Source of the DNA: a virus
Length of the DNA stretch: 64,000 nucleotides
Strand: one strand, 5' to 3'
IMG/VR virus record: IMGVR_UViG_3300038312_000193
In this document: positions 1-64,000 of the stretch, one piece after another
Layout of the letters: each line of letters begins with the position of its first letter
How positions within the stretch are numbered: the stretch's first letter is position 1
Program-made: the position numbers and the translations under genes
Notes under the pieces: generated by a model
What the model was told of the DNA's origin: nothing
Databases searched by the model: none
Seen by the model: only the letters and a program-made list of their open reading frames with translations

Positions 1-383
1 ATTTTTATGTTATTATTATCTGTCATTTGCAATTCATACTCATTAAATTGTTCTTGATATTTATCGTATTTTTCACTAATCATTATATACAGTTCTTTTG
101 CTTTGGTTTTTGATGTAAAAGGTATTTCAAAAACTACTTTTCCATCAAAGTAATGTAATCCTTGCAGTATATACGATCCTCTTTTAGAAGAATCTTTTAT
201 TATGTTAAACATACTTATATTTTTGTTCTGATAGTTAAAACCTTTTACCAAACAATTAACTTTATATCCTGCATGATAAAATGGTTTTGTTCCTGCATAT
301 ATACTTTTACCTTTAATAATATTAATTACTTCTCTAGATATTTCCCTTAATTCCTTTTCAGTAAAAAAATTTAAACCTTCCAT
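1..383 (-). CDS. hypothetical protein, runs off window edge
   Basis: ATG at 383 after AAGGAG, frame open to position 1 (MEGLNFFTEKELREISRE...); absent from ORF track. Confidence 0.7.
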   Translation of the reverse strand, partial: MEGLNFFTEKELREISREVINIIKGKSIYAGTKPFYHAGYKVNCLVKGFNYQNKNISMFNIIKDSSKRGSYILQGLHYFDGKVVFEIPFTSKTKAKELYIMISEKYDKYQEQFNEYELQMTDNNNIK

Positions 384-532
384 TTTTAACACTCCTTCAA
401 TCTCTTTTATTCTTACTTATGCTCCATTTTCCAAAACTTAAATCATGATAAAAAAGTTATTTGGTTTTGTTATATTTAGTATATCATATCCGCAACATGA
501 AAGCAAGTACTAATTTTATATTTTATAAATAA

Positions 533-730
533 TTATGCTACTTTTTTGGTTTTATTGGTCTGTTTGTAATCTGCTATTATATTTACATCCTGGTTCTTTA
601 TCGGATCATGCCATAAATATTTTACTGTTAAGGCACATACACCAATTAATATCCATCCTGCTATGGTATATAAGGTTAATATTGTTGCTGTGTTTATGTA
701 ATCCTGCGTTGTAATTATCATCCCTATCAT
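533..730 (-). CDS. small membrane protein
   Basis: GGAGG RBS; hydrophobic segment ILTLYTIAGWILIGVCALTV. Confidence 0.65.
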   Translation of the reverse strand: MIGMIITTQDYINTATILTLYTIAGWILIGVCALTVKYLWHDPIKNQDVNIIADYKQTNKTKKVA

Positions 731-745
731 TGTATTTATACCTCC

Positions 746-1051
746 TTATATAAATCCTTCCCAGGTTTTAAACCATTCTGAATAATCATAAAGTAAACCA
801 CTTTTGTTATAGCAATTTTTTATTACTATTCTGTTCCAATTTACTTCTCCACTTTTAAATAAGTCTATAGATACCATACAATCAAGAATACATTGACGGT
901 CTTTATAGATTAATAAGGATTGAGGTTTTAATGTGTAATAATCTGCTACAAGTATGGCCTGTTGTAATTCTTCGGGCAGATCATCCCAATTCTCTGTAAT
1001 AGTTTTTAATTGTTCTGTGGGATGTGATAAGTTAATTATTGTTATTGACAT
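746..1051 (-). CDS. hypothetical protein
   Basis: GGAGG RBS, tightly packed in operon. Confidence 0.7.
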   Translation of the reverse strand: MSITIINLSHPTEQLKTITENWDDLPEELQQAILVADYYTLKPQSLLIYKDRQCILDCMVSIDLFKSGEVNWNRIVIKNCYNKSGLLYDYSEWFKTWEGFI

Positions 1052-1054
1052 TTG

Positions 1055-1267
1055 TTATACCTCCATCCGTTTTAATCTTTTTTTAATCAGATTTAATTCA
1101 TCTTGAAAGAATTTAATCTGGTTAGGGTTATTTTCTTCTTGATGATATTTAATTGCTCCCTCAGTATAACCTTTACGATATAATAATTCCTCTTTGCTCA
1201 AACTTTTAACTGTGTTATATGCATATGAATTTTTATATTCAATTTTTTCATAACCTATATCATTCAT
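1055..1267 (-). CDS. hypothetical protein
   Basis: GGAGG RBS before MNDIG. Confidence 0.7.
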   Translation of the reverse strand: MNDIGYEKIEYKNSYAYNTVKSLSKEELLYRKGYTEGAIKYHQEENNPNQIKFFQDELNLIKKRLKRMEV

Positions 1268-1336
1268 TCGATATACCTCCAATATTTTTATATTAAGGTT
1301 TTTGTGCAGAACCTTTAAAACTGCTCTGTTATTGCT

Positions 1337-1735
1337 TTAAAACAACCTTGTATATAATCCTGTTACTGAGGTAAAAATGTCTTCTAACATATCGGCATAA
1401 ACATCTTTGTATTCCTTAATGATTACAATCTCTTCATCATAAATTTTAATTCCCATTGCTTTATACTCTGGTGTTTTACATTCAGGTTTTAAAGTCTTTT
1501 TAATTCTGCTGAATGTCAAGTTATAGAGATCAAGGCCATTAAGTTGTATTTTAAGATACTGAGCCTTTGAATTATTCCTGGTTAGTTTGATGACAAGATA
1601 TACATACCCTAAATCATCATAACCGTAATACTGGAATTTACTGCCTGTCATTATTAAAAACTTACTACCTCCAATTTGTTGAATTATTGTTCTGTAATCA
1701 CCTATTCTAATTTCATTCTGTTCTGTTATTGCCAT
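1337..1735 (-). CDS. hypothetical phage protein
   Basis: AGGAGG RBS before MAITEQ; QQIGG..F..MTG and F...TGLYTRL segments recall a conserved phage family. Confidence 0.75.
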   Translation of the reverse strand: MAITEQNEIRIGDYRTIIQQIGGSKFLIMTGSKFQYYGYDDLGYVYLVIKLTRNNSKAQYLKIQLNGLDLYNLTFSRIKKTLKPECKTPEYKAMGIKIYDEEIVIIKEYKDVYADMLEDIFTSVTGLYTRLF

Positions 1736-1749
1736 TATGTAAAACCTCC

Positions 1750-2193
1750 TTATAATCCCCATTTTGCAATTTCAATTTGTGTATGTTTCCGTAGTAAGTA
1801 ATTAGTACAATCTGTTATTAAACTTTTGAGCCATTTTATCGCCAGTTCTTCATTCCAATCTAATTTTAATTCATAATCTTCAATTTGGTATTCGAGAAAT
1901 TGCAAGGATTTTAAAACCTGTTCTACGGTCTTGTAATCGTCTGTTATTTCTCTTTGCATCATTACCTTATAAATAAAATCATCCTTTGTATATACCTGTT
2001 CTGCCTGATCATCTTTATATCTGTTATTCCATGATTTAACATTCAAGCAATGTAAATAAAATAACTGTTCGGCTCTTTCTTCTGGAAATTCTGTATGTCT
2101 TTGTATAAATTCCATCTCACACATTCTAAACATTTGGATACCGTTTAGTAATCTTGTGTATCCTTTTAAATCATCAATCAAAATAACACTCAT
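1750..2193 (-). CDS. hypothetical protein
   Basis: AGGAGG RBS before MSVIL. Confidence 0.75.
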   Translation of the reverse strand: MSVILIDDLKGYTRLLNGIQMFRMCEMEFIQRHTEFPEERAEQLFYLHCLNVKSWNNRYKDDQAEQVYTKDDFIYKVMMQREITDDYKTVEQVLKSLQFLEYQIEDYELKLDWNEELAIKWLKSLITDCTNYLLRKHTQIEIAKWGL

Positions 2194-2195
2194 TG

Positions 2196-2450
2196 TTATA
2201 CCTCCTTTTCTATCGCCCAATCTGTCCATGAATCTCTTTCAATCACAAATAACTGGTTGTTAATCTTTATCTCTATTCCGTCTTTTAACGGACAATCTGG
2301 TTCACCTGTAAATGTATTCCAATGATTGACATAAACACCTTTTGAATATCTATCATTTATATGTCTACTGTACAATCTGCTTGTATTCTTATCTTTGTAT
2401 ATCTCCCTGCAATAACCTTCTTGGTTTTCGATTTTGATTAAATCTAACAT
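2196..2450 (-). CDS. hypothetical protein
   Basis: AAGGAG RBS before MLDLIK. Confidence 0.7.
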   Translation of the reverse strand: MLDLIKIENQEGYCREIYKDKNTSRLYSRHINDRYSKGVYVNHWNTFTGEPDCPLKDGIEIKINNQLFVIERDSWTDWAIEKEV

Positions 2451-2594
2451 TCGCATACACTCCTTATATACTTTATTTATATTATTAATATGATTAATAT
2501 ATAATAAAATACATACTGTCAACATGTAATTATTTTGATTTTTATACTTCATATTTAAAGGGATGTTACAACATCATAACACCCCTTATAACTT

Positions 2595-3623
2595 CTATGC
2601 TATTTCTTGTTCTCCTTGCACCTGTTCTTGTTTTCCTTGCCATTCTTCAAATAATTCCTGTAATCCATTTAACCTTCCATTAACTCTTTCTTTTTTTGTT
2701 GATCCTGCGCCACAATTATTTTTATAAGCATCTCCTGGTTTACTGTTTTTACTGTACCATGTAATGAAGTTTGTAGATTCATGTTTACTCTTTTGGGTAT
2801 TTAAAAATCCTACCATAGACGTTATGTTAATCTTAGTGCAGAATTTATTATATTTATTGTTAAAGCTATCTGCTATTACTGTAAATAATTCCTCTGTGCG
2901 GTTTAATACTTCATCTGTTATTGTGTTGGTCACAAAGAATTTTTCAACATCCTTTGCTGCAAAGGTACAAAAATCAAGTCCTGATACTAAGATAATTGAT
3001 TGAAGTATAGTCATTTGTTTATCTGATTTCTTTATTGCTCCTGGTGTAAAGTGAGCAACATCGGTAAATAGTTTATGTTCTGTTATCATTCTCTTAACAA
3101 ATTCTCGTACATTTTTCTTAGCTGATACTAAAGCAAGATGCTCTTTACTTACGACTTTACCATTATTCAAACGATAAAAAATATCATTTACGATTGATTC
3201 TTCATCATCATTATCGTCAAGTTCGATAAGTTTAAAGGCCAACATGAAACTTTTGATTTCATCCTGCACTTCTTCTGGTAGTTCTGAAAATTTCTTACCA
3301 GAGATATTGAATTTTTCACCTGTAGATTCAAGTTTGATTTGTGGGAGTTCTGTAAGCTGCCATTCATCGTTAATAAAAGAGTGAATAATAGTAAGACGTT
3401 GGAGGCCATCAATAATACTGTAAGTATTCCCTGATTCTTGTTTCTCTTGTATGGCATAAATATCAGGCACAAACATTTCTAAAATAGAATGGATTAACAA
3501 TGACTTATCTTCATTTTTCCATTGTCCTGCTGGTCTTTGCACAGGATTATCAAAAACTATAGTTCCTTTATTAATCATTGTGCTAACCTGCTTTACTGAC
3601 CATGATAAACTTTTTCTTTGCAT
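2595..3623 (-). CDS. DUF262 (ParB/Srx-like, GmrS N-terminal) domain protein
   Basis: QR..W, LIHSIL, IIDGLQRLT and IFYRLNNG motifs; own promoter. Confidence 0.85.
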   Translation of the reverse strand: MQRKSLSWSVKQVSTMINKGTIVFDNPVQRPAGQWKNEDKSLLIHSILEMFVPDIYAIQEKQESGNTYSIIDGLQRLTIIHSFINDEWQLTELPQIKLESTGEKFNISGKKFSELPEEVQDEIKSFMLAFKLIELDDNDDEESIVNDIFYRLNNGKVVSKEHLALVSAKKNVREFVKRMITEHKLFTDVAHFTPGAIKKSDKQMTILQSIILVSGLDFCTFAAKDVEKFFVTNTITDEVLNRTEELFTVIADSFNNKYNKFCTKINITSMVGFLNTQKSKHESTNFITWYSKNSKPGDAYKNNCGAGSTKKERVNGRLNGLQELFEEWQGKQEQVQGEQEIA

Positions 3624-3662
3624 TCCGAACAACTCCTTTTAATTAATTTCTATCTTATGTTT

Positions 3663-3691
3663 ATTTTATACCTTTGGTTTCATGTTGTCAA
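3663..3691 (-). promoter_or_regulatory. sigma-A promoter
   Basis: TTGACA-17-TAAAAT. Confidence 0.75.
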
Positions 3692-3722
3692 CATTAAAAT
3701 AAGAATAAACGATAATTATTTT

Positions 3723-3932
3723 TTATCCTGTTGGTTCAAGATCATGCGAAATACACCAGGAACAAAATACATCTATATTAGTTCCTATTCCTTGTTGCTG
3801 TCTTACTTGTTGGTAATTATTCCAATCACAATACCAACTACCAGCTTTGTAATAGGTCTTAATTCCGTTTACATAGCGGATTTTTAGATTACTAGTTGAC
3901 TTTGTTTTGTTGCTCTTGTTTTTTGTTCTCAT
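3723..3932 (-). CDS. hypothetical protein
   Basis: AAGGAG RBS. Confidence 0.55.
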   Translation of the reverse strand: MRTKNKSNKTKSTSNLKIRYVNGIKTYYKAGSWYCDWNNYQQVRQQQGIGTNIDVFCSWCISHDLEPTG

Positions 3933-4030
3933 TTTATACATCTCCTTTTTATTTTTTGTATTTTAATCCTTCTTAATATGTCGGCTCTGTCATTGTCGGC
4001 ACATTAAGCAGGATTAAACCTGCTTATAAT

Positions 4031-4231
4031 TTATATTATTGTTATGTCAAAATTCCACTCAATACAATCCTTTGTTAAATATCCATTAATATGATCTCCT
4101 TCTCTTCCTGTTAATTTCCAGCCTATTTGTTTAAAAAACTCATAGTATTTATAAAAATATTCATTATTTGACTTTTTAAATATTTCCCATTTTTTACCGT
4201 TTGCTTTATCTGTAATAGTTTTAATCAACAT
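4031..4231 (-). CDS. hypothetical protein
   Basis: GAGGAGG RBS. Confidence 0.7.
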   Translation of the reverse strand: MLIKTITDKANGKKWEIFKKSNNEYFYKYYEFFKQIGWKLTGREGDHINGYLTKDCIEWNFDITII

Positions 4232-4279
4232 TTTTTAACCTCCTCTTATAACTCGTTACCTAATTGTCATTTGGTTTAA

Positions 4280-4570
4280 TTATATTATTTGTTTTGCTAA
4301 TGTTTCCGTTAATGGGAATCTAACTTGCTTAAATACATTGTCGTAAAACCTTGGATAATTAATATAGTCTGGAATAATCTCGCTACCATCAGGTAATAAA
4401 ACTGATTGACTATAACTGCCCAATGACTTGATGCATTCCTCAATGCTGTTATAGACTTTTATACAATCAAAAGTATTGTGTTCAATCTCATAGGGTGATC
4501 TGTTATTCCATGCCCAATCATTAATTTCTCTGATCCGCATTTTACCATCATAAAAAGCTTGATAATGCAT
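4280..4570 (-). CDS. hypothetical protein
   Basis: AGGAAGG RBS. Confidence 0.7.
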   Translation of the reverse strand: MHYQAFYDGKMRIREINDWAWNNRSPYEIEHNTFDCIKVYNSIEECIKSLGSYSQSVLLPDGSEIIPDYINYPRFYDNVFKQVRFPLTETLAKQII

Positions 4571-4836
4571 TATTATCCTTCCTTTCCTTCTCCTAAAATT
4601 TTACTGTACATGAAATTTGCTTTCTATCATGTTATTTTAATGTAATTAATGCCATTCGATTAAGATCAATTGTTAATATATTGAAATGATCTAGTTTTTT
4701 AATTAAATCTGCATCATACCAGATAGGTTCTCCGTTTTCTTCAATCTCTTTTGTTATTCTGTTAATCCAATATTGCTTATTAAATACTTTAGTTTTCAAT
4801 TTGTTCAACTCCTTATTTGTTTAATTCGTTATATTG

Positions 4837-4865
4837 ATTATAAACCCTGCTATTCATATTGTCAA
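4837..4865 (-). promoter_or_regulatory. sigma-A promoter
   Basis: consensus TTGACA-17-TATAAT. Confidence 0.8.
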
Positions 4866-4992
4866 TATGATTTTGCTACTATCTTTATATTTTTTATTTA
4901 ATTCTCTGAAAAATAAATGCCATTATTCAGGCATTCACAAAACGGCAAATAGTCATAAAATCAATCTTTTGTAATGTTCGGGAATTGTTCTG

Positions 4993-5391
4993 TTATGCTG
5001 ATTTATTACTTATATATTGATAATATTTATCTGGTAATTTTACCATTAATAATAACCTGTTTGTTATTTGTCTATGCTTTTTGCAATGTCTCCATTGTTC
5101 TATATGTGCTAATTCGTGACAGATTACTTCTTCTAATGTTTGACCGTTTAATTCCCATGTGCTGGTAATACTATCTAAAATAAAGTATGTATAGCATTCA
5201 TGGACAAAAAATTCATCAATTGTTATATGGTAAATATCAAATTGGTTTCTCCAACATATTCCTAATGATTCTTTTGATTTGCCTTTTAAAGTGCTATGAT
5301 CCATAATTGTTATATTAATATCCATAGTGCATTCGATTTGAGTTAATGTTTTTTGTACTGTTTGATCAAAATATTCTTGCTCTGTTATCAT
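4993..5391 (-). CDS. SprT-like HExxH zinc metalloprotein
   Basis: VICHELAH followed by H...H; AGGAGG RBS. Confidence 0.7.
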   Translation of the reverse strand: MITEQEYFDQTVQKTLTQIECTMDINITIMDHSTLKGKSKESLGICWRNQFDIYHITIDEFFVHECYTYFILDSITSTWELNGQTLEEVICHELAHIEQWRHCKKHRQITNRLLLMVKLPDKYYQYISNKSA

Positions 5392-5635
5392 GCTTTTATA
5401 CCTCCTTTCTTTATAATATCATATTCCTGCTATACTGTTATGCTGTTTTACTTAATAATTTCCGTAGTTCTTGTTCTGTTATTTGATGTTGCACAAATAA
5501 GGTTATTAATTTAGTTTTCGTCAATGTAGCATTACCTCCTTCCTGCTGTTATTGTATTTAATTCCTTTTTAGAGTGCTAAACTGTTATTGTTATTTATAT
5601 TATGTATATGTTTAGCACTCAGGAAAAGAATTAAA

Positions 5636-6007
5636 TTATATTGCTAATCTTTGTTTAATCTCCTGCTCTTTTTCAAATCCTGTTATGTCAATTTCTCCTG
5701 ATTTAATACTGTTTTTTAAATCTCTGATAGCACACGGACAAAAACCTTTTTTATTAAATGTTTCATTTTTTACTTCTTGCCAGAATTTTTTATCTTCCAT
5801 TCTTTTCTTTTCCTTAATTGTTTTGATTCTATTATTAAATTGATTTAAAGTATTTTCTAGTGCTGAGTCAGCCTTTTCTATTCCGTATTCTTCTAATACT
5901 TTATTGTATCGGTTTATTACCTCTTCTTTTGTGATTCCTGTTAGTTCGGCTGTTATTGCTGTTTTAACTATTTGATCAACCAATTTGTTAAATTGTTTTT
6001 CTAACAT
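5636..6007 (-). CDS. hypothetical protein
   Basis: AGGAGG RBS. Confidence 0.7.
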   Translation of the reverse strand: MLEKQFNKLVDQIVKTAITAELTGITKEEVINRYNKVLEEYGIEKADSALENTLNQFNNRIKTIKEKKRMEDKKFWQEVKNETFNKKGFCPCAIRDLKNSIKSGEIDITGFEKEQEIKQRLAI

Positions 6008-6028
6008 CTTTTATTATTCCTCCTTTTA

Positions 6029-6409
6029 TTATGCTATTTCACTTTTATATTGTATTCTGTTTATTAGATCATTACATAGTTCTGTTATAGCATTGGCCTG
6101 TTTTTCACTCTCCGCATTAAAAGGTATTTCGTCTTTTATTAATTCTAAACTGTTAATGTTATACTCAAAAATGTATTCTGGCATACAGTAGGATATTGTC
6201 TCAGCTAACATATTAAATCTTCCCAGGATAACAGGGTATTCTTGCCAATCAATATTATTTTCAATTTGTATTATATCCTTTGTAGAGATTAAACCAGATA
6301 GCATATTTTTTGCTACTCTGACCATTTCTTTTTCTACTATATTGTTTTTATATGCCTGATAATAATATGAGTAATTACTAAGTAATTGATCTTTTTCTTT
6401 TTTGTTCAT
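6029..6409 (-). CDS. hypothetical protein
   Basis: GGAGG RBS. Confidence 0.7.
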   Translation of the reverse strand: MNKKEKDQLLSNYSYYYQAYKNNIVEKEMVRVAKNMLSGLISTKDIIQIENNIDWQEYPVILGRFNMLAETISYCMPEYIFEYNINSLELIKDEIPFNAESEKQANAITELCNDLINRIQYKSEIA

Positions 6410-6462
6410 CCTGTTATACCTCCAATCTATTTATTGATCCAATCGGTTATTTGGTGTTATTG

Positions 6463-6666
6463 TTATACTAATTCTAAAAAATCAATTTTAATATTTCGAG
6501 TAACACCATTTACTTTTACTTTAGCAATATTACCAGATTCTTTTGTATTTATTGCCATTACTTTTCCTTTTTCAATTGGTACTAATTTGATTACAGGATC
6601 AAACTTTTTAACTCTGTTATTATATTTTTCATTAGTCTTTACGGTATCACCTATTTTAATATTCAT
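6463..6666 (-). CDS. small beta-rich (KOW/SH3-like) protein
   Basis: IKIGDTVK...GKV pattern; AGGAGG RBS. Confidence 0.6.
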   Translation of the reverse strand: MNIKIGDTVKTNEKYNNRVKKFDPVIKLVPIEKGKVMAINTKESGNIAKVKVNGVTRNIKIDFLELV

Positions 6667-6881
6667 TTCGTTACCTCCTTCTGTTATTTGTTTTTAAATT
6701 GCATGTAGTCATTAATATCTAGCAAGCTGTAAACATAACCTAATAAACTGTTATGCTTATATATTGCGTATGTTTTTTCGTTTTGATCGTATATTAAGGT
6801 TATGTTATGCTTATTTTCGTAGTGTTTAATTGCTTGGTGTTTACTCATTTTTATTAACCTCCTTCTGTTATTCTGTTATTA

Positions 6882-6910
6882 ATTTTATCATATCAGTAAT
6901 ATGATAGCAA
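6882..6910 (-). promoter_or_regulatory. sigma-A promoter
   Basis: TTGCTA-17-TAAAAT with extended TG. Confidence 0.65.
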
Positions 6911-6936
6911 GATAAATTTATTTTGTTGTTATAGTG

Positions 6937-7278
6937 TTATGCTGTTAATAAATCGTTATATCTTACTACTCCTTTTATATAGCTCCCGATATCTCTAATT
7001 TTAGCAGGTAAATAATATGGCAATTCTTTTTGTTGCAATGTTTTATTGAGGTTATACCATTTTATAAAATAGTTATGTTGATATTCGGTGAATGATTTTA
7101 TTAGTTTTTGTATTTCTTCAATTGTGAGTGATCCTTCATATTTTCCGTATATGCTGTTATTGTTTATTAATTTGTCAAGTGATACATATAATTCGTTAAT
7201 TTTATAACAATAGTCTTTTATTTGTTCTTCAAGTAAAAACATATACTGGTTATAGTCTGATTCTGTTATTTCTATCAT
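6937..7278 (-). CDS. hypothetical protein
   Basis: GAGGTG RBS. Confidence 0.7.
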   Translation of the reverse strand: MIEITESDYNQYMFLLEEQIKDYCYKINELYVSLDKLINNNSIYGKYEGSLTIEEIQKLIKSFTEYQHNYFIKWYNLNKTLQQKELPYYLPAKIRDIGSYIKGVVRYNDLLTA

Positions 7279-7370
7279 ATTGTTATCACCTCTTTTCTGT
7301 TATAGTTTATTATAATCCTTTATAAATAGCACTACAATTTATTTTATTACTGTAATGCTATCTAAAAAAA

Positions 7371-7565
7371 TTATAATTCCGTATGTAGTAATAACCTAGC
7401 AGGATCAAGACGGTTAAATATATCCTGCACATTAACCATGTTGTCGCTGTTATAAAATTTTTCAGATTGTAAATACTGGTATAGTTCTGTTATTAGTTCG
7501 GCTGATTCTGTTATACGGTTTTTTAGTTCCTGGTTATCTTCCTGTAATTGTTTAATATAATTCAT
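7371..7565 (-). CDS. hypothetical protein
   Basis: AGGAGG RBS. Confidence 0.7.
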   Translation of the reverse strand: MNYIKQLQEDNQELKNRITESAELITELYQYLQSEKFYNSDNMVNVQDIFNRLDPARLLLHTEL

Positions 7566-7584
7566 CGTGTTACCTCCTGTTATT

Positions 7585-7836
7585 TTAGTTTTCTATAAAC
7601 TCTACTAAATGTAAGCCTTGATGCCAATTATATTTTGATATCTGACCACTAAAAATATTATAATCAGCATCGACAAACAAGGTAATACCATTTACATCTT
7701 TTTTTATTTCTTCCCGATATGGCTTGATATATGTTTTGCCTAATAGATGATGTGTATCACCTGTTATGTCGTAAACATCCGCAAATAAACCATTATCAGT
7801 TAATACGCTTGCTTTAATATCAGTAATATTAATCAT
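7585..7836 (-). CDS. hypothetical protein
   Basis: AGGAGG RBS. Confidence 0.7.
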   Translation of the reverse strand: MINITDIKASVLTDNGLFADVYDITGDTHHLLGKTYIKPYREEIKKDVNGITLFVDADYNIFSGQISKYNWHQGLHLVEFIEN

Positions 7837-7847
7837 TCTGTTACCTC

Positions 7848-8066
7848 CTATTTATGTAATATAATTTTATTTTGTTGTTCCCAACCTTTTAACCAGTTAT
7901 TTGTTATTTGTTCTTTTAATTCGGGAAATGTACTCCATAACCATTGACAACATGTGTCAAGTGCTGGTTGCCGATATCCTGCCTTACACCTGTAATTTTT
8001 ACCACAAATAAAAGCAATATTTTCTGCTTGATTTTTAGTGGTTTTTAAAAGTGATTGATAATTCAT
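7848..8066 (-). CDS. hypothetical protein
   Basis: GGAGG RBS. Confidence 0.7.
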   Translation of the reverse strand: MNYQSLLKTTKNQAENIAFICGKNYRCKAGYRQPALDTCCQWLWSTFPELKEQITNNWLKGWEQQNKIILHK

Positions 8067-8080
8067 TATATTACCTCCTA

Positions 8081-8452
8081 TTATAATTTTACTGCTATAG
8101 TTCCATTACGAACCCAACAATCCGAATTGCCTATAACTGTTACTATTGTTATAGTTCTGTATGTTATATTGCAGACTACGCTAAAATTATTTTGTTTGTC
8201 CATGATGAAAATATCACGGTTAGAACCACTGTAATCTGTTATGGTTTTTTGGCCTAATGATAGGATTGATCCTGTTACCTGATACAAGTCAATTTGTCTT
8301 TCTTGTAGTCGCTGTTCTGCGTGATTTGTTAAGCGAATAGAGTAGGTTTTGTTTTGGATTGTAAATGACAATATCATTATTCCTGGTTTCCTCCTTCTGC
8401 TACTGTTATGGGAATTATAGGATTTTTGGGTAATGGTACTATTATTATACAT
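8081..8452 (-). CDS. DUF4258-like protein
   Basis: LTNHAEQRLQERQI motif and terminal IVTV strand. Confidence 0.6.
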   Translation of the reverse strand: MYNNSTITQKSYNSHNSSRRRKPGIMILSFTIQNKTYSIRLTNHAEQRLQERQIDLYQVTGSILSLGQKTITDYSGSNRDIFIMDKQNNFSVVCNITYRTITIVTVIGNSDCWVRNGTIAVKL

Positions 8453-8576
8453 TGTTTCACCTCCTTGTATGTTAATAAATCCTTTATTGAGTGCTATATA
8501 TTTTAATTATATTACTGTTATACTGTTATGCTTTTATTAGCACTCTAAAAAGATTTAATTATATTGTTATTGTGTA

Positions 8577-8855
8577 TTATGCCTCTACTAATTCAAAATG
8601 ATGTCCACTATATCCTTTATCTAAAATACTAACAGAATATAATTTGCCAGTTTTACATGGTGGCAGGTTATAATTTGGATATTGTACATGATCATGTGGT
8701 GGAAAATAAGCAAAATTGTCTTTTGTGGCCTTCAACATTATTTTTTTACCGTTGTTGTTCTCATGTTGGTATACTACCTTGGAATTTTCAACGTGTGCAG
8801 TTTCAAATACTTCATGAGGTTTGTTATTCATGCCTAGATAAATTATTTTTTTCAT
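8577..8855 (-). CDS. hypothetical protein
   Basis: AGGAGG RBS. Confidence 0.7.
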   Translation of the reverse strand: MKKIIYLGMNNKPHEVFETAHVENSKVVYQHENNNGKKIMLKATKDNFAYFPPHDHVQYPNYNLPPCKTGKLYSVSILDKGYSGHHFELVEA

Positions 8856-8980
8856 TATTTGATCCTCCTATACTTCTATTATTTTACTTCTCTGTTATAG
8901 TTTTTAGAGGTTATGTTAATACCCTCTATAGAGCCATCATTTTATATTACCATTTTATGATGACTCTAACAAGGTACTAA

Positions 8981-9487
8981 TTATGCTATTGCTTGTCTTT
9001 GTTCTCTTTCATCTCTGTTAACCATTTCGCTACCATATAAATTGCGAATTTCTTCTATAGTTAATTCTTTTTTGGATTTTTTGCGGAAAGTTCCAGGTTT
9101 CCAGTACCAAGCTAATTTTTTGCCTGAGAAGGTGAAACCTAACTCTTTTAATATGTCTTTATGTTGTTTGGTTTCGCCTGTTATCCAAAGCCATGTGCCA
9201 CAAAGTTCTATTGTTATTCCTTCAAGGTTTATTATTTTGTCTATGATTTCTCTGTATCCATCAAAAGGATCGAAATTTTGTGTATACTCTTTTTTGGTTT
9301 CATGGTTGTAACCTGTAAAAGTTTTGTTCTTGAATGCTTCATACTGTAGGTTAATCTGCTTCATTGTTTCGGTGGTATCATTGTCATGGTTATGGTCTGG
9401 ATGAAATTTTTGTGCAAGTTCTCTGTAACGTTTTTTAATTTCCTCTATTGAGTTACAATCGGAAAAATAGTTTAACATTTTTATCAA
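8981..9487 (-). CDS. J-domain (DnaJ-like) protein
   Basis: IKKRYRELAQKFHPD, HPD motif. Confidence 0.85.
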   Translation of the reverse strand: MIKMLNYFSDCNSIEEIKKRYRELAQKFHPDHNHDNDTTETMKQINLQYEAFKNKTFTGYNHETKKEYTQNFDPFDGYREIIDKIINLEGITIELCGTWLWITGETKQHKDILKELGFTFSGKKLAWYWKPGTFRKKSKKELTIEEIRNLYGSEMVNRDEREQRQAIA

Positions 9488-9570
9488 TCCTTCCTTATGT
9501 TTATTTTATTGGTTTAATATCCTCTATAGAATACATTAACTGTTATATGCTAATGTATTCTAACAAGATA

Positions 9571-9936
9571 CTAAATAAAATATAGTTCGTTATTAACTTC
9601 CAAACTAATTGCATCCTGGTTTGATATTTCTTTTAATTCTTCTCCTATTTCTATAGCTGCTTCGATGCTATTTTCTAGGTTATTACTATAACTGAAAACT
9701 ACTACTATTTTTTCCTTTATCAATTCTCCTGCTACACTTTTCCAATAGCCTAACGCCTGTGTTGATGTTGCTCCTCCGTTAACTTCACTAAATTTACTAG
9801 CTGTTAAGTCTACCATTTTTTGAATTAAATCAGTTGGTAGTTCCTGGTTGTTTTTGTCTCTGGTTGGTACATATAAACTTACTTTGTGAGATAGTTTAAA
9901 AAGGTTTTTTAAGGTTTTTTTGTTTTCGTTATTCAT
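9571..9936 (-). CDS. hypothetical protein (DUF3574-like, tentative)
   Basis: GGAT...GYW...E and NQDAISLE motifs; AAGGAG RBS. Confidence 0.6.
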   Translation of the reverse strand: MNNENKKTLKNLFKLSHKVSLYVPTRDKNNQELPTDLIQKMVDLTASKFSEVNGGATSTQALGYWKSVAGELIKEKIVVVFSYSNNLENSIEAAIEIGEELKEISNQDAISLEVNNELYFI

Positions 9937-10020
9937 TTTGTTATAATCTCCTTTTTGTTTTTTATTTAAGGGAATAACCCTTATTTTTTGAATCAAATTT
10001 CGGTTTGGTGTTGAGTGGTT

Positions 10021-10197
10021 TTATAATCCTGCTAATTTTAATCTGGTAAACTCTTTTGCTGCCTCGGTATAAGATGTATACTTTTTGTCGTTGAATTTGT
10101 TACGGACAATGTATTCACCTGCTTCATTAATTCCTAATTGTAAGATACCTTTAAAATTAAGTTCACGATTTTTTAATACTTCAATTTTCTCTCTCAT
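10021..10197 (-). CDS. small hypothetical protein (58 aa)
   Basis: GAGGTG RBS, MREKIEVLKN...KLAGL*; below track cutoff. Confidence 0.6.
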   Translation of the reverse strand: MREKIEVLKNRELNFKGILQLGINEAGEYIVRNKFNDKKYTSYTEAAKEFTRLKLAGL

Positions 10198-10302
10198 TTT
10201 ATCACCTCTTTCCTTTTAATGAATTCTATATATATTATATTCTACATCGCTTTTAAATATCCTTCTTTTTTATAAATTTATTTTATATTTTTAATGTGCT
10301 AG

Positions 10303-10545
10303 AAATGCCTATATTACGGGATTTGTAGGGTATGCATAAATATTCATAAAAATAATTTTTTATACATTTATATGGTTTAAATGCCTATATAATGGGGTTT
10401 GTGAAATATTAGTACGTTGATGTAAGGTATACATTAAATCATGTATATTATACAGGTTTATGAATAGATATGCATTGATTGAAGTAGGTTTATGCTCTTT
10501 TATACCCTATGAGGGTATGTAGAAATGGCTTAATATTGGGGGTTT
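10303..10545. repeat. three imperfect 7-8-7 palindromes AAATGSC-N8-GGNNTTT
   Basis: at 10303, 10379, 10523; further copies at 13137, 25609, 48397. Confidence 0.6.
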
Positions 10546-11171
10546 GTGAGGTATGGAAAAATGAGGTTGTGTAGTGCGTTTTAAGGTATGTATATTTATT
10601 TTATTGATATAATAGTCGTGAGAGTGGGAATGTTGGGTGTAGGTGGTATAATGTAGGTATGGTGGGATTTTTGGGGATTTTGGTTTGTACAAGGTTTATG
10701 CATCGATAATGTATATTTATATTGTGGGTTTGGTTGTGGCCTGGATTGATTTATCTAATATCTTACTAACTAATCATTATAATAATATTGTATCGTCTTA
10801 TATTTATTATATAATAAGTTATTATATTTTTATGTTGCTATCTTATTATCTTATTATATTACTAACATATTATATTATTATTATGTGATATTATTATGTT
10901 GATATACTAACATCATATTAAGTTTATATAATTGTATCAACATATCATATTATAATATTACCATATTATATTCGCATATTAATATTTTATTATTTTAACA
11001 ATTTAATATCATATTATTATAATAACTTAATATCTTAATATTATAATAACATAACTTTTTATTATCTTATAATTATAATATGATGTTGGTTTAATATGGT
11101 ACTAATATTATAATATAGTGGTATAGTTAGGTTATATGTTAGTTAGATTGTAGGATATTAAAATAATAGGC

Positions 11172-11200
11172 AAAAAAAATAAACCCCATGCGGGGTTTAT
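11172..11200 (-). terminator. intrinsic terminator
   Basis: ATAAACCCC/GGGGTTTAT hairpin plus T-run on minus strand at the stop of 11197..11421. Confidence 0.75.
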
Positions 11201-11421
11201 CTAATCATATCCGGTCTTTGCTGCATTGCCTTGTAAACTCTGCTGTAACCGTAATGATTTGTGATTTGGCCTATTATCGTATCTTTATTGGACTGACGAT
11301 TAATTGATATGTGAGCTTCTTTTGCTAATTGTAGTAGTTCGGATTTTTTGCACTTGCTTAATATTTCGGTGCTTGCCTCCCTGGTCATTGATTTTAGCTG
11401 ATTGATTAATTCTGCCATCAA
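11197..11421 (-). CDS. Rho-N/HeH-like small protein
   Basis: KKSELLQLAKEAHISINRQSNKDTII pattern; own promoter TTGACA-17-TAAAAT at 11497-11525. Confidence 0.6.
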   Translation of the reverse strand: MMAELINQLKSMTREASTEILSKCKKSELLQLAKEAHISINRQSNKDTIIGQITNHYGYSRVYKAMQQRPDMIR

Positions 11422-11609
11422 TATACACTCTCCTTTTATATTATTATTTTGTTTTTAAAGATCATTGATTGTGGGTTTATGTCTATCTCTATTATTATTT
11501 TATCAAAGTATTGTAATGTTGTCAATATGATAATTGATATTTTTTGAGATTTTTTAAGATTAATTTTAGTGAAAAGTTGTCACTTTATAACCTATAATAT
11601 AAGCATTTT

Positions 11610-11678
11610 TAAAAATTGACTATTTAGACGGTATATTATATAGTATCTCTATATGTCCTTCTAATTAGTCAATTTTTA
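11610..11678. repeat. inverted repeat, 18/19 bp arms, TA-rich spacer
   Basis: TAAAAATTGACTATTTAGA / TCTAATTAGTCAATTTTTA. Confidence 0.8.
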
Positions 11679-11688
11679 TATTTCTATT

Positions 11689-12732
11689 CTATTTTAATCT
11701 CAATAATAATTCTGCCAGTTCAAATTGAGCATTAAGATATTTATCCTCAGTTAATCTGAAGAATTTATTTATTGCTATGCTATTTGGTAAACCTATTATA
11801 TCATCCATATACTTTTCTATTTGTTGATCATATTCTTTTTGGCTCTTTTCTAAATTATATTTTGCTTGCTCATTTACTGCATTTATTACTTTATCATTTA
11901 ACATTATTCGTTGCATATTTAATTCGGCCTGTTGCAACGCTTGTATTATATGATCCTTGACAAATATTATTTTAATATCAGTATATATATAATTTATATT
12001 ATAGTTCTCTTTTAATAACTCATTTACTCTATTGTAAAATTCTTTATGCTTGAATTTTAAATACACTAAAGTAATGCTATCTAGGTTCATTTCATTAAGT
12101 ACTATTTTCTTTATTGCTAATATGTTTTTCTTTTCTTCATCGGTAGCAGGTCTTATATTATTATGTAATATTTCGTTTATATCTGGCTCAATAATATTAA
12201 TCATAGTTAATTCTTCATAATCAATTAGACATCTATTTTTTAGATTACGCAATGTATCAAATAATATCTTCCTTAACTTTTGATAGGTTCGCTGATAAAA
12301 ATGGTTTATTTGATAGTTTGTAATGATGTCATTTTGTTTCTTTAGTTCCTCTTTATTTTCTTGTATGTAGTTTGAATTGATCATACCCATTAATAAAAAT
12401 AGTTTCTTTAGAGTTAGTGTGGTAGTATATCCTTGTTGCTTAGATAGATAGTTGAGTAATATTAATTCAATATGTTGTATATATTTACTTGTGTTGCCTA
12501 ATGATCTTTTATCTTCTTTTGGTAATGGTTGGTTGTATATCTCAGTAATTATGTATTTTTGTCCTACTTTTTCATAATCAAAGTATCTTTGCCATTCTTT
12601 ATGTTGTGATTTTTTACTGTCTCCTGCTTTTATTTCTTGTGATAGTAAAGCGCATAAGGTTTTATAATTTTTGATTGTATCGCCAGGATGTAAAGTTTTT
12701 TGGATTTGATTGTATAATTTTGTATCTGGCAT
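11689..12732 (-). CDS. hypothetical protein, paralogue of 15057..16208
   Basis: long ORF with promoter TTGCAA-17-TATAAT at 12799-12827; shared RY..E..KY.I..IY and MIN.NY motifs. Confidence 0.8.
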   Translation of the reverse strand: MPDTKLYNQIQKTLHPGDTIKNYKTLCALLSQEIKAGDSKKSQHKEWQRYFDYEKVGQKYIITEIYNQPLPKEDKRSLGNTSKYIQHIELILLNYLSKQQGYTTTLTLKKLFLLMGMINSNYIQENKEELKKQNDIITNYQINHFYQRTYQKLRKILFDTLRNLKNRCLIDYEELTMINIIEPDINEILHNNIRPATDEEKKNILAIKKIVLNEMNLDSITLVYLKFKHKEFYNRVNELLKENYNINYIYTDIKIIFVKDHIIQALQQAELNMQRIMLNDKVINAVNEQAKYNLEKSQKEYDQQIEKYMDDIIGLPNSIAINKFFRLTEDKYLNAQFELAELLLRLK

Positions 12733-13230
12733 AATGGTATTAGTTCCTCCTTTTATATGGTATATAATTTGTGGCGTATGCATAGCATAGGTAATTATAT
12801 TATAGCATAGTTGGTTGTGATTTGCAATTTGTTTATATTATAGATATAATGGGATTTATAACTGTATTAGTTGAAGTAGTACAGTTAATACAATATTACT
12901 TCGATGGCAAATTTCCTGTTATCAAATCCGAATATTTAGAAGTTTATCTAAATATCTAAATATTATTCGTTTGGGCGTATTCTGGCAGGTTGTGGCCTGA
13001 TACTATGAGTAGATACCAGGATTAATCAGGATCAATTCTATATCATTAGTTTGTGCAGCTTAACCCGTATTTATTCCCTTCATTCCTGCCATAATGCAGG
13101 ATAACACATATTATCTAGTATTAATTAATAGCTTGTAAATGGCTATATATCGGTATTTGTAGCTATATTCAAACATTTATTACATTACCAATATATTATT
13201 ATCCAGGCTAGACGGGGGTACTTTACAAAA

Positions 13231-13259
13231 AGAACAACCGTTTGTAGAACAGATGTTTG
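13231..13259. promoter_or_regulatory. two tandem LexA (Cheo)-like boxes
   Basis: AGAAC-AACC-GTTTG and AGAAC-AGAT-GTTTG. Confidence 0.55.
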
Positions 13260-13704
13260 CCTATCTCTTCTATCAACAGACTATGAAAATTTTTCATACC
13301 GACAATCTTAATTCTTTCAACAAATACCCATCGTTCTAATTTCGTTTAATACCCCAACCTACAAAACATCCTATAACTCCCAACCATCTTAAAATCAACC
13401 TTATCAACTCCTAAACCATCTATATAATCAAAATTCAAACCCACTCAAACGCCCAATGAATCAACATTTACAACTATTCCTTTACTCAACTACTACTATA
13501 TATAATAACAATTTCACCGAATCAACTTTTAACCTATCTAACCAATCTAAAAACAACATTCTATTAACAACCAAAATTCCTTTAAAATCCTACTATTTAA
13601 CTAACTCTAACATATAATTAACGCCCACTCTGGATTAATTCACCGACAACCAACTATCAAAATAATCATATCTAAAAAAATTTCACATTTATTTTATAAT
13701 TTTC

Positions 13705-13733
13705 TTGACACTTCTAATATTATCTTGTATTAT
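13705..13733 (+). promoter_or_regulatory. sigma-A promoter of recombinase
   Basis: TTGACA-17-TATTAT. Confidence 0.7.
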
Positions 13734-13771
13734 TATATTAATAATTTAACTAAAACAAAGGAGATAACAAA

Positions 13772-14659
13772 ATGATCAATAATAATGAACCCAATCCAAA
13801 TCCTTTAATCCAATACACCCAACATTTAATCCAACAAAATAAATCCACCAATACAATTAAATCTTATACTAAAGATATAACATCATTTTTTGCTTATTTC
13901 AACCAAACTCATAACATACCTCAAACATTAACTCGTTCTCAAATCATCCAATACAAACAACACCTACTTACTACAAAAAATAATGCTAAATCAATTAATC
14001 GTACCTTATCATCTTTAAAATCCTATAATGAATTTCTAGTTTTCACACATCAACAAAATGAAGTGGTTGTATTATCTATAGACTATATTAAAATTCAAAA
14101 ACAACTTGTATCTCCTACTAACACTTCTACTAAAGATGCTATTCGTTTTATGGAGAAGGTAAAAAAGAATGAACCTATAAGAAATTACTATATAGTTGCC
14201 TTACTATTAAATACTGGTCTTAGAATATCTGAAGCATTAAGTATTGAATTGGATGATATTAATTTTAAAAAAGAAAATCTAAGGGTTATCGGCAAAGGAT
14301 CAAAACAAAGAATTATTCCTTTAAATAAGAAAGCAATTGAAATTATTAAATTGGTGATTGAAGATAGAAAAAATTATAACTATGCTTTGAATAAATTAAA
14401 TAGTAAGTATTTATTTCTAAGCAATAAAAGTGAAAAATTAGAAAGTTGCACTATTGAGAGAATATTCAATAAATATAGTAAGACTATTACACCGCACAAA
14501 TTGCGTCATTGTTTCAGTTCTAATTACTTAGAAAGTGGAGGTAGCATTCGGGAACTTCAATATATACTCGGACACTCCAGCTTAAATACAACTTCTATTT
14601 ACCTTAATCCAAATGAAATAAGTATGCACAGGAATATAAATAATAGTTGTATAGGTTAA
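13772..14659 (+). CDS. tyrosine recombinase (XerC/D-like)
   Basis: TGLRISE, GKGSKQR, HKLRH, LGH, TTSIY catalytic motifs. Confidence 0.95.
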   Translation: MINNNEPNPNPLIQYTQHLIQQNKSTNTIKSYTKDITSFFAYFNQTHNIPQTLTRSQIIQYKQHLLTTKNNAKSINRTLSSLKSYNEFLVFTHQQNEVVVLSIDYIKIQKQLVSPTNTSTKDAIRFMEKVKKNEPIRNYYIVALLLNTGLRISEALSIELDDINFKKENLRVIGKGSKQRIIPLNKKAIEIIKLVIEDRKNYNYALNKLNSKYLFLSNKSEKLESCTIERIFNKYSKTITPHKLRHCFSSNYLESGGSIRELQYILGHSSLNTTSIYLNPNEISMHRNINNSCIG

Positions 14660-14862
14660 TAATTTAAAATTGATTAACTTTTGCCACAGGCGTTATCATC
14701 ATTAATTGTAATTTGCTGGTTCAAACTTCCCGACAAGCGGGTCGCTTTCACCTAGCAAATTTGCACAATTACTGATGAATCGGCTAAAGCCGATATTGAT
14801 ATTTTTATTTATGGAACCAATTCTAATATTATATGTCTAACTAATTAGAGTATATATTTGTG

Positions 14863-14891
14863 TTGACATTTATTTTATTATTTTGTATAAT
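14863..14891 (+). promoter_or_regulatory. sigma-A promoter
   Basis: TTGACA-17-TATAAT. Confidence 0.8.
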
Positions 14892-14968
14892 ATGATTAGA
14901 ATATAAAAAAGAAGGAGTAAAATATCTATAAATCCCTATTTTATTGAATTATTAAAATAAAAATATAA

Positions 14969-15022
14969 ATGTGTAGCAAAATTTCCATATAATATATATA
15001 GAGTGAAAACTTTGCTACACAT
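14969..15022. repeat. inverted repeat, 15/16 bp arms, TA-rich spacer
   Basis: ATGTGTAGCAAAATTT / AAACTTTGCTACACAT. Confidence 0.8.
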
Positions 15023-15056
15023 AACTTAATTTTGCAATTTATATGAAAGGAATTTT

Positions 15057-16208
15057 ATGAAAATAAAAACAGGTGAAATTAATAATAAACATTTGGTAGA
15101 ACTTTTTGGAACAGAAAAACAAAAGGAAATTTTCTTTAAAGATAAAAAATTAAATAGTGGTATTAAAAAACGGTTATTAGAGAAAGCAAAAAGATATTGT
15201 GAAATAGAGGATTTAACTCAAGGTAAATATTTAATACATAAAATTTATACCATAAAAAATGAAAATTGTTTAATACCTTTATATAAAGGTCTATCTAAAT
15301 ACTTAACCCCTTTGATATTAATTAAACTTTTAGAAGAACAAGATGAAAATTATAAAATTACACTTCCCTTTCTAGGATGGGCAAAGAATTTTGAAATGAT
15401 AAATGATAATTATCCTTTATTAAAATATCATCAAAAAGCAGGTAGTGAATATTTAAAAATTAATGAAAACATTATGTTTGAATATTTTGAAAAAATGGAT
15501 GAATGTATTAAATATTATTTAGATAAAATTTTAACAATTCTTGGAAATAAAAGTGGATTAGATTTAATAGAATTTGATTCAATAACTATGGTTAGAAAAT
15601 TATATTTAAATCAAGCACTAGACACAAATAAAATTGATATTAAAGGCAATTGGTTCGATGAAATTATTTCAGATGAGGATCGTAAATTTGTAATTGATTG
15701 TGAAAATAAAGCAAAAGATAAAGCGAAGATTATTAATAATCAGGAAAAATTCTATGGTACAAAATCTCATATTTATAAAAATGAATTAAAGAAATTACTT
15801 AGTAAAAGAAATATTATATTTACATATTCTGCCTATAATATTTTTTGTAAAAATAAAGGTGAAATAAAAAATATTATAGAACAATTTACTTCTATACTTA
15901 GTTGTAATACAAATGATTTAGTACAAACCTTTAATGAAACATTTATAGATTATATAGAAAATAAGGCGGTTAATAGACAGAATAGAGAGCAAAATAAATT
16001 TAATGATGACAATAATGAAAATATAATTAAAAGATATAGATTGGCAGAATCTTATGTGTCTAATTTTAAGGCATTATCTGAATTAACAGTTAAACGAGAT
16101 GCCAAAGATTTAAAATGTGAATTAAATTTGAATAATCTTGAAGATATATTAAGTGAATATTCTACTTATAATTTATATATCAATATAGACAAATTAAAGA
16201 AAATATAG
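15057..16208 (+). CDS. hypothetical protein, paralogue of 11689..12732
   Basis: long ORF with RBS; shared N-terminal motifs. Confidence 0.8.
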   Translation: MKIKTGEINNKHLVELFGTEKQKEIFFKDKKLNSGIKKRLLEKAKRYCEIEDLTQGKYLIHKIYTIKNENCLIPLYKGLSKYLTPLILIKLLEEQDENYKITLPFLGWAKNFEMINDNYPLLKYHQKAGSEYLKINENIMFEYFEKMDECIKYYLDKILTILGNKSGLDLIEFDSITMVRKLYLNQALDTNKIDIKGNWFDEIISDEDRKFVIDCENKAKDKAKIINNQEKFYGTKSHIYKNELKKLLSKRNIIFTYSAYNIFCKNKGEIKNIIEQFTSILSCNTNDLVQTFNETFIDYIENKAVNRQNREQNKFNDDNNENIIKRYRLAESYVSNFKALSELTVKRDAKDLKCELNLNNLEDILSEYSTYNLYINIDKLKKI

Positions 16209-16226
16209 AAAGGATTAATAATACAT

Positions 16227-18005
16227 ATGAAAAAAGCACTTAACCAATACAATAAACTCATAGATATTATGGAATCAACAAAAAAAGATACATATACCTG
16301 CCCCGTATGTAAAGAAATATTGACTAGAAACTTTGGAGAGAAGTCACAATATTATAGTCATCCTAAAGGGAAAGGGCAAGATTGTGAATTAAAATTAAAA
16401 CTAATTATTAAAGAAGATAATTTAAACGAACTCTCCCAGAATCAAATAGACATACTTAAAACAGAGTATTATGAAAAAGCATTTAATGATGTACATATTG
16501 AATTATCAGATTATAAATCGGAAGAAGGATATTATTTAACCCAAGAACAAAAAAATATTATTTTTTCTAAAGAAAATAAGATAAAAATATCTGCCCTTGC
16601 AGGTTCAGCGAAATCCTCAACACTTTATTATTATGCAAAAGAAAGACATTATAAAAAAATTCTTTATTTAGTATATAATCGTGCAATGAAAGATGAGGCA
16701 GATCAATCCTTCGGTAAATTATCAAATGTCACTATTAAAACCACTCATGGATTAGCATTTGGATATGTAGGTAATTTATATAAGAGGAAACTTACTAATA
16801 GTTATAAACCAGTTGATATAATTAAAGATTTAAAATTAAATTGGAATACCGATATGGAATTAGCAAATAAAATACATTATATGATGAATCAATATATGTT
16901 ATCTAATGTTAAAGAATTTGAAGAATTAGATTTATATAAAGATGAATCTGGTAATTCTACAGAAGAGAGAGAATTAATAATTAATAAATGTAAACAATTA
17001 TGGGAATTAAAAAAAGAATACAATAATAATGTAAAAGTTGAACATGATTTTTATTTAAAACTATTTCATTTGGGACAAAAAGATTTATCTCATAAATATG
17101 ATATTGTAATGATTGATGAAGCGCAGGATAGTAACCTTATAGTTTTAGATATAATTAAAAATTCAAGAATTAATGGTGTAGCAGTTGTCGGCGATCCCCT
17201 ACAACAGATTTACAGTTGGCGTAATGCAACTAATATAATGCCTTTGTTTGAAGGTAAAGAATATACTCTAACTACTTCGTTTAGGGTAAGTCAAAATATT
17301 GCTAATATAGCAAATATAATTGTTCAAGATATTAACAATAAAGAAATTAATATGAAAGGATTTAATAGTAATCAAAAAATAGTAAGTGAAATTAATAAGA
17401 ATGAACCATATGTTTGTTTATGTAGAACTAATGCTTATATTTTTGCTGAAGTATTTGAAACATTAAATAAAAATAAAAATGCAAAATTATTTTTTGAAGG
17501 TGGTTATTTCGGTTATGCATTTCAAAATATTAAAGATGCATGGTTTTTTTCTTTAGGTTATCAAGTAAAAAATCCAATGTTTAATAAATTTAAAGATTAT
17601 TATTCTATGATTGAATATGCTAAAAATATAGAAGACCTAGAATTAATAGCATTAGATAAAATGATTAATAAATATGGACATAAAATACCTCAAATTGTAG
17701 ATGGTATTAAAAATAATACTGTGACAAAGAAAGAAAATGCCGATGTAATATTTAGTACGATCCATCGGTCTAAAGGCCAAACTTATACAATCCCAGTTTA
17801 TATTAGTGATGATTGCATAGATTTATCAAATATCTTTAAAAAAGCATATATAGATAAGGAAAATATTAATCTTAATAATTATTATGAAGAACTTTGCATT
17901 TTATACGTTGCTATTACTCGTGCTGCCGGTGAAATTCAATTAAATGATAATTTAAAAAAATATTTAGTATTAAAATGGAAATATTTTAATAATCAGAATA
18001 ATTAA
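16227..18005 (+). CDS. UvrD/Rep-like SF1 helicase with N-terminal CoiA-like zinc finger
   Basis: LAGSAKS, IDEAQD, VGDPLQQIY, STIHRSKG, LYVAITRA; CPVC...H...C. Confidence 0.9.
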   Translation: MKKALNQYNKLIDIMESTKKDTYTCPVCKEILTRNFGEKSQYYSHPKGKGQDCELKLKLIIKEDNLNELSQNQIDILKTEYYEKAFNDVHIELSDYKSEEGYYLTQEQKNIIFSKENKIKISALAGSAKSSTLYYYAKERHYKKILYLVYNRAMKDEADQSFGKLSNVTIKTTHGLAFGYVGNLYKRKLTNSYKPVDIIKDLKLNWNTDMELANKIHYMMNQYMLSNVKEFEELDLYKDESGNSTEERELIINKCKQLWELKKEYNNNVKVEHDFYLKLFHLGQKDLSHKYDIVMIDEAQDSNLIVLDIIKNSRINGVAVVGDPLQQIYSWRNATNIMPLFEGKEYTLTTSFRVSQNIANIANIIVQDINNKEINMKGFNSNQKIVSEINKNEPYVCLCRTNAYIFAEVFETLNKNKNAKLFFEGGYFGYAFQNIKDAWFFSLGYQVKNPMFNKFKDYYSMIEYAKNIEDLELIALDKMINKYGHKIPQIVDGIKNNTVTKKENADVIFSTIHRSKGQTYTIPVYISDDCIDLSNIFKKAYIDKENINLNNYYEELCILYVAITRAAGEIQLNDNLKKYLVLKWKYFNNQNN

Positions 18006-18023
18006 AACTATAATATAAATATA

Positions 18024-18052
18024 TTGCTTTTTCCCATACTATTTGCTATAAT
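18024..18052 (+). promoter_or_regulatory. sigma-A promoter
   Basis: TTGCTT-17-TATAAT with extended TG. Confidence 0.65.
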
Positions 18053-18283
18053 ATAATTAATAAAACGACCAACTAACTAATACCAAAAAAGAAAGGAGGA
18101 ATATCCATGCTATCGTACTTTGACAAAAATAATATAATCAAAATAAACAAACGTACTTTCCTGGTTATAGACGGGAAACTAACAAGAGCAGGTAAAGAGT
18201 TTTTGAAGATGTTTAAATATATAAAATAAATATATTTGTAGTTTTATTAAATATTATTATATAAGGAAGAAGGAATTATATAT

Positions 18284-18613
18284 ATGTCATTAGAAAAATC
18301 CGAGCGTTATTTACTTATAGGTATTGATGAAGATTCTGAATGGGCACAAGTTACTTCGTTTATTAGAAAATATACTACTTTCCTTGATAAGCGTTGTGAA
18401 CAGTATCCAGAATCTTATAAAAAAGAATCAGATCAATTTGATGAAGATGAAATTGTGGGTAGAGAATATATTGTAAAGAAAAGATTATTACCTCCTACAT
18501 TATTTAAAGCACCAAGCAAGAAGAAGTTAACTGAAGAACAGAAGCAAGCGGCCTCTGAACGAATGAGGAAGATGCAAAAAGCAAGACAAAAGAAAGTTAA
18601 AGATAAAGGTTAA
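18284..18613 (+). CDS. hypothetical phage protein
   Basis: RBS; LTEEQKQAASERMRK tail common in phage proteins. Confidence 0.75.
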   Translation: MSLEKSERYLLIGIDEDSEWAQVTSFIRKYTTFLDKRCEQYPESYKKESDQFDEDEIVGREYIVKKRLLPPTLFKAPSKKKLTEEQKQAASERMRKMQKARQKKVKDKG

Positions 18614-18822
18614 ACACTAATACATATTTTACAATAAAATTTGCTTCTAAAAACGCTTTAATATTCTCTAAGGTAGTTTCCCTCTACCTTACTCCTAATC
18701 GTTCAATCTTGAAGCAAATTATAGATTAAATACATATAAAATTGCCCTATTATTTTTAGGGGTTGACCCTATATTTTAAAACTATAAAATCAAGTTAGAA
18801 AGAAGGATAAAAAAATATATAT

Positions 18823-19143
18823 ATGATAACCAAAGAAACTTTTACAAAATATATAAATAGAATTCAAGAATTTCAAGAAGCAGAAGATAAAATAAATTTA
18901 GCGGGTGAAATATTAGAATTTTCAATTTCATTTGCGGAACATGAACAATTAATTGTAAATATTTTAGAAGATGTGTTTGATGATCGTGAATCTAATTGGA
19001 TTTCATATTTCATTTATGATTTGTCATTTGGGAATGATTGGCATGAGGGATGTATTAGAGAAAAAGATGGTACAGATATTTCATTGAGAAATGCTGGAGA
19101 GTTGTATGATTTATTAATGAGTGAATTTAAGGAGGATTATTAA
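18823..19143 (+). CDS. hypothetical phage protein
   Basis: RBS; WISYFIYDLSFG motif. Confidence 0.75.
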   Translation: MITKETFTKYINRIQEFQEAEDKINLAGEILEFSISFAEHEQLIVNILEDVFDDRESNWISYFIYDLSFGNDWHEGCIREKDGTDISLRNAGELYDLLMSEFKEDY

Positions 19144-19144
19144 T

Positions 19145-19480
19145 ATGAATTTATCTGGTAGATTATTTATAGATGAAGATAATGATAAAGGTGAATTTGA
19201 ATTAGAAACTGAAACTGGTGTGGTTAATATTTCGCAATTATTGGATGGGGTTTATAGTTCTAGGTTAAAACCGCAGGTTTATATTAGGATTGAGAAGAAT
19301 GGAAGTTTGCTTATGGAAGAAGATGGAGGAATTTTCTTAAATATTGATGAGCAGAAAGTTGAATCATATTTTGTGTGCGGAATTAATTTAAGTAAGTTAT
19401 TATGGGACAACACTGATGAATATTTACAAATTACTATTAGAAAAGAGAGGAAGACGAAGGATTTATATGGTAAAAGTTAA
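19145..19480 (+). CDS. hypothetical protein
   Basis: AAGGAGG RBS. Confidence 0.75.
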   Translation: MNLSGRLFIDEDNDKGEFELETETGVVNISQLLDGVYSSRLKPQVYIRIEKNGSLLMEEDGGIFLNIDEQKVESYFVCGINLSKLLWDNTDEYLQITIRKERKTKDLYGKS

Positions 19481-19706
19481 TAAAAATGATGTAAAAACGA
19501 ATAAAAATGATAGAAATAATATTATAAATACATATATATATCATAATGTTAAGGCGAAATTATTTAAGTATTGCATTAAGTGTGGCAAAGACTTCCCTAC
19601 CCCATCACAAGATCAATTTTGCTGTTGGGAATGCAGAAAAGAATATTATCAAGAATTGAGAGCAGATATGGATGATGTAATTAATGAGGTATGGGGTCGA
19701 GATTAA
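19467..19706 (+). CDS. small zinc-finger protein
   Basis: CIKC...FCCWEC. Confidence 0.65.
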   Translation: MVKVNKNDVKTNKNDRNNIINTYIYHNVKAKLFKYCIKCGKDFPTPSQDQFCCWECRKEYYQELRADMDDVINEVWGRD

Positions 19707-19731
19707 TTAATAATGAAAGGATAAAATATTT

Positions 19732-20169
19732 ATGAGTGATAAAAATTTTTTAATAACTAAATATAATTTAGATGAAATTGAAACAATTATGGAAGAAAAA
19801 TTAAATAATTTTATAATTGATACTTTTGGTAAAGATGTTGTGGATAATATTAAGACTAAAGCTGAATATGTAGAATATATGGACGAAGATATGAAATGTT
19901 TTAAAGATGAATTAAGATGTGAACTTTGGTTAGAAATTACATTCCCACAATATAGTTATTTAATTAAAGAACATGGTATACACAATGAAAGTGTTGGTAT
20001 GATTTTAGAATTTAAAGGTTCTCAACCTTTTTATATTGATGGTAGATTTGAAAGTAGAAATGTTTTTGAATGGATTCAAGGTATGCCGATACAGAAGTGT
20101 GAAAAGATTTATGGAATTAATAAAGATGAATTGTATGATAGGTTTAATGAATATATATTAGATTGTTAG
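19732..20169 (+). CDS. hypothetical protein
   Basis: RBS, operon packing. Confidence 0.7.
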   Translation: MSDKNFLITKYNLDEIETIMEEKLNNFIIDTFGKDVVDNIKTKAEYVEYMDEDMKCFKDELRCELWLEITFPQYSYLIKEHGIHNESVGMILEFKGSQPFYIDGRFESRNVFEWIQGMPIQKCEKIYGINKDELYDRFNEYILDC

Positions 20170-20183
20170 GGAGGAAATTAATA

Positions 20184-21983
20184 TTGAATTTTGAAAATAT
20201 ACAAATGGCAGTAGTTAGAAAGAAAAATGATGGTAATAAAATTAATATTAGTCAAATTAATGATACAAATAGAAATGATGATTATGAATGTATTGTATGT
20301 GGATCAGAAGTTATTCCTGTTGTTCCTAATGGTAAAACTATAACTGGAGAAAATGCAAAGGTAACTCCTCATTTTAAACATTTAAATGCAGAAAATTGTG
20401 GACAAGAATCTTTCGTTCATTTTTGGACTAAAACAGAATTAATAAAAATAGGTGATAAATTTAAAGTTATTACGGATAAAGAAAATGAATACATAGCTAA
20501 TCAAATATTTTTTGAGAAAACCATAGATATAGATGGCAAAAAATATATACCAGATGCTACTATACATACTTCTTGCGGTAATATTATTCATTTTGAATTT
20601 AATCATAGTAATAATAAAAGAATTAGAGATTATATTGATAAATGGAAAAAGTTAAATCAGATTATAGTTGAAGTTAATATAAATTCAATGATGTGTGTTT
20701 TTGAGGATTCCATTCCAACCTTTAAAGCACTTTATTATGAAGGAAAATGTTTTAATCTTAATGATGAAGATAAATTGTATTATGATACAATTGGAGAATA
20801 TAAATTAACTAAATCTGATAAAGAAACTCTTAAAATAAGAGAAAAAGAAATAAAGAATTTAGATTGGCTTTGGGACGAAATTAGAAAAATCAAATATGAA
20901 AATAAAGATTATGAAGGTATTGGTAATCTTATACGTTCAATATCTACGGAAGAAGGAAGACAAATTGCAATTAATATATTATCAAGAGTAAAATGTGGAG
21001 GAAGTATTCTTTATAACTATGTTATGTTTTTGAAAGATAAGGTTGATAGACGTTTAAAACATTTAAACCTTAAATATAATGGATATTTAATAAAATATGA
21101 AACAGAAATTCCTAGATTAATTTATGATAGAGTTTTTAAAGGAATAACTATTAAATTTTATGTTTTAGATGATGACATACCTGAAATTTATCACACTTAT
21201 AAGTATGATTTTAAAGAAGAAATATTAAGTAATAAATTAAAGGAAAGAATTGATTATGAAATTAAAAAATTGTCTAACAATCATGATTTATTATTGCACA
21301 TTTTAGATATTTTAAAACTAAATAATAAAATAGTAGATTCTAAACTACATTATAAAGATAATACAGATTATGTTGATGCAATATATTTTACTGATTATAG
21401 GAATAATAATTACTTAATTTATAAAGATTATTATTCATTAGATGATATTAATAGTATTTTTATAGCTGAAAATATAAAATTAATAAGATTGGGTTATTTA
21501 TCATCGTTAAATATTTTTATTGTAGAAACACAGGACTCTTATGAATTTAAAAATCGAATTACTGTGAAATATAAATACAACCAAATATTTAAACAAAATA
21601 ATATTAATTTAACTTATTTAAATATAGATAAATCATATAAATTTTTACCTAGATATGATTTTGTTAAAAAAGTAAAAGAACTATTAGAAATACAAATTAA
21701 TATTACTGATTTTATAAATAATTATATTACTGATGAACATTATTCGAAAATATATAATGAATCCGTAATTGAAATATCGAATTCAGAAATTGATAAAAAG
21801 ATTGAACAATTATTATATCCAATGATATATATTTCAAATCAATGTAATACTGAAACATTAAATATTAGATTAAATAAAGATTTTACAAAGGGTTCGGAAG
21901 GATTTACTCAAGGTTGGTTAATAAAAGATTTTATTGCGGTACTTTATGGATTAGATATTAAAAACATAAATAATATAGAATAG
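20184..21983 (+). CDS. CoiA-like zinc finger plus PD-(D/E)XK-type domain protein
   Basis: CIVC...HFKH...C, ES..H, IPDATI...IHFEF. Confidence 0.7.
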   Translation: MNFENIQMAVVRKKNDGNKINISQINDTNRNDDYECIVCGSEVIPVVPNGKTITGENAKVTPHFKHLNAENCGQESFVHFWTKTELIKIGDKFKVITDKENEYIANQIFFEKTIDIDGKKYIPDATIHTSCGNIIHFEFNHSNNKRIRDYIDKWKKLNQIIVEVNINSMMCVFEDSIPTFKALYYEGKCFNLNDEDKLYYDTIGEYKLTKSDKETLKIREKEIKNLDWLWDEIRKIKYENKDYEGIGNLIRSISTEEGRQIAINILSRVKCGGSILYNYVMFLKDKVDRRLKHLNLKYNGYLIKYETEIPRLIYDRVFKGITIKFYVLDDDIPEIYHTYKYDFKEEILSNKLKERIDYEIKKLSNNHDLLLHILDILKLNNKIVDSKLHYKDNTDYVDAIYFTDYRNNNYLIYKDYYSLDDINSIFIAENIKLIRLGYLSSLNIFIVETQDSYEFKNRITVKYKYNQIFKQNNINLTYLNIDKSYKFLPRYDFVKKVKELLEIQINITDFINNYITDEHYSKIYNESVIEISNSEIDKKIEQLLYPMIYISNQCNTETLNIRLNKDFTKGSEGFTQGWLIKDFIAVLYGLDIKNINNIE

Positions 21984-21999
21984 GAAGGTGTAGTATTTA

Positions 22000-24813
22000 T
22001 TGCATAATAGACAGTTTTATACATATAAATTTAAATCTTCTAGGTTAAAAGAATTTAATTATAATATTAATATAAATTTTGATATAGCAAAAGAATTAAA
22101 AGAAATAGTAGCTTTGGCTGATAATCAAATCCTTAGAAGTATTCGTGATATTAGAAAACATACTATAAAATATGATCATATTGAAAAACTTTATCAAGAA
22201 AGAGATATTAGAAAAAAGAAATATCATTCTATTGAAAATTCACAAAGAATTAATCAAATACAGAATAGAATAAATAGAACGATGTTTATTCCAGATTACA
22301 TAACTGTAGTAATGGAACATCGTTCTCATTACAAAAAAATATTTAAACAAGGAATAATTATAAACAATAAACGGTATTTTAGATTAAGCTGTTCGTCTGG
22401 ACAAGCCAGAGTTTCAACAGTAGTCTTATGTTGTGAAGAAATAATTGATGAATTAAAAAAGAGATTAAACAATGATAGAGATTTAACTAAGTCTTTTGCA
22501 CCGAGTAAGTTTAATGCTTATTTTGGTCTATCAGGGTCATCAACATATTTAGTAAGTGAACCTAAATTTATTGTAGTAAAAGATTTTATTAATATTGATA
22601 AATTTAAAGCAAATTATGTTATAGAAAAAGATTGGGATATTGATGATGAAATAAAAACACGTGAAATTGAAATGGAAATGAATAGAACTGATGGTATGGG
22701 GTTGATAAGTCCAACTCAAGCAGAAAAATGGGCAAAAGAATTAGGGTTAGATTATATCCCCTCTCAGTTTTGTGTACGTCAGAGTTTCGTGAAAGGGATG
22801 CTCTGCACTTTCCCCATACATCAATTTTGTGAAGAAATTAATAATGGTAATTATATAGTAGATACTATATATAAAGATTCTGAGGATAATTATATTAAAG
22901 CTGATTTAAGAGATTATGATGTAATTATCACAGAATCACAATTCAAATTATGGGATAGTTATTCGGATATTGATACTTATATTAATAATTGTCATAAGAA
23001 TAAATTATATTGGGGGGTGGCACAGTATACTCCTAAAGAAGCAAAACATATTTTAAAACTTAATTACCAATTTATTCAAACTTTAAATTTAAAACAAGAA
23101 AGCATAGAAAAATTAGCACAGCAATTTGTAGATTGGATATGTGGCGTTTCTTATGATGATATCTATTATACGTTACTGTTTTTACTTGGAGTAAATAATA
23201 GTGAATATAGTATTAAGAAATACTTACAAAATAGTGATAATTATTGGATTAAAAGTTTATTAATTAATCCAGAATTAAAGAATGATAAATATATTCGTAC
23301 AAAAATTCGAGAATTATTAAAGATTAGAATTCAAAATGGATGTATGGGTGATATTTTTGTAGATGGTAACTTTCAGGTTTTAGTATATGATCCCTTTGGA
23401 TTTATGCAACATGTTTGTGGATTAGAGGTTACAGGGTTACTTCAAAAAGGAGAGTTTTATTCTAATTATTGGAATGAACGTGGTGTAAAAATAATTAATG
23501 GTATGCGTTCCCCTTTAACTTATCGTAGCGAACATGTAATTATGAATTTAAAACAAGATGATTTAACTGAAAAATGGTATAGATATTGTAAATTAGGTAT
23601 TATTTTAAATTATCATGGTCATGAAGTTGTAAATTTTGGAGGAGCAGATGTTGATTTTGATATTTTAGCTACAACATCTAATCAGGAGATTATTAACGGA
23701 GTATTCAAAAATGAACTGCCAGTTGTTTATGATCCACCCACTCCTGAAAAATTAGTATTTACAGATGAAGATTTATATAGAGCAGATACATTCTCTTTTG
23801 GTTCTATAATTGGGTCAATAACTAATAAAAGTAGTAATGGATATGCTTTATTATCTAATATAGAAAAACAATATGGTATAGATAGTAGAGAATATAAAAT
23901 GACATTATCTCGATTAAAACAATGTTGTAAAGCACAGTCAGCTCAGATTGATAAAGCTAAAATTGGCAGAGAAGTAAAAGGTATTCCTAAGTTGTGGGTA
24001 TATAAGCAAAAAATTAACATGGATGAAAATGGTAACATATTAGATTCTGATGAAGAAATAAAGGAAAAATTATTTTATAATAGTATTTTGCTTAATAAAT
24101 ATCCTTACTTTTTTAAGTATTTATATAAAAATGCAAGAAAGAAATATAATAAATATTGCGAAGTAAATGAAATTACATGTCATCAAAAGTTTAAAATGTC
24201 ATTTAAAAAACTTAAAGAGTTAGATAGATTATCATTTGAGCAAAAAGAGTTTATTGAAAATTATTACAAGTATATGCCTTTAACTTATAGTGATAGTCCG
24301 ATGAATTTATTGTGCAGATATATCGAGGGTATTAATTTTGAGATTAATCAAAAAATAAAATCTTTAGATAATAATGACATAATTAATTTTTATAAAAGTA
24401 AAGATCATCAATATACTGTTGAGCAGTATGAAGAAATTGTAAAAATATTAAATCAACATATAAATAAAGTTAAATACAATAAAATTTTATTTGACCAAGA
24501 TATTGCTGATTATAATTTTGATGAAAACTCTATACAAGAATTTAAAACAGATAATGATATATTAGAACAAGATATAAATAATGTTTGTAGTGATGTTTAT
24601 TTAGTTACTAATGTTTTATTGGATTATTTTTATAAGGATAAACCAAGTGCAAATAAAGATGTTTTATGGAGTACATATGGTAAATATATTTATAATAATG
24701 TAAAAGGAAATATAGTGGATACTCCCCTATTCCCTTTCCCTGATAATAAGGGAGAAATAAATTATCTAGGGTTAAATTATTCTTTAAAGGAGTTAAATAT
24801 TGATGAATTATAA
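22000..24813 (+). CDS. yonO: YonO-like single-subunit two-barrel RNA polymerase
   Basis: RTDGMG, KGML, MRSP, GADVDFD, QIDKAK motifs; size; position upstream of late genes as in SPbeta. Confidence 0.85.
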   Translation: MHNRQFYTYKFKSSRLKEFNYNININFDIAKELKEIVALADNQILRSIRDIRKHTIKYDHIEKLYQERDIRKKKYHSIENSQRINQIQNRINRTMFIPDYITVVMEHRSHYKKIFKQGIIINNKRYFRLSCSSGQARVSTVVLCCEEIIDELKKRLNNDRDLTKSFAPSKFNAYFGLSGSSTYLVSEPKFIVVKDFINIDKFKANYVIEKDWDIDDEIKTREIEMEMNRTDGMGLISPTQAEKWAKELGLDYIPSQFCVRQSFVKGMLCTFPIHQFCEEINNGNYIVDTIYKDSEDNYIKADLRDYDVIITESQFKLWDSYSDIDTYINNCHKNKLYWGVAQYTPKEAKHILKLNYQFIQTLNLKQESIEKLAQQFVDWICGVSYDDIYYTLLFLLGVNNSEYSIKKYLQNSDNYWIKSLLINPELKNDKYIRTKIRELLKIRIQNGCMGDIFVDGNFQVLVYDPFGFMQHVCGLEVTGLLQKGEFYSNYWNERGVKIINGMRSPLTYRSEHVIMNLKQDDLTEKWYRYCKLGIILNYHGHEVVNFGGADVDFDILATTSNQEIINGVFKNELPVVYDPPTPEKLVFTDEDLYRADTFSFGSIIGSITNKSSNGYALLSNIEKQYGIDSREYKMTLSRLKQCCKAQSAQIDKAKIGREVKGIPKLWVYKQKINMDENGNILDSDEEIKEKLFYNSILLNKYPYFFKYLYKNARKKYNKYCEVNEITCHQKFKMSFKKLKELDRLSFEQKEFIENYYKYMPLTYSDSPMNLLCRYIEGINFEINQKIKSLDNNDIINFYKSKDHQYTVEQYEEIVKILNQHINKVKYNKILFDQDIADYNFDENSIQEFKTDNDILEQDINNVCSDVYLVTNVLLDYFYKDKPSANKDVLWSTYGKYIYNNVKGNIVDTPLFPFPDNKGEINYLGLNYSLKELNIDEL

Positions 24814-25597
24814 ATATAGAGAACATGAATATGCTGAATTGATATATAACAATGGTTTTCAATCAAAATATATTCCTACAGAATTAAGATTGCTAGTATT
24901 ATATTTTAGAGATGTATTAGAGATGAAACCTAAAGAACGTGAATATAGTTTATATAAATTTTGTAATAAATATATTCCTGATTTCAAAAAAGAAAATTAT
25001 TATAAGTCTATTAAAACAGCGTTAAGAGCAGGATTAAATAAGGAACAAAAATTAGTTACTATTAATAAAATTGATATATATCAATCAGAATTAGATTATA
25101 TTAATTCATTAGAAATTAATCAAGAGTATAAGAAGGTTATATTTACATTTCTGGTTCAGTTGAAGTTAAATAAAATAGTTTATGAATATAAGCGAAATAA
25201 AGAGTATGAGATGTTGTATTTTTATGGTGGTAAAATTAAATATAACATGATTAAAAATATGTCAAACATACCTAAAGTAATATCTTTAAATGATGAAGTA
25301 ATTAATACTTTAAACGAGTTGGGGTTAATTACTATATTACATAGAGGTAAGATTAGTCTTGATTATATTAAGAATTGTATATCAGAGGGTGAAGTAGTAA
25401 TTGAGATAACTGATTTTGAAAATGTGGGTTTGCATTTAGATTATTATAATGGGGTTAAGGGAGTAATTAAGTGCGGTGGTTGTGAAAAAATTATAAAAAC
25501 TAAAAATAACAGACAATTGTATTGTAAAGAATGTGCGAAGGAAATAGATAGAATAAAAGCAATAGAGCGTATGAAAAATATAAGATGTTCGATTTAG
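24803..25597 (+). CDS. conserved protein with C-terminal zinc finger
   Basis: CGGC...YCKEC; overlaps RNAP stop. Confidence 0.8.
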   Translation: MNYKYREHEYAELIYNNGFQSKYIPTELRLLVLYFRDVLEMKPKEREYSLYKFCNKYIPDFKKENYYKSIKTALRAGLNKEQKLVTINKIDIYQSELDYINSLEINQEYKKVIFTFLVQLKLNKIVYEYKRNKEYEMLYFYGGKIKYNMIKNMSNIPKVISLNDEVINTLNELGLITILHRGKISLDYIKNCISEGEVVIEITDFENVGLHLDYYNGVKGVIKCGGCEKIIKTKNNRQLYCKECAKEIDRIKAIERMKNIRCSI

Positions 25598-25756
25598 AAA
25601 ATCTTTCAAAATGCCTATTTTACTATGTTTATAATAGAATATATTTTTTCTTAACTTATGATATATTAGTAATATAAATTTTATAGGCATTTTGGTCGAT
25701 AATGCTATCCCCTATTTTTAGAATTAATTAACAAATAAAAGGAGCAAATTTATAAC

Positions 25757-25933
25757 TTGCAATTAATAAGTAAATCACAATTTTTAGAGATGTTCCAATT
25801 AGGAATACTTAGTGGATCACGGAAAAGTAATAAAGAATGGACAGTAACTTGTGTAAAGAAAAAGAGTAAGAGAAAGAAACACTATGTCCATGATGCAGAT
25901 TATGCGAAATATATTAGAGCAAGATATCCCTAG
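25757..25933 (+). CDS. small basic protein (58 aa)
   Basis: AAGGAG RBS, TTG start, KKKSKRKKHYV; below track cutoff. Confidence 0.6.
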   Translation: MQLISKSQFLEMFQLGILSGSRKSNKEWTVTCVKKKSKRKKHYVHDADYAKYIRARYP

Positions 25934-25948
25934 AAAGGATGTTTATAT

Positions 25949-27160
25949 TTGAAAGTTTTTGTAGATACAAATGTGCTTATGTCTTACTCTACAGAATTAT
26001 TTAGTACATATGATGAACTCTTTATTTGTGATGTGGTTTTGTCCGAACTTGATAAACATAAAACTTCATCTGATTTAAATAAGCAATTTCAAGCAAGACA
26101 AGCACATAGATTAATTAAACAAAATAAAAATAAAATTAAATATTGTATGAAAAATGGTGATTTTAAATTACCTGATTCTTTTGATTTAAAAGATAATGAT
26201 AATAAAATTATTAGTATATTAGGTGATTTGTACAATACTGATAATAGTGTTATTGCTTTATCAAATGACTCAAATTTTCAATTTAAATGTGAGTGTTTGG
26301 GATTGCCAGTTGAAGAGTTTGGTGATGATTGTAAACAAGATATCTATAAAGGTTATAAGATTTTAAGAGGAGATACGGATTTTATTAATAATTTATTTCA
26401 TGAAATTGATAAAGGTATTAATTCTTATAATTTTTTAACTAATGAGTACCTTATTTTACATAATGAAGATGTCAAAGATACTTTTGAATATAGGTTTGAT
26501 GGAAATAAATTTGTTGAATTAAGATTACCTCCATCAAAAGTTATTAAAGGGCGTAATAGTTTGCAAAGATGTTCTTTGGATTTATTGAATAATCGTGATA
26601 TACCAATAAAGATTATTGCAGGAGGGTTCGGCACAGGTAAAAGTATTTCTTCAGTAAAGGTTGGATTATATCATACTCTTGATAAAAATTATTATAAGAC
26701 CTTGGCATACATAAGAAATCCTATACCTGTTGATGATACAGATATTGGTTTTCTCCCAGGTAGTAAGGCTGAAAAAATTTCAGATTATTGTAGACCATTT
26801 TTACAATATGTTAATAATAAAAAAGACCAACTTAGTGTTGATGAATTAATTAAAAATGGAAAAATAAAAATGGATGCAGTTTCATTCCTTAAAGGAGTAT
26901 CTATTGAGGATAGTTTTGTAATTATGGATGAAGCTGAAGACCTAAATTTAAAATTACTTAAAACAATTGGAAGTAGAATTGGTGAAAAATCATGCATTGT
27001 ATTTACTGGTGATTGGGAGCAAAGTGAAGGTAAATATAAATATGATAATGGATTACTTAAACTAATTCAGCAAAAAAAGGGTGATCCTCTTATGGGTGTT
27101 GTAGTATTAGACGAAGTTTTAAGAAGTCCTGTAAGTAAATTATTTAATGATTTGAAATAA
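25949..27160 (+). CDS. phoH: PIN-PhoH (PhoH2-like) protein
   Basis: VDTNV PIN start; GGFGTGKS, IGFLPG, MDEAED, TGD..Q. Confidence 0.9.
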   Translation: MKVFVDTNVLMSYSTELFSTYDELFICDVVLSELDKHKTSSDLNKQFQARQAHRLIKQNKNKIKYCMKNGDFKLPDSFDLKDNDNKIISILGDLYNTDNSVIALSNDSNFQFKCECLGLPVEEFGDDCKQDIYKGYKILRGDTDFINNLFHEIDKGINSYNFLTNEYLILHNEDVKDTFEYRFDGNKFVELRLPPSKVIKGRNSLQRCSLDLLNNRDIPIKIIAGGFGTGKSISSVKVGLYHTLDKNYYKTLAYIRNPIPVDDTDIGFLPGSKAEKISDYCRPFLQYVNNKKDQLSVDELIKNGKIKMDAVSFLKGVSIEDSFVIMDEAEDLNLKLLKTIGSRIGEKSCIVFTGDWEQSEGKYKYDNGLLKLIQQKKGDPLMGVVVLDEVLRSPVSKLFNDLK

Positions 27161-27187
27161 AATATTAGAATAAAAGGAGATTAAATT

Positions 27188-27463
27188 TTGAATAAAACTG
27201 AATTTGTAAATGCTTACGCAACTAAGACAAAACAAACAAAAAAGGCATCAGGAGAACAAGTGGATGCATTTTTACAAACATTAACAGAGGGGTTAGTAGA
27301 GAAAGGTAAAGTTGCATTTATGGACAATTGGAGTTTAGAAATAACATCTACAAATGAACGTAAGGGTCATAATCCTGCAACTGGTGAAGAGATTACTATA
27401 CCTGCCGGAAAGAAAGTTAAGTTTAAAGCATCTAAGAATTTTAAGAATGAAGTCTTAGGATAA
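27188..27463 (+). CDS. hup: HU DNA-binding protein
   Basis: MNKTEFV, RKGHNPATGEEITIPA, KFKASK. Confidence 0.95.
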   Translation: MNKTEFVNAYATKTKQTKKASGEQVDAFLQTLTEGLVEKGKVAFMDNWSLEITSTNERKGHNPATGEEITIPAGKKVKFKASKNFKNEVLG

Positions 27464-27564
27464 TATATATTTTTTTACATTATTTTAATAATATAATTAT
27501 TTTGGATAATTGCCTTTTGTGGCATTATCATATATTTTAATTAATTTTTTAAGGAGGAATTTTT

Positions 27565-27969
27565 ATGAGTAAATTTTTTGATCGGACAGGTATTTATTGT
27601 GATTCTATTTTTGGTGATTTAGTCTTAGGTTTTGGTAGACCAACAAGGATTGTATTTAACTCAGAAGTTAAGGATATGCTTCCGTCATTCTGGAAGAAAA
27701 AGGATGATAAAACTTATCTTTGTACCGTAAAGACATTAGGAATAAACAGTGAAGATATTATTGTTGAAACTACAGATTATGGTATTAAAGTAAGTGGTTC
27801 TTCAGTAGTAAATGATTTTACATATGATACTGATATTGAATTACCAATAGCTGAAAGTATTATGAACGAGGTCGAGAAAATTAAAGTAGTAAGTAAAAAT
27901 GGTTTAACATTTATTACTTTGATATTAAATAAACCTGAAAAGAAAAAGGTTTTGATTGAAAAAGAGTAA
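27565..27969 (+). CDS. Hsp20/alpha-crystallin-like protein
   Basis: GINSEDIIVE..IKVSG and KNGLTFITL..K...IE patterns. Confidence 0.7.
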   Translation: MSKFFDRTGIYCDSIFGDLVLGFGRPTRIVFNSEVKDMLPSFWKKKDDKTYLCTVKTLGINSEDIIVETTDYGIKVSGSSVVNDFTYDTDIELPIAESIMNEVEKIKVVSKNGLTFITLILNKPEKKKVLIEKE

Positions 27970-27979
27970 TAAATTAAAC

Positions 27980-28390
27980 AAAAATACTGCTTACGAGTGA
28001 GGCAGTTTGTATATTAATTCAAATATGGGGAGTCTGTTGATTCCCCGTTACCTAAATTAATGGGAACTGACTACCTACAGGAGCAGTTACCTATCTAATT
28101 CTACTTAACAATGCGCTATAGGCGTAATAATCTAGTAACCAATAGGATGTACACAAAACTTAACAGGTGTAATTCTATATTACATGGCTCTTCATAAACA
28201 GAACTAAACAAGCCTCTTAATAATGCTGAAATAGTTTAGTCGGAAGGATAGTTTTGCCTTGAGGTTATATCGAAAACGGGAATTGACTTATTTATATAGG
28301 CAGTTACCCGTTTTTTAAATTGAATAGGGTTGAAATCCCGAACAAAGAAGAAGTGGGAGATGACTTTTGCATTTACCCACTTTTATTATT
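27980..28390 (+). ncRNA. candidate structured RNA cluster
   Basis: ORF-free 450 nt with multiple hairpins, two of them related. Confidence 0.4.
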
Positions 28391-28421
28391 TATAACTCCA
28401 ATTTAATTAAAGGAGAATTAT

Positions 28422-29615
28422 ATGGATGTAAATAAAAAAGAAAATGAGAGTAATTTTGATTATATTATTCGGCTTGTAGATGGTAAATCAAATGGTTTGT
28501 ACGATATAGATTATACTGAATTATTTAAATTGGGGTTCGGTGTTGAGTTAAACCCAGACGAATGTAGAAAAAGGTACTACGGGTTAAAAATGATACTTCC
28601 CTATTTGGATAATGAGAAAGTTAAAAATATTACTGAAGATGATATTTTAAAAGAATATGAATTAAAGAAAATTAACTTTGAGAAAGAGAAAATAAAATTC
28701 CAAGACCAAAGGCGTGAATATTTTAATCTTCTAAGAGAAAGTGCTAGATTAGACCATATTAAAGAACACATAGAAAAAGTTGCTTTAGATGTTTCTAAAC
28801 AAAAACCTTTAGAATGGGAACCAATTTATAAATTTGGTAAATATAAAGAAGGTATACTTTTAATTTCAGATTTTCACTTTGGTTTAGAAATTGAGAATTT
28901 TTTAAATACATATAATAAAGAAGAATTTTTAAAGAGAATTAATAGATTGACTATGAAAACTATAGAATATGGTAAATTTCATGGTATTAAAACACTTCAT
29001 GTTGTAAATCTTAATGATCTTGTATCAGGATTAATTCACGTTACCGTTAGAATTGCAAATACTGAAGATGTGATTGAACAAACTCAATTTATTTCAGAGA
29101 TTTTAGCAGAAGTATTATGTAAATTTGCAAATGAATTTGAAGAAGTTAATTTCTATAGTGTTTTAGATAATCACAGTAGGGTCACACCTAATAAAAAAGA
29201 AGCAATAGATAATGAATCTTTTGCTCGTTTTATTCCTTGGTATTTGAAACCTAGATTAAAAGATATACCTAATATTTCTATTATTGAAAACGAACTGGAT
29301 AGTAGTATTGGGGTTATTGATGTTTGTGGGTATACTTGTTTTGCGGTGCATGGGCATCAAGATAGTGTAAAAAGTGCTACTTCTGATTTAGCAATGATGG
29401 TTAAACAATTTCCTGATTATGTGTTTTTAAGTCATTATCATCATAGTCAAGAAGATGAAATACATAGTTGTGAAGTTATCGTAAATTCTAGTCTATGTGG
29501 AACAGATGAATATGCTAAAAGATTAAGAAAAACTAGTAAACCAGCACAAAAATTCATGGTTTTTAATGAAGAAGAAGGAAGAGAGTGTACTTATTCAATT
29601 AGATTAGATAGATAA
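28422..29615 (+). CDS. calcineurin-like metallophosphoesterase
   Basis: ISDFHFG, NDLVSG, DNH, VHGH, SHYHH. Confidence 0.85.
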   Translation: MDVNKKENESNFDYIIRLVDGKSNGLYDIDYTELFKLGFGVELNPDECRKRYYGLKMILPYLDNEKVKNITEDDILKEYELKKINFEKEKIKFQDQRREYFNLLRESARLDHIKEHIEKVALDVSKQKPLEWEPIYKFGKYKEGILLISDFHFGLEIENFLNTYNKEEFLKRINRLTMKTIEYGKFHGIKTLHVVNLNDLVSGLIHVTVRIANTEDVIEQTQFISEILAEVLCKFANEFEEVNFYSVLDNHSRVTPNKKEAIDNESFARFIPWYLKPRLKDIPNISIIENELDSSIGVIDVCGYTCFAVHGHQDSVKSATSDLAMMVKQFPDYVFLSHYHHSQEDEIHSCEVIVNSSLCGTDEYAKRLRKTSKPAQKFMVFNEEEGRECTYSIRLDR

Positions 29616-29645
29616 TATAAATTAACTTTGGAAGGTTAAATTGGT

Positions 29646-29915
29646 GTGTCTATGCCTGATTTATTAATAGGATTATTTAGTGGATTATTGCTCGGAATCA
29701 TTATTGAAAAGTATATATTCCCTGCTTTAGATATATTGTTTGAAATATTTACTGCAAAAACCTCTAAAGAAATAACAGAACATAATTTAAATATACAAGA
29801 AATGTCATGTGAATTGCTTAGAGCATATCCTGAGTTGAAAGATGGTAATGTTGTAGAACAAACTAATGCAATAGGTTTTAATATTATCGATGATTATGAA
29901 TATGAAGAAGATTAG
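29646..29915 (+). CDS. small membrane protein
   Basis: N-terminal hydrophobic helix; TNAIGF tail. Confidence 0.65.
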   Translation: MSMPDLLIGLFSGLLLGIIIEKYIFPALDILFEIFTAKTSKEITEHNLNIQEMSCELLRAYPELKDGNVVEQTNAIGFNIIDDYEYEED

Positions 29916-30019
29916 TTTCTTAATTAAAATGATATTACAATTTTAAAAAAGTAATAATTTATTTCATTAATATAATTTAAAAATTAGTTAATAGAAGAAG
30001 GTAGATTTAAGTAAATTTA

Positions 30020-30130
30020 ATAAAAATAGGTTGAGAGTCGCTATCTTAACTGACAAGAGTGGGATACCTTACACCCACTCTTTTTTATTATAAAAATGTA
30101 AGGGGTAATACTGGTAAGGAGTGTTGGAGA
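30020..30130 (+). promoter_or_regulatory. structured endonuclease leader A
   Basis: GTCGCT-loop hairpin; second loop CCTTACA complementary to TGTAAGG (30097) and to SD GTAAGG (30114). Confidence 0.7.
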
Positions 30131-31060
30131 ATGGGTAAGTGTTTAACATTTGAAGAAGTGAAATATTATATTGAAAGTTTAGGTTATATTTTAATTGATA
30201 TAATATATATTAATATTTTTTCAAAAATAACTTTTAAAGATATAGACGGTTTTTATTATTATTTACATATAAGTAATTTAAAAAAGGGATTTATTCCCAG
30301 TAAATTTCACAAATCTAATCCTTATACAATTCAAAACATAAAACTATGGTGTAAATTAAACAATAAACCATTTGAATTATTAAGTGAAGAATTTAAAGGT
30401 GCAAATAAAAACCTTAAATGGAGATGTTTAAAAGAAGATTGTGGAGAGATATTTGAAGCAAACTGGAATAAAATCATAATAGATAGAGGTTGTCCTTTTT
30501 GCGCAGGACATCAAGTAGGTTTATCTAATTGTCTAGCAACTAAAAATCCAGAACTTGCGTCTGAATGGCATCCAACCAAAAATGATGATTTAACTCCATA
30601 TGATGTGACTTGTGGAAGTAAAAAATACGTATGGTGGAAATGTAAAGAGTGTGGTTTTGAATGGGATGCAAGTATTGTTAATAGAAGAAATAATGGTTGC
30701 CCAAAATGTGCTGAATCAAAAGGTGAAAAAAGAATAAGTAAATGGTTGAATTTAAATAATATATCCTATTGTAGAGAATTTGTTTTTAATAATTTATTAA
30801 GTGATTTAGGAAATCCATTGAGATATGATTTTGCTATATTTGATAATGTAGATAAAACACAATTAAATATGTTAATTGAATATGATGGGAAACAGCATTA
30901 TGAATGGGTTAAAGGCTTTTATACAAAACAAGATTTTATAAAAATACAATATCACGATAAATTAAAAAATGATTATTGTATAAATCATAATATAAAATTA
31001 TTAAGAATTCCTTATTGGGATTTTGATAATATTGAAGAGATTTTAGATAAGGAATTCTAA
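30131..31060 (+). CDS. free-standing zinc-ribbon/Vsr-DUF559-like putative homing endonuclease
   Basis: CPFC, EWHPTKN, CPKC, ESKGE, RYDF, IEYDGKQH, LLRIPYW. Confidence 0.85.
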   Translation: MGKCLTFEEVKYYIESLGYILIDIIYINIFSKITFKDIDGFYYYLHISNLKKGFIPSKFHKSNPYTIQNIKLWCKLNNKPFELLSEEFKGANKNLKWRCLKEDCGEIFEANWNKIIIDRGCPFCAGHQVGLSNCLATKNPELASEWHPTKNDDLTPYDVTCGSKKYVWWKCKECGFEWDASIVNRRNNGCPKCAESKGEKRISKWLNLNNISYCREFVFNNLLSDLGNPLRYDFAIFDNVDKTQLNMLIEYDGKQHYEWVKGFYTKQDFIKIQYHDKLKNDYCINHNIKLLRIPYWDFDNIEEILDKEF

Positions 31061-31095
31061 TTAAAATATTAAAAGAATAAAAGGAGATTAATATA

Positions 31096-31464
31096 TTGAA
31101 ATTAACAATTAGTACCTATTATAATAATGAGTCTGGTGAGTATCTTACAACTAAATTCTATATAGATGGTGAAGAATGTAGCGAAGAAGAATATTGCGAA
31201 ATATTAGAAGATTTGAATAATATAAATAATGAAGTTGATTGTGATGGTAATTGTGAAGAATGCCCTAACAATAAATATGAACAGGAACAAGAAGAAAATC
31301 AATTTCTTCGTGCAGTAACAGATGCAGTTAATGATACTTTAGAAATGTTTGAAGATGAAAATACTTGTGATGATTGTAAATTTGAAGCATTGATGGGGTT
31401 AGTATTTTTAGGTGTAAACGGTGCATTACAAGGATGTGTGATAAAAGATAGTGGTTTTAATTAA
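31096..31464 (+). CDS. acidic Cys-rich hypothetical protein
   Basis: AAGGAG RBS; CDGNCEEC. Confidence 0.75.
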   Translation: MKLTISTYYNNESGEYLTTKFYIDGEECSEEEYCEILEDLNNINNEVDCDGNCEECPNNKYEQEQEENQFLRAVTDAVNDTLEMFEDENTCDDCKFEALMGLVFLGVNGALQGCVIKDSGFN

Positions 31465-31472
31465 ATATTGCT

Positions 31473-31507
31473 TAAATGCCCTGTTGGTTTACTAACCAGG
31501 GCATTTT
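31473..31507 (+). terminator. intrinsic terminator
   Basis: AAATGCCCTG/CAGGGCATTTT. Confidence 0.6.
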
Positions 31508-31582
31508 GTCATGCATTTAATTATGAAATGCCATGAAATTATGGTTTGATGATAATATTTAGAAATATAAATATGTTTATTT

Positions 31583-31693
31583 TAGAAGAGAGGTTTTTAG
31601 GGGTCGCTCCCCTATTCTCCGTACCCTCTCTTCTATTTTTATTTAAAGGGTTAGTACGGAGAAATAAAAATGTACGGAAAGAGGATGATAAAG
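31583..31693 (+). promoter_or_regulatory. structured endonuclease leader B
   Basis: 11-bp outer stem, GGGGTCGCTCCCC, TTCTCCGTAC complementary to GTACGGAGAA (31654) and GTACGGA (31672). Confidence 0.75.
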
Positions 31694-33007
31694 ATGCTAT
31701 TAACAAAAGAAGTTGAGGTTCAAGTAGTTGGAGGTACTTTAAAATACTATAGATCATTGGGTTATGATGTAAAGTGTAATGATAAAATATTAGTTAGTGT
31801 CTCAGATTTAAAGAAACGTTCAAAAGAAATGGTAAAAGTACAATGTGATGATTGTGGTAAAGTGTTTGATTTTCATTTTGATGCTTATCGTAAATATAGA
31901 GATGATTTTATTAATTGTAAATATCAATGTAGAGATTGTGAAATAAAAGAAATATGGGATAGGGTTAAAGATGAATGTGTTAATTTGAATTTTACTTTAA
32001 TTAGTGATATATCACATTATAAAACACATAAAAGTGAAGTTAAATTTATTTGTAATAATCATAAGGATTATGGAATTCAAAAAGTTACAGTTAATACTTT
32101 ATTAGTTAAACATTGTGGATGTAAATTATGTGCTAATGAGAAAAAAGCGAAATCTAAAGTATTAGAATTTGAGTTAGTTAAATCTAAATTTGATGAAGTA
32201 GGATATATTTTATTAGAAACAGAATATATTAGTGCAAAAACTCCGATGAGATATATTTGTCCTAAACATCCTGATATAATTCAGAAAATAACATATGATA
32301 AACTAAGTCATGGGCAAGGTTGTAAATATTGTGGATACGAGAAAATAGGTAAACATTTTAGACATTCATTTGAATATGTTTGGGATTGTTTTAATGATAA
32401 AAATTTAATCCTTATAGATGATGACTATAAAAATGACACACTTCCTTTAAGATATATATGCAAAAAGCATAGAAATAAAGGGATTCAAACAATTACTTTT
32501 AGTAGTTTAAAGGTAAGTGATTTTGGTTGTAAATATTGTGCCATAGAATATAGAGCATCTTTAATGAGTAAAGGTGGTGTAACCCCTTTACATAATTATT
32601 TACGAGAAAGAATTAATTCTTGGAAAGAAGATAGTATTAAGAATTATCATTACAAATGTGTATTAACGGGTGGACGATTTGATGTGATTCATCATTTATA
32701 TGGATTTAATATGATTTTATTAGAAACATTAGATAACTTACGTTTATCAATTCATCCGCAAGTAGGTTTATATACAGACAATGAATTATTATTAATTGAA
32801 CAAGAATGTTTAAAGTTACATTATAAATATGGATTAGGTGTATGTTTGTGCAAACCTTTACATAATTTATTTCATAAATTTTATTCTAAAGGAGAAAATA
32901 CTCCAGAACAATTTGAAGAATTTAAACAAAGATATTATAATTTTGAATTTGATGATTTATTAGACAATAAATATAAATATAAGAATATCCTGTCTAAAGT
33001 TAGTTGA
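31694..33007 (+). CDS. free-standing repeat-array HNH endonuclease
   Basis: three C..H/C..C repeats; IHHL...GVCLCKPLHNLFH HNH-type C-terminus. Confidence 0.85.
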   Translation: MLLTKEVEVQVVGGTLKYYRSLGYDVKCNDKILVSVSDLKKRSKEMVKVQCDDCGKVFDFHFDAYRKYRDDFINCKYQCRDCEIKEIWDRVKDECVNLNFTLISDISHYKTHKSEVKFICNNHKDYGIQKVTVNTLLVKHCGCKLCANEKKAKSKVLEFELVKSKFDEVGYILLETEYISAKTPMRYICPKHPDIIQKITYDKLSHGQGCKYCGYEKIGKHFRHSFEYVWDCFNDKNLILIDDDYKNDTLPLRYICKKHRNKGIQTITFSSLKVSDFGCKYCAIEYRASLMSKGGVTPLHNYLRERINSWKEDSIKNYHYKCVLTGGRFDVIHHLYGFNMILLETLDNLRLSIHPQVGLYTDNELLLIEQECLKLHYKYGLGVCLCKPLHNLFHKFYSKGENTPEQFEEFKQRYYNFEFDDLLDNKYKYKNILSKVS

Positions 33008-33026
33008 TTAAAAGGTGGTGGTGATA

Positions 33027-34061
33027 ATGCCAAAATTAGGTAAAAAACCTTATATTCCCAAAAAGGATTTAAACTTAACTTGTGCAGCATGTGGGGAATT
33101 AAAAAAGGAAACAAATTTTTACACTAGTTATAATCCTATTCATCAAACTGGACGTATCCCTTACTGCAAGTCTTGTCTTAAAAAAATGATTAGTGATGAA
33201 AAAGGAAATGTAACAATAGATAAATTACAGTCCACTCTTCAATTAATGGATCGTCCGTTTATTTTTGATCTTTGGAAAATATCTTTAGAAGGTAAAATGG
33301 ATAGTTTTGGTTGCTATATGAAAAATTTAAGTCTTAAACAAAATCGTGAACTTACATGGAAAGATTCTGAATTTAAACCTCAGTTAAATAGTGGATTAAA
33401 TTATGATAAAACATTAGATGTAGATATTAATAATAATGATAATAATGATGTTAATATATCAGAAGATTTAATTGAAAAATGGGGTTTTGGATATACCGAA
33501 CAGGAATTATCTTTATTTGAAAAGAAATGGAAACAACTTATAGATAATTACGGTGAAAAAACATCTTTTCATATAGAAGGATTAAAAACATATATAAGAT
33601 TTAGAGTTAAAGAAGAATTGGCAACCGCAAAGGGTGAAGTCAAAGATGCAAAAGAATGGGCAGCAATGGCTAAAGATGCTGCTACTGCTGCAAAAATTAA
33701 TGTTTCACAATTATCAAAATCTGATATTAGTGGTGGAGTAGATTTACTTCCACAATTATTTGAGGCAGTTGAATCAGAAGTAGGTATAATTCCTATACTA
33801 CCTTATTTAAAAGAACAACCTTATGATGATGCAGATTTGATTATTTGGACTATTGTTAATTATATAAGAAGATTGGAAGATAAACCAAGAATTGAATATA
33901 AAGAAATTTGGAATTTTTATGATCAAATGCTTTCAGATTATTATAACCAAAAGGGTTATTCAAATGAAATGGTGCAAAAAGAAAAAATAAAAAGAAATAA
34001 CGTATTTAGAGATTTAGGAGAAGTTTATAAAGAACCTGTTTATGAAGATGGTGATAATTAA
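33027..34061 (+). CDS. putative terminase small subunit / zinc-finger packaging protein
   Basis: CAAC...CKSC; translationally coupled to large terminase. Confidence 0.6.
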   Translation: MPKLGKKPYIPKKDLNLTCAACGELKKETNFYTSYNPIHQTGRIPYCKSCLKKMISDEKGNVTIDKLQSTLQLMDRPFIFDLWKISLEGKMDSFGCYMKNLSLKQNRELTWKDSEFKPQLNSGLNYDKTLDVDINNNDNNDVNISEDLIEKWGFGYTEQELSLFEKKWKQLIDNYGEKTSFHIEGLKTYIRFRVKEELATAKGEVKDAKEWAAMAKDAATAAKINVSQLSKSDISGGVDLLPQLFEAVESEVGIIPILPYLKEQPYDDADLIIWTIVNYIRRLEDKPRIEYKEIWNFYDQMLSDYYNQKGYSNEMVQKEKIKRNNVFRDLGEVYKEPVYEDGDN

Positions 34062-35815
34062 TGCCCTCTTATGCTAATTTTGAGAGTAAAAATAAAAAAT
34101 ATACTAAAAATAGATATGATATTTATGAACCAGCTTTTGAAACTCCTTTAAAAGCATCTGAATATAATTCAAATATAATTACAAGAAATATACAGGACTT
34201 TTCTGAAGTATGTTCTTTTCTTCGTTGGATGCCAGATATTTTTTGGGATATGTATAAACCTGAAAATGGTGGTTTAGTTTTTGATTTACACCAAAGAGTA
34301 ATGATTAGATTATTAGCAAGATTTCCCGAAAATTATTTTTGCGCTCCTAGAGGGATTAGTAAAACATTAATTCATGTAATGAACCAATACTGTACGGCCT
34401 GTTGTTTCCCTGGAGTGTCTCTCTCGATCACAGCTTCAACCAAAGAACAATCGGTTAAGATTTGGAAAGATAAACATGATGAAATTCTAAGATTTTATCC
34501 TTCGTTTGCTGAAAATATTAGATCGGCAACCTTTTCCAAAGACTCTGGAAAAGTTGAATTTGTAAATGGAAGTGTGGTTGATAATCTTGCAAATTCCCAA
34601 CAGAGTAAAGGTTTGAGGAGGCACAGAGGTGGTCTGGAAGAAAGCGCATTAATTGATAAAGATACATATGATGATTGTATTGAACCAATTTTTAACATTG
34701 GTAGAACTACAATGACTAGTGAAAATGATCCAGAAGAATTGAATGGACAAATTAATAGATATAGTACTTCAGGTTATAAAAATAGTGATGAATATGAAAA
34801 AATTATAACTATTGCAAAAAATATGGTTGATTTAAAAGGGTCATTCGTTTTTGGTTCAGATTGGTTTATACCTGTTCATTTTGGTAGACAAAAGAAATCA
34901 ACTATAGATAAAGCAAGAAAAAGTAATATAATTCGTTTTAAACAAAATTACTTATGTGATTGGGTAGGAGTAAGTGATGGTGGTTTAATTAATATTAGTA
35001 AATTAATTAAAGCTAGGACTATTACTTTACCCGAATTAGAATGTCCAAGAGATAAAAGAGGAAATTATGAATTATGTGAATATGTATTAGGTGTTGATGT
35101 AGCAAGAAGTTCTTCAGAAAATAATAATAAATCAGCTATAGTTGTTTTAAAAATTATTAGAAATCAATCAGGATTAATTAGGCAAATTCATATTGTCAAT
35201 ATAATAACACCCCCAAATGGTTTGAATTATGAAGAACAATCGGTAATAGTTAAAAGAGTTTTTTATCAATATGGTGGTAATTTAGATATTGGCAAATCTA
35301 GAGTAAAAGCTATCGTGGTCGATGGGAATGTAATTGGGCAGGGGTTAGTTGAAAAATTATTGGAAGATGTAACCGATTTTGAAACTAATCAAGAATTAGG
35401 GTGTTTTGCAACTATTAATACAGATGATAAACCGAAAGTTAAAGATGCACCTCCTTTTGTTTATGTTTTAAAAGCACAAGGTATTAATGGTGATATTATT
35501 AGAGAGTTTATAAATTATGTTGAGTCCAATAAATTAAAATTAGTGAAGTCTTTTGATGATATTAAACAAAATATACCAAAGGAGATTAATGAAGAAATAA
35601 TAGAAACTATTTGTTTACAAACACAATTATTAATAGATGAAGTAGCAAATTTAAAACTAAAAAAAACGCAAAATTCAATAACCGTAGAGCAAGTAGTTAA
35701 AAGGGTCGATAAAGATAGGTATTCAGGACTTGTTTATGGTTTGTATTACATATCTATGTTTTTAGAAGGAGAACAAGATGATTCTGATTATGATTTTGTT
35801 TTTGCATCATCGTAA
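34061..35815 (+). CDS. terL: terminase large subunit
   Basis: APRGISKT, GLRRH..LEES, GVDVARS, VDGNVIG, KDRYS. Confidence 0.9.
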   Translation: MPSYANFESKNKKYTKNRYDIYEPAFETPLKASEYNSNIITRNIQDFSEVCSFLRWMPDIFWDMYKPENGGLVFDLHQRVMIRLLARFPENYFCAPRGISKTLIHVMNQYCTACCFPGVSLSITASTKEQSVKIWKDKHDEILRFYPSFAENIRSATFSKDSGKVEFVNGSVVDNLANSQQSKGLRRHRGGLEESALIDKDTYDDCIEPIFNIGRTTMTSENDPEELNGQINRYSTSGYKNSDEYEKIITIAKNMVDLKGSFVFGSDWFIPVHFGRQKKSTIDKARKSNIIRFKQNYLCDWVGVSDGGLINISKLIKARTITLPELECPRDKRGNYELCEYVLGVDVARSSSENNNKSAIVVLKIIRNQSGLIRQIHIVNIITPPNGLNYEEQSVIVKRVFYQYGGNLDIGKSRVKAIVVDGNVIGQGLVEKLLEDVTDFETNQELGCFATINTDDKPKVKDAPPFVYVLKAQGINGDIIREFINYVESNKLKLVKSFDDIKQNIPKEINEEIIETICLQTQLLIDEVANLKLKKTQNSITVEQVVKRVDKDRYSGLVYGLYYISMFLEGEQDDSDYDFVFASS

Positions 35816-35848
35816 TATAAATATCTATAGAAAGGAGGTTTCCTTTTA

Positions 35849-37435
35849 TTGAGTGAAAAAGAAAGTGGTTTTGATATTGAAGTGAATTCATTAAGAGATA
35901 TGAATTATTATTTATCTGATACAACTTCTAATCCAAAATATTCTATGGAAAACTTAAAACAATACATTAAATATCCTATGATTTATAACAGGATTTTAAG
36001 AGTTATATCAAAACAAGCATATTATTCTAATGGATTATACGGAGAATCAATAGATAGAATGGTATCTTTACCTACATTATCTTATATAACTACTTTACGA
36101 AATAAAATAGGTAAAATGAAAAATTTCAAAAGTAGATTTAATTATGTGCTTAAATTATTAAATATTGATAGGTCAACTAGGGATATTCTTAGAAATTTAT
36201 TTATAGAAGGTATGTCAGTTAGTATTTTACGGGATACAACTGCATCAAATAAAAATATTGATACTTCATCTGGTTCAATTGAAACAATAGATAGATTAGA
36301 AGGTTTATCACTTAATGATAATTTTATGCTTCAACCATTAAATAACGATTATTGTAAAATTGTAGGGTTTCAAAATAATGTAAGTATTGCAGCGTTTGAT
36401 ATGCAATACTTTGATCAATTTAAACATGGTGGATTAGTGCATGAAATTAAGAATTACCCAAAGGAATTTATTAAGGCATATACCGAATATAAAAGAGATG
36501 TAAGTAAAAGATGGTTTATTCTTGATTATAAAAAGACTATTGCTTTAAAAGCAAAAGCTAGTGAGTTAGATGCTTTTGGAATTCCTTTTGGAATATCGGC
36601 TTTTGTTGATATAAAAATGAATGATGAATATGGTAATAGTCAATATAAATTAATTCAAGAGTTAGCTAGTAGTATATATTATTTAATACTTCCTGAAGGA
36701 GAAAAAGCAGGATCGTGTAGTCTTAATAAAACTCAGCAGGAAAATGTAATTAAAGCATTTGAAAATGCAGTTAAATTAAACACAAATGCTAATAGTAGTG
36801 CAAAAATTTCTACACTATCACTAGCACCAGGAACAAAAATAGATAGATTATCAAAAGACAGTTCGTTACTTAAAGATACATTAAATGAAGAAAATATGAA
36901 AAAAATATCTACAAATTTAGGTTTTGCTATATCTGCTTTAAATGCAGAAAGTCAAAATGCTAATTTAGGAAGTTTACAGATTAATTTAGATTTAATATCT
37001 GCACAAATATTTCAATATGTAAACGAAATAGCAAAAGAACAAACTAGGGTGATTAACGAGCATTTAGGTGTTTTACCTAGAGATTATATTGATATTAAAT
37101 ACTTACCTATAACTTGGCTAAATAGAAAAGATGTATATGAAAAAGCAAAAGATTTATATATGACTACTGGTGGAAGTAGAATGTTTTATATTGCAAGTGC
37201 AGGTTTTGATCCTGATGATTATTTAAGTATTTGTGACGAAGAATTTGAGGCAGGATTAGATGAAAAATATCTCCCTCATATTACTAGTTATACTGCAACA
37301 GATAGTGCCGATAAAGTTAATCCTGAAGGAAATTTTGGAGGAAGACCGTCAAAGGATATCAAAGATTTGAAAGATTCTGGTTTGAAAACTAGAAATTTTA
37401 AAAATAATGAACAAAAAGTTAAAAATAAAAAATAA
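35849..37435 (+). CDS. portal protein
   Basis: position after terL, size, C-terminal GGRP. Confidence 0.8.
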   Translation: MSEKESGFDIEVNSLRDMNYYLSDTTSNPKYSMENLKQYIKYPMIYNRILRVISKQAYYSNGLYGESIDRMVSLPTLSYITTLRNKIGKMKNFKSRFNYVLKLLNIDRSTRDILRNLFIEGMSVSILRDTTASNKNIDTSSGSIETIDRLEGLSLNDNFMLQPLNNDYCKIVGFQNNVSIAAFDMQYFDQFKHGGLVHEIKNYPKEFIKAYTEYKRDVSKRWFILDYKKTIALKAKASELDAFGIPFGISAFVDIKMNDEYGNSQYKLIQELASSIYYLILPEGEKAGSCSLNKTQQENVIKAFENAVKLNTNANSSAKISTLSLAPGTKIDRLSKDSSLLKDTLNEENMKKISTNLGFAISALNAESQNANLGSLQINLDLISAQIFQYVNEIAKEQTRVINEHLGVLPRDYIDIKYLPITWLNRKDVYEKAKDLYMTTGGSRMFYIASAGFDPDDYLSICDEEFEAGLDEKYLPHITSYTATDSADKVNPEGNFGGRPSKDIKDLKDSGLKTRNFKNNEQKVKNKK

Positions 37436-37468
37436 TAATATGATCAATTAAGGGGGTGAGTGTATTTT

Positions 37469-38989
37469 GTGAGTAAGTTTATATTAAATAATCAGTACAT
37501 AGAAATATGCGAAATGCCTGAAGAAGAATTGGCAGGACGCAGTAAAATCAAAATGTCAGCCCTAGAAATAGTGCCAGATAATTCTTCTTATAATGATAAT
37601 GGTATAACATGGTTAAGAGAATATATAGATGCAAATATTAAATCCGCAATTGGAATGCCCTATGTTGTTTCGTGGTTAGATGAAGAAAATCAAATTCCTT
37701 CAGATCATGGAATAATGAATTTCGATGATGAAGGTAATGTTGTTTTTGATGGTGTAACCGTTGGAACTGTGCTAGATGCTTATATTGAAGATATTGAAAT
37801 TGATGGTGAAACTAAAACTTTATTAATGACAGAGGGATTTATATATCGTCAAAGATATCCTAAATTTGTTGATTGGTTAAAAACTGAAATTGAAAATGGT
37901 AAAATTTATGGTTCTATTGAAATCAATGGTAAAGGTGAATCTAAGATAATTGAATATTTAGATGGTTCTACTAATTCAGATGGTACAAAAAAAATGGGTC
38001 GTATACCTACAGAGTTTGATTTTTCAGGATTAGCCATATTATATCTCACTGATCCTGCTGATAAAAATTCTATTGTTTTTGAAGTTAATTCAAAAGAAGG
38101 TGAAAATAAAAATATGGATATAGTAAATAAAGGTGTAACTATTGAAATGAATAAACTTAATTATTATGATATTTGCACGTTAATTACACGTGCTTTTAAT
38201 AAAGCAATGGGTTGTGATGATTGCTACTGTTGTGATTATGATATTTATAGGTTTTATCCAATTGAATCACAAGTTATTTTTAACAAATGGCGTGAAGTAG
38301 GTATTTATTATTCAACTACATATAAGATTGAGAATTCAGCAGTTACAATTGGGGAAATAATTAAAGTACAAGAAGATTGGACTCCAACTGCCGATTCTCA
38401 ACCTGTAGAAATAAATATAAATCAGATTAAAAAAATAATTGCTGAACAAAATCAAAAAGGAGGAACAGAAGTAATGAATGTTGAGGAATTAAATGCTAAA
38501 ATCGCTGAATTAAGTTCACAATTAACTGAACTGAATAATAAGGTAACTGAACTTAATTCTGTGAATGTTGAAAAGGATAATAAAATAGCAGAACTTAATG
38601 AAGCACTTGTAACCGCTAACAAGTCACTTGAAGAAGTTAATGCTAAATATTCTACACTTGAAGTAGAAACTAATGAATATAAGGAAAATTTAAATAAAAT
38701 TGAAACTGAAAAGAAAAAAGCAGAAGTAAATTCTTATTTTGAGGTTGAAATTCCTAAAAATAAATTTGATGAAGTAGAAGTTAATTCTCTAAAAGAGTAT
38801 GTTGAAAAATGTGATCTTGAAGGATTAAAGAAAGCTGAAGCGGATTTAATTGTTAAAAGGTTTAAAGAAGGAAAATTAACTGGTATTGAAACTAATTCAA
38901 CAAAAGAAGAAAATAATATTTTCTTCCATACTAAAGAAGAAAAGATGGATGAAAACTTAGTAGATGCTGGCAAAGCATTATTTGTTTAA
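37469..38989 (+). CDS. prohead protease/scaffold
   Basis: DHG, GSIEI motifs; long coiled-coil C-terminus. Confidence 0.75.
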   Translation: MSKFILNNQYIEICEMPEEELAGRSKIKMSALEIVPDNSSYNDNGITWLREYIDANIKSAIGMPYVVSWLDEENQIPSDHGIMNFDDEGNVVFDGVTVGTVLDAYIEDIEIDGETKTLLMTEGFIYRQRYPKFVDWLKTEIENGKIYGSIEINGKGESKIIEYLDGSTNSDGTKKMGRIPTEFDFSGLAILYLTDPADKNSIVFEVNSKEGENKNMDIVNKGVTIEMNKLNYYDICTLITRAFNKAMGCDDCYCCDYDIYRFYPIESQVIFNKWREVGIYYSTTYKIENSAVTIGEIIKVQEDWTPTADSQPVEININQIKKIIAEQNQKGGTEVMNVEELNAKIAELSSQLTELNNKVTELNSVNVEKDNKIAELNEALVTANKSLEEVNAKYSTLEVETNEYKENLNKIETEKKKAEVNSYFEVEIPKNKFDEVEVNSLKEYVEKCDLEGLKKAEADLIVKRFKEGKLTGIETNSTKEENNIFFHTKEEKMDENLVDAGKALFV

Positions 38990-39011
38990 TTAATAAAGGA
39001 GGATAATAAAT

Positions 39012-39857
39012 ATGAGTCTTTTTAAATTTCAAAATTATAGTGCAATAAAAAATGTTAAAGATAATCCTAGAGTAAAGGCAACTCAGATTACCAAGAATGG
39101 TTATGCTTTTGGTATTGCCGCTTATACTTCTGGTGGAACAAAATCTAAGGTAGAAATTACTGTTGCTGGTACTACTCCTGCGGATGGTAATATCATATTT
39201 GATATTGGTGGGCAAAGAGTATATACAAATATAGCAGGATCAACTCAAACTACTGCTGCCTTGGTAGCTGCTGAAATTAAAGCCTCTTTAGATGCAGTGT
39301 TACTTGGTTTATCATATACAGTTGCTATTTCATCTGCAAAGATTACTGTAACTGCACCTGCAAACGGAGTTAGTATTATTCCTGTAACTGTTGATGGTGT
39401 AAATATGGGATTAAGTGCATGTACTCTTTCGATGACATATACTGCTGGCACTGATGCCGTATCTTATGACGAAGCTGCCGTTCCTTTTGCTGATGATGCC
39501 GCAACTAAAGCAGGGCAGGTTTATGTTGCTATGAATATAATTGATAAACCTGAAACTATTAATACTTCTGATTATCAAGTTGAAATTGGAGAATATGTTA
39601 GATCAATCAATCTTAACAATATGATAGATGAATATGTTGAAATATCTAGTGATTTATGCACAACTGCTTTTACTAGTGTAAACGTTGGAGATATTTTAGT
39701 TCCTATTCCTTCTGGTACTAATAATATGAAATGGGAAGTAACTAGTGCCACTGGTTATAATGTAGTATTAGTGGTTAAAAAGAAAACTCCTTTTGGAGCA
39801 TTTACTATTGATGGTTCTTCTGATGGTGGGTATCTCTGTCAGATTTCGTCAAATTAA
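39012..39857 (+). CDS. capsid-associated/decoration protein
   Basis: between scaffold and capsid genes; Ala/Thr/Gly beta-rich. Confidence 0.65.
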   Translation: MSLFKFQNYSAIKNVKDNPRVKATQITKNGYAFGIAAYTSGGTKSKVEITVAGTTPADGNIIFDIGGQRVYTNIAGSTQTTAALVAAEIKASLDAVLLGLSYTVAISSAKITVTAPANGVSIIPVTVDGVNMGLSACTLSMTYTAGTDAVSYDEAAVPFADDAATKAGQVYVAMNIIDKPETINTSDYQVEIGEYVRSINLNNMIDEYVEISSDLCTTAFTSVNVGDILVPIPSGTNNMKWEVTSATGYNVVLVVKKKTPFGAFTIDGSSDGGYLCQISSN

Positions 39858-39883
39858 TAAAATAAATGTAGGAGGTAAACAAT

Positions 39884-41254
39884 ATGTTTGACATAAAGAG
39901 TATTAAAGTTGAAGCACAAAATGTAGAAGTTAATTCTGCAATGAAGAAAACTCAACCTAAAAACGAAGGAGTAGAAATATTCTCTGCTATTTGTACTGGT
40001 AAAGATTTAAGTAGATATGGTAAAAAAGTTGATTCAGTTATGGCATATATGACAAATTTAGGACAAAAAGCAGTTGATGGAGATATCCAGGCAAAAGCCG
40101 AAATAAATGCAATTAGAACTCTAATGATTGAAGCACCTTTGGTAAAAAGATTAAATATTTTTGATTTTATGGGTGAAAAAATTAGTGTTGGTTTCGATGA
40201 AGAAGTAAGATTTAAGGTTTATCAACTTCAGGGAACTAAATCTAGTACTCAGGCTAATAGTGGTAGTTTCCCGTTTGCAACTTATAATTGGAGAACCCAA
40301 GTAATGGATGAATTTAAGACTATTACTGGTGGTATTTTAGTTGATTATAGAGAAGTTGCATCTGGTAATACTGATGCTATTAATGTAGCAAACGAGCAAG
40401 TTATTACTGATATGTTAAATCAGATGTTTTATCAGGTATTGGTTGCTTATTACAATGGTATTAAAGGTGCTACTAGTTTGAAAAATTTTGTTGAAGCATC
40501 AGGTATAACTAAATCTGCTCTTGACGCAGTAATTAAGAAAGCACGTAGATTTGGTAATTTAACTATTACTGGTGATTATTCTGTAGTTTCTCAACTTGAA
40601 GATTTTGTTGGATTTACTACTACTACTAATACAGTACAGTTCTCTGAAGCAGTTATGGAAGAAATACGCAAAACTGGTATGCTGAAATTCTATAGAGGTT
40701 TAGGAGTTGTTGAAATTCCTAATACTTATAATTTGACTGAACTTAATAGTGGTGCAGATTTCTTTGAAACTTATCTGCCTGAAGGTTTACTTTTAGTATT
40801 GCCTACTGGTGCAATTAGTCCTTTGAAGATTGGTGTAAAGGGTGGTTTAACTTCATTGTCTGCTACTGATATTAATCTTAAATCAGAAGTCACACGTTTC
40901 GATATGGAATTCGGTAGATTTTGTGCCGCTTAATACAGTAATGTATTAATGATAATCCCTGAAAAAATCTGGAACCCTAAGTCGTAATTTGATATGGGAA
41001 TCAGAGGTGAAGGTTAATTTTCAAAGATTAACCAGCCGCAACGCATACGGATTGAAACTACAATGTAGAATATAATATCCGCAAGAGGCAGGGACATCCC
41101 ATGTGGATGAAAAGATATGCTGAACTTATAGGAAACTATAAGAACTAGAGGATAAAAAACCTTTAGGATAACAAAATTGACAGAATTAATAAAAGAGTAT
41201 ATACCTATGGTTGGGTTAATATCTGATTCAGATTATGCCGTAGATAAAAGATAA
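39884..41254 (+). CDS. major capsid protein, spliced: join(39884..40915,41180..41254), 368 aa
   Basis: position and size; frame restored as ...RFDMEFG|TELIKEYIPMVGLISDSDYAVDKR*. Confidence 0.85.
40916..41179 (+). ncRNA. group I intron, ORF-less, 264 nt
   Basis: exon ends in U; P1 CGGU/GCCG; P10 UUUUGU/ACAGAA; P3 UCCCUG/CAGGGA; P7 GCAUA/UAUGC; P9 hairpins; terminal G. Confidence 0.9.
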
Positions 41255-41275
41255 TTTAATAATGTAATTATTTTT

Positions 41276-41364
41276 AGAGGGATAGGGTAGCTCCCGAAAG
41301 TGTAATCTCCAATACATTTCCCTCTTTAATTATTAATTGGAGTTTATTATATGGAGGTAATAAA
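41276..41364 (+). promoter_or_regulatory. structured endonuclease leader C
   Basis: AGAGGGA/TCCCTCT, GGGTAGCTCCC, loop CTCCAA complementary to TTGGAG (41337) and SD TGGAG (41352). Confidence 0.7.
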
Positions 41365-42468
41365 ATGTCTAAAAAACTTACGTATGAATATGTAAAAAAT
41401 TATATTGAGCAATTTGGATATAAATTAATTAGTATAGAGTATTTAAATGCTCATCAACTTTTAGAAATTGAATGTGATAAAGAGCATAGATATTTCGCAA
41501 AATTTAATAATTTTAAATCAGGTAAAAGATGTCCAGAATGTGCAAAACTTAATAGAGGTAATAATAGAAGATTGTCATTTGAATTTATTAAAAGTGATAT
41601 AGAATCAAATGGAATTTTAAAATTATTATCGGATAATTATAAAAATAATACTACTTTATTAACTATTAGATGTTTACATGGACATGAATTTAATATTAGA
41701 TATTGTGATTTAAAAAGAAACCATATACAATGTCCTATATGTAGGAAAGAACAAATTGCTAAAGATTATGCGTTTACTTATGAAGAAGTTAAAACGTATA
41801 TTGAAAGTCAAGGTTATGTATTATTATCTACAGAATATAAAAACAATACTATCCCATTGTTAGTAAAATGCCCTAATGGTCATATTTACTATGTCAAATA
41901 CAGTAATTTTAGAGATGGTAAAAGGTGTAGGATTTGTTCTATGAAAGAAGCAGGATATAAAAAAAGACTTACTTTTGAACAAGTTAAAAAATATATTGAA
42001 TCTTTTGAAGGATATAAATTATTATCTACTGAGTATAAAATTGCCAGTAGTAAATTATTAATTAAATGTCCAGAAAATCATATATTTGAATGTTCTTTTA
42101 ATAAATTTAGAGATGGTCAAAGATGTCCAATTTGTAAGGAATCTAAAGGTGAACAAAGAGTAAGAGAATATCTTGCCAATAACAATATACCATTTAAAAG
42201 ACAGTATATATTTGAGGATTGTAGAAATATTGAACCATTAAGATTTGATTTTGCGGTGTTTGATTCTGAAAAGAATTTAGTCAAATTAATTGAATATGAT
42301 GGTGAGTTTCATTATTTACCAATAGAAAGCAAGAGTAAATTAAGGTATCAACAAAAATTAGATTCAATCAAAAATAATTATTGTCAAAATAATAATATAA
42401 TATTATTGCGTATCCCCTATTGGGATTTTGATAATATTGAAAATATCTTATTAAAAGAAGTTAGTTAA
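41365..42468 (+). CDS. free-standing repeat-array Vsr/DUF559-like putative homing endonuclease
   Basis: four ~65-aa repeats, then ESKGE, LRFDF, IEYDGEFH, LLRIPYW. Confidence 0.85.
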   Translation: MSKKLTYEYVKNYIEQFGYKLISIEYLNAHQLLEIECDKEHRYFAKFNNFKSGKRCPECAKLNRGNNRRLSFEFIKSDIESNGILKLLSDNYKNNTTLLTIRCLHGHEFNIRYCDLKRNHIQCPICRKEQIAKDYAFTYEEVKTYIESQGYVLLSTEYKNNTIPLLVKCPNGHIYYVKYSNFRDGKRCRICSMKEAGYKKRLTFEQVKKYIESFEGYKLLSTEYKIASSKLLIKCPENHIFECSFNKFRDGQRCPICKESKGEQRVREYLANNNIPFKRQYIFEDCRNIEPLRFDFAVFDSEKNLVKLIEYDGEFHYLPIESKSKLRYQQKLDSIKNNYCQNNNIILLRIPYWDFDNIENILLKEVS

Positions 42469-42505
42469 CAAATTAAATTTTTATGATTAAAAGGAGACTT
42501 ATTTT

Positions 42506-42970
42506 ATGAGTATTAATATGGATACACGTTCATCAATTAAAAATTTATGTCCTTGGGCAGTAAGTTTTAGATTGCCTAATTCAAATGGTGATGTTTATTT
42601 AGAAGCAAATAAAAAAACAACTATTAATAATGGAGAATTAGTTACTTTAATAGAAAATAATAATGTTCTTTTTGTTGGAACTGGAAATGGTAATCATGCT
42701 CGTATTTATGTTGATAACCCTGAAGTACGAGTATATGTTGGTTTTGAGTCAGAAGATGGTAAAGAAAAACAATTTGTTTTAACCGATGAAGAATGCCAAA
42801 AATTATTTGATTACAAAACATTTGGTACTTTTAAAAAACATATAGAAGAAAATGTTGTTGCCAATCATGAGAAACATAAAATAATGGAATATGCAAGAAA
42901 AATTAAACTAAATGACTATGATAAGATCAGTTTTTTAGAAAGTCATTGTGGTATCCCATTTAAGGAATAA
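42506..42970 (+). CDS. head module hypothetical protein
   Basis: AAGGAG RBS; position after capsid gene. Confidence 0.75.
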   Translation: MSINMDTRSSIKNLCPWAVSFRLPNSNGDVYLEANKKTTINNGELVTLIENNNVLFVGTGNGNHARIYVDNPEVRVYVGFESEDGKEKQFVLTDEECQKLFDYKTFGTFKKHIEENVVANHEKHKIMEYARKIKLNDYDKISFLESHCGIPFKE

Positions 42971-42984
42971 GGAGGTTATCACTT

Positions 42985-43410
42985 ATGGGTACACCTCTTC
43001 AAACTTTATATACAAGATTTCAAACAAAAGTAGACGAGGATTTAACTGGAAAAGAATCTTTAATTTTTGCTTTAGTGGATGTTGCTATAAGTAAATCCGA
43101 TAAAACATGTATTCATGGTTTAACTTACGTTTTAACTGATCCAGAAGCAAATCCATTAACTTATGATGGTAATTTTGATGAAAGTTTAAATAATGATGAA
43201 ATAGAATTGCTTTCTTTGTGGATGAAATATGAATGGAAAAATAGAAAAGTATCTAAACTTGAGGCACAAGAAAGAGATATTGGCACTAGTGATTTCAATA
43301 GATTAGAAAATAAAGCAACTTTACTAAAAGAATTACGTTCAGGAGTAAAAGAAGTTTTAGACGAAATAAATTCTTTAAAAAATGATATGAATACTTATCA
43401 ATATAATTAA
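42985..43410 (+). CDS. putative head-tail adaptor
   Basis: MGTP start, L...EIELLSLWM..EW motif, position. Confidence 0.6.
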   Translation: MGTPLQTLYTRFQTKVDEDLTGKESLIFALVDVAISKSDKTCIHGLTYVLTDPEANPLTYDGNFDESLNNDEIELLSLWMKYEWKNRKVSKLEAQERDIGTSDFNRLENKATLLKELRSGVKEVLDEINSLKNDMNTYQYN

Positions 43411-43421
43411 GGGGTGATATT

Positions 43422-43664
43422 TTGAAAGAAAGCATACTTATACAAGTGCCTGTATCTGGTGAAATGACATTATCGGATGTATGTGATAAAGAATGCCGTA
43501 AATTGCGCTCCTTATTATATTTACTTGAAAAAGAATTTAATACAAAAATGATTGAACATTCTGAGATTAGAAAATTTATATTAGATTCATCTAATTTTAT
43601 TCAACGTATTCCAGATATGGTTTCTGAGATTGTAAAGGTTGATGTAAATGGAAATAAAAAATGA
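43422..43664 (+). CDS. hypothetical protein
   Basis: RBS, operon packing. Confidence 0.7.
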   Translation: MKESILIQVPVSGEMTLSDVCDKECRKLRSLLYLLEKEFNTKMIEHSEIRKFILDSSNFIQRIPDMVSEIVKVDVNGNKK

Positions 43665-44832
43665 ATGGATGACTGATTATAGTTATTTTGGAACAGATTA
43701 TCCAAATAACAAATTATTAGATGATGCTAAATATAGATTTGAATTACAAAAACAATCTTTAGAAGGTAAAGATGCTTTAATTGATGGAGTTTCTGAACGT
43801 ATAGTTGCTCAAAATCATACTAATCCTTTAAATCAAGAAAAGTATGATAAGAAATTATGTTTTGATATAAGTAGTAATGTGCATACAGGTTCAATTATTG
43901 AATTTGATAGTAAAACTTATTTAGTTACAAGTCAAATATTTAGTAAACAGGCATATAAAATTGGTAGTGTATTGGAATGTGTAAATACGTTGAATGTTTA
44001 CAAAAACAACACCTCTTACCAAATACCTTGTGTCGTAGAATCTGGAGTAAGAACTTCACAACTAGGCACAGACAAAAACACCTATATTGAAATACCATCA
44101 GGTACTATTACTATGAGATTGCCTAATACTGAAATTACTAGGTTGATTGCTAGGGATGAGGTTTATCAGATAGGATTGCAATCATGGCAGGTCAAAGACA
44201 TTAACGATATTATTGAACCTGGATTATTGGTTTTTAAATTAGAATACAGCCAAGTGGCACAAGAAACTCATGTTTATGGGATTACTATACTAAATGGATT
44301 GTCAATAAGTATTCAGGAAGGTAGTAATCTTCAGTTAAATGTACAGGCCACAGATAATTCAGAAATTGTATCTTCCCCTACACTATCTTATGCTAGTAGT
44401 AATGAATTGATTTGCACTGTTGATTCTAGTGGATTGGTGAGTGCTATTGATGGTGGTAGTTGTGTGGTTAGTGTTAGTTTTAATGGGGTGAGTGCAAGTA
44501 TAGCAATTAATGTGATTGAAGCAGTTCAACATAATATTACAGCAGAAATTAATAGTGGAAGTTCTACAATTGTATTAAATAAAACATCTAATTATACTTG
44601 TGTATTTAAAGATAACGGTGTTGTAGTGCCAGGTACTTCCGTATTTTATTTAACTGCTGACGATGGTACAAGTAATACTACTTTAGCAACAATATCGGTA
44701 CAAGATAGTGCGTTGAATACTTGTACAATAACTGCTGGAAATACTCTTGGATATGTGAAACTTTGGGTAAGAAATGAAAGTGGAAGTATTGTATCTCAAC
44801 CGTTTAGAATACAGATTAAGAATTTGTTTTAA
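43648..44832 (+). CDS. head-closure-like protein with Ig-like (Big_2) domain
   Basis: YASSNELICTVDSSGLVSAIDGGSCVVSV. Confidence 0.7.
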   Translation: MEIKNEWMTDYSYFGTDYPNNKLLDDAKYRFELQKQSLEGKDALIDGVSERIVAQNHTNPLNQEKYDKKLCFDISSNVHTGSIIEFDSKTYLVTSQIFSKQAYKIGSVLECVNTLNVYKNNTSYQIPCVVESGVRTSQLGTDKNTYIEIPSGTITMRLPNTEITRLIARDEVYQIGLQSWQVKDINDIIEPGLLVFKLEYSQVAQETHVYGITILNGLSISIQEGSNLQLNVQATDNSEIVSSPTLSYASSNELICTVDSSGLVSAIDGGSCVVSVSFNGVSASIAINVIEAVQHNITAEINSGSSTIVLNKTSNYTCVFKDNGVVVPGTSVFYLTADDGTSNTTLATISVQDSALNTCTITAGNTLGYVKLWVRNESGSIVSQPFRIQIKNLF

Positions 44833-44846
44833 AGGATGTGTTTTGA

Positions 44847-45347
44847 TTGGAGAAATCATTTAAATTTAAAAATATAGAGAGTAACTTAACTAAACTATTT
44901 ATGTTGATTTATGAAAATCAAAACATCAATAAATATATATACTATTTAAATGATGATCCCCTCTCCTCTCCTGCTGTACCTGTTGACCTTTATGAAAACG
45001 GCAATTTTATCTTAGGTTTTTATGATGGAAGTATACCTACAGAAGAAAAAATAAGATTCTTCCTTAATGTATCATCTGGCAATCTTGCTAAAAATCCAAT
45101 GGATAAAATTGTATATCCTGTCCAAGTTATAATTCCAAGTAGATGGGAAATTCTTCATGGTCGTGGTGAGATAAGAGCAATTAGAATTTTCGATGAAATT
45201 TCACAAATGATAGATCAACAAAAAGTAGCAGGAATGACAGGAGCAGAAGTAATTAACTATAGGGCAGGTAGAATGTCTGGTACAGAATATTCTATATTTT
45301 CTGTTGAAATAGTTATTAAATCTGCAACAACAAAAGGGTTGAGATAA
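44847..45347 (+). CDS. putative tail completion protein
   Basis: position and size. Confidence 0.55.
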   Translation: MEKSFKFKNIESNLTKLFMLIYENQNINKYIYYLNDDPLSSPAVPVDLYENGNFILGFYDGSIPTEEKIRFFLNVSSGNLAKNPMDKIVYPVQVIIPSRWEILHGRGEIRAIRIFDEISQMIDQQKVAGMTGAEVINYRAGRMSGTEYSIFSVEIVIKSATTKGLR

Positions 45348-46078
45348 TGGATAATACTAAATATATTTTTGCTCAACCTGATTATATAGAAGGAATTGGG
45401 AACATATATCCTATTAAATTAAAGGATTATGATAAATTTCAAGAATGTTCAAAGTTATTATATATATCTAAAGGTAATTTTATTGAATGTGATGATGTTC
45501 CTTTATTGGCCTTAATATTTATTTATTTTGAACAATTAGGTTTAACTGAAGAAGAATTAGTTACTTCTTTAGAAAACTTGTTTTCATTAGTTTTAAAAGA
45601 AACAGTTAAATTAAAAACTGATGAGAAAACAATTTGGTTTGAGATAAATAATAATGATAATATAATTAATTTTAATAATTATGATGTTTTGCGGTCAGTA
45701 ATTATGAAACAAAATTTAATGCATGAACCTAAGATTTATAAAACAAAACTTATGAATCAATGGGCAGAAAAAGCATTAAAAGCAAAACAAAAAAATGCTC
45801 CTAATATTACCTTAGAAGATATTGTTTCAACCGTATCTGTTGGGTGTCATAAGCATTATTGGGATTTAGAAAATTATACAATTTATCAACTTTATTCTGA
45901 TTTTTATAGATTAAGAAAAACAATTGAATATGATACAAGCATACAATTCCAATGTGTAAGTACGAAAGACTTAAAAATACAAGATTATGCTGAAAGTTTA
46001 GACTTATTTCATAATCCATATGATGATTTATTTGTAAGTTCAGATAAATTAAGTGGACTAAATAAAGCAATAAAATAA
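45347..46078 (+). CDS. tail module hypothetical protein
   Basis: IYPIKL, VIMKQN, YTIYQL motifs; coupled to upstream gene. Confidence 0.7.
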   Translation: MDNTKYIFAQPDYIEGIGNIYPIKLKDYDKFQECSKLLYISKGNFIECDDVPLLALIFIYFEQLGLTEEELVTSLENLFSLVLKETVKLKTDEKTIWFEINNNDNIINFNNYDVLRSVIMKQNLMHEPKIYKTKLMNQWAEKALKAKQKNAPNITLEDIVSTVSVGCHKHYWDLENYTIYQLYSDFYRLRKTIEYDTSIQFQCVSTKDLKIQDYAESLDLFHNPYDDLFVSSDKLSGLNKAIK

Positions 46079-46093
46079 AGGAGGAAATTATTT

Positions 46094-46861
46094 ATGGGTA
46101 AAAAACTTGTCTGTGATGTATTTGACGCAGTAATGATTGATAATACAGATGGTTCCGTAGCAGGTACTACTACATTACAAAGTGCAAATATTGATGTAGT
46201 GGTAAATGAAGTAGAGGTTAGGGCTGGTAAAGGTAATGCATTACAAGCTACTCTTCATGTTCAACGTGATATAAACGTTGATCTAACTGATATCGAGTGG
46301 AAACCCGAATGGGTTGCTAAACAGTTAGGTACTACTATTACTACTGGTGCAGGAGAAGCTTATGCTATGCCTAAATGGTATGAAGCAGTAGATTTAGATG
46401 GGGAAGAAGTAGGAACAGCTATTGGTTTTAATCTTGATGAAACCCCTCTTACAACTGATAGTGGATTAAAAATATATGATGAAGATGGCACAGAAGTTGT
46501 TGTAACAACTGGTTATACTATTACCGGAAAAGCAGTTACAATTGTTGGTGGAGTTGCTGGCGATATGTATGAAGTAAGAACATATAAATATGCTACTCCT
46601 GCTACTACACAAACATTAACATTTGAATCTGATAAATTCGCTAAAGGTGTAACACTTGCATTGTCTACATTTGAAACAGATGAAAATGAAACACATCCAT
46701 TTGAATTACAGTACCAATTTCCTTCAGCCATACCTAATGGTAGTTTCCAGATTAATACTTCGTCTGAGAAAAATGCTTCAACACAGAATTTAAAATTGAA
46801 AATTGTTAAACCCGCAACCACAACCGTTGTTGGTAAGTTACTTAGAATACCACTTCAATAA
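46094..46861 (+). CDS. major tail (tube) protein
   Basis: EVRAGKGN motif, Thr/Gly-rich, position. Confidence 0.75.
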   Translation: MGKKLVCDVFDAVMIDNTDGSVAGTTTLQSANIDVVVNEVEVRAGKGNALQATLHVQRDINVDLTDIEWKPEWVAKQLGTTITTGAGEAYAMPKWYEAVDLDGEEVGTAIGFNLDETPLTTDSGLKIYDEDGTEVVVTTGYTITGKAVTIVGGVAGDMYEVRTYKYATPATTQTLTFESDKFAKGVTLALSTFETDENETHPFELQYQFPSAIPNGSFQINTSSEKNASTQNLKLKIVKPATTTVVGKLLRIPLQ

Positions 46862-46874
46862 TTTTATTAATATA

Positions 46875-46972
46875 AAAGATAGATTAAATTAGACCAATTT
46901 AATTAATAAGGACGATTCAGGAAAATCGTCCTTATTTTATTTTATTCAGGAATATCTACAGGAGGATAAATA
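46875..46972 (+). promoter_or_regulatory. structured endonuclease leader D (second loop apparently inverted)
   Basis: two hairpins; downstream TTCAGGAA and SD CAGGAGG. Confidence 0.65.
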
Positions 46973-48280
46973 TTGAAAAAATTAACATATGAAGAGGTAA
47001 AACAATATTTTGAATTATATGATTATACATTAATTTCAACTGAATATATAAATAGTTCTAAGAAATTATTAACATTTTGTCCTTGTGGTCATAAATATGA
47101 AGTTTCATACAATAAATTTTCACAGGGTAAACGATGTACGATATGTCAAGGAATTAAAAGATATACTTATGAAGAAGTGAAAGATATTTTTAAAGATAAT
47201 GGATGTGAATTATTATCTACAGAATATATAAACAATCATATTCCATTAAAATATAAATGTTCTTGTGGGAATTATAGTGAAATACGTTTATATAATTTTT
47301 TAATTGGCGAACGATGTAAATTATGTGGAATGCAAAAAACTAAAGACAAACAAAAACATAGTTATGATTATGTAAAAGATAGATATGAAAATAAAAAATA
47401 TATATTATTATCTGATAAATATAATAATTACCATGAACCTTTAGAATGTATATGCCCTAATGGACATCATATAGAAAAAAGTTTGGCTTCATTAGATTTT
47501 GGTTATGATTGTTATATTTGTGCTGATCAAAATTTAAGGTTAGATTATACATATTTAAAATCATATTATGCTAGTTGTGGTTGTGAATTATTAACTACTG
47601 AAGAAGAATATTGTGGAGTTGGACATAATAATTCACTTGAATTTAGGTGTTCATGTGGTAATATAACTCAAAATAGTTTTTATAATTTTAAAAACGGTGA
47701 AAGATGTTGGGAATGTGCAAAGAATAAAAAGGTTCAAACTAATTTAATTAAATATGGTGTAGAACATACTTTATCTGATAATGAGGTTTGGTTAAAAACA
47801 AGAAAAACTTTATATAAGAATGGCAATGTTCCAAGTTCAACCCAACAAGATTATCTTTATAAAATATTTGGCGGAGAGTTAAATTATTTAGTTGAAAATA
47901 TTAATGTAGATATATTATTAGATAATTTAATCATTATTGAATATGATGGATCGGGTCATGATTTAAGTGTTAAATATTGTAGTATAACACAAGAACAATT
48001 TAATAAAAAAGAGATAAGAAGAAGTTATTTTTTAAAAAATAAAGGTTATAAAATAATTCGTATCATTTCAACCAAAGATAAACTTCCCTTAGATGATACC
48101 TTACTTTTAATGTTAGATTATGCTAAAGAGTATTTATCTACAAATCATTCGTGGATTCATTTTGATATAGATAATCAAAAAATAATAACATCTCAATATA
48201 TAATTAATGTTGATTATGGTAAATTACGTAAAATCAAAAGTAAAGATATTGAAGATTATAAACAATACGTAAGTTTATAA
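46973..48280 (+). CDS. free-standing repeat-array Vsr/DUF559-like (EDxHD-type) endonuclease
   Basis: four C.CGH/N...RC..C repeats; NVDI, IIEYDGSGHD, GYKIIRI. Confidence 0.85.
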   Translation: MKKLTYEEVKQYFELYDYTLISTEYINSSKKLLTFCPCGHKYEVSYNKFSQGKRCTICQGIKRYTYEEVKDIFKDNGCELLSTEYINNHIPLKYKCSCGNYSEIRLYNFLIGERCKLCGMQKTKDKQKHSYDYVKDRYENKKYILLSDKYNNYHEPLECICPNGHHIEKSLASLDFGYDCYICADQNLRLDYTYLKSYYASCGCELLTTEEEYCGVGHNNSLEFRCSCGNITQNSFYNFKNGERCWECAKNKKVQTNLIKYGVEHTLSDNEVWLKTRKTLYKNGNVPSSTQQDYLYKIFGGELNYLVENINVDILLDNLIIIEYDGSGHDLSVKYCSITQEQFNKKEIRRSYFLKNKGYKIIRIISTKDKLPLDDTLLLMLDYAKEYLSTNHSWIHFDIDNQKIITSQYIINVDYGKLRKIKSKDIEDYKQYVSL

Positions 48281-48464
48281 TTTAAATAATCAATATAAAT
48301 ATCATAGGCAGGTATTTTGTGTCTGCCTTAAATATTTATATATTTTTTTAACATAACAATACAAAATCGACGTTTTATGCAAATTTTAGATGCTAGAAAT
48401 GCCTAGAAATGGGCATTTATTTTTTTGTGTATTTTTAGATTTTAGTGAGAATTTATAAATTGGA

Positions 48465-48905
48465 GTGATTTTTATTTCAGAACTCAAATTAATTATTGAT
48501 AATAATGTTTTGGAAAAATACAATCAATATTATTTTACAAAGTATCCAAAACGTAAAAAAGTTCCTATTGATAAACCTACTCACCCATCTATAAATAAAT
48601 GGATGATTATGAAAAGACCTCAAATGAACGATTTAAAACAGAAAATAAAAGAATTCATCATATGGTTTGTAGAAGAAAATGGTTTAACTAATAAGAAACT
48701 TGAAAAGTGTGAAATGACTTTTATTAGTTACTTCAAAACCAAAATTCGCAAAGATTGTGATAACACTGTTCCTAAATTTTATTTAGATGGTTTATCAGAA
48801 TCAGGATTAATTATTGATGATGACTCATTACATTTAACAAGTCTTACTTTAAAATGTGGATATGATAAAGAGTGGCCTAGAACGGAGATACATATAAATT
48901 ATTAA
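48465..48905 (+). CDS. rusA: RusA-family Holliday junction resolvase
   Basis: RKDCDN..K...DGL...IIDDD. Confidence 0.8.
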   Translation: MIFISELKLIIDNNVLEKYNQYYFTKYPKRKKVPIDKPTHPSINKWMIMKRPQMNDLKQKIKEFIIWFVEENGLTNKKLEKCEMTFISYFKTKIRKDCDNTVPKFYLDGLSESGLIIDDDSLHLTSLTLKCGYDKEWPRTEIHINY

Positions 48906-48927
48906 TATAATTGGAGGTAAATATATT

Positions 48928-49467
48928 ATGTTTATTTCAGAAATTAAAGATGATGAAGGTTTATACAACGGTAAAACTTTTGAAGTTAAATCCCATATAT
49001 CATTTATAGAAAAGAAAATTTTATGTGAACAGATAATAGATAGTTGTTTAGTTGCAGATGAAAACAATATGGTTAGTTGCGATTTCTTCATGAAATATTT
49101 ATTAACAAATATGAAAATAGTTGCTTTATTTACAGATTTGGAGTTTGGAGAAGAATCTGTGCAAGAGTATGATTTTCTAAACGAGAATGAGTTAATGGAT
49201 TATATTTTGAATCGGATTGATGATTGTGAGATAAGTTTTATAAATGAAATGATTAATAAAGAAATTGAGCAGAGAATACGGATGGGGAATAGCATTGAGT
49301 CAATTATTGCTAGTAGATTGGATAAATTGATTGATAAGGTACCAGACCAAAAATCCATAAAGAAAATTCTTAATGACATTCCAAAATCCGTGAATAAAAT
49401 CAAACCTGAAAATCTTGAAATTATAAAAGGGATTTTGAATAAGCAAGGTGATGGTGTTGGCAAGTAA
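48928..49467 (+). CDS. tail-module hypothetical protein (possible chaperone)
   Basis: GGAGG RBS; position. Confidence 0.7.
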   Translation: MFISEIKDDEGLYNGKTFEVKSHISFIEKKILCEQIIDSCLVADENNMVSCDFFMKYLLTNMKIVALFTDLEFGEESVQEYDFLNENELMDYILNRIDDCEISFINEMINKEIEQRIRMGNSIESIIASRLDKLIDKVPDQKSIKKILNDIPKSVNKIKPENLEIIKGILNKQGDGVGK

Positions 49468-49942
49468 GAGTTTTAAAAGTTTAAGTCAACTTGAACAATA
49501 TATCCAATCTCAAGCAGATAAGGTTCTTGTTACTCATGTTGGTGAAGTAATCAAAGATGAATTAGAATCCAGTGCAATTGAGATGTTAAATGAATATGAA
49601 CCATCGGTTTATGATAGAAGAAGTTCTAGTAATTCATTAGATAGTGGAGGTATTGCAGATAAAAACACTATGTCTTCTGAATTAATTTCAAGTGGAGTAT
49701 TGATTGTAACACCAAAAGCAGAAAGAAATATGGATTTTAGTAAGTACCCAGGATGGGGTTATGATACAAATAAATCACTCGCAGAGAATTTAATTGAGGG
49801 ATATGGAAATCGTCAATATCCCTGGAATCAACCAAGAGATTTTATTGAAGATACAAGAGAGAATCTTAGAAAAAATAAAAATCATGTAGAGGCTATGCGT
49901 GATGGTTTAGAAGAGATTTTTGGGAAAGGTAATGTGATTTAA
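49457..49942 (+). CDS. HK97 gp10-like tail-module protein (tentative)
   Basis: YEPSVYDRR, IEGYG, PRDFIEDT motifs. Confidence 0.6.
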   Translation: MASKSFKSLSQLEQYIQSQADKVLVTHVGEVIKDELESSAIEMLNEYEPSVYDRRSSSNSLDSGGIADKNTMSSELISSGVLIVTPKAERNMDFSKYPGWGYDTNKSLAENLIEGYGNRQYPWNQPRDFIEDTRENLRKNKNHVEAMRDGLEEIFGKGNVI

Positions 49943-49975
49943 CAAAATAGTGGTTTTGTGATAATGACGCAGTTT

Positions 49976-50010
49976 AAAGTAGGGATATTTTATATATTCC
50001 CTACTTTTTG
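49976..50010 (+). terminator. intrinsic terminator
   Basis: AAAGTAGGGA/TCCCTACTTTTT. Confidence 0.65.
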
Positions 50011-50062
50011 ATTTTGAAAATAATTTCATTGATATAGATAAATATATTGAGGATGTGAATAA

Positions 50063-50272
50063 ATGCCTAGAAAAATATTTCGTCAAACAATTACAAGTCC
50101 TGAATTATGGGAAAAAGTTAATCCTAAAAATATATCTTTAATGCAAAGGTTTCTTAAAGAAAAGAATACAAGATGCTCTAATCTTACAGTAGAGGGATAT
50201 GATTCAGATTTACGCATATTCTTCACTTGGAATTTAATATACAATGAAAATAAATATTTCCTTGGGATATAA
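50063..50272 (+). pseudogene. truncated tyrosine recombinase (N-terminal fragment)
   Basis: FL......S..T..GY.SDL..FF.W integrase N-terminal pattern; no catalytic domain follows. Confidence 0.65.
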
Positions 50273-50402
50273 AAAATAAAATTTTAGATGAAATTTTTAA
50301 TCCATACTTAAGTAATAAAATTAATATCGCTTAAATTAACCGATCTTCCCCTTGTGTTAGTTATTTACATATGTTAAAATTAACACAAGGAGGTTGATAT
50401 GT

Positions 50403-50762
50403 ATGGCTTCTGGTGATATTATAGCAGGTGATTTTCCTGAGAAATCATTTATAATCAGTGTGTTTGGTAATATATCAATACAGTGTAGTACAATTAAAAA
50501 TCCATCATTTAAATATGATATTACTAAAAGTATAAAAAATATTGAAATTATTACTGAAGAAACAAAGAAAAAATTTTTAGGTGCTGCTGGCTGGGGTACA
50601 GTTGGAGCAATTGCTCTCGGCCCTTTAGGTGCGATTGCTGGAATATTAGTTGGAGGTAATAAGAAAGAAATATTGATTGCATGTGAATTAAAAAACGGTA
50701 AAAAGTTTATTGCTACAGTTGATAATAAATTGTATAAGAATATGTTAAAAGTTAGTTATTAG
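50403..50762 (+). CDS. moron-like small protein with Gly/Ala-rich membrane segment
   Basis: GAAGWGTVGAIALGPLGAIAGILVGG; own promoter TTGTGT-17-TAAAAT; terminator 50811-50838. Confidence 0.75.
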   Translation: MASGDIIAGDFPEKSFIISVFGNISIQCSTIKNPSFKYDITKSIKNIEIITEETKKKFLGAAGWGTVGAIALGPLGAIAGILVGGNKKEILIACELKNGKKFIATVDNKLYKNMLKVSY

Positions 50763-50872
50763 TATATTATTTATAAATATTTAAAAATTTAATATCTTAA
50801 AATTCATCAGAAGTGGGATATATCCACTTCTTTTTTTGTTGTCTATTTTTAAAAGAAAGGAAGTGGATATAT

Positions 50873-53800
50873 GTGAGTGATGATATTGTAATCCGAATAA
50901 AAACTTTATTAGATAAAGCAACTCCAGCAGATATTAATAAAGTAAAATCAGATATTGAACAACGAGTTAATCCTAAAATAAAAGTAGATGTTGATAGTAA
51001 AGGTTTAGATAAATATAAAGAAAAATATGTACAAATTGAAAATGCTGAAGCAAAAATTACTGAAAAAACTAAGGAATGGACAAAAACTAATGGTGAAATA
51101 GTAAAGCAAATTGATAATATAAAAGCTGGGACAAATGAGGTTACTAGAAGAGTTACAGAAACCACTACTAATTATAAGAAACAACGCGCAGAATTAGAAA
51201 AAATTAATGCAGAACAGTCTAAATATTGGTCACAAAGAGTTAAAGAAACTGTAGGTGATATGACAAAGAAACCAGATGAACTGGTTAAAATGGCTGAATA
51301 TTATGAGAATCTTGAAAAAACCAATTTAGAAACTATTAAAAATGCACAAAACAAAAACTTTAATGAAGCTAAAGATCATTTGACACAGTTAAGTAGATTA
51401 AGAAAAGAATATCATAGTTTAGATAATAAAAATACTGAACAAGCAAAAGAATTAACTAAGCAAATATCTTATCACCAAGGACAATATAATAATATTATTA
51501 GAAGAAAAATTGATATTGGTGAAAAAACAAAAATCGAAGGAATAGAAGCAGAGAAATTAAATCAACTTGAAAAAGTTAGAGAACAAACATTACGTAATAT
51601 TAATAATATAAAAGCAATAAATACAGATAAGAGTAATGCACAACAGCAAAAACAAGTTGATGATTTTAACAAAAGAAATATAAATGCTATTGATTATCAG
51701 ATACAACAAAGACAAATAGAATCACAACAATTTTCTAAAGCATTACAAGCAAAAATGCTACAAGAAGTTGAAGAAAAGAAAATAACATCAGAATTACAAA
51801 AGCAAAATATTGCACAAGAAAAAATGCTTAATACTATACGTGGTATGCGTGGTATAAACGGAGCATTTATTGTTGGTGATAATTTAAAAGATTTAAATAA
51901 CTTAGAAAATAAAATTAAAGGTTTTAATCCATCTGATAAAGATTTTGTTCAAAATATGCGTAATGCTCAGTTAGAACTTCAAAGAATAAATACATCAATG
52001 GGTATTTATAAAAAAGAGGTTCAAGATGCAAGTAAGTTTACAAATGTTTTTGGTCAGAGCATATTTGAAGCAGGTAAGAAATTTGCGTCCTGGCTGGTCA
52101 TTGGAAATACCATCATGGGAGCCATTAGAGTAATTCGGGATGGAATTCAATTTGTAATAGACCTTGACAATGCTATGAATCAGTTGCGGATAGTAATGAA
52201 TTTGACTAGTGATCAAGCAATTGAATTAGGTAGGAATTATAATTCTCTCGCAAAAGAAATGAGTGTAACAACTACAGAGATTGCTAAAGCAGCAGTTGAA
52301 TTTGCAAGACAAGGTTTATCCTTAAGTGAGATGGATGATAGACTTCGTAATACTATAAAATACGCTAAGATTTCAGGAATGGAGTTCCAAGAAGCAGCAG
52401 AGATAATTACTGCTAGTGTCAATAGTATGGGTGTGGGAACACAAAGAGCAATTGATATATTTAGTTATATGGGTAAACAACATTGCCCCCTTGTAGCGTG
52501 AGTTACAAGTGAAAATTTGGCTATAACGGTGAAACTCCTGAGAAGGACAATACCGTGGGAAGACTATTTGTGATTAGTAATAATCGTACAACCATATAAA
52601 TCAGGGGTGATTATATGGTTGAATATATATGTGATTATTGTGGTAAAACAGCAAAGAAAAGACCAAGTTATATTAAAGAACATAATTTTTGTTGTAGAGA
52701 ATGTTATCATAAATATCAAAGTGAATTTTTAAGAGGAGAAAATAATAAAAATTCTAAACCAAAGAATATATATTATTGTGCTAATTGTGGCAAAGAAGTG
52801 CCAATGCTTAAAAGTCAAGCAAAAAATAGGAAAAATATATTTTGTTCTAAACAATGTAGATTTGAATATGATAGTAAAGTATTTAAAGGCGAAGGAAATC
52901 CAAATTATCGGAGAGGTAATATTGAAATACAATGTATATATTGTGGTAAAAAGTTTAAACGTCCAGCTTGGGAAGAAGGTAGAGCAAAATATTGTAGTAA
53001 AGAATGTAAGAATAAATATTGGAGTGAAGTATTAAGTAAAACACCAGAAAATCAAAAACGTCTTAAACAACAAGGTGTAAATACTAAATTAAAACAAAGA
53101 AATAAATTTACTAAACCTGAGTTAATTGTGTATGAATATTTTAATAATATAAATGTAGAGTGTATTCCGCAATATCCTATGTGTAATAGATTTGTTGTGG
53201 ATTTTTTTATACCTTCTTTTAATATAGTTGTTGAAGTATTAGGAGATTATTGGCATGGCAATCCTTCAAAATATCCAGAGGACAAATTAACAGAAAAACA
53301 ATTAAAGACAAAAATTAAAGATGAATTTAAATTGAATTATCTTTCAAAAGAGGGATATGAAGTACATATGATTTGGGAAGATGATATTTATAAACGATTA
53401 GAGAATACTATGAAATTTATTAAATGTAAATTATAAATATGGTTGTATATTATTATTTAATCACAAATAGAACCCGTAACGACTACGTATCATAATAGTA
53501 ATATTATGGTCACGCCAAACATCTATAATACCCCTTTATAGATGAAGATAGAGTCTGATCTACACGTATAATCTAAAAACGAAGGTGTAGAAGTAGGAAG
53601 AAATTCCTACTCGCCATAATTAGTTTTATGGTCAGTAAGCGAAAGCTGAAAGTAACAGTTTGGATGCAACCGCGACTGGAGCCGATGAAATTGGTAGATT
53701 TTGCCGTTTAATATAGAAATATATTAAATTATTAGTACGGAATTAAGCAAGGAGGCTGAGATGCTAACTTGAACCGAAGGCTAAATGTAAAAATTTAGTC

Positions 53801-56800
53801 AGGGGCAGAGCATAGAGAGTGAAACTGTTTATTTTAACAGAATATAATCTCTCCAAGAGTCCGTACCACCTGACCAGATTATGCTGAAGGTGAAAACATA
53901 TGCCGAACTTACAAGAAATGAATTGTAAGAACTAGATGATAAAAAACTTCTAGGATAACATAATTGAGAGCCCTTCAACGCGTCGGTGGAACCGCTGGTG
54001 CGCTTAACGTAAACTTTGAAAAACTATCTTCATGGATAGCTATTATTTCCTCTCGTACAAGAGAATCCGCAGAATCTATAGGTAATAGTATGAAAACTAT
54101 TCTTGCACGTATGCAAAATATGGTTGAACGTGGATATGATGAAGAAAGTGGTGACAAAGTAAATAATGTAGCAAAAGCTTTAGCATCAATTAATGTTCAA
54201 CTTATGGATTCAGAAGGACAGTTTCGCAATCTAGGGACAGTAATGGATGAAGTTGGTAGTAAATGGGATTCTTTGGATTCTAGACAAAAAAGTTATGTAG
54301 CTACTGCAATGGCGGGAGTTCGCCAACAAAGTAGATTTTTAAACCTCATGGAAGGTTATGCTGACTCCGTAGAATTATATGAAGAATCCCTTAATGCTGC
54401 TGGGACAGCCAATGAAAAATTCGGAATCTGGCAAGAAAGTTCTCAAGCTAAATTAGAAAAATTTAAAGCAACACTCCAAACTATATATCAAACTTCTTTT
54501 GACACGGGAACAATAAAAGATATTATTAATTTTGGAACAAAATTACTTGATGTAATTAGTGATTTGCAAGAAAGTGGAATTGGGTTAAAAGAAGTAATAA
54601 TTGCTCTTACTACTGTATTTTTTATTTTCAATAATACAGCATTAAATAATTTTTATAATTCAATAGTAAATGCTCCTGCTAATATCATGAAATTAATAGC
54701 GTCATTAAATGGTTTAAATATTGCTATGAAAGCAACTACTATTTCTACTAATTTATTAAAAATAGCAATATCTACTTTTATACCATTTGCAATTATTACA
54801 GGTATTACCTATTTAATTCAAAAACTATATGAATTAAAAAATGCTAAAAAAGAAGTCCAAGAAACATTTTCAAATTCTCTTTCAACAATTCGAACTAATG
54901 AATCTGAAATTAAAAAAGCAAAAGAATTACAAACAGAGTATGATAAATTAAAAAATAAAACTAGTTTAACTAGTGATGAAAAAGAAAGATTGAAAAATGT
55001 TCAAAATGAATTAGTTAAAACATTTCCAAATTTACGATATCAACTAGATGCCGAGGGAAATGCGTTAATTGATAATACTCAAGCAATTTCAGATAATATT
55101 AAAGCTAGAGAAGATGAAGTAAATAGGTTAAAGGAAAATCTTGCTAAAGATTTTGAGATTTCTGGCAATGCTTATCGTGAAGATTTAAAAGTTAAACAAA
55201 AAGCATTAGAAGAAGAAAAAGCCTTTAGAGATCAACAATTAGAATTTATTAAAAATGCCGAAAATTCCGATATGTCGAAAGGCGCAAAACAAAGATATTT
55301 AAAATCTCTAAATACAGCATTACAAGAATCTTCTGCTAGAATGACAAAATTAAGTCCAGAAGTTGAAGAATTATCTAAGAAAATAGATTCTTTAGCATTA
55401 TCATATTTGCAAGCAAGTGATAAGTTTAAAGAGTTTGATACAACTACTTTATATAGTATTATTGACTTATTTAATACCCTATCTGGGAAAAATCCTAAAT
55501 TAGACTTTTTTAATTTTATTGATAAGATTGATACTAGTAAATTAAATGATTTTCAAAATGCTTTAAATGTTTTTAAAAACTCAAATCAAACCAATAGTGA
55601 TATAAAAACATTAAATAATTCTTATCAACAACTTTATAATCATTTAGTTGATATAGCACATCAAGGCAAAACTACTAAACAAGAAGCTGAAAATTTAGCA
55701 CAAGGTTTTTTAAAAACTATTGCTCCCGTAGAATCAGCACAAGTATCTTTATCTAAATTTCAATCTGCTATCCAAACTGTTGCTTCTGCTACTACAAAAT
55801 CAACTAAAAGTATTATTTCTGCTTTTGGAATTTTAGGCATTAGCATCAATAAAGAAGTTGCAAATATTTTATCAGGATATATGGGGTTAGTAGCAGGAAT
55901 ACAATCTGTTGCAGATGCTCATAATGTTATAGCAAAAATTGCTAATGATGTTACTGAGGGTGGAAAAACTACTGGTATGGCAGATACATCTTATAAAACT
56001 AGTTTAGTAACCACTCCTTTAATTAATTTAGGTAAATATTATGATGAATTAAAGAAATTACAAAAATCTATCAATAATAATCCTAGTGGTGGTGGTGGAG
56101 TAGGTGGCGGTTCCAAAGATAAATCTTCTTCATCATCTCAAGCAGCCGAAAAGGAGCTTTACGAATCAAAAGAGTATTCCAATGCCTTATCTGAAATAGA
56201 TAAACAACTCTCCATCTTAAACGCAGAAAAAGAAAAACTTGATAAAACATCCACTCAATATCAAGATAGTCTCAGAAAAGAAATCACCCTACTCCAGAAA
56301 AAACAAGACCTCGCTCACGCAGAAGCAGATTCCCTTCGCAAACGTAAAAATGATAAACTTTGGGAAATAAATCAAATAGCAGGAGCAGATTACTTTTCCC
56401 TCTCAGACACTAAACGTCAATCTATATTTGATTCTTTATATAATCCAAAGAAAAATGAAAAGCAAAAATACTTCAATGATCTGCTTAAAGATTTTGATGA
56501 TTTATCTAAACGTATTGATGATTGTCAAGCGTCTTATAGGGATTGGCAAGAAACTATAGATTCACTTAATTATGAAGTTGTAACAACTACAATTGAAAAA
56601 TTTGATGAAAATATTAATATATTTAAAGAGGATTTAGATTCTGTACAATCAGATTTAGAAAAATTGACTTATGGTACAGATGATTATAATTTTAAATTTA
56701 AAGAGCAAGTAGACTTAAATGAAAAATATATTCAAGAATTGCGCAATAAACAAAGTTATCTTCAACAACAAATTGCTAAAACTCAAGATTATAGTCTTGC

Positions 56801-58130
56801 TCAAGAAGAATTAAATACTAAACTGCGTGAAACTAATAGATTGTTGAAACAAGCACAAGAAGATGCTTATTATAGTATTGTTGCAGATATAAAACGTGAA
56901 GAACAAGAAAGATTAGATAGTTTAGAAAGACAATTAAAACGCCAAAAAGAAATTGCAGAAGCTAAAATCGAATCCTATCAATCTCAAATTGATGCACTTG
57001 AAGAAAAAGCTGAAAAAGAAGATATAATTGCAGAACGCCAAGAAAGACAATTAGAACTTCAGAAACTTCAACTTGAACTTCAAAAAGTACTTGATAACCG
57101 TGATGTTCAAATTCTGAAAAAGCAAGAAGATGGAAGTTGGCAATATGCCTATATAGCCGACCCTGATAAAATTGAAGAATTAAATAATGAAATTATAGAC
57201 AAACAAAAAGATTTCAGTGATTGGGAATTAAAGAATATTAGAGATGCTGAAAAGAAACAATTACAAGCATTAATTGATGGTGAAAATAAAAAGATCGATG
57301 CTCTGGAAGATTCTTTTAATGAACAGCAAGAAAATTTTAATACATTTTTTAATATGTTAGAGAATTCTTCTATAGAAAATCTTGATAATTTAAACACTAC
57401 TTTGGGTAATAAATGGGAAGAAATTTTACAAACTATAAAATCTAAAGTAGAAGCTATTTTAGCACAACAAGCTCGAATTAGTGGTTTGAGTTATGGAGGT
57501 ACTAGCGGAGGAAGTGGCGGCGGTAGTGATGTTAATGATGGATATACTATTTGGACAGGTTCAGATGGTAAAACTTATATAACTGCATCAGATTCAACTC
57601 ATGGGACTATAACAGAAGAATATCATGGAAGTAATTCGCCGGGTTCATATAATAATAATGGTACACCAAGAAGTAGTTCTTCTTCTTCAAGTTCTTCTAG
57701 TTCTTCGACAAGTAGTAATCAATATAAATATTTATCTAATCTTGCTAAGAATGGTGATTCTGGTCAAAAAGCATGGGCAAATGATCAGATAAAGAAAAAG
57801 AAATATGCTGATGGTGGAGAAACTGAGAAAACTGGTTTACATTGGTTAGATGGAGAACTTGGTAAACCAGAAAGAGTTTTGACGGTAGAGCAGACTAAAG
57901 GTTTTAATAAATTAGTTGATAATCTTCCTAATTTATTAAATAAAGTAGATTTATTAAAAAATATAACAAGTAATATTAGTTTGCCTGATTTTAATAATTT
58001 AGTGGGTAGAAGTCAATCTACAAACAATACAATTCATATTGATAAACTCGAATTTCCAAATATCACAAACCCTGAAGGTTTACAACAAGCAATACTTGAC
58101 CTTCCGAGGTTGGCATTACAGTATAAATAA
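50873..58130 (+). CDS. tape measure protein, spliced: join(50873..52474,53663..53695,53967..58130), about 1932 aa
   Basis: TP901-type TMP domain restored: DIFSYMG|DATATGADEIG|RALQRVGG. Confidence 0.9.
52475..53662 (+). mobile_element. group I intron with endonuclease ORF, 1188 nt
   Basis: P1 GGGU/GCCC, P3 UUUGGC/GCCAAA, R GUAACGACUA, S GAAGAUAGAGUC, terminal G. Confidence 0.9.
52615..53436 (+). CDS. intron-encoded zinc-finger/Vsr-like homing endonuclease
   Basis: three C..CGK...FCS..C repeats; TKPE, VVDF, EVLGDYWHG, IWEDDI. Confidence 0.85.
   Translation: MVEYICDYCGKTAKKRPSYIKEHNFCCRECYHKYQSEFLRGENNKNSKPKNIYYCANCGKEVPMLKSQAKNRKNIFCSKQCRFEYDSKVFKGEGNPNYRRGNIEIQCIYCGKKFKRPAWEEGRAKYCSKECKNKYWSEVLSKTPENQKRLKQQGVNTKLKQRNKFTKPELIVYEYFNNINVECIPQYPMCNRFVVDFFIPSFNIVVEVLGDYWHGNPSKYPEDKLTEKQLKTKIKDEFKLNYLSKEGYEVHMIWEDDIYKRLENTMKFIKCKL
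53696..53966 (+). ncRNA. group I intron, ORF-less, 271 nt
   Basis: P1 UGGU/GCCG, P3 GUACGGA/UCCGUAC, P7 GCAUA/UAUGC, terminal G; related to capsid intron. Confidence 0.9.
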
Positions 58131-58165
58131 AATCAAAGCACGATTTTGTCATGTTTTTGGTGTTG

Positions 58166-58196
58166 ATAAACCCCTAAATCTAGGGGTTTATTTTAT
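58166..58196 (+). terminator. intrinsic terminator
   Basis: TAAACCCCTA/TAGGGGTTTA plus T-run. Confidence 0.65.
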
Positions 58197-58223
58197 ATCT
58201 TTTTTAAAGATGGAGTGTTTAAT

Positions 58224-58475
58224 ATGGATAAATATCAACAAGCTATTTTTAATGCCGTAAAAATCTTAATAAATGCACAATCTTTTTCTTTTAATTATTG
58301 TTTAGAAGGTAAAATAACGGCAGTAAATACAAGTGATTATACCGTTTTAATTAATGAAGAAAGTTATAATTTAAAATCATTACTTGGAACTAGTTTTTTA
58401 GTTAATGATTTGGTTTTTATACTAGTTATTAATGGTGATTCTTCTAAAAAATATATCTTATGTAAAAGACCTTAA
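58224..58475 (+). CDS. small tail/baseplate protein
   Basis: beta-rich, position after TMP. Confidence 0.65.
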   Translation: MDKYQQAIFNAVKILINAQSFSFNYCLEGKITAVNTSDYTVLINEESYNLKSLLGTSFLVNDLVFILVINGDSSKKYILCKRP

Positions 58476-58493
58476 AAATAAGGTGGTGATAAA

Positions 58494-59534
58494 TTGAGTT
58501 TAATAACACCCGAAATTTATTCTCCTATTTCTCCCTTTCCTGCTACTTCCGATAAAGAATTATCATTTTACGTGCAATCTGGTGGTTCACAAGTAACTCA
58601 GCACAAAGTAATAATTCAAAAGAATAGTGACAGCACAGAAGTTTATAATCAAACTATTCAATCATTTTTATATAAAATAACTATTCCACAGAATACCTTG
58701 CAAAATGGCATTCTTTACAAAATAAAAATTGCTACGGGAGATGTTAATAATAATTATTCTAGTTGGTCAGATTGGGTTACTTTTTACTGTTTTTCGGTTC
58801 CAAGTGTTTCTATTACTAATTTAACCACTGTAAATAATCAAACATATACTTTACAGGGCAGTTACTCTCAAACGGAATCTGAAGCAGTAAATTCTTATAG
58901 ATTTATAATATACGATGAAAATCAAGTAGAACTAGAATCTTTTGATGAAGTTTATTCTACTACATTAACACAAGAAATTGTAGTAGATAATGGAATTACA
59001 TATTATGCTAGATTAATTACATTATCTATTAATGGTTTGCAAGGTGATTCAGGTTTATTAGAATTTACTCCTAATTATATACAACCTAGATTAAATAGTG
59101 TTTTAACTTTAACTAATCTTTCATCTTCAGGGAGTGTTCAATGTACTGCTAATGTAATTCAAATAATTGGGCAGACATATCCTACATCTGGAGTAACTTT
59201 AACTTATGAATCTAATGATATTGTAGATTTAACAGATGGTAATCAAGTGATATTTGATGAAGGATTTACTTGTGATTCAAATTTTATAATGAAAATATGG
59301 TGCAAAACTTTAACTGATAATCAAACATTCCTTACTCTTTACGGTGATTATGGAAGAATTGAATTTAAACAATATCAAAATAGAATTCATGCTTATAAAT
59401 ATTATAACAATTGTGATATTTGTTCGCATTTTGCTTCTAATGAATTAACTTCAATTCAAAGTACAGATAATCTATTTGTTTGGGTTAAGCAGATTAATAA
59501 TTTAATGGATATTCAAATAGAAATCCTAATATAA
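58494..59534 (+). CDS. tail/baseplate protein with FN3-like beta domains
   Basis: LQNGILYKIKI, SSWSDWVTF; position. Confidence 0.7.
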   Translation: MSLITPEIYSPISPFPATSDKELSFYVQSGGSQVTQHKVIIQKNSDSTEVYNQTIQSFLYKITIPQNTLQNGILYKIKIATGDVNNNYSSWSDWVTFYCFSVPSVSITNLTTVNNQTYTLQGSYSQTESEAVNSYRFIIYDENQVELESFDEVYSTTLTQEIVVDNGITYYARLITLSINGLQGDSGLLEFTPNYIQPRLNSVLTLTNLSSSGSVQCTANVIQIIGQTYPTSGVTLTYESNDIVDLTDGNQVIFDEGFTCDSNFIMKIWCKTLTDNQTFLTLYGDYGRIEFKQYQNRIHAYKYYNNCDICSHFASNELTSIQSTDNLFVWVKQINNLMDIQIEILI

Positions 59535-59553
59535 AGTGTGGTGATTTAAAGAT

Positions 59554-60453
59554 ATGATAATTGGATATGATTTGTTTTTTGGGCAAAATAATTCATCTAT
59601 TTTTGATACAATTATTAGTTTAGGTAATGTAAATAGTATAATTATAGGTAAAGGAAAATTTGATGAAATATCTTTTGATGAAGATATATCTAAAGTTTAT
59701 AATACAACAAAAGAAGAATGGGATTATCAATATGTTTTAGATGCTAAATTTCAAAATAATCTAGAGGCTGGAAATATTCAAAATAATGGGATTGAAATTG
59801 CTCAAATTAAATTTCAAAAACGTTTATCCGATAGTTTAATTTGGGAAGATATTGCAATTATTGATTTTGATACTTTACAAACTATTTATACAATTACAGA
59901 TAAATATATTAAATCAAATTTTGAATATGAATATGCAGTTATTCCTTTAACTTCAGGAGTAACAGGGAAAAGAACAACACAATCTATAACACCTTCTTTT
60001 GATGGTGTTTTTTTATGTGATGCTACTACACAATATCAATTATTATATAATTTAGATTTAAAAGATATAGAACATGTTAATCCTAGTTCTATATTAGAAC
60101 CCTTAAATGCTACTTATCCTATTATTCAATATTCCGTTTTAGATTATAAAAAAGGTGGAATTAAGGCATTAGTATTAAGTACAGATACCATTGCTTTAAA
60201 CGGCAATGATATAAATAAAAGGTCAGAAAAAATTAATAGAGATAATTTAATGAAATGGCTTAAAAATCATAAACCCAAAATATTAAAGTCATCTTCTGGT
60301 GAGTATATGATCATTTCTATTATAGATAATCCTTCAGAATCACCTAATAATAGTTTTGAGGGTGCAATTGCAGATGTATCTTTTAATTTTATTGAAATAG
60401 ATAATGCTGAACGTGAAGGTGCTTTAATTGAAAATGATCTGGTGGTGTTGTAA
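59554..60453 (+). CDS. distal tail-like protein
   Basis: YEYAVIP, WL.N.KPKILK, VSFNFIEI; position. Confidence 0.65.
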   Translation: MIIGYDLFFGQNNSSIFDTIISLGNVNSIIIGKGKFDEISFDEDISKVYNTTKEEWDYQYVLDAKFQNNLEAGNIQNNGIEIAQIKFQKRLSDSLIWEDIAIIDFDTLQTIYTITDKYIKSNFEYEYAVIPLTSGVTGKRTTQSITPSFDGVFLCDATTQYQLLYNLDLKDIEHVNPSSILEPLNATYPIIQYSVLDYKKGGIKALVLSTDTIALNGNDINKRSEKINRDNLMKWLKNHKPKILKSSSGEYMIISIIDNPSESPNNSFEGAIADVSFNFIEIDNAEREGALIENDLVVL

Positions 60454-61569
60454 ATGTGGACGCAAGACCAATACAATGTATTAATTCAAAGAACTAGAGA
60501 ATTAAATATTAAAATAGAAGTTTTAAATTCTAATGATAATATAGTTGATAAAATAGAAGGAATTGCTATTGACGGGAGTATAGATATTACTTCTGAAAGT
60601 GCGATTAGACGAACATGTGATTTAAAAATGGCATTAAAAACTAAATTAATTCCCTCTCCTTCTAGTCCTATTTGGTTAAATAAAAGATTTAGATTGTGGG
60701 TAGGAATTAGAAGTGTAGCGAGTGGCGAAATTATTTGGTTTAATTATGGAATATATGTGATTTCTGATCCTTCAATTGATATTCAGGTTGCTAGTAAAAC
60801 TATATCTATTAAAGGATATGATAAAGCCTGTTTATTGAATGATGATGTAAGCGGTCAACTTATGAATAAAGTAATAATCGAATCAGGGACTCCTATTAGT
60901 GATGCTATCAAATCTACAGTAATAACACAAGGATTAGAAACAAGAGTTTTAATTGATACTTCATCTTACACTACACCTTATCAAATCGAAAAAGATGCTG
61001 GAAATACAGTTTGGGATATAGTAGAAGAATTAACAAATCTCTATATGTCGTGGGAATCATTTTATGATATAAATGGATTCTTTGTATTTAGAGAAAAGAA
61101 AAATAAACTAAATAGTCCTATAATTTGGAATTTTGAAGATAAGGATTATACGTTGAATGGTAGTCAGAATATTAATTTTAAAAATATAAGAAACAATTTT
61201 AACATCTATGGAAAATTATTAGATGATGGTACACAGATTAAATCAAGTAAAACATTAACTGATGTAAATTCTCCTAATAGTAATTTTACTGTTGAAAAGA
61301 TTGGACAGAGAAATTATTTTAAAGAAAATGATAAATTATGTACGCAACAACAAGCAGATGATTGGAGAGATTGGGAAATTGAGCAACATACAAATTTCCA
61401 AGAGAAAATTAATATCAATTCAATCCCAATTTATATTCTTGATGTAAATCAGAACGTATATTTTAATAATATTGAAAATAATTTAGTTGGAAAATATTGT
61501 ATTACAAACATAAGTGTTTCTTTAAGACCAGATGGGAATATGGGATTACAGGCTTATCGAATATATTAA
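60454..61569 (+). CDS. baseplate hub-like tail protein (DUF5048-like)
   Basis: IRRTC, FYDINGFFV, IPIYILDVN motifs. Confidence 0.7.
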   Translation: MWTQDQYNVLIQRTRELNIKIEVLNSNDNIVDKIEGIAIDGSIDITSESAIRRTCDLKMALKTKLIPSPSSPIWLNKRFRLWVGIRSVASGEIIWFNYGIYVISDPSIDIQVASKTISIKGYDKACLLNDDVSGQLMNKVIIESGTPISDAIKSTVITQGLETRVLIDTSSYTTPYQIEKDAGNTVWDIVEELTNLYMSWESFYDINGFFVFREKKNKLNSPIIWNFEDKDYTLNGSQNINFKNIRNNFNIYGKLLDDGTQIKSSKTLTDVNSPNSNFTVEKIGQRNYFKENDKLCTQQQADDWRDWEIEQHTNFQEKININSIPIYILDVNQNVYFNNIENNLVGKYCITNISVSLRPDGNMGLQAYRIY

Positions 61570-61600
61570 AAATAGAAATATAATATAAAGTTTATTTGCG

Positions 61601-61626
61601 AGAAGGGTTAAAACCCTTCTTTTTTA
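61601..61626 (+). terminator. intrinsic terminator
   Basis: AGAAGGGTT/AACCCTTCT plus T-run. Confidence 0.75.
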
Positions 61627-61657
61627 GTGGCATGAATTTGAAAGGAGGGTTTTATTT

Positions 61658-63682
61658 TTGAGTAATTTAGATGGAAGTAGAAGTTCATTTGTTTCACCAC
61701 TATATACTGTAGATACATTTTTAGAATTGCTGGATTTACCAATTTCTCAAAAAACTAATGCAGATAGATATATGATATTAAGACAAAAAACAAGAACCGC
61801 AGAAGAAGAAATAGAATTTCAATCTTTAACAACTACACTTCAAAATTATATAGTTACACCAGAAACATTAAATAAAATGAATAGTTGTATAATCAATATG
61901 GAAAATTTCATAAAATCGAATGTAGAGGGTTATATAACAATTAAACAAACAGAATTTAATGCTCTAATAGCACAATTTACTGATAAAGGTACTTATGATC
62001 CTGCTGTAACATACCAAACAATGAACTTTGTTCATTATACAGATGGTAATGTTTATATTGCATTACAACAATCTTTAAATCAAACTCCATCTTCAAGTCC
62101 TACATATTGGAGAGTATTATCAATACACGGTGAGACGGGGTATTCCGTAGATGTTCAACCTCAAGGAGATTTTTCAGCAAGTACGCAATATCATCTTAAT
62201 GACCTAGTTTATTATAACGGAAATTTATATCGTTGTATTGTTGATAGTTTAGGGAATTATCCAACTAATGAAACTTATTTTTCTTTGTTTTTAGCAGGTA
62301 ATGGTGAAACTCTTAGTAATTTAAATACTAATACTAAAGTTTCTTTAGTTAGTGCCATAAATGAAGTTTTGGGTGATGTAGGAGATAAAACTACACTTAA
62401 CACAACAGAAAAAGATAATATTGTTGATGCCATAAATGAGGTTTTGGATGATACAGATTATCCATTTAAGATAAAATCGGCATTTTATACTGTTGGAACA
62501 GATACCTTATCAATAGTAATTTCCGATGGTGTTGGAGAAACAATAAATAATAATACTATAAACACAATAACAAAAACATCTGATACAACTTTTAATATTA
62601 CTCCTATATTTGCAAATACAACTTATACAATATATTTAAAGAATGATGGTAATTTTGCTAGTAGTACAGACGGAAGTCAAGTAGATGGAAGTATATTAAT
62701 TGGAACTGTATTAACAAATTCGGATAAAACTGTAAATACAATTGTCGATAAAAGACCTTTGGTTAGTGGTGTTGGGAAAAAAGTTAGTGAACATTTGGCC
62801 GATGAAACGCAACACGTACCATATGCAGTAGCAAGTGGTAGTGCCAATACCTATGCTGTAACTCTCAGCCCCACACCAACGTCTTTGGTTGCAGGTATGG
62901 CACTTGCGGTAAAGATTAATGTAGACAGTACCGGTGCATCTACTATCAACATAAACGGATTGGGTGCAAAAGGAATAAAAAAGGCCAATGGTACCGATGT
63001 TACAAACCTAAAAGCTAATGGTATCTACACATTGAGGTACGATGGTACAAATTTTACACTACAGGGTAGCGACGCTGCCGGAAATGCTACGCCTGCTGAC
63101 ATACTTTCCGGCAAAACAGCGACAACGGATGCGGGAGAAATTACGGGTACTATTCCAAGCAAATCTGCTCAAACCTATACACCTACTACTACAAATCAAG
63201 TTATATCGGCAGGGCAATATTTAAGTGGTGCTCAAACTGTTAGAGGTGACGCAAACTTGCTGGCGGCAAATATCCTGTCCGGTAAAAGTATTTTTGGGGT
63301 AGCTGGTAATGCGGCATCGAAAAAATATGCCAGCGGAACATGCGTGGCCAGTTCAACCACCATAACAGTGTATGGTTACAATGATACAGAACCCTCCATA
63401 ATTGTTTATCCTATTACGGTTTCGGGCCTTACTTTCCAACCGGAAATATTGATGCTCTACAGAAGTGCATATCTAAGTTATGGTGACCAAATTTTAATGT
63501 TGTATTACAACCAAGATTATTTTTATCAGGATGCTCAATATGAAGCTAATCTGCTTATTACAACTGTGAATTCTGTTAATTATGTCAAAGTTGACGGGAG
63601 TATACTATATGTCAATCCGACTGCTTTCACATTAGCAAGTGCTAAAATAGGAAGCTCAATTAAATGGTGCGCATGGGGATAA
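61658..63682 (+). CDS. tail fibre / receptor-binding protein
   Basis: two CBM-like repeats (VHYTDGNVY, VYYNGNLY), two L.T..K..V.AINEV repeats, ANILSGKSIFGVAG. Confidence 0.85.
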   Translation: MSNLDGSRSSFVSPLYTVDTFLELLDLPISQKTNADRYMILRQKTRTAEEEIEFQSLTTTLQNYIVTPETLNKMNSCIINMENFIKSNVEGYITIKQTEFNALIAQFTDKGTYDPAVTYQTMNFVHYTDGNVYIALQQSLNQTPSSSPTYWRVLSIHGETGYSVDVQPQGDFSASTQYHLNDLVYYNGNLYRCIVDSLGNYPTNETYFSLFLAGNGETLSNLNTNTKVSLVSAINEVLGDVGDKTTLNTTEKDNIVDAINEVLDDTDYPFKIKSAFYTVGTDTLSIVISDGVGETINNNTINTITKTSDTTFNITPIFANTTYTIYLKNDGNFASSTDGSQVDGSILIGTVLTNSDKTVNTIVDKRPLVSGVGKKVSEHLADETQHVPYAVASGSANTYAVTLSPTPTSLVAGMALAVKINVDSTGASTININGLGAKGIKKANGTDVTNLKANGIYTLRYDGTNFTLQGSDAAGNATPADILSGKTATTDAGEITGTIPSKSAQTYTPTTTNQVISAGQYLSGAQTVRGDANLLAANILSGKSIFGVAGNAASKKYASGTCVASSTTITVYGYNDTEPSIIVYPITVSGLTFQPEILMLYRSAYLSYGDQILMLYYNQDYFYQDAQYEANLLITTVNSVNYVKVDGSILYVNPTAFTLASAKIGSSIKWCAWG

Positions 63683-63695
63683 AGGAGGTAACGTA

Positions 63696-63950
63696 ATGCA
63701 AATCGGACGCAAAATTTATTACGAAAAAAGTAACGGAGTAGTCATATGGGATAAAGGCCAAATGGAAGGCGATGTGGTAGAAACCACGCTGGAGCAGGAT
63801 ATGGAAGTAATGCCAGTATTGACATTAATTGCACCGGAACATTTAGGGGTTAAACAACTCACCTTCGGAGAATTAAGCGATAGCTTCGCAATTTGTAGAG
63901 GATATCGAATAAATCCCGATACAGAAGAAGTGGAGTTTGTTACGCAGTAG
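63696..63950 (+). CDS. small protein downstream of tail fibre
   Basis: AAGGAGG RBS; same elevated GC as fibre C-terminus. Confidence 0.75.
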   Translation: MQIGRKIYYEKSNGVVIWDKGQMEGDVVETTLEQDMEVMPVLTLIAPEHLGVKQLTFGELSDSFAICRGYRINPDTEEVEFVTQ

Positions 63951-64000
63951 ACCTTTACTATTCATTAACAAGTAAAAATATTAATATTATATTTTTTGAC

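Follow-up and report, generated by a model that had tools for sequence, protein, structure and literature searches.

A strand-specific heptamer, ATAACAG, fills the promoter-proximal small-gene block of phages with YonO-type RNA polymerases

Why would a phage carry one short word dozens of times on a single strand of one genome arm, inside genes as well as between them? The question is raised by a viral contig of 64,000 nucleotides (IMG/VR record IMGVR_UViG_3300038312_000193), analysed as a whole and referred to here as the window. Counted over the window, CTGTTA occurs 51 times on the plus strand at 625-9806, with 40 copies between 4446 and 9540 and just 3 more across the remaining 54 kb; the opposite orientation, TAACAG on the plus strand, is found twice within 1-9.8 kb and 14 times in the right arm. 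These counts bear out the polarity described in an earlier, sequence-only reading of this DNA. On the coding (minus) strand the word extends to the heptamer ATAACAG in 39 of the 51 copies, and across 187 aligned copies from the window and its relatives an A precedes TAACAG in 147. The same alignment revealed no information beyond the heptamer within +/-25 nt, and neither a second element nor a consensus for a start site recurs at a constant distance from it. We found no published description of an ATAACAG word in the literature; the length of the word, its tie to a polymerase lineage and its confinement to the promoter-proximal part of the arm are new beyond the earlier observation.

The excess is large by every measure applied. 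Against a first-order Markov expectation of 7.2 TAACAG in 12.8 kb, 51 were observed, and no other 6-mer or 7-mer in the arm, the Shine-Dalgarno words included, ranks as high. Among 210 heptamers of the same composition, ATAACAG ranks first in the domain and 112th in the right arm, which is neutral for it (5 copies in 50 kb). The excess amounts to 36-fold (99 copies in 28.9 kb versus 14 in 148 kb), and elsewhere in the motif-bearing genomes the word is at neutral frequency.

On one account the word has no function and simply reflects base composition, the use of amino acids or codons, or a common ancestry of the sequences. A protein-level excess of TAACAG is indeed genuine in three unrelated contigs (G016, G017 and G018), where giant repetitive structural proteins contain nearly all copies, read in frame 1. 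In the window, by contrast, the 34 in-gene copies exceed both 1000 synonymous codon shuffles with the proteins kept (12.6 +/- 2.9 expected, maximum 22) and codon-order permutation (4.6 +/- 2.1 expected), while 15 intergenic copies stand against 1.2 expected from an intergenic first-order Markov simulation. About 60% of copies lie within ORFs, and density is roughly threefold higher between genes (10.4 versus 3.6 per kb). The Ile-Thr-Glu/Asp/Gly pattern that had been noticed in unrelated proteins accounts for the 23 frame-1 copies, whereas 11 copies are read in frame 2 as Asn-Ser/Arg and the other 17 are intergenic; both stop-free frames are used.

Comparison with other phages extends this result. 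At least nine other phage contigs have their equivalent arm filled with this heptamer over the promoter-proximal 10-20 kb, and the genes they carry there are not homologous to those of the window. The word ranks 1/210 in each of the domains of G001, G002, G003 and G005 (six domains in all), between which and the window's domain genes no homologues were found at the protein or nucleotide level. In G003, whose co-oriented arm spans 73 kb, the word is restricted to the first 19 kb. Clade B carries variants, AAACAGA in G006 and [T/G]AACAG in G009, in which the 3′ core AACAG is kept and the 5′ positions vary. Taken with the shuffles and the intergenic excess, the 1/210 rank and the recurrence in dissimilar blocks refute the no-function reading, to which we assign next to no probability. 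The signal is independent of the encoded proteins. The earlier proposal of a selected signal layered over the code is upheld, since the excess persists under every codon-preserving and Markov null and the coding-strand density is not equal across the genome, and the evidence strongly supports ATAACAG as a real, positively selected, strand-specific cis-word on the sense strand of the promoter-proximal block of small accessory genes, a block that the layout suggests is early.

Within the window, the domain is not uniform (Table 1). Beyond the dense unit, past a hairpin resembling a terminator and a sigma-A promoter of consensus sequence, density falls from 7.2 to 3.0 per kb, with 13 copies in the 4.3 kb that follow downstream (600-4930). 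The limits of this unit are predictions drawn from promoter-like and terminator-like sites. The putative promoter before its first gene matches a sigma-H-like pattern (match at 10263) and includes TATAAT; the hairpin at its end was not listed by a consensus terminator scan. The sigma-A site is predicted to restart transcription at the point where motif density drops. Tracts resembling the non-coding control region upstream of the domain also precede the domains of the relatives G003 and G005.

Table 1. Coordinates of the motif domain, predicted control sites and right-arm genes in the window
Feature	Position	Strand	Remarks
Terminator-like hairpin followed by a T run, end of densest unit	4908..4936	-	RNAfold of spacer 4797-4995, identified by eye
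Perfect sigma-A consensus promoter (predicted)	4837..4865	-	TTGACA, 17 nt, TATAAT; 12/12 matches
Motif domain	625..9806	-	51 TAACAG (39 ATAACAG) on the coding strand of about 25 small genes and their spacers
Densest unit, apparently one polycistronic operon	4931..10240	-	38 copies in 5.3 kb, 7.2 per kb
Promoter-like site before first gene of densest unit	10237..10265	-	AGGATATTT, 12-nt spacer, GAATATAAT
Non-coding control region upstream of domain	10198..11196		C/A-rich, G-poor tract with repeated units, then a near-pure A/T patch
Lone ATAACAG in divergent intergenic region	12916..12922	-	Plus strand reads CTGTTAT
YonO-type single-subunit (two-barrel) RNA polymerase	22000..24813	+	On the arm divergent from the motif domain
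Conserved polymerase partner gene	24800..25597	+	Overlaps end of polymerase gene; 264/265-aa product
PIN-PhoH fusion (RNase + helicase type)	25949..27160	+	Candidate RNA-level reader

Orientation constrains what could read the word. Sense and antisense copies stand at 135:6 in the window and G003 combined, versus a background of 33:13 (P = 2e-13), and at 53:2 between genes. Because the word is so strictly strand-specific, an orientation-blind duplex site is ruled out. Spacing between copies is Poisson-like (CV about 1), the shortest intervals being 8, 8, 12 and 21 in the window and 8, 9, 12, 14 and 17 in G003. The suggested resemblance to a WalR half-site finds no support: the WalR box (TGTWAH-N5-TGTWAH) repeats its half-sites directly at 11 nt, whereas here there is no 11-nt spacing class and almost no copy in the opposite orientation.

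An oriented duplex operator, occupied by a phage protein that coats the block much as MrpR of SPbeta acts on a repeated element, would survive this constraint if binding were head-to-tail, but we consider it improbable. Duplex binders normally accept both orientations, which the observed ratio contradicts, and 7 bp with no partner site at fixed spacing offers very little to bind. Candidate binders can be named: the polymerase partner, with its predicted winged-helix-like domain and zinc ribbon, and the integrase-family gene that opens the right arm both in the window (13772-14659) and in G020. There is also a precedent, in that the early region of SPbeta is silenced through a repeated element and a recombinase-like repressor; this element, SPBRE, is a 15-bp duplex operator found outside genes at about ten promoters and bound by the master repressor MrpR/YopR (PMC10516654). 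Like SPBRE, whose phage-protein reader controls the arm as a unit, ATAACAG is a repeated cis-element on the early arm of a phage with a YonO polymerase; unlike it, ATAACAG is 7 nt long, present in 50-85 copies, strand-specific and located within genes. SPbeta itself has no polar heptamer.

Strict polarity combined with random dispersal and indifference to gene boundaries invites comparison with signals recognised by machines that track along duplex or unwound DNA. Chi (RecBCD/AddAB) and KOPS/SRS (FtsK/SpoIIIE) are short, strictly polar, dispersed words that ignore gene boundaries and whose density is under selection in bacteria. They are also G-rich, spread over the whole host genome and mirror-symmetric about the origin, KOPS/SRS being polar 7-8-mers that occur roughly once per several kb and converge on the terminus or dif site. 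ATAACAG could be a Chi-like word that restrains a helicase-nuclease (AddAB/RecBCD), a KOPS/SRS-like word that orients an FtsK/SpoIIIE-type translocase (for example during forespore entry) or a lagging-strand priming word for replication from an origin within the divergent control region. It points away from the AT-rich, repeat-bearing control region, a possible origin, in the orientation of Chi and KOPS, and its retention across very divergent phages is what a host-encoded reader would predict. We nevertheless regard such a polar DNA signal as unlikely. A mirror-image word would be needed on the other arm, which is neutral; only part of a co-oriented arm bears the word in G003; and the copies are packed, 3-7 per kb, into one 10-20 kb block of one phage arm, 10-50 times denser than Chi or KOPS are or need to be. 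The density step coincides with a predicted operon junction. In four bacterial genomes with related prophages, which may not be those of true hosts, ATAACAG reaches only 1.1-1.8 times the reversed-word control, with forward and reverse copies about equal. A host signal should moreover serve any phage, but the scans that started from the motif found no phage outside the YonO group with a dispersed domain. The earlier reading left the choice of DNA or RNA as the site open; of its DNA versions, the Chi-like and translocation ones are weakened by the neutral arm and the four bacterial genomes. A further parallel, the EcoP15I sites of phage T7, all of which lie in one orientation and so evade Type III restriction, also involves a short asymmetric word with a single orientation in a co-transcribed phage region; it would explain orientation only, not the 36-fold excess.

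The most consistent companion of the word is a polymerase. The product of the right-arm gene at 22000-24813 matches Pfam RdRP (PF05183), and tblastn aligns it with yonO of SPbeta-like phages at 25-27% identity (E-values down to 9e-26) and with annotated YonO homologues of phage c-st. An HU-like gene, terminase and portal lie downstream on the same arm. With a homologous polymerase followed by late structural genes, the window belongs to the phages with YonO-type RNA polymerases. The protein encoded by the overlapping partner gene has a helical domain at its N terminus, a middle domain that is winged-helix-like, a CxxC...CxxC zinc ribbon at the C terminus and a basic tail; its predicted structure has a pLDDT of 91, and the winged-helix matches are weak (Z 6-6.7). 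All assessable motif-bearing contigs carry a YonO-type polymerase on the divergent arm, encoded on the strand opposite the motif in 10/10 contigs, and the polymerase and its partner are the only proteins common to all motif-bearing contigs. Scans of 2.9 million IMG/VR viral contigs that started from the motif independently recovered the polymerase-bearing phages G015, G020, G047 and G051, and every assessable dispersed-type match in these scans was a polymerase-bearing phage. The placement of the cis-word on the sense strand of the block thus recurs across a phage lineage whose RNA polymerases are of the YonO type.

On a second reading, which we rate only slightly less probable than the one favoured below and likewise short of even odds, the word would be a DNA-read signal for the holoenzyme formed by the polymerase and its zinc-ribbon/winged-helix partner, either as a minimal dispersed promoter or initiator or as a sequence-specific pause or termination word for transcription of the block. 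With a dispersed promoter, any gene in this hypervariable block could be expressed even if it lacked its own promoter. The 3′ core AACAG, which clade B retains despite its varying 5′ positions, fits this idea, as does the threefold enrichment of copies abutting Shine-Dalgarno sites at -25 to -12 from start codons, an adjacency already remarked on in the sequence-only reading. To our knowledge, however, 3-7 words per kb far exceeds any known promoter density, and most copies lie in ORFs. A precedent for a short promoter comes from phage AR9, whose non-virion polymerase recognises AACA-(6N)-U-A/G in the template strand (PMC5449584). AR9 is likewise a Firmicutes phage with its own non-canonical two-barrel polymerase and specificity partner, and the words share an AACA core; ATAACAG differs in lacking a start-site element at a fixed distance, in being far too dense and in its location mostly within ORFs. 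The YonO polymerase of SPbeta transcribes the late region from a single promoter, whereas here the late region has only background copies and no ATAACAG precedes the late operons. Sense-oriented terminators would have no clear rationale in a block that does not need that polymerase. The word is also absent from relatives whose polymerases are 52-59% identical, from SPbeta and from five cultured YonO phages (BUCT082, c-st, PMBT24, CB473P1 and TR-TP1).

Over these alternatives we tentatively favour, at well short of even confidence, a label for a class of transcripts. We infer that the word is read as RNA, AUAACAG, in single-stranded form on the transcripts of the block, and with it the nature of the reader and the consequence. 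The many independent copies on each polycistronic RNA would present a multi-site substrate to a sequence-specific RNA-binding or RNA-cleaving factor, enabling the phage to handle the whole block as a unit regardless of its current gene content. Most plausibly, the block would be switched off at the early-to-late transition. The T4 endoribonuclease RegB inactivates the early class in this manner, cutting early mRNAs at GGAG targets, which are 4 nt long, coincide with the Shine-Dalgarno sequence and are concentrated in intergenic and Shine-Dalgarno regions. ATAACAG resembles this target in being short, enriched between genes and confined to a promoter-proximal block that is early by its layout; it differs in its 7-nt length, its density and its predominance in ORFs.

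Several features point toward the transcript label: the word acts at the nucleic-acid level, is strand-specific and independent of gene content, and comes in independent copies; its density tracks predicted transcription units and spans only 19 kb of the G003 arm; and some copies occupy hairpin loops (9540, 8515/8523 and 5582), as had been described. Motif sites are also slightly more unpaired than same-composition controls (0.636 versus 0.593, P = 0.03), although as a signal of accessibility this is weak. The link to a polymerase lineage also counts in its favour. The candidate reader is the PIN-PhoH RNase-helicase, whose gene follows closely on those for the polymerase and the zinc-ribbon partner, and it has a precedent: one preprint, citing earlier work, describes RNase and helicase activities with sequence specificity for mycobacterial PIN-PhoH proteins, with a PhoH2 preference for AC[A/U][A/U][G/C]. 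The word does not fit the preference reported there. Pfam/PHROG scans covering about 40 proteins of the window turned up no RegB-like family.

The distribution of candidate readers is less favourable to the transcript label. PIN-PhoH occurs in most family members, motif-less ones included, and was not found on the G001 and G003 contigs, both of which are incomplete; polymerase, partner and PIN-PhoH are all present in the motif-less G007/G027 and G008/G031, and none of the protein clusters is confined to genomes that bear the motif. Nor does the distal end of the G003 domain have an obvious terminator or promoter. The heptamer does not change among phages whose polymerases share only 22-31% identity, which is difficult to square with any fast-evolving reader encoded by the phage. 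A host RNase or RNA-binding protein could equally serve as the reader.

One copy stands apart from the domain. The lone ATAACAG of the divergent intergenic region follows a rightward promoter-like site (12822-12850) at a distance of about 60 nt, and G003 has an equivalent isolated copy at 73508; the copy in the window may be there by chance.

Counting across the window identified 54 copies of CTGTTA on the + strand, 51 of which fall within 625-9806 in the left arm and 40 of those within 4446-9540. Since the left-arm genes all lie on the - strand, their sense-strand form of it is TAACAG. Two copies in 625-9806 run in the opposite orientation, and the 50-kb right arm has 14 on its coding strand, which upholds the polarised hexamer, some 50 times in the early arm, described by the sequence-only reading. 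An A directly precedes TAACAG in 39 of the 51 copies, with no conservation beyond it. Alignment of 187 copies pooled with relatives restricted the information to A-T-A-A-C-A-G, and a longer or bipartite motif was not seen within ±25 nt. Single-mismatch variants revealed a strict core, TAACA, a preference of A > T > G at heptamer position 1, and a preferred G at position 7, where A, C and T are weakly tolerated.

Under a first-order Markov model, TAACAG (51 observed versus 7.2 expected) and ATAACAG (39 versus 3.4) outscore every other 6-mer and 7-mer in the arm, Shine-Dalgarno words included. The enrichment also persists under codon-preserving nulls, where the sequence-only reading had placed its refutation: 34 in-gene copies compare with 12.6 ± 2.9 (maximum 22) in 1,000 synonymous-codon shuffles that kept the proteins, and with 4.6 ± 2.1 when codons were permuted within genes. 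Intergenic copies number 15 against 1.2 expected. Among 210 heptamers of the same composition, ATAACAG ranks 1st in the window's domain (the motif-rich, promoter-proximal block of small early genes) and 112th in the right arm. The Markov, synonymous-shuffle, codon-permutation and same-composition-word controls thus rule out a composition or codon artefact, the explanation we rank last and regard as hardly credible.

Within genes, the word uses both frames that dodge an in-frame TAA, with 23 copies encoding (I/L/V)-T-(E/D/G...) and 11 encoding N-(S/R), besides 17 intergenic copies in this frame count. Across the window and the related contig G003, intergenic DNA carries 10.4 copies per kb and genes carry 3.6 per kb. 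Sense copies outnumber antisense ones 135 to 6 (53:2 in intergenic DNA), whereas the ratio outside the domains of these two genomes is 33:13 (P = 2e-13). Distances between copies follow a Poisson-like distribution (coefficient of variation near 1), and close pairs are not over-represented, which rules out a periodic or paired layout. Taken together, the frames, nulls, density and strand reveal selection at the nucleic-acid level, limited by coding constraints, with every copy independent and one strand read. The word also illustrates how far a non-coding signal can influence the choice of codons and even of amino acids (Ile-Thr-Glu, Asn-Ser). Depletion outside the domains, as for a harmful word, was also rejected: 55 copies were observed versus 64-79 expected, a neutral frequency when the barred in-frame TAA is taken into account.

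The phage genome to which the window belongs has 27.6% G+C and two divergent arms. The right arm runs from the integrase-family gene through a helicase, the YonO-type polymerase, its zinc-ribbon partner, the PIN-PhoH gene and an HU-like gene to the terminase, portal and tail genes. In SPbeta, the late operon is transcribed by YonO from one start site, and its promoter is unknown (PMC5467207). Two HNH/homing-endonuclease-like genes sit among the late genes (31670-33007 and 41365-42468), the first of them two genes upstream of the terminase. The left arm comprises about 28 small genes, nearly all without a known family; the DUF262/GmrSD-N, DUF4258 and DnaJ genes among these orphans would suit a block of accessory or host-interaction functions. 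No deposited phage DNA was near-identical to the window, and Rfam and tRNA scans of it gave no matches. The window itself derives from a metagenome assembly in ENA, and the closest matches to its polymerase come from metagenome-assembled genomes of Bacilli, Angelakisella and Lachnospiraceae.

Features of the window (+ strand positions) and word counts in related or scan-found viral contigs (G numbers)
Sequence	Feature	Position	Detail
Window	Integrase-family gene	13772 (start)	Opens the right arm
Window	Polymerase gene	22000-24813 (+)	Right arm; 937 aa, homologous to SPbeta YonO, a single-chain two-barrel RNA polymerase
Window	Partner gene	24800-25597 (+)	Right arm; 265 aa, overlaps 3' end of polymerase gene
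Window	PIN-PhoH fusion gene	25949-27160 (+)	Right arm; RNase-helicase type
Window	DUF262/GmrSD-N gene	2595-3623	Left arm
Window	DUF4258 gene	8081-8452	Left arm; toxin-like
Window	DnaJ-domain gene	8981-9487	Left arm
Window	Densest unit	~10,240 to ~4,910-4,935	Promoter-like site to hairpin + T run; 38 copies in 5.3 kb
Window	Sigma-A promoter	4865-4837	Perfect consensus; after the hairpin/T-run junction
Window	Non-coding control DNA	1 kb upstream of densest unit	C/A-rich, G-poor tract with repeated units, then almost pure A/T patch
Window	Long imperfect hairpin family	9485-9573, 8853-8983, 7276-7373, 5389-5638, 3930-4033	Early operon; each directly after a stop codon
G003	TAACAG	53.9-73.5 kb	85 copies; essentially none in other 53 kb of that co-oriented arm
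G001	Word	about 12-17.5 kb; first 2 kb	16 copies in 5.5 kb; 6 copies
G005	Word	about 2.5-5 kb	10 copies in 2.5 kb
G002	Word	about 56-77.5 kb	19 copies in 21.5 kb
G010	TAACAG		20 copies in 14 kb, exact heptamer present; polymerase 31% identity
G015	Word	First 13.4 kb of 197-kb contig	35 copies, 20 intergenic; polymerase about 22% identity
G020	Word		57 copies, 0 antisense, in 15.5 kb with 40 small ORFs; polymerase 28% identity
G047	Word		18 copies; polymerase 30-34% identical, two ORFs; second motif-first scan
G051	Word	Through contig ends	~54 copies; 96% complete; polymerase 27% identical; second motif-first scan

Placement of the word follows predicted transcription units. Past the sigma-A junction that follows the densest unit, density drops to 13 copies in 4.3 kb. 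Long hairpins stand directly past stop codons in several spacers, and three carry the word in their loop; just 5' of Shine-Dalgarno sites, 15 copies compare with 4.8 expected. Both placements, hairpin loops and ribosome-binding sites, had been noted from the sequence alone and are borne out. The start-codon profile holds no feature other than the general intergenic excess that peaks at this position, and placement as a translational enhancer was rejected. Predicted RNA accessibility of the word is marginally higher than that of same-composition controls (0.636 versus 0.593, P = 0.03). The hairpin family of the early operon looks like processing sites or factor-dependent terminators; the outer stems of two members are alike (TTGTTAGA...TCTATAGAGG).

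Between the arms, C/A-rich, G-poor leaders point outward on both sides (10198-11196 and 12784-13771), together with a near-pure A/T patch and recurring units, among them ATAGGCATTT and AATGCCACATA. Similar tracts occur in two related contigs (G003, 72.3-75 kb; G005, 4.5-4.9 kb). This divergent control region could serve as an origin, as Rho-loading leaders, or as both. A lone copy of the word also lies in the divergent intergenic region of the window (12916), G003 (73508) and G002 (44269), and a rightward leader RNA running past it would contain the complement CUGUUAU. In the window and G003 it reads CTGTTAT in the rightward leader. This hints at a possible antisense 'seed' RNA, but G001 and G005 lack such a copy.

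An IMG/VR search with the polymerase gathered 32 loci. In the closest clade (polymerase 71-91% identical), ATAACAG is enriched opposite the polymerase strand in every contig that reaches far enough. The left-arm proteins of the window have no homologues in the arms of G001, G002, G003 and G005, and nucleotide similarity is likewise absent, which rules out shared ancestry of the domains. All whole contigs compared have in common the polymerase and the gene after it, and nothing else. ATAACAG nevertheless ranks 1st of 210 in each of six domains tested; pooled over their 70 kb it occurs 166 times, versus 32 for the best unrelated word of the same composition. No domain contained a clear inverted gene.

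The word extends to deep branches of the polymerase tree. G015 and G020 were found motif-first, by scanning all viral contigs for three nearby ATAACAG, and not via the polymerase; that of G015 was detected solely by local tblastn (E = 5.6e-6) and had no match in species-representative genomes. Copies in G020 divide into 20 intergenic and 20 and 17 in the two frames; in this contig the divergence point is followed, about 4.5 kb on, by the genes for the polymerase and its partner. In G047 (23.1-26.8 kb), the polymerase is split into N- and C-terminal ORFs, as annotated in Clostridium phage c-st (L255). Among polymerase-bearing contigs, the word occupies the strand opposite the polymerase gene in 10 of 10. 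Three fragments (G048, G049, G050) contain domains with no polymerase detected by a family-profile search that also missed the positives G010 and G015.

Most other motif-first matches were coding tandem repeats, and a further portion were giant structural proteins that carry the word nearly always in frame 1; such matches were set aside. Frame-1-only excesses in giant repetitive structural proteins were seen in the unrelated viral contigs G016 (L229-L231, 2.8-20.3 kb), G017 (L233, 27.9-33.6 kb) and G018 (L235-L236, 15-24 kb), with up to 41 TAACAG copies in one 2123-aa ORF; this is a separate protein-level effect that mimics the motif in simple counts.

Collectively, ATAACAG is a genuine heptamer under selection, specific to one strand and not a consequence of the proteins encoded; elsewhere in the genome it is neutral. 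It occurs only in the promoter-proximal block of the arm that diverges from the polymerase, and is conserved in this YonO-polymerase lineage despite replacement of the underlying genes. The reading we rank first, as a possible one, is a label carried in RNA for a putative reader, because it fits a strand-specific word that is in excess between genes, stands in many independent copies, steps down in density at the operon junction and is neutral elsewhere. T4 RegB provides a precedent, and the likeness of its targets to the word is conceptual only.

Comparison of motif-positive with motif-negative genomes yielded no protein cluster exclusive to the former. By presence and absence, neither PIN-PhoH nor the 606-aa gene that precedes the polymerase gene qualifies as the reader, since G003 lacks both. 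PIN-PhoH belongs to the core genes of the family, yet it was not found on G001 and G003, which are incomplete contigs, and it also occurs in phages that lack the motif. Mycobacterial PIN-PhoH proteins are described, in a preprint citing earlier work, as sequence-specific RNase-helicases preferring AC[A/U][A/U][G/C]; the preference as given there mismatches ATAACAG. Four bacterial genomes with related prophages contain the word at only 1.1-1.8 times control.

The polymerase and its partner are kept together in all 19 aligned relatives, down to 22% identity. The partner product (264/265 aa) has two invariant CxxC pairs and a basic tail, and its predicted fold (pLDDT 91) places a winged-helix-like domain (best Z 6.7, weak) between a helical N-domain and a zinc ribbon. 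The product belongs to no annotated family, and comparison with the PDB gave winged-helix-like matches at Z 6-6.7 only, none convincing; it is likely a polymerase cofactor. A signal for the phage polymerase holoenzyme would best account for the lineage link, and AR9 offers a precedent for short promoters (PMC5449584). However, such a signal fits poorly with the density and the in-gene copies, no second element accompanies the word, and the word was not found at late promoters or in late operons. We rank this reading second and entertain it tentatively. A polar DNA signal of the Chi/KOPS kind comes third and seems unlikely, the word being confined to one arm and to part of that arm; an oriented duplex operator follows and is improbable.

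Whether in RNA or through the holoenzyme, the heptamer might tentatively be viewed as a portable address label for a gene class: genes in the hypervariable early block would acquire ATAACAG copies, and a lineage-conserved reader, either the polymerase holoenzyme or the adjacent RNase-helicase, would recognise the block. If so, the block could exchange all its genes and still be regulated in the same way (expression, silencing or decay), and the regulatory principle would be word density over a multi-gene region, not discrete sites. The phage would regulate or protect a cassette region of 10-20 kb by how densely a strand-specific word of 7 nt is spread over coding sequence, a logic unlike that of promoters, operators or terminators, in which relatives swap genes and retain the word. 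It would also open a first functional route into the YonO-type polymerase phages of Clostridia and Bacilli, which have been little studied, and into what the module of polymerase, zinc-ribbon partner and PIN-PhoH reads.

Literature text searches for the word and the phenomenon found no relevant description. The word lacks traits that define Chi sites (mirror-image copies on the other arm), KOPS, known phage-polymerase promoters (an element at a fixed distance), SPBRE and WalR boxes. When its reader comes to light, the word may prove an extreme case among class-specific RNA or polymerase signals. It also offers a simple signature, in metagenomic phage contigs, for the early/accessory block where anti-defence and host-takeover genes usually reside.

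The word is absent from clades whose polymerase is 52-59% identical to that of the window (G007, the same as G027; G008; G031; about a dozen others), and G006 and G009 show a weaker variant with an AACAG core. SPbeta and five cultured YonO phages (BUCT082, c-st, PMBT24, CB473P1 and TR-TP1) also lack it and were dropped as models. The motif-less G027 (L242, about 62-74 kb; equivalent to G007, about 128-138 kb) contains other fully polar local 7-mers, namely CAGAAGG (14:0), CACAAGG (10:0), TACAAGG (10:0) and CATGCAG (9:0), which may be another word doing a comparable job, or else a spacer element that recurs.

Follow-up and report, generated by a model that had tools for sequence, protein, structure and literature searches.

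Three of the four free-standing homing-endonuclease genes of an SPbeta-like phage carry a folded, terminator-like RNA leader, in which one exposed segment (anti-X) has two complementary sites, the direct repeats X1 and X2, of which X2 adjoins or overlaps the Shine-Dalgarno sequence (SD). Leaders of this design are specifically associated with endonuclease genes, and three helices of their fold covary among relatives. Since the exposed loop could pair with either a decoy or the ribosome-binding region, the leader probably keeps these selfish nucleases scarce.

Leaders and endonuclease genes of the window

The window is the whole 64,000-nucleotide stretch of virus record IMGVR_UViG_3300038312_000193. 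The only endonuclease homologues found in it are the four genes A-D listed here and one intron-embedded gene (52615-53436), which has no leader of the A-D type.

30131-31060, plus strand: endonuclease A, 309 aa; DUF4379 treble-clef zinc finger; phrog_559 HNH endonuclease
31694-33007, plus strand: endonuclease B, 437 aa; phrog_681/12131; directly upstream of a YonG-like gene (33015-34061)
41365-42468, plus strand: endonuclease C, 367 aa; phrog_559, DUF4379, CapR; weak, sub-cut-off DUF2726 match
46973-48280, plus strand: endonuclease D, 435 aa, TTG start; phrog_559/681/12131

Endonuclease-free alleles of the YonG-like locus were found only in SPbeta-like prophages of about 52% identity, in which the upstream hairpin is unrelated.

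Leaders A (30029-30130), B (31583-31693) and C (41276-41364) follow one plan: a T-run comes after a purine-rich stem, P1, and a small hairpin, P2, and the exposed anti-X lie within this stem or 5′ of it. The first-pass annotation, made from the sequence of the window, had described a leader shared by all four sites. Its reading of the sequence is accurate, including the loop of the first hairpin of A and the complementarity that it claimed for A, B and C. Leader D (46882-46972) shares the hairpins, T-run and repeats, but its loop presents X in place of the complement; thus, no loop-to-repeat pairing is available in D. The location of the exposed segment inside a terminator-like stem, ahead of a T-run, had been missed.

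30029-30051, plus strand: leader A, P2-like hairpin with 8-bp stem and 7-nt loop, placed 5′ of the main stem, not inside it
30055-30088, plus strand: leader A, terminator-like hairpin (9 bp; 30055-30082) with anti-X (30067-30073) in a 10-nt loop, and T-run from 30083
30097-30121, plus strand: leader A repeats; X1 30097-30103, AT-rich spacer, X2 30114-30119 overlapping the SD; ATG at 30131
31583-31645, plus strand: leader B, 5′ domain; P1 31583-31593 with 31625-31635, P2 31599-31613, single-stranded anti-X 31615-31624, T-run 31636-31645
31654-31693, plus strand: leader B repeats; X1 31654-31663, spacer, X2 31672-31678, SD 31680-31685; ATG at 31694
41276-41336, plus strand: leader C, 5′ domain, a three-way junction; P1 41276-41282 with 41319-41325, P2 41285-41295, P3 41300-41317, then a U-rich tract
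41336-41364, plus strand: leader C repeats; X1 41336-41342, spacer, X2 41352-41356 inside the SD; ATG at 41365
46882-46972, plus strand: leader D, degenerate form; hairpins 46882-46904 and 46905-46936, the second followed by a T-run; loop 46916-46923 is X
46945-46952 and 46959-46966, plus strand: leader D repeats X1 and X2, the latter overlapping the SD

The anti-X of leader A has a predicted unpaired probability of 0.98, that of leader C (41307-41312) lies in the P3 loop, and the 5′ domain of leader B scores 92 bits against covariance model R1. No additional copies of X or anti-X occur within or downstream of the nuclease genes, and the complement of D's X is present in the window only at chance frequency. 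We conjecture that leader D arose through a flip of the hairpin loop. X1 and X2 of leader D resemble those of leaders L026, L074 and L076.

Covariation and distribution among related leaders

Searches of IMG/VR, metagenome and Bacillaceae contigs yielded 36 non-redundant leaders of the same design, with about two dozen X sequences. Among these relatives, conservation is limited to the architecture and a few nucleotides in the junctions, whereas helices and loops vary. Anti-X is 6-11 nt long and located in a junction or a hairpin loop; X1 and X2 are regularly spaced (median 17.5 nt). X2 is next to the SD or overlaps it in all leaders, although in several B-type leaders it stops 1-2 nt short of the SD and does not cover it. 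The 5′ domains are stable (-11 to -26 kcal/mol), and within the domain anti-X has a mean predicted unpaired probability of 0.80. The folding energies of whole leaders A-C are ordinary in comparison with shuffled sequences (z about -0.7).

Covariation was assessed in a model-based alignment of 15 B-type leaders, with the pseudoknot columns outside the model. P1 is paired in 94% of cases, with compensatory changes in 10 of 11 pairs; the corresponding values are 86% and 9 of 9 pairs for anti-X:X1, and 81% and 5 of 6 pairs for anti-X:X2. None of 500 shuffles reached the observed covariation scores, and slid controls were only 40-60% paired. Thus, all three helices covary, and the complementarity of the exposed segment to both repeats, for which the first-pass annotation had claimed compensatory variation within one genome, is kept by compensatory changes across many related leaders. 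Where X2 departs from X1, A-C mismatches (13) are not outnumbered by G-U pairs (9), so the extended X2 helix bears no wobble signature; in L098 and the L077-type leaders, pairing with X2 is retained via G-U wobble.

The design is nearly restricted to homing-endonuclease genes, which belong to unrelated families (HNH-like and GIY-YIG). The anti-X/X1/X2 triple precedes 19 of the 29 HNH-like endonuclease ORFs and five GIY-YIG ORFs, as compared with about 4 of some 350 other ORFs. Complementarity of at least 8 nt between upstream and downstream parts was found for 66% of endonuclease genes with their own leader vs 15% with a swapped-in leader, while for non-endonuclease genes the values were 17% with their own leader and 16% with that of another gene. 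Among B-type endonuclease homologues from metagenomes, the strict triple is present in 18 of 74, about a quarter. The single-target variants L087/L088 and L138 have the SD-adjacent site and lack X1, which suggests that pairing of the loop with the ribosome-binding site is the core interaction. The design is absent from Herelleviridae, Lactococcus 949-like phages and an S. thermophilus phage with homologous nucleases. Sigma-A-type promoter hexamers, read by eye, stand in its place in some of these isolated phages.

These data bear directly on the view that each leader is just an ordinary terminator belonging to an upstream gene, with a ribosome site after it and complementarity that arose by chance or by template-switch mutation. 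AT-rich DNA does yield many short matches, and some homologous endonuclease genes (L100, L107, L131 and others) are preceded by plain terminators free of complementarity. However, the cognate vs non-cognate test, the comparison with other genes and the covariation of three helices all speak against this view, as does the separate canonical terminator that B already has upstream of its leader (31478-31505). We consider it already disfavoured and extremely improbable.

The distribution of X classes is equally instructive. One class is common to the HNH-like L010, L019 and L021 and to the GIY-YIG L037 and L041, two groups of proteins with no detectable similarity to each other, whereas related B-type proteins are found under six classes. 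The proposal of the first-pass annotation that the leader travels with unrelated nucleases therefore holds, for HNH-like and GIY-YIG families; its suggestion of autoregulation by the cognate protein, or of an RNA-cofactor role, is not supported, given the use of the same X for dissimilar nucleases and of different X for close relatives. The same pattern argues against the X copies (three, one of them inverted) being sites at the DNA or protein level, that is, operators for the nuclease or sites for a dimeric RNA-binding protein like CsrA. The variation of X between genes, the regular spacing of X1 and X2 and the GGA in many X sites would suit such sites, and a passage in PMC3014915 cites autorepression by I-TevI, which would provide a precedent for operators. 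Nevertheless, several X classes lack GGA, and the inverted copy is always upstream, on the transcribed strand, where it is unpaired in the loop or junction of a stem that covaries, G-U pairs included. In our opinion, sites of this kind are very unlikely.

Relation to known RNA elements

No Rfam family, riboswitch families included, matches the leaders of the window, either in a search of the whole window or in one of 27400-54200 at E up to 5. The sole near-threshold Rfam match in this region, to abiF at 28204-28240, is unrelated to the leaders. The first-pass annotation, which could assign the leader to no named RNA family, was therefore correct in that no model scores; the plan itself is that of int-alpA (RF02996), an orphan motif. 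The int-alpA consensus runs from P1 through UA, the P2 hairpin, GAAAA and a P3 hairpin, whose loop is C/U-rich, to the P1 3′ arm and a U-run; next comes a purine box with complementarity to the loop of P3. Leader C has the same plan, a P1/P2/P3 three-way junction including the UA and GAAA junctions, which L026, L074, L076, L060, L096, L106 and L120 also follow. A U-run after P1 and then a loop-complementary purine box are found in A, B and C and in L154, a genuine int-alpA member (50.8 bits) in which two direct repeats ahead of the start codon are complementary to the loop of P3.

The likeness has limits. The three-way junction is absent from B, which has no P3, from A, which has tandem hairpins with P2 outside the main stem, and from D, which also has no anti-X; unlike in int-alpA, the anti-X of B-type leaders is single-stranded in the junction, as a consequence of the loss of P3. 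RF02996, with a gathering score of 35.8 bits, has no match at that score on the whole window, none at E up to 5 on 27400-54200, none at E up to 10 on a 121-nt stretch with leader C, and none at E up to 1 in 20 related loci or 4 related phage contigs. Since L154 shares the plan of one loop and two repeats, the window copies, which are AT-rich, are a sub-threshold variant of int-alpA.

Structures that sequester the ribosome-binding site are established for the endonuclease genes of T4 I-TevI, Aeh1 mobE and T4 segB (PMC3014915). The leaders resemble such T4-type hairpins, including those of I-TevII/III, in being cis RNA structures before a selfish nuclease gene, and they may likewise limit ribosome access, as these hairpins do (PMC3014915). 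T4-type elements are simple hairpins with an internal late promoter; in the window, by contrast, the partner sequence is displayed in the loop or junction of a stem resembling a terminator, so that pairing is loop-to-linear across a closed stem and would form a pseudoknot, there are two alternative targets, and no fitting internal late promoter is present. The T4-type arrangement is found in relatives L086/L090, in which a sigma-A-type promoter has an anti-SD arm in its spacer.

H-type pseudoknots that occlude the SD include the rpsO/S15 operator, the T4 gene 32 leader and the preQ1-II and SAM-II riboswitches. As in these, the second helix has its 3′ strand at the SD or beside it, and the helices are placed for coaxial stacking; in B-type leaders 0-2 nt separate anti-X from the P1 3′ arm. 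The linker to X1 measures 11-35 nt. Unlike these, the leaders have a pseudoknot helix that varies freely in sequence and a tandem decoy, and they have neither a ligand-binding core conserved across members nor an identified protein partner. Finally, kissing-loop hairpins act in antisense control or dimerisation (plasmid CopA/CopT-type RNAs, the retroviral DIS). The leaders share with them a recognition sequence displayed in a loop beside a terminator, and a palindromic hexamer in P2 loops of 7-10 nt; in A and B, however, P2 has no palindromic loop.

Proposed function and significance

We consider it somewhat probable that the leader acts in cis as a pseudoknot-based brake on translation, with X1 competing as a decoy, and also as a terminator for the host RNA polymerase. 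Each element would belong to a mobile endonuclease cassette as its 5′ leader RNA. P1 and the U-run would halt much of the transcription by host RNA polymerase, while read-through is expected of the phage YonO-like polymerase (gene at 22000-24813), by which the late operon around the leaders is transcribed. In the read-through RNA, anti-X would form a pseudoknot with either X2, impeding 30S binding (off), or X1, freeing the ribosome site (on). The helices being nearly iso-energetic, the leader would keep nuclease synthesis low and buffered. All three of termination, repression of translation and the decoy role are proposed from sequence. The two-state pseudoknot switch of the first-pass annotation gains support from the H-type geometry and from the similar predicted stability of the two duplexes (-13.3 kcal/mol for X1, -11.9 for X2); switching itself we infer. 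It should be noted that X1 is the longer or more stable partner in 21 of 36 leaders and is transcribed first; therefore, the default state may leave the SD free, and "repressor" would be an incomplete description.

At least six T in the 8 nt after P1 were found in 29 of the 36 leaders vs 15% of controls. A terminator consensus scan picks out D; B and C also have stem and T-run, but their stems are branched. A sigma-70-type promoter scan gave 143 sites, with 141.5 expected from shuffles, and no promoter could be placed upstream of P1. Hexamers resembling a -10 element between X1 and X2 were dropped as promoter candidates, because transcripts would begin inside the SD. A motif 55-90 nt upstream of P1 in relatives was likewise set aside, being not enriched in the window (23 matches, 16.5 expected); it is probably merely homologous intergenic DNA.

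The frequent preference for X1, which leaves the SD free, would also suit a leader whose main effect is mRNA stabilisation or processing, not repression: protection against 5′-exonuclease decay would come from the 5′ structure and an SD-like X1, or P1 and the anti-X:X1 stack would constitute a processing site. STAB-SD elements, 5′ stem-loops and the polypurine stabiliser of phage SP82 are such stabilisers in Firmicutes. The stability of the 5′ domains is in keeping with this, and 12 of 36 leaders have an X1 that binds the anti-SD with an energy of -6 kcal/mol or lower, vs 4% of random segments. But X1 is not SD-like in two thirds of sites, and neither the tracking of anti-X by X2 nor the retention of the SD-adjacent site, and not X1, in single-target variants is explained. 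A mainly stabilising or processing role is in our view quite improbable.

The terminator-like end immediately 3′ of anti-X, together with the classification of int-alpA in Rfam as an sRNA gene, invites a reading in trans. An RNA of 60-75 nt ending at P1 and the U-run would accumulate, dock on other leader RNAs as a kissing dimer via a self-complementary P2 loop and place its anti-X on the second X site of mRNAs that had escaped termination, so that repression would depend on dose; anti-X in cis and in trans would explain the two copies of X. Palindromic hexamers of the form U-NNNN-A occur in about 12 of about 21 distinct P2 hairpins (a manual count) vs 6% of comparable loops of the same DNA. 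P2 stem and loop differ between near-identical leaders (L036 and L039; L010 and L021 or L037) and yet stay palindromic, and A, B and C have three different X sequences in one genome. On the other hand, the P2 loops of A, B and L001 lack self-complementarity, loops of 5 nt such as that of C allow just a 4-nt palindrome, the promoter scan upstream of P1 performs no better than on shuffled sequence, and proximity favours pairing in cis. We regard such a small RNA as unlikely. A bolder version, a self-recognising RNA dosage device, is in our view quite unlikely: leader RNAs released by termination would recognise nascent nuclease mRNAs from their own cassette by the palindromic P2 loop, a kissing "address" diversified between cassettes, and the second anti-X so supplied would leave X1 and X2 both occupied, with translation off once leader RNA accumulates. 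If true, int-alpA-type RNAs would be cassette-specific copy or dose sensors of phage selfish genes.

Homing endonucleases, of which Firmicute phages have many genes, are needed in small amounts and must spare the essential genes around them. The leader, which we favour as a pseudoknot brake in cis, would be a portable, covarying control module of unrelated nucleases, with a logic legible from sequence: one exposed antisense segment and two alternative targets. Int-alpA would thereby gain a concrete, testable function. The roughly two dozen anti-X/X sets on one scaffold would represent naturally orthogonal parts, which could serve the design of translational regulators in Gram-positive hosts.

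Architecture and covariation of the endonuclease leaders

Re-reading of the sequence confirms the features that the first-pass annotation had described in the leaders of the free-standing endonuclease genes A–D and adds one: the exposed segment, anti-X, sits within a purine-rich/pyrimidine-rich stem, P1, which is followed by a T-run and thus resembles a terminator. Downstream of the T-run, X1 and X2, direct repeats complementary to anti-X, are separated by an AT-rich spacer, X2 lying at the Shine-Dalgarno (SD) sequence. The four free-standing endonuclease genes of the late region with their leaders, and a fifth homologue, are as follows.

30131-31060, endonuclease gene A; hairpin P2 of its leader lies 5' of a simple hairpin with anti-X in the loop
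31694-33007, endonuclease gene B; P1 encloses the small hairpin P2 and single-stranded anti-X
41365-42468, endonuclease gene C; within P1 lie P2 and a further hairpin, P3, whose loop holds anti-X
46973-48280, endonuclease gene D; hairpins, T-run and repeats are present, and the loop is X itself, not its complement
52615-53436, fifth endonuclease homologue, within an intron-like insert and without this leader type

Pairing of the exposed segment with the repeats is thus possible in A, B and C, but not in D, whose loop lacks the complement.

The pairing of anti-X with both X copies covaries. A covariance model (R1), built on 14 leaders resembling that of gene B (B-type) with a structure of P1 and P2 only, recovered 15 full leaders, which were aligned as A4. 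Since the pseudoknot columns lie outside R1, this alignment was not fitted to either anti-X helix. In P1, 94% of cells are paired, with compensatory changes in 10 of 11 pairs; the corresponding values are 86% and 9 of 9 pairs for anti-X:X1, and 81% and 5 of 6 pairs for anti-X:X2. The observed covariation values were reached by none of 500 shuffles, and sliding the partner by 1–3 columns lowers pairing to 40–60%. These counts are conservative because four A4 rows are visibly out of register. P2 is poorly aligned (59%); read row by row, its stems differ yet remain paired.

Several lines of evidence point to a folded RNA on the coding strand. G-U pairs occur in P1 on that strand, and anti-X is always the upstream copy, at an unpaired position (mean predicted unpaired probability 0.80). 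B-type leaders have anti-X directly next to the 3' arm of P1, an H-type pseudoknot geometry, with a linker of sufficient length to span P1. Among the departures of X2 from X1, G-U (9) is no commoner than A-C (13), although individual leaders (L001, L098 and the L077 type) hold the X2 pairing through G-U.

Recurrence of the leaders and their relation to the nucleases

The same plan, in different letters, recurs in IMG/VR relatives collected at the adjacent exonuclease and YonG-like genes, for example L002, L001, L010, L008, L011 and L013. A scan of metagenome contigs yielded further leaders, and two Bacillaceae genomes were also positive (L062, L063), giving 36 non-redundant leaders in total, with about two dozen X sequences. 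A detector of the triple (anti-X, X1 and X2), filtered by G+C content, returned 36 matches adjoining an ORF start on the coding strand versus 3 on the other; by homology class, the triple occurs at 19 of 29 HNH-like endonuclease ORFs, five GIY-YIG ORFs and about 4 of about 350 other ORFs. A cognate-pair test, which involves no selection on the triple, asks for a complement of at least 8 nt between the upstream and RBS-proximal regions. Endonuclease genes contain one in 66% of own-leader pairs versus 15% of non-cognate pairs, and other genes in 17% and 16%, respectively. Among the 74 metagenomic B-type homologues, only 18 have the strict triple; in some of the others the leader is a wobble-containing or single-target version, a plain terminator or a promoter-in-hairpin of the classical kind. 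The design is absent from the isolated Herelleviridae, lactococcal and streptococcal phages examined.

Autoregulation by the nuclease, or a role of the leader as its RNA cofactor, had also been suggested. One X class is common to three HNH-like and two GIY-YIG nucleases without detectable similarity, whereas six classes are found among related B-type proteins. The choice of X is uncoupled from the protein, which counts against an operator for the cognate nuclease as well as against a nuclease-tuned RNA cofactor.

Relation to int-alpA and to T4-type repression

The earlier view that no named RNA family can be assigned stands as far as model scores go. None of the window leaders matches an Rfam family model, and that of the orphan motif int-alpA (RF02996), even with permissive cut-offs, finds nothing in the window, 20 related loci or 4 related contigs, so that scores provide no ground for membership. 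The plan, however, is that of int-alpA. The int-alpA consensus runs P1, UA, P2, GAAAA, pyrimidine-loop hairpin P3, P1 3' arm, U-run and purine box, and the same order is found in L154, a true int-alpA copy in a Bacilli genome (50.8 bits), where two direct repeats complementary to the P3 loop lie 5' of the start codon. Given this shared plan and the int-alpA junction nucleotides of leader C, we class the window leaders with the int-alpA design as a variant that is AT-rich and scores below threshold, with B as a form without P3, A as re-wired and D as degenerate. We found no paper in the literature that tests int-alpA function.

T4-type endonuclease genes are repressed by RBS hairpins (PMC3014915); the principle is alike, but the device is different. 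At two related loci, L086 (~1120-1195) and L090 (~1100-1174), homologous endonuclease genes instead resemble the classical T4 case: between the -35 and -10 hexamers of a strong sigma-A-type promoter, the 17-nt spacer includes a 9-nt anti-SD, and the RBS would therefore be paired only in read-through transcripts.

The phage late region and a proposed two-target mechanism

The source of the window (G+C 27.6%) is, by marker genes that include terminase and portal, a large SPbeta-like phage. Two further genes bear on this setting:

22000-24813, 937-aa protein matching Pfam RdRP (two-barrel polymerase), the family also matched by YonO, and phrog_8308; probably a YonO-like single-chain RNA polymerase
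33015-34061, YonG-like gene; best isolated relatives are Bacillus SPbeta-type phages (52% identity)

Other features of the region are recorded here as such. A 12-bp inverted repeat (31004-31058) straddles the endonuclease A stop codon just 5' of the RBS of ORF 31096-31464, which is followed by a canonical terminator (31478-31505) about 75 nt 5' of leader B. A 450-nt non-coding, G+C-richer stretch (27970-28421) lies 5' of the exonuclease gene and includes a near-threshold abiF RNA match (28204-28240; 34.8 bits, cut-off 37). Relative L002 lacks this stretch and has a tRNA-like sequence in its place; between its exonuclease gene and endonuclease cassette it carries a TnpB-like transposase gene (8630-9964, phrog_506) with a strong hairpin 5', indicating that the same intergenic hot spot gathers several kinds of mobile genes. 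Two collinear copies of a G+C-richer structured element (40904-41184 and 53685-53970; ~280 nt each, at most 81% identical) interrupt reading frames. The former follows ORF 39884-40933, a short open frame then running on to 41262; the latter belongs to an insert (52502-53963) between ORFs 50813-52501 and 53964-58130 that carries endonuclease gene 52615-53436. Both resemble group I-type introns that are related to each other, one of them with a homing endonuclease, but Rfam makes no intron call on either.

The alternative anti-X helices are near iso-energetic, at a predicted -13.3 (X1) and -11.9 kcal/mol (X2), and in 21 of 36 leaders the X1 helix is the stronger. X2 abuts or overlaps the SD in every case, and single-target variants retain the SD-adjacent target. 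For these reasons we read the pairing of anti-X with RBS-adjacent X2 as the core, repressive interaction; X1 would be a competing decoy that sets the expression level. The T-run 3' of P1 is strongly enriched (29 of 36 leaders versus 15% of controls), and P1 with its T-run may halt the host polymerase. The YonO-like enzyme is expected to transcribe the late operon. In SPbeta, YonO transcribes the late genes into a single RNA and has no flap domain, the part used in hairpin-dependent termination (PMC5467207); read-through by a YonO-like enzyme would account for how essential late genes can have terminator-like stems between them.

The P2 loops suggest a rival, less likely reading, dimerisation through loop-loop contacts with possible trans action of the terminated leader RNA. 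These loops of 7–10 nt often contain a palindromic hexamer with U first and A last (UCAUGA, UGAUCA, UAAUUA, UAGCUA, UUAUAA), usually preceded by RAG, in about 12 of 21 distinct hairpins counted by eye versus 6% of comparable loops in the same DNA. Palindromic loops occur in related leaders L002, L017, L025, L022, L026, L037, L039, L011, L106; L021; L019, L060, L074, L076; L010, L036, L114; and L008, L096. Otherwise near-identical leaders exchange one palindrome for another (L036 versus L039; L010 versus L021 and L037), and the palindromes may be a kissing-loop dimerisation signal; the P2 loops of window leaders A and B, however, are not palindromic.

Of the two-state pseudoknot translational switch proposed in the first-pass annotation, covariation supports the fold and the pairing, whereas termination, translational repression and the decoy role, and with them the switching effect, are what we infer as most likely. 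The earlier interpretation is thus partly supported overall, and a testable two-target pseudoknot mechanism fits the leaders. An operon transcribed by a YonO-like polymerase would contain the endonuclease cassettes, and their leaders are a variant of an RNA motif that has been catalogued but not explained.

Follow-up and report, generated by a model that had tools for sequence, protein, structure and literature searches.

The window analysed here is a 64,000-nucleotide stretch of viral DNA (IMG/VR record IMGVR_UViG_3300038312_000193) with a G+C content of 27.6%, in which a major capsid gene and a tape measure protein (TMP) gene are both predicted to be interrupted by group I introns. Exon 1 of the capsid gene (39884..40915, plus strand) is a 344-codon entry of the ORF list with the C-terminal sequence RFDMEFG and the final codon GGT. 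An SPbeta-group phage has an unannotated (hypothetical) gene that is 67% identical to it in nucleotides, and the similarity ended exactly at 40915. At the same point the SPbetaL3 homologue has RFDMEIG, after which its reading continues uninterrupted across the intron site. The intron, i1 (40916-41179, plus strand), is 264 nt long and ORF-less; GGT ends the 5' exon at 40915, and the terminal G (omega G) is 41179. Exon 2 (41180..41254, plus strand) translates into 24 codons (TELIKEYIPMVGLISDSDYAVDKR) and a stop, and its product aligned to the SPbetaL3 C-terminus (...GLIRDENFEITPE). In a contig of run X11, from another metagenome, 40916 was joined to 41183 with CT between them, which corresponds to an allele without exactly the 264 nt of i1. 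The exon junctions of i1 are fixed because the SPbetaL3 homologue is uninterrupted and this intron-less allele exists. Just 3' of the capsid gene lies a free-standing putative nuclease gene (41365..42468, plus strand) with zinc-finger DUF4379/CapR and DUF2726-like Pfam domains; this gene was missing from related contigs of both X3 and X11, and the X3 contig retained i1.

The TMP gene consists of three exons. Exon 1 (50813..52474, plus strand) ends with DIFSYMG and the codon GGT and covers positions 3-87 of the Pfam PhageMin_Tail profile. It is followed by a putative group I intron of 1188 nt (iA; 52475..53662, plus strand), a 33-nt micro-exon encoding DATATGADEIG (53663..53695, plus strand) and the 271-nt, ORF-less intron i2 (53696-53966, plus strand), for which GGT ends the 5' exon at 53695 and the terminal G (omega G) is 53966. 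Exon 3 (53967..58130, plus strand) starts with RALQRVGG, covers profile positions 99-201 and showed 51.7% amino-acid identity to the TMP of phage Perkons. The Perkons protein reads DVFSYLG DATATGADEIG VAFQKVGG, unbroken across both intron sites, and the junctions of both iA and i2 are fixed by this comparison. The micro-exon supplies the 11 absent profile positions (88-98) and matched Perkons residue for residue. Within iA we found an endonuclease-like ORF (52615-53436), whose weak Pfam match to REase_MTES_1575 was under the curated cutoff. The HMM of the intron family described below matched iA at 52476-52574 (E=2.7e-5) and gave no match in its 3' half; the 5' part of iA is a distant member of the family of i1 and i2. 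Among the contig joints listed, no TMP allele lacking its introns was seen. Two contigs from other runs also aligned to this gene: a contig of run X6 had an end at 52473 and 69 unplaced letters, a number equal to the micro-exon plus 36 nt, and a contig of run X3 tracked i2 to 53911 and then fitted the i1 tail from 41138.

The predicted secondary structures of i1 and i2 follow the same plan. In i1, the P10 guide (40919-40924), the IGS GCCG (40925-40928) and P2 (40930-40949) precede P3 (40956-61/41089-94), P4-P6 (40968-41033), P7 (41043-47/41116-20), P7.1/P7.2 (41048-41081), P8 (41095-41109), P9 (41126-41141) and P9.1 (41145-41166). In i2, the corresponding elements are the P10 guide (53699-53702), the IGS GCCG (53703-53706), P2 (53707-53728), P3 (53735-41/53860-66), P4-P6 (53748-53800), P7 (53810-14/53899-903), P7.1/P7.2 (53815-53853), P8 (53867-53892), P9 (53909-53928) and P9.1 (53932-53953). 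P1 is formed by CGGU (40912-15) in i1 and by UGGU (53692-95) in i2, each pairing with its IGS. As read from the sequence, the guide UUUUGU of i1 forms 6 bp with its own 3' exon (ACAGAA), and the guide UUUU of i2 forms 4 bp, two of them wobble, with AGAG. The earlier note had stated that each guide suits its own 3' exon, and this was borne out; the cross combinations paired worse. Its other descriptive statements also proved accurate. Both introns carry the shared 5' and 3' end strings that it quoted, the P7 strands GCATA/TATGC and the GAAACT...AGAATATAAT module; their targets are similar (GGT followed by ACAG in i1 and by AGAG in i2); and P3 (TCCCTG/CAGGGA versus GTACGGA/TCCGTAC), P4/P5, P6 and P8 differ with pairing preserved.

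An RNAalifold analysis of four family members independently recovered P2 to P9.1, including the long-range P3. In the fold built on 73 family members with 12 helices, 86.8% of the cells were paired, compared with 60% in shuffled and 35-44% in slid alignments, and none of 500 shuffles reached the observed pairing. Compensatory changes on both sides were present in 54 of the 60 pairs, the P3/P7 pseudoknot included, so that pairing conservation and covariation were far more than chance would give. Across the same 73 members, P7 was 100% paired, P7.1 (helix 7) was 100% paired with both sides varying at 5 of 5 pairs, and the base of the inner P7.1/P7.2 stem (helix 8) was 98.6% paired. Pairing fell to 44% at the tip of P7.2 (helix 9), because this loop region is poorly alignable. 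P1 pairing, the omega G and the covarying P3-P9 core confirm, at the level of sequence, i1 and i2 as group I introns. A search of Rfam, including Intron_gpI (RF00028), at the gathering score and at E values up to 10 gave no match for i1 or i2. By fold, both belong to the same ribozyme class as Intron_gpI, and the absent match speaks on the covariance model, not on the fold. Given this fold, each intron would be excised from RNA by the standard two-step, guanosine-initiated reaction, which would restore the 24-residue capsid C-terminus in one gene and the TMP reading frame in the other. The sole RNA run with window DNA (X20) contained three short contigs, all exon-internal.

Both introns have the extra helices P7.1/P7.2 of the IA (IA2-like) class between the P7 5' strand and the P3 3' strand. 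This architecture is known from Staphylococcus phage Twort, in which several group I introns occur in the genome (orf142, nrdE), closely spaced within one gene, and which is the source of a crystallised IA2 ribozyme. Exon skipping was reportedly seen in the original Twort work. The window resembles Twort in the IA architecture with P7.1/P7.2 and in having multiple introns in one phage genome, and it differs in P7, which is GCAUA/UAUGC in i1 and i2. When the family profile was searched with nhmmer against the whole Twort genome, there were marginal matches only (E=0.04 and 0.11) and no family member; because of this, the Twort introns belong to the same class and not to the same sequence family.

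The family itself, searched with nhmmer profiles, is a very large one that circulates among phages; its architecture is IA, with P7.1/P7.2 forming a hairpin between P7 and P3'. Its HMM matched i1 with E=3.6e-53 and i2 with E=5.6e-56. The pattern was found in at least 111 viral contigs with at least 129 HMM matches, and 90 phage records matched i1 and 39 matched i2. The motif used to select the sample was derived from i1 and i2 themselves. A motif scan of bacterial and archaeal genomes gave at least 120 stretches, among which at least 16 contigs were true members by HMM. The remaining stretches failed the HMM and were set aside as chance matches to an AT-rich pattern. Phages of Bacillota carry members of the family, as do Aeromonas jumbo phages and cyanobacterial genomes, and the host genes are mutually unrelated (capsid, TMP, portal, terminase, RNA polymerase beta, RecD, gyrA-like and RNR). 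A tblastn search with the capsid and TMP exons of the window against all fetched family loci revealed no relative sharing either insertion site; the only match was a distant TMP at locus L010. Among the members listed, the GCCG guide was present in 29 of 73 and GCC in 43 of 73, and a GGT exon end was found in 18 of the 36 members with a resolvable P1. The family-wide 3' signature consists of a GATAAAAA(G/A)C loop and a GATAACA tail. Family signature accounts for most of the end sequence shared by i1 and i2: the 3' tail with the loop of P9.1, the GCC(G) guide, an insertion site that follows a GGU glycine codon, and an AU-rich P2. The 3' end of i1 was 92-93% identical to those of loci L084, L088 and L087, compared with 82% to that of i2.

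The earlier note had called i1 and i2 sister introns, and this did not hold, as neither is the nearest relative of the other. Their global identity was 65% (67-69% within alignments of 73-86 members), and their mutual ranks were 5 and 8 of 72 and then 4 and 5 of 85 among the members listed. By segment, the identity was 74% at the 5' end, 52% in P3-P6, 58% in P7-P8 and 82% at the 3' end. Among the members listed, the partner ranked 1 and 2 within the 5' 40 nt, compared with 73 and 70 of 85 in P3-P6 and 58 and 81 of 85 in P7-P8, which puts the two cores among the most dissimilar of the family. The best core relatives of each intron were 73-85% identical and lay in other phages and genes (gyrA-like, RNR, RNA polymerase and terminase). 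In the trees, i1 grouped with L091 and L088 (100/97 and 99/98, both starred), and i2 was nearest, with weak support (83/43), to L002, the RNA polymerase intron of Aeromonas phage ZPAH34. In further trees i1 was again separated from i2 by starred branches, namely those of i1 with its sister L091 (100/94), of a 38-row set (96/87) and of a 42-row set (95/89). In the AU test, a clade of i1 and i2 was rejected on the core (p=0.027) and was disfavoured, short of rejection, on all columns (p=0.116 and 0.083). On the ends, a partition too short for rejecting either topology, the sister tree did no worse than the free one (p=0.58), and the core-based clades were also compatible (p=0.19-0.55). The differences in P3, P5, P6 and P8 would be lineage differences and not drift following a recent copy, because i1 and i2 are not nearest relatives, their cores are divergent and the core clade was rejected.

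A true sister pair is known from the TMP genes of Bacillus cereus group prophages, which contain the group I introns TMP-IVS1, IVS2, IVS3a and IVS3b (Tourasse and Kolsto 2008, PMC2504315). Like the introns of the window, these are of the IA class and occur several to a TMP gene, and others are found in terminase and tail tube genes (PMC2504315). TMP-IVS1 and IVS2 are 80% identical overall and 90-92% identical in the core, with a changed P1. The 2008 study already reports related introns whose sites differ and whose P1 and P10 are adapted, as well as different introns with a core identity of 54-62% and a better-kept periphery (PMC2504315). After a recent transposition one would expect a conserved core and a changed P1, the pattern of IVS1 and IVS2, whereas i1 and i2 show the reverse, with divergent cores, and their sites belong to separate genes. 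For group I introns in rDNA, reverse splicing has been proposed as a route of ectopic spread (review PMC3984707). The present family resembles that model in having related introns at different sites, mostly after GGU, with a target that needs 4-6 nt of guide complementarity; unlike in the rDNA proposal, DNA-level recombination explains the data on i1 and i2 equally well as an RNA route.

We consider it probable that i1 and i2 are separate members of the family with cores of different sublineages, and not the donor and recipient of a recent jump within the genome, and that the likeness of their ends reflects modular exchange or convergence. The jump, in which one intron was copied into the other gene, for example by reverse splicing at GGU followed by A, and then underwent guide adaptation and compensatory drift in P3, P5, P6 and P8, is very unlikely. 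It would account for two members of one family in one genome with similar targets, guides matching their own 3' exons and close partner ranks in the 5' 40 nt, and the sister tree did survive the AU test on all columns and on the ends. However, this reading is opposed by the core relatives in other phages and genes, the core AU test and the starred branches, as well as by the reversal of the expected core-over-P1 conservation, and a GGT target with a GCCG guide is the commonest state in the family. What remains of the ectopic transposition proposed in the earlier note is its family-level part: homologous introns at different sites with adapted guides occur throughout the family, which has evidently spread over many unrelated genes, and the within-genome sister relation falls away. 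Trans-splicing between capsid and TMP transcripts, which was also raised there, is pure conjecture. Set against other pairs of the family, i1 and i2 stood at the 93rd percentile in overall identity. Their ends, with 76% identity, reached the 99th percentile when the comparison was limited to GC-matched pairs, and their core ranks were 58-81 of 85 among the members listed.

The end percentile argues against family membership alone as the source of the likeness, in which target constraint on P1/P10, an AU-rich genome and tertiary-contact motifs would have produced convergence. The low G+C content, the commonest-state guide and target and the intron at L067_500, which lies in an unrelated gene with a near-identical guide and a GGT target followed by ACA and matches the ends of i1 better than any other member (82%), fit this account; since the GC-matched control leaves the pair in place and a trend among co-resident introns was seen at several loci, we regard it as highly improbable. 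That trend came from co-resident pairs at 8 loci, whose ends had a median identity of 67% compared with 56.5% for other pairs (MWU p=0.0009; core p=0.09), with the restriction that eight pairs are few and not independent of phylogeny. It hints at modular exchange. A mosaic origin, by duplication and core replacement by an incoming member or by two arrivals whose P1-P2 and P9-tail were homogenised by gene conversion, is unlikely, though less so than the jump. Triplet site counts changed sides, favouring the partner in the ends and outside relatives in the cores (Fisher p between 6e-8 and 0.049, the latter for i1 versus L084, and mostly at or below 1e-3), but the triplet partners were chosen post hoc from the core tree. 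The end percentile, the co-resident pairs and the X3 contig, which follows i2 to 53911 with an i1-like tail from 41138 on, also agree with a mosaic. Against it, the ends of i1 and i2 are just 74-82% identical, unrelated members match them equally well (72% for L067_500 and 78% for L024 in the 5' part, and 92-93% in the i1 tail), and the ends-only data are compatible with the core-based clades. Some shared history of the ends is conceivable. Their modest extra likeness is best explained not by kinship of whole elements but by modular exchange, in which co-resident or co-infecting members undergo gene conversion or core replacement with each other, or else by convergence towards similar targets.

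As i1 and i2 are not each other's closest relatives, the window is an unremarkable example of something already known: phages with group I introns in late structural genes have been on record since at least 2008, and this is a further one. Its usefulness lies in the clearly fixed junctions, in the natural intron-less allele for the capsid intron and in the placement of both introns within one family. That family is very large, well-defined and missed by the Rfam model, and the alignment A3, together with its structure, could serve as the seed of a covariance model. We offer as a speculative possibility, on the doubtful side, that the guide, P2 and P9 tail of co-resident introns evolve in concert while their cores are exchanged independently, with mosaics arising by gene conversion or by core replacement during co-infection; i1 and i2 would be an example. 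Only this hint of concerted evolution in the ends would be of wider interest, as it bears on how ORF-less introns may move and persist.

The window (27.6% G+C), whose DNA came from fermentation metagenomes according to the sequencing runs, carries late genes of a large siphovirus-like phage. In the capsid region, nucleotide identity to SPbeta-group phages was 67%, and the nearest relative of its tape measure protein (TMP) was that of Psychrobacillus phage Perkons (51.7% amino-acid identity). The capsid ORF (39884-40933) broke just past ...RFDMEFG, where GGT ends at 40915, and 24 further in-frame codons follow from 41180. Upon joining, the product read ...RFDMEFG-TELIKEYIPMVGLISDSDYAVDKR, in agreement with the uninterrupted SPbetaL3 homologue (...RFDMEIG-AGVAKGQEYQIGLIRDENFEITPE); the 264 nt between (40916-41179) constitute the capsid intron i1. 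A contig from X11, a run on an independent landfill metagenome, joined 40916 to 41183 with CT between, reading GGT ACT GAA, and is a capsid allele without exactly the 264 nt of i1. In contigs of a further run, X3, which kept the capsid intron, 41254 was followed after 56 other letters by 42479, so that the free-standing nuclease gene was missing; X11 contigs had neither intron nor gene. The two insertions are therefore independent; window positions 41255-42478 are a presence/absence polymorphism among related metagenome contigs.

In the TMP gene, the Pfam PhageMin_Tail match was split (profile positions 3-87 and 99-201). Since the Perkons TMP reads as one unbroken piece (...DVFSYLG DATATGADEIG VAFQKVGG...), the comparison fixed three exons: exon 1 ends with ...DIFSYMG at 52474, a micro-exon of 33 nt (DATATGADEIG) occupies 53663-53695, and exon 3 begins with RALQRVGG at 53967. 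Two introns thus lie in the gene: iA, at 52475-53662, which holds an ORF (52615-53436), and i2, at 53696-53966. i1, iA and i2 all lie directly after a GGT codon in phase 0. iA and i2 form twin group I introns separated by just 33 nt (52475-53966). Joining of 52474 to 53967 would remove the 11 micro-exon residues in frame; such exon skipping is conceivable and has reportedly been seen for phage Twort orf142. iA matched the family profile in its 5' part only (52476-52574, E=2.7e-5). Inspected by eye, the 3' half (53437-53662) differed in P7 (GACTA...) and had a tail, GTAACAGTTTG, similar to the family's GATAACAAAATTG; iA itself may be a mosaic. At 51304-51665, within exon 1, X3 and X11 contigs skipped ~355-360 nt, with 22-27 other letters in place, which is a tape measure length variant among related phages.

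Immediately upstream of both i1 and i2 is a U that base-pairs to the G in a GCCG guide; the last base of each intron is G. RNAalifold of four members recovered P2, long-range P3, P4, P5, P6, a P7-to-P3' hairpin, P8, P9 and P9.1, with 34 of 57 pairs compensatory. Such a P7-to-P3' hairpin is the mark of subgroup IA. With the i1 helices imposed and the P7 pseudoknot added on the family alignment of 73 members, 86.8% of cells were paired, compared with 60% upon shuffling and 35-44% with the partner slid; both sides had changed at 54 of 60 pairs, and P7 and P7.1 were paired in all 73 sequences. An Rfam search of i1 and i2 reported no match, E up to 10 included. We conclude that i1 and i2 are group I introns, and the folded models predict that they splice. 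The earlier note was correct that the guide of each fits its own 3' exon: UUUUGU of i1 (40919-24) pairs with ACAGAA and UUUU of i2 (53699-702) with AGAG, the two-base GU difference fitting the AC of the capsid exon. L067_500, a family member in an unrelated gene, had a near-identical arrangement (AUGU-GCCG, target GGT|ACAU).

The family proved to be widespread. By blastn, 90 (i1) and 39 (i2) phage records were matched; a motif scan of viral contigs found at least 111 stretches, and a profile built from four members gave 129 matches in the loci retrieved. The hosts included phages of Staphylococcus, Bacillus, Clostridium, Clostridioides, Streptococcus, Listeria and Enterocloster, plus Aeromonas jumbo phages, and 16 of the 120 bacterial-genome motif matches listed were true members, the majority in Bacillota and others in Nostoc and Microcoleus. 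Interrupted genes include those for capsid, TMP, portal, terminase, RNA polymerase beta, RecD helicase, gyrA-like and AAA_24 proteins, and one with ...NPCG|EQPL that, reading the motif, we take to be ribonucleotide-reductase-like. The introns of phage Twort were rejected as sequence members by a family-profile search. The GATAAAAA(G/A)C loop, GATAACA tail, GAATATAAT module and P7 GCRTA/TAYGC occurred in nearly all aligned members, the guide tetramer GCCG in 29/73 (GCC in 43/73), and exon end GGT in 18 of the 36 with a 4-bp P1.

The earlier note read i1 and i2 as sisters arising by transposition. Its observation of their likeness was confirmed, and the reading is supported at the family level only; it fails for the two as recent donor and recipient. 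Their global identity was 65%. In the family alignment it was 66.7% (mutual ranks 5 and 8 of 72, 93rd percentile of all pairs), and adding 13 genome members changed the ranks to 4 and 5 of 85. Pairwise re-alignment by region gave 74% for the 5' 40 nt (ranks 1 and 2 of 85; unrelated members, 72-78%), 52% for P3-P6 (73 and 70), 58% for P7-P8 (58 and 81) and 82% for the 3' 72 nt (20 and 7), over which i1 was 92-93% identical to L084, L088 and L087. Trees grouped i1 with locus L091 (branch support 100/94), and supported branches parted i1 from i2 (one bearing a set of 38 rows, 96/87, and one a set of 42 rows, 95/89). In the core (P3-P8) tree, i1 lay with L091 and L088, the latter in a gyrA-like gene (100/97, 99/98), and the weakly supported nearest neighbour of i2 (83/43) was L002, an RNA polymerase intron from an Aeromonas phage. 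Forcing an i1+i2 clade cost 64.5 log-likelihood units on core columns (AU p=0.027), and 43.8 and 55.5 units on all columns (p=0.116 and 0.083). In the published sister pair TMP-IVS1/IVS2 the core is 90-92% identical and P1 is changed (PMC2504315), the opposite of i1/i2. Given the core ranks, trees, forced-clade costs and this reversed pattern, i1 and i2 are not a recent donor-recipient pair. In the introns closest to i1 in the core, and in one near relative of i2 (L088:100-1107; L087:3467-4555, minus strand; L091:3-494), an ORF of LAGLIDADG type lies immediately upstream of the conserved core, apparently within the 5' part of the intron; i1 and i2, unlike these, have no ORF.

With the analysis confined to the ends (P1-P2 plus P7'-to-tail), the sister tree equalled the free tree (p=0.58), and modular exchange between introns is a possible source of the likeness of the ends. 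The end identity (76%) lay at the 99th percentile of GC-matched, non-co-resident pairs, and in triplets the ends favoured the partner, whereas the cores favoured outside relatives (e.g., 32:8 versus 12:40, Fisher p=6e-8; weakest p=0.049), although the partners were picked after the core tree was known. At eight loci with two members each, co-resident ends were more alike (median 67% versus 56.5%, p=0.0009), while cores were not clearly so (p=0.09). However, the core clades were not rejected by the ends data, and each end was matched about equally well by unrelated members. Besides the window, seven viral contigs (L096, L006, L047, L067, L080, L005, L010) had two members within a few kb; those in L067, L096, L047 and L006 were within each other's eight closest of 72, none being nearest relatives among the 72 compared, and mutual ranks in L005, L010 and L080 were 17-63 of 72. 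One X3 contig followed i2 to 53911 and, after 14 other letters, the i1 tail from 41138; it would be a TMP-intron variant whose P9 hairpin differs and whose 3' end resembles that of i1. The features common to i1 and i2 are mostly family signature, and their helix differences reflect different lineages.

Follow-up and report, generated by a model that had tools for sequence, protein, structure and literature searches.

The tape measure gene runs from GTG 50873 to the stop at 58130 on the plus strand of the window (the whole 64,000-nucleotide stretch of viral DNA analysed here) and is laid out as three exons. Exon 1 (50873..52474; 534 codons, ending ...TAT ATG GGT) opens with the likely start GTG 50873, which is preceded by the ribosome-binding sequence AAAGGAAGTGG; exon 2 is a micro-exon of 33 nt (53663..53695) encoding DATATGADEIG; and exon 3 (53967..58130; 1387 codons plus stop) begins RALQRVGG. 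Between them, on the same strand, lie intron 1 (52475..53662; 1188 nt), which harbors an endonuclease gene, and the ORF-less intron 2 (53696..53966; 271 nt). The initial annotation of this DNA had proposed such a three-piece gene, and the exons, the introns, their terminal G's, the junction phases (all phase 0) and the donors (both ending in GGU) are all present as it described them. The spliced product, computed from GTG 50873 as 534+11+1387 = 1932 aa, agrees with the length of about 1930 aa that had been claimed. The truncated protein foreseen for unspliced RNA was likewise recovered: readthrough from exon 1 meets a stop at 52499-52501 (...GKQHCPLVA*), 9 codons into intron 1.

Identification as a tape measure gene comes from its PhageMin_Tail domain, its very long protein and its homology to annotated tape measure proteins, and the gene sits in a complete module, with terminase and portal genes upstream and tail and fibre genes downstream. 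The Pfam profile PF10145 (PhageMin_Tail) is matched in two large pieces scoring 37.5 and 50.6 bits (cut-off 33.2): profile positions 3-87 fall in the C-terminal part of exon 1 and positions 99-201 in exon 3, which leaves exactly 11 positions (88-98) for the micro-exon. The tape measure protein of the Psychrobacillus phage Perkons, which is uninterrupted and reads ...DVFSYLGDATATGADEIGVAFQKVGG... across the exon junctions, aligns gaplessly with the joined exons over both junctions (E 2e-111), and about 700 residues of the three exons, all of them open, run collinear with intact homologues. The combination of gaplessly joined exons with an 11-position gap in the Pfam match is, judged from sequence, far beyond chance.

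As had been proposed, the micro-exon is genuinely coding: four relatives (Perkons, L009, L010 and L011) share all 11 residues, and each of the 6-7 nucleotide differences is synonymous. In relatives that have only intron 1 or neither intron, the 11-residue segment is contiguous: L009 carries an ORF-less homologue of intron 1 at the same site and is without intron 2, L010 is without both introns at these sites and has a family-1 intron 18 nt downstream, and Perkons has none. Homologous tape measure proteins devoid of DATATGADEIG would have counted against the initial annotation; the segment is present in the uninterrupted Perkons protein. Because the residues of the micro-exon are conserved, we infer that a functional tape measure protein would need both splicing events.

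Evidence from both intervening sequences supports their identity as group I introns, as originally suggested: each has a U.G pair at the 5' splice site, a terminal G, and helices P1-P9 plus a P3/P7 pseudoknot, with compensatory changes among homologues. For the pairing counts, helices were defined by coordinates, with slid controls as comparison; each RNAalifold consensus is short of one of P3 and P7, since these form a pseudoknot, and both were tested with explicit structures. Extra hairpins between the P7 5' strand and the P3 3' strand place both introns in subgroup IA. The claim that the two cores are different holds, in that the family profiles give no cross-matches and the P7 sequences differ, and the family-invariant columns are all kept in both introns here. 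Rfam group I models matched nothing at the gathering score across the window, or at E up to 10 in 52300-54200; as a direct test did find the group I structure, we read this miss as the models being insufficiently sensitive to phage introns of this subgroup IA kind. The only Rfam matches were chance ones on a hairpin around the endonuclease start codon. An intein, a group II intron, translational bypassing and a twintron were considered and rejected: neither intervening sequence is open in the frame of the exons, they are too short or of the wrong structure for group II, and each forms a complete group I core of its own.

Intron 1, of the subgroup IA type, has its 5' splice site in a 6-bp P1 (52471-52476/52483-52488), in which the U.G pair (U52474.G52485) is present in five of six homologues, and ends at G53662 with a conserved 3' end, ...ACAGxTTG. 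The core continues with P2 (52490-52496/52503-52509), P3 (52516-52521/53514-53519), P4 (52526-52530/52552-52556), P5 (52536-52539/52544-52547), P6 (52564-52576/53458-53470), which encloses the ORF, P7 (53481-53485/53551-53555), P7.1 (53491-53497/53502-53508), P8 (53520-53528/53536-53544), and P9 to P9.3 within 53560-53647. In the homologue alignment, pairing is 97.7% in the 5' half (13 of 22 pairs covarying) and 96.0% in the 3' half (23 of 43 covarying), as against 30-50% in the slid controls for these halves. P3 pairs at 6/6 positions in each of three joined sequences, and P6 is fully paired in the one from this phage and at 6-7 of 13 aligned columns in the other two. The fifth pair of P7 is an A/G mismatch, both here and in one homologue, and the single hairpin between the P7 5' strand and the P3 3' strand, the 7-bp P7.1, is 100% paired. 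Homologous introns occupy the same site in L009, L017, L019 and L021; a blastn search of the phage collection with the 3' part of intron 1 returned no match.

The P6 loop of intron 1 contains the ORF of an intron-encoded putative homing endonuclease (52615..53436, plus strand; 273 aa), which combines an N-terminal half made up of an array of four Cys4 zinc-ribbon repeats with a C-terminal Vsr/DUF559-like PD-(D/E)xK nuclease domain. As a single sequence it gives sub-threshold domain matches only, a PDB sequence search with it alone produced only insignificant zinc-finger matches, and a comparison of the protein with viral contigs found no relative; relatives were found in a large protein collection. 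The family profile matches PDB entry 3r3p (I-Bth0305I; E 1.9e-7, profile positions 171-279) and Vsr (1cw0; E 1.8e-4), and in Pfam 17 of 34 family members match DUF559, 18 of 34 MTES_1575, and 8 of 34 Vsr. Residues D196, G210, D211, H214 and D236, which are invariant in the family, are all present here, as is every other family-invariant Cys, Asp and His, and the endonuclease is apparently intact. I-Bth0305I, a group I intron homing endonuclease described as a 'mobile intron protein', resembles it in being intron-encoded and in the C-terminal nuclease domain that the family profile matches; the endonuclease at this locus differs in its four N-terminal Cys4 zinc ribbons. We infer its endonuclease activity and target from family membership.

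Intron 2, also of the subgroup IA type, has a 4-bp P1 (53692-53695/53703-53706) whose U.G pair (U53695.G53703) is kept in all seven homologues with letters at that position, and its terminal TTG, ending in G53966, is invariant in six full-length family members; only this register gives both a U at -1 and a terminal G. Its helices are P2 (53707-53715/53720-53728), P3 (53735-53741/53860-53866), P4 (53748-53751/53768-53771), P5 (53754-53756/53763-53765), P6/P6a (53774-53786/53793-53803), P7 (53810-53814/53899-53903), P7.1 (53815-53819/53849-53853), P7.2 (53825-53829/53836-53840), P8 (53867-53871/53888-53892), P9 (53908-53914/53923-53929) and P9.1 (53932-53936/53949-53953). Across a 10-sequence alignment, 90.6% of cells are paired over 69 pairs in 15 helices (31-41% in slid controls) and 54 of the 69 pairs are changed on both sides, values that none of 500 shuffles reached. 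Pairing reaches 100% in P7, and in the nested P7.1 and P7.2 it is 100% and 94%; the covarying pairs number one in P7, 5 in P3 and 4 in each of P7.1 and P7.2. When the region was compared by megablast with the phage collection, the sole match was 116 nt of intron 2 in Listeria phage LIS04. The same DNA also holds a paralogue of intron 2 (40916..41179, plus strand; 264 nt, ORF-less; nhmmer with the family-2 profile, E 1e-39), which lies in another gene of the structural module, between an exon 1 at 39884-40915 and a 24-codon exon 2 at 41180-41254.

Because the intron and endonuclease unit recurs at this site in tape measure genes that are much more distant, the sequences point to lateral homing of intron 1 and its endonuclease between distant phages. 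Homologues of the endonuclease that are 80, 72 and 62% identical reside in family-1 introns at this site, in host tape measure genes that are 27-45% identical, and the ribozyme of intron 1 is 84-89% identical to the introns of those distant hosts, versus 66-75% to that of the closer relative L009. Relatives use at least nine insertion sites within the PhageMin_Tail domain. In all likelihood, the locus holds two independent mobile group I introns, inserted 33 bp apart in the most conserved part of PhageMin_Tail, and represents a pile-up of selfish elements. Only with self-excision of both ribozymes does the pre-mRNA encode the full-length 1932-aa protein; each would act by way of the U.G wobble in P1 at its ...GGU donor and the terminal G, and splicing would keep the cost of the pile-up to the phage low. 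During co-infection, the endonuclease would cut intron-less tape measure alleles near YxG|DATATG and thereby drive homing, which would account for this intron and endonuclease recurring at one site in phages that differ widely. The ORF-less intron 2 presumably spreads by co-conversion with intron 1 or through one of the phage's free-standing endonucleases.

A different outcome would follow if exon 1 were joined directly to exon 3: with both donors reading GGU and every junction in phase 0, the result would be an in-frame protein minus 11 residues, serving either as the working protein or as an isoform. Such skipping could occur if intron 2 took the end of exon 1 as its donor or if the two introns acted as one unit, and it appears chemically plausible, as the guide of intron 2 pairs with the end of exon 1 at -3.0 kcal/mol versus -2.9 kcal/mol for its own exon-2 end. 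The potential isoforms also have published precedent: skipping is described for a 23-nt exon in Twort orf142 and a 34-nt exon in the Coxiella 23S rRNA gene (PMC10136302) and reaches a reported 47% in the SIOphi DNA polymerase gene (PMC11878797). However, four intron-poor relatives have exactly these 11 residues, with nucleotide changes that are synonymous only, the micro-exon fills the conserved Pfam positions 88-98, the start of exon 3 pairs poorly with the guide of intron 1 (+1.5 kcal/mol), and, because the introns belong to different families, one hybrid ribozyme would not readily form. Since the skipped product would be without the best-conserved motif in the domain, a by-product is more likely than a useful isoform, and skipping as the main or a regulated route is very unlikely. 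We give similarly little credence to functional readings in which, owing to the close spacing of the two unrelated ribozymes, splicing order or kinetics set tape measure output, in which a regulated skipped isoform or a dominant-negative effect tunes tail assembly or its timing, or in which the introns confer mutual immunity, each destroying the targets of endonucleases aimed at the neighbouring sites; nothing suggests that the intron pair is a regulatory device.

The Rfam result and the one P7 mismatch in intron 1 might be taken to mean that the introns are decayed, non-splicing relics and that the tape measure gene has become a pseudogene, the phage being defective or a prophage remnant. This is extremely improbable: every other helix of both cores pairs in this phage's copy, the family-invariant intron columns are all kept, all three exons are open and follow intact homologues collinearly for about 700 residues, no invariant Cys, Asp or His of the endonuclease has been lost, the module around the gene is complete, from terminase and portal to tail and fibre genes, and a search with the exact endonuclease protein sequence finds it recorded on contigs as long as 146 kb. 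Expression of the gene in pieces, with exon 1 and exon 3 polypeptides assembling and no splicing taking place, would draw on the TTG that the initial annotation had noticed at the last splice site; this codon indeed lies at 53964-53966 in frame with exon 3, there is an AGGA 8 nt upstream of it, and annotators of related phages call such parts as separate CDSs. This arrangement is extremely unlikely: the micro-exon is perfectly conserved yet has no start codon or ribosome-binding site, the AGGA and the TTG coincide with the conserved P9.1 strand and 3' tail, which occur family-wide and in unrelated host genes, and covariation shows that the ribozyme structures of both intervening sequences are maintained in full.

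Gene finders call the tape measure gene as two unrelated ORFs plus the endonuclease and miss the 11-codon exon, and GenBank records of related cases, for example in Clostridioides phage LIBA6276 and Streptococcus phage MissB1, list the pieces as separate proteins. Multi-intron tape measure genes, micro-exons flanked by group I introns and exon skipping are all published already, and no new question is opened here; the locus adds one more well-delimited case of group I intron pile-up in the conserved PhageMin_Tail segment, with a clear presence/absence pattern and an endonuclease and intron unit that has evidently moved between distant phages. It could also be used as a substrate for studying exon inclusion versus skipping between two unrelated ribozymes.

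Among known systems, the tape measure genes of Bacillus cereus-group prophages contain the group I introns TMP-IVS1, IVS2 and IVS3a/b (Tourasse and Kolsto, 2008; PMC2504315). Like the introns here, these belong to subgroup IA, lie in the conserved part of the tape measure gene and can occur several per gene; related introns fit neighbouring sites via P1 changes, different introns use the same region, and an endonuclease gene is present in some only. The host at this locus differs in being one of the large Perkons-like phages, its introns are only 33 nt apart, and the relatives use at least nine insertion sites as opposed to three in the B. cereus-group study; the comparison is one of organization. 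In Vibrio phage ICP1, the tape measure gene has four exons and three introns (Barth et al., 2023; PMC10448857), with splicing proven by RNA-seq and RT-PCR, and the same study names the tape measure gene as a frequently interrupted gene. ICP1 resembles the present phage in having a tape measure gene with several introns, one of them with a homing endonuclease gene, and differs in its Gram-negative host and in its endonuclease, which is of the HNH-3 type whereas the one here is Vsr-like.

The tail tube gene orf142 of Staphylococcus phage Twort has a 23-nt exon and three introns of group I (Landthaler and Shub, 1999, as related in PMC10136302 and PMC11878797). Both this gene and the one here are tail genes in which a very short exon lies between two group I introns, self-splicing in the case of Twort, where skipping has also been seen. 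According to these accounts, the two Twort introns on either side of the short exon are closely related (IA2), whereas those here belong to two different families, and splicing and skipping have been demonstrated in Twort, whereas here they are predicted from sequence. In the 23S rRNA gene of Coxiella burnetii, as related in PMC10136302, a 34-nt exon lies between group I introns of different subgroups and skipping was observed: the exons are of near-equal length and each is flanked by two unrelated group I introns, the host being a bacterial rRNA gene in Coxiella and a protein-coding phage gene here.

The tape measure gene is split into three pieces on the + strand, laid out as the initial annotation had described: exon 1 (50873-52474) closes with the codons TAT ATG GGT, a 33-nt micro-exon (53663-53695) translates as DATATGADEIG, and exon 3 (53967-58130) begins RALQRVGG and runs for 1387 codons to a stop at 58128-58130. 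Between them, on the same strand, lie intron 1 (52475-53662, 1188 nt; family 1) and intron 2 (53696-53966, 271 nt; family 2), each preceded by GGT and ending in G. The likely gene start is GTG 50873, with AAAGGAAGTGG just upstream, and counted from there the spliced product comes to 534 + 11 + 1387 = 1932 residues, in line with the anticipated size of about 1930. A terminator-like, GC-containing hairpin with a T run (50810-50838) lies immediately upstream of the tape measure RBS and GTG. Unspliced RNA would, as proposed, yield a truncated protein, the exon 1 frame closing nine codons later when read on (...GKQHCPLVA, then stop). Also present is the in-frame TTG reported at the last splice site: it stands at the extreme end of intron 2 with AGGA 8 nt ahead (both within 53952-53966), and gene finders open a separate ORF there. 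Because both motifs sit in the P9.1 strand and the 3' tail, which are conserved family-wide, they probably mimic a translation start only by coincidence.

Pfam PF10145 (PhageMin_Tail) matches the first piece at its end (profile positions 3-87) and the last piece at its start (99-201), leaving exactly 11 positions unmatched between the two large pieces. The closest annotated relative, the 2439-aa tape measure protein of Psychrobacillus phage Perkons, is unsplit, and the exons joined in silico align to it without gaps over both junctions (E 2e-111), where Perkons reads DVFSYLG-DATATGADEIG-VAFQKVGG. Homologues do carry the segment proposed as a coding micro-exon: Perkons and three metagenomic relatives (L009, L010 and L011) share DATATGADEIG residue for residue, and the 6-7 of 33 nucleotide positions that differ between window and relatives are all synonymous. 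From these sequence comparisons, we conclude that the three pieces are one gene.

Neither intron matched Rfam, whether at the gathering score or with E relaxed to 10, and intron structure was therefore tested directly by pair counting. The helices of intron 2 (P1 to P9.1, the P3/P7 pseudoknot included) were set by window coordinates and read across a 10-sequence alignment, in which standard pairs occupied 90.6% of cells, as against 31-41% with partners slid by 1-3 columns; both-sided changes were found in 54 of 69 pairs, none of 500 shuffles reached any observed measure, and the cleavage-site U.G was invariant. With its 3' part as query, intron 1 had no match in the phage collection, and all six of its homologues come from tape measure loci of metagenomic origin. 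The 3' half of this intron (P7, P7.1, P8, P9 to P9.3) was 96.0% paired (controls, 30-42%), with covariation in 23 of 43 pairs, and the 5' half (P1, P2, P4, P5) was 97.7% paired (controls, 34-50%), with covariation in 13 of 22. The long-range helices P3 and P6, between whose strands the ORF lies, were checked on three joined sequences: P3 pairs completely in all of them, with compensatory changes, and P6 is complete in the window copy and, in the remaining two, formed at 6-7 of 13 aligned columns. Both inserts are group I introns with covariation-supported cores, as had been proposed, and the difference in core sequence noted between them holds as well, since each family profile matches its own intron only and the P7 sequences differ. 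Extra hairpins between P7 and P3', a mark of subgroup IA, occur in both introns, which places both in subgroup IA, with IA1 and IA2 taken together.

The exon/intron boundaries are fixed because relatives differ in the presence and absence of inserts. L009 has an ORF-less 443-nt insert at exactly the first site (YLG/DATATG), with DATATGADEIG joined to the downstream exon, and L010, which has neither window insert, carries a 1408-nt ORF-containing insert 18 nt further on (DATATG/ADEIG). Three contigs found via the endonuclease (L017, L019 and L021) have a first-site intron with a homologous ORF, and further inserts fall at about residue 423 (spliced) and after residues 589, 604, about 608, about 683 and 688. 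At least nine insertion sites within about 270 codons, including 554, 560 and 565, are in use among L009-L012, L017 and L021, and at every junction read in relatives a U closes the upstream exon and a G the insert. In metagenomic relatives, this stretch of the tape measure gene can hold two or three introns: two family-1 introns, each with an ORF, in L017 (2361-3563 and 3669-4932), two introns in L021 (about 2360-3550 and 3710-3967), and one family-2 and two short family-1-like introns in L011 (3296-3569, about 4115-4377 and about 4631-4915). The exons between introns measure 105 nt in L017 and 159 nt in L021, and the window's 33-nt exon is the short end of this size series.

The endonuclease ORF inside intron 1 (52615-53436, + strand, 273 codons) encodes four Cys4 zinc-ribbon repeats, with a nuclease domain at the C-terminus. 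Searched as a single sequence, it weakly matched Vsr, DUF559 and MTES_1575 as well as PHROG families whose labels read homing or HNH endonuclease. A large protein collection held 47 other homologues; a profile of 34 of these matches I-Bth0305I, an intron endonuclease of solved structure (3r3p, E 1.9e-7), as well as Vsr (1cw0, E 1.8e-4), and half of the family members individually match Pfam DUF559 or MTES_1575. The gene looks intact, because none of the invariant Cys, Asp and His positions has been lost. A 9-nt direct repeat, ATATGGTTG, lies over the start codon (52613-52621) and again right after the stop (53437-53445), and CAACCATAT upstream (52589-52597) is able to pair with either copy, one pairing masking the start codon and the other lengthening ribozyme P6. 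Rfam matches at 52581-52628, on a hairpin at the endonuclease start, were dismissed as chance.

At the intron 1 site, family-1 introns of other tape measure genes, only 27-45% identical to that of the window, contain endonuclease homologues at 80, 72 and 62% identity. The intron 1 ribozyme is 84-89% identical to the introns with these homologues and only 66-75% identical to the L009 intron, though the L009 tape measure protein is much closer. Lateral homing predicts just such a discord between element and host gene, and we infer homing of intron 1 itself. This phage carries a heavy load of homing-type nucleases: four free-standing endonuclease genes of related families, matching PHROG homing-endonuclease families (phrog_559, 681, 9084 and 12131), lie at 30059-31060, 31670-33007, 41365-42468 and 46973-48280. 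The gene at 41365-42468, the only one of the four inspected by eye, has zinc-ribbon repeats resembling those of the intron 1 ORF. Intron 2 contains no ORF of its own. It could move by co-conversion alongside intron 1, from which 33 bp separate it, or be assisted in trans, a form of homing with published precedent (PMC2790892).

Family-2 introns are found well beyond this gene. Intron 2 has 70-84% nucleotide similarity to unannotated gene-splitting gaps in phages of Listeria, Enterocloster, Aeromonas, Raoultella, Bacillus, Clostridioides, Streptococcus and Staphylococcus hosts, the split genes including terminase, helicase, RNA polymerase and tape measure. Examples are the tape measure genes of Clostridioides phage LIBA6276 (locus L006, 1349-1628) and Streptococcus phage MissB1 (L007, 1326-1623), the large terminase gene of Staphylococcus phage PMBT8 (L008, 370-635) and the RecD-like helicase gene of Bacillus phage PJN02 (L005, 513-1657); in these four GenBank records the introns are unannotated and the split halves are entered as separate CDSs. 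The LIBA6276 intron lies within about one codon of the window's intron 1 site. The window itself holds an ORF-less, 264-nt paralogue (40916-41179; family-2 profile E 1e-39) in another structural-module gene (exon 1 39884-40915, exon 2 41180-41254), which it splits 24 codons short of the end: the product ends ...EFG-RFCAA when unspliced and ...EFG-TELIKEYIPMVGLISDSDYAVDKR when spliced. Its donor, TTCGGT/AGATTTTG, is very similar to that of intron 2, and compensatory changes set the P3 helices of the two introns apart. Over a 74-nt stretch, the paralogue shares 90% identity with Mammaliicoccus phages.

Skipping of the 33-nt exon had been raised as a source of isoforms, and it would indeed keep the frame. 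The intron 2 guide pairs equally well with the end of exon 1 (-3.0 kcal/mol) and with its own donor (-2.9); the intron 1 guide pairs poorly with the start of exon 3. Exon skipping is on record for a 23-nt exon of Twort orf142 (PMC10136302, PMC11878797) and a 34-nt exon of the Coxiella 23S rRNA gene (PMC10136302), and 47% of transcripts of the SIOphi DNA polymerase gene lacked one exon through skipping (PMC11878797). A skipped tape measure protein would be without the most conserved motif of its domain, and a functional skipped isoform appears unlikely.

Group I introns at three tape measure sites were described in 2008 in B. cereus-group prophages, with genes that carry several introns and with related introns adapted to adjacent sites (PMC2504315). 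The tape measure gene of ICP1 contains three introns and was termed a frequently interrupted gene by the authors of that study, who established splicing with RNA-seq and RT-PCR (PMC10448857), whereas splicing of the window gene is predicted from its sequence. Because multi-intron tape measure genes have already been described (PMC2504315, PMC10448857), the present case is a real and tidy, yet modest, addition to the published intron-split tape measure genes.
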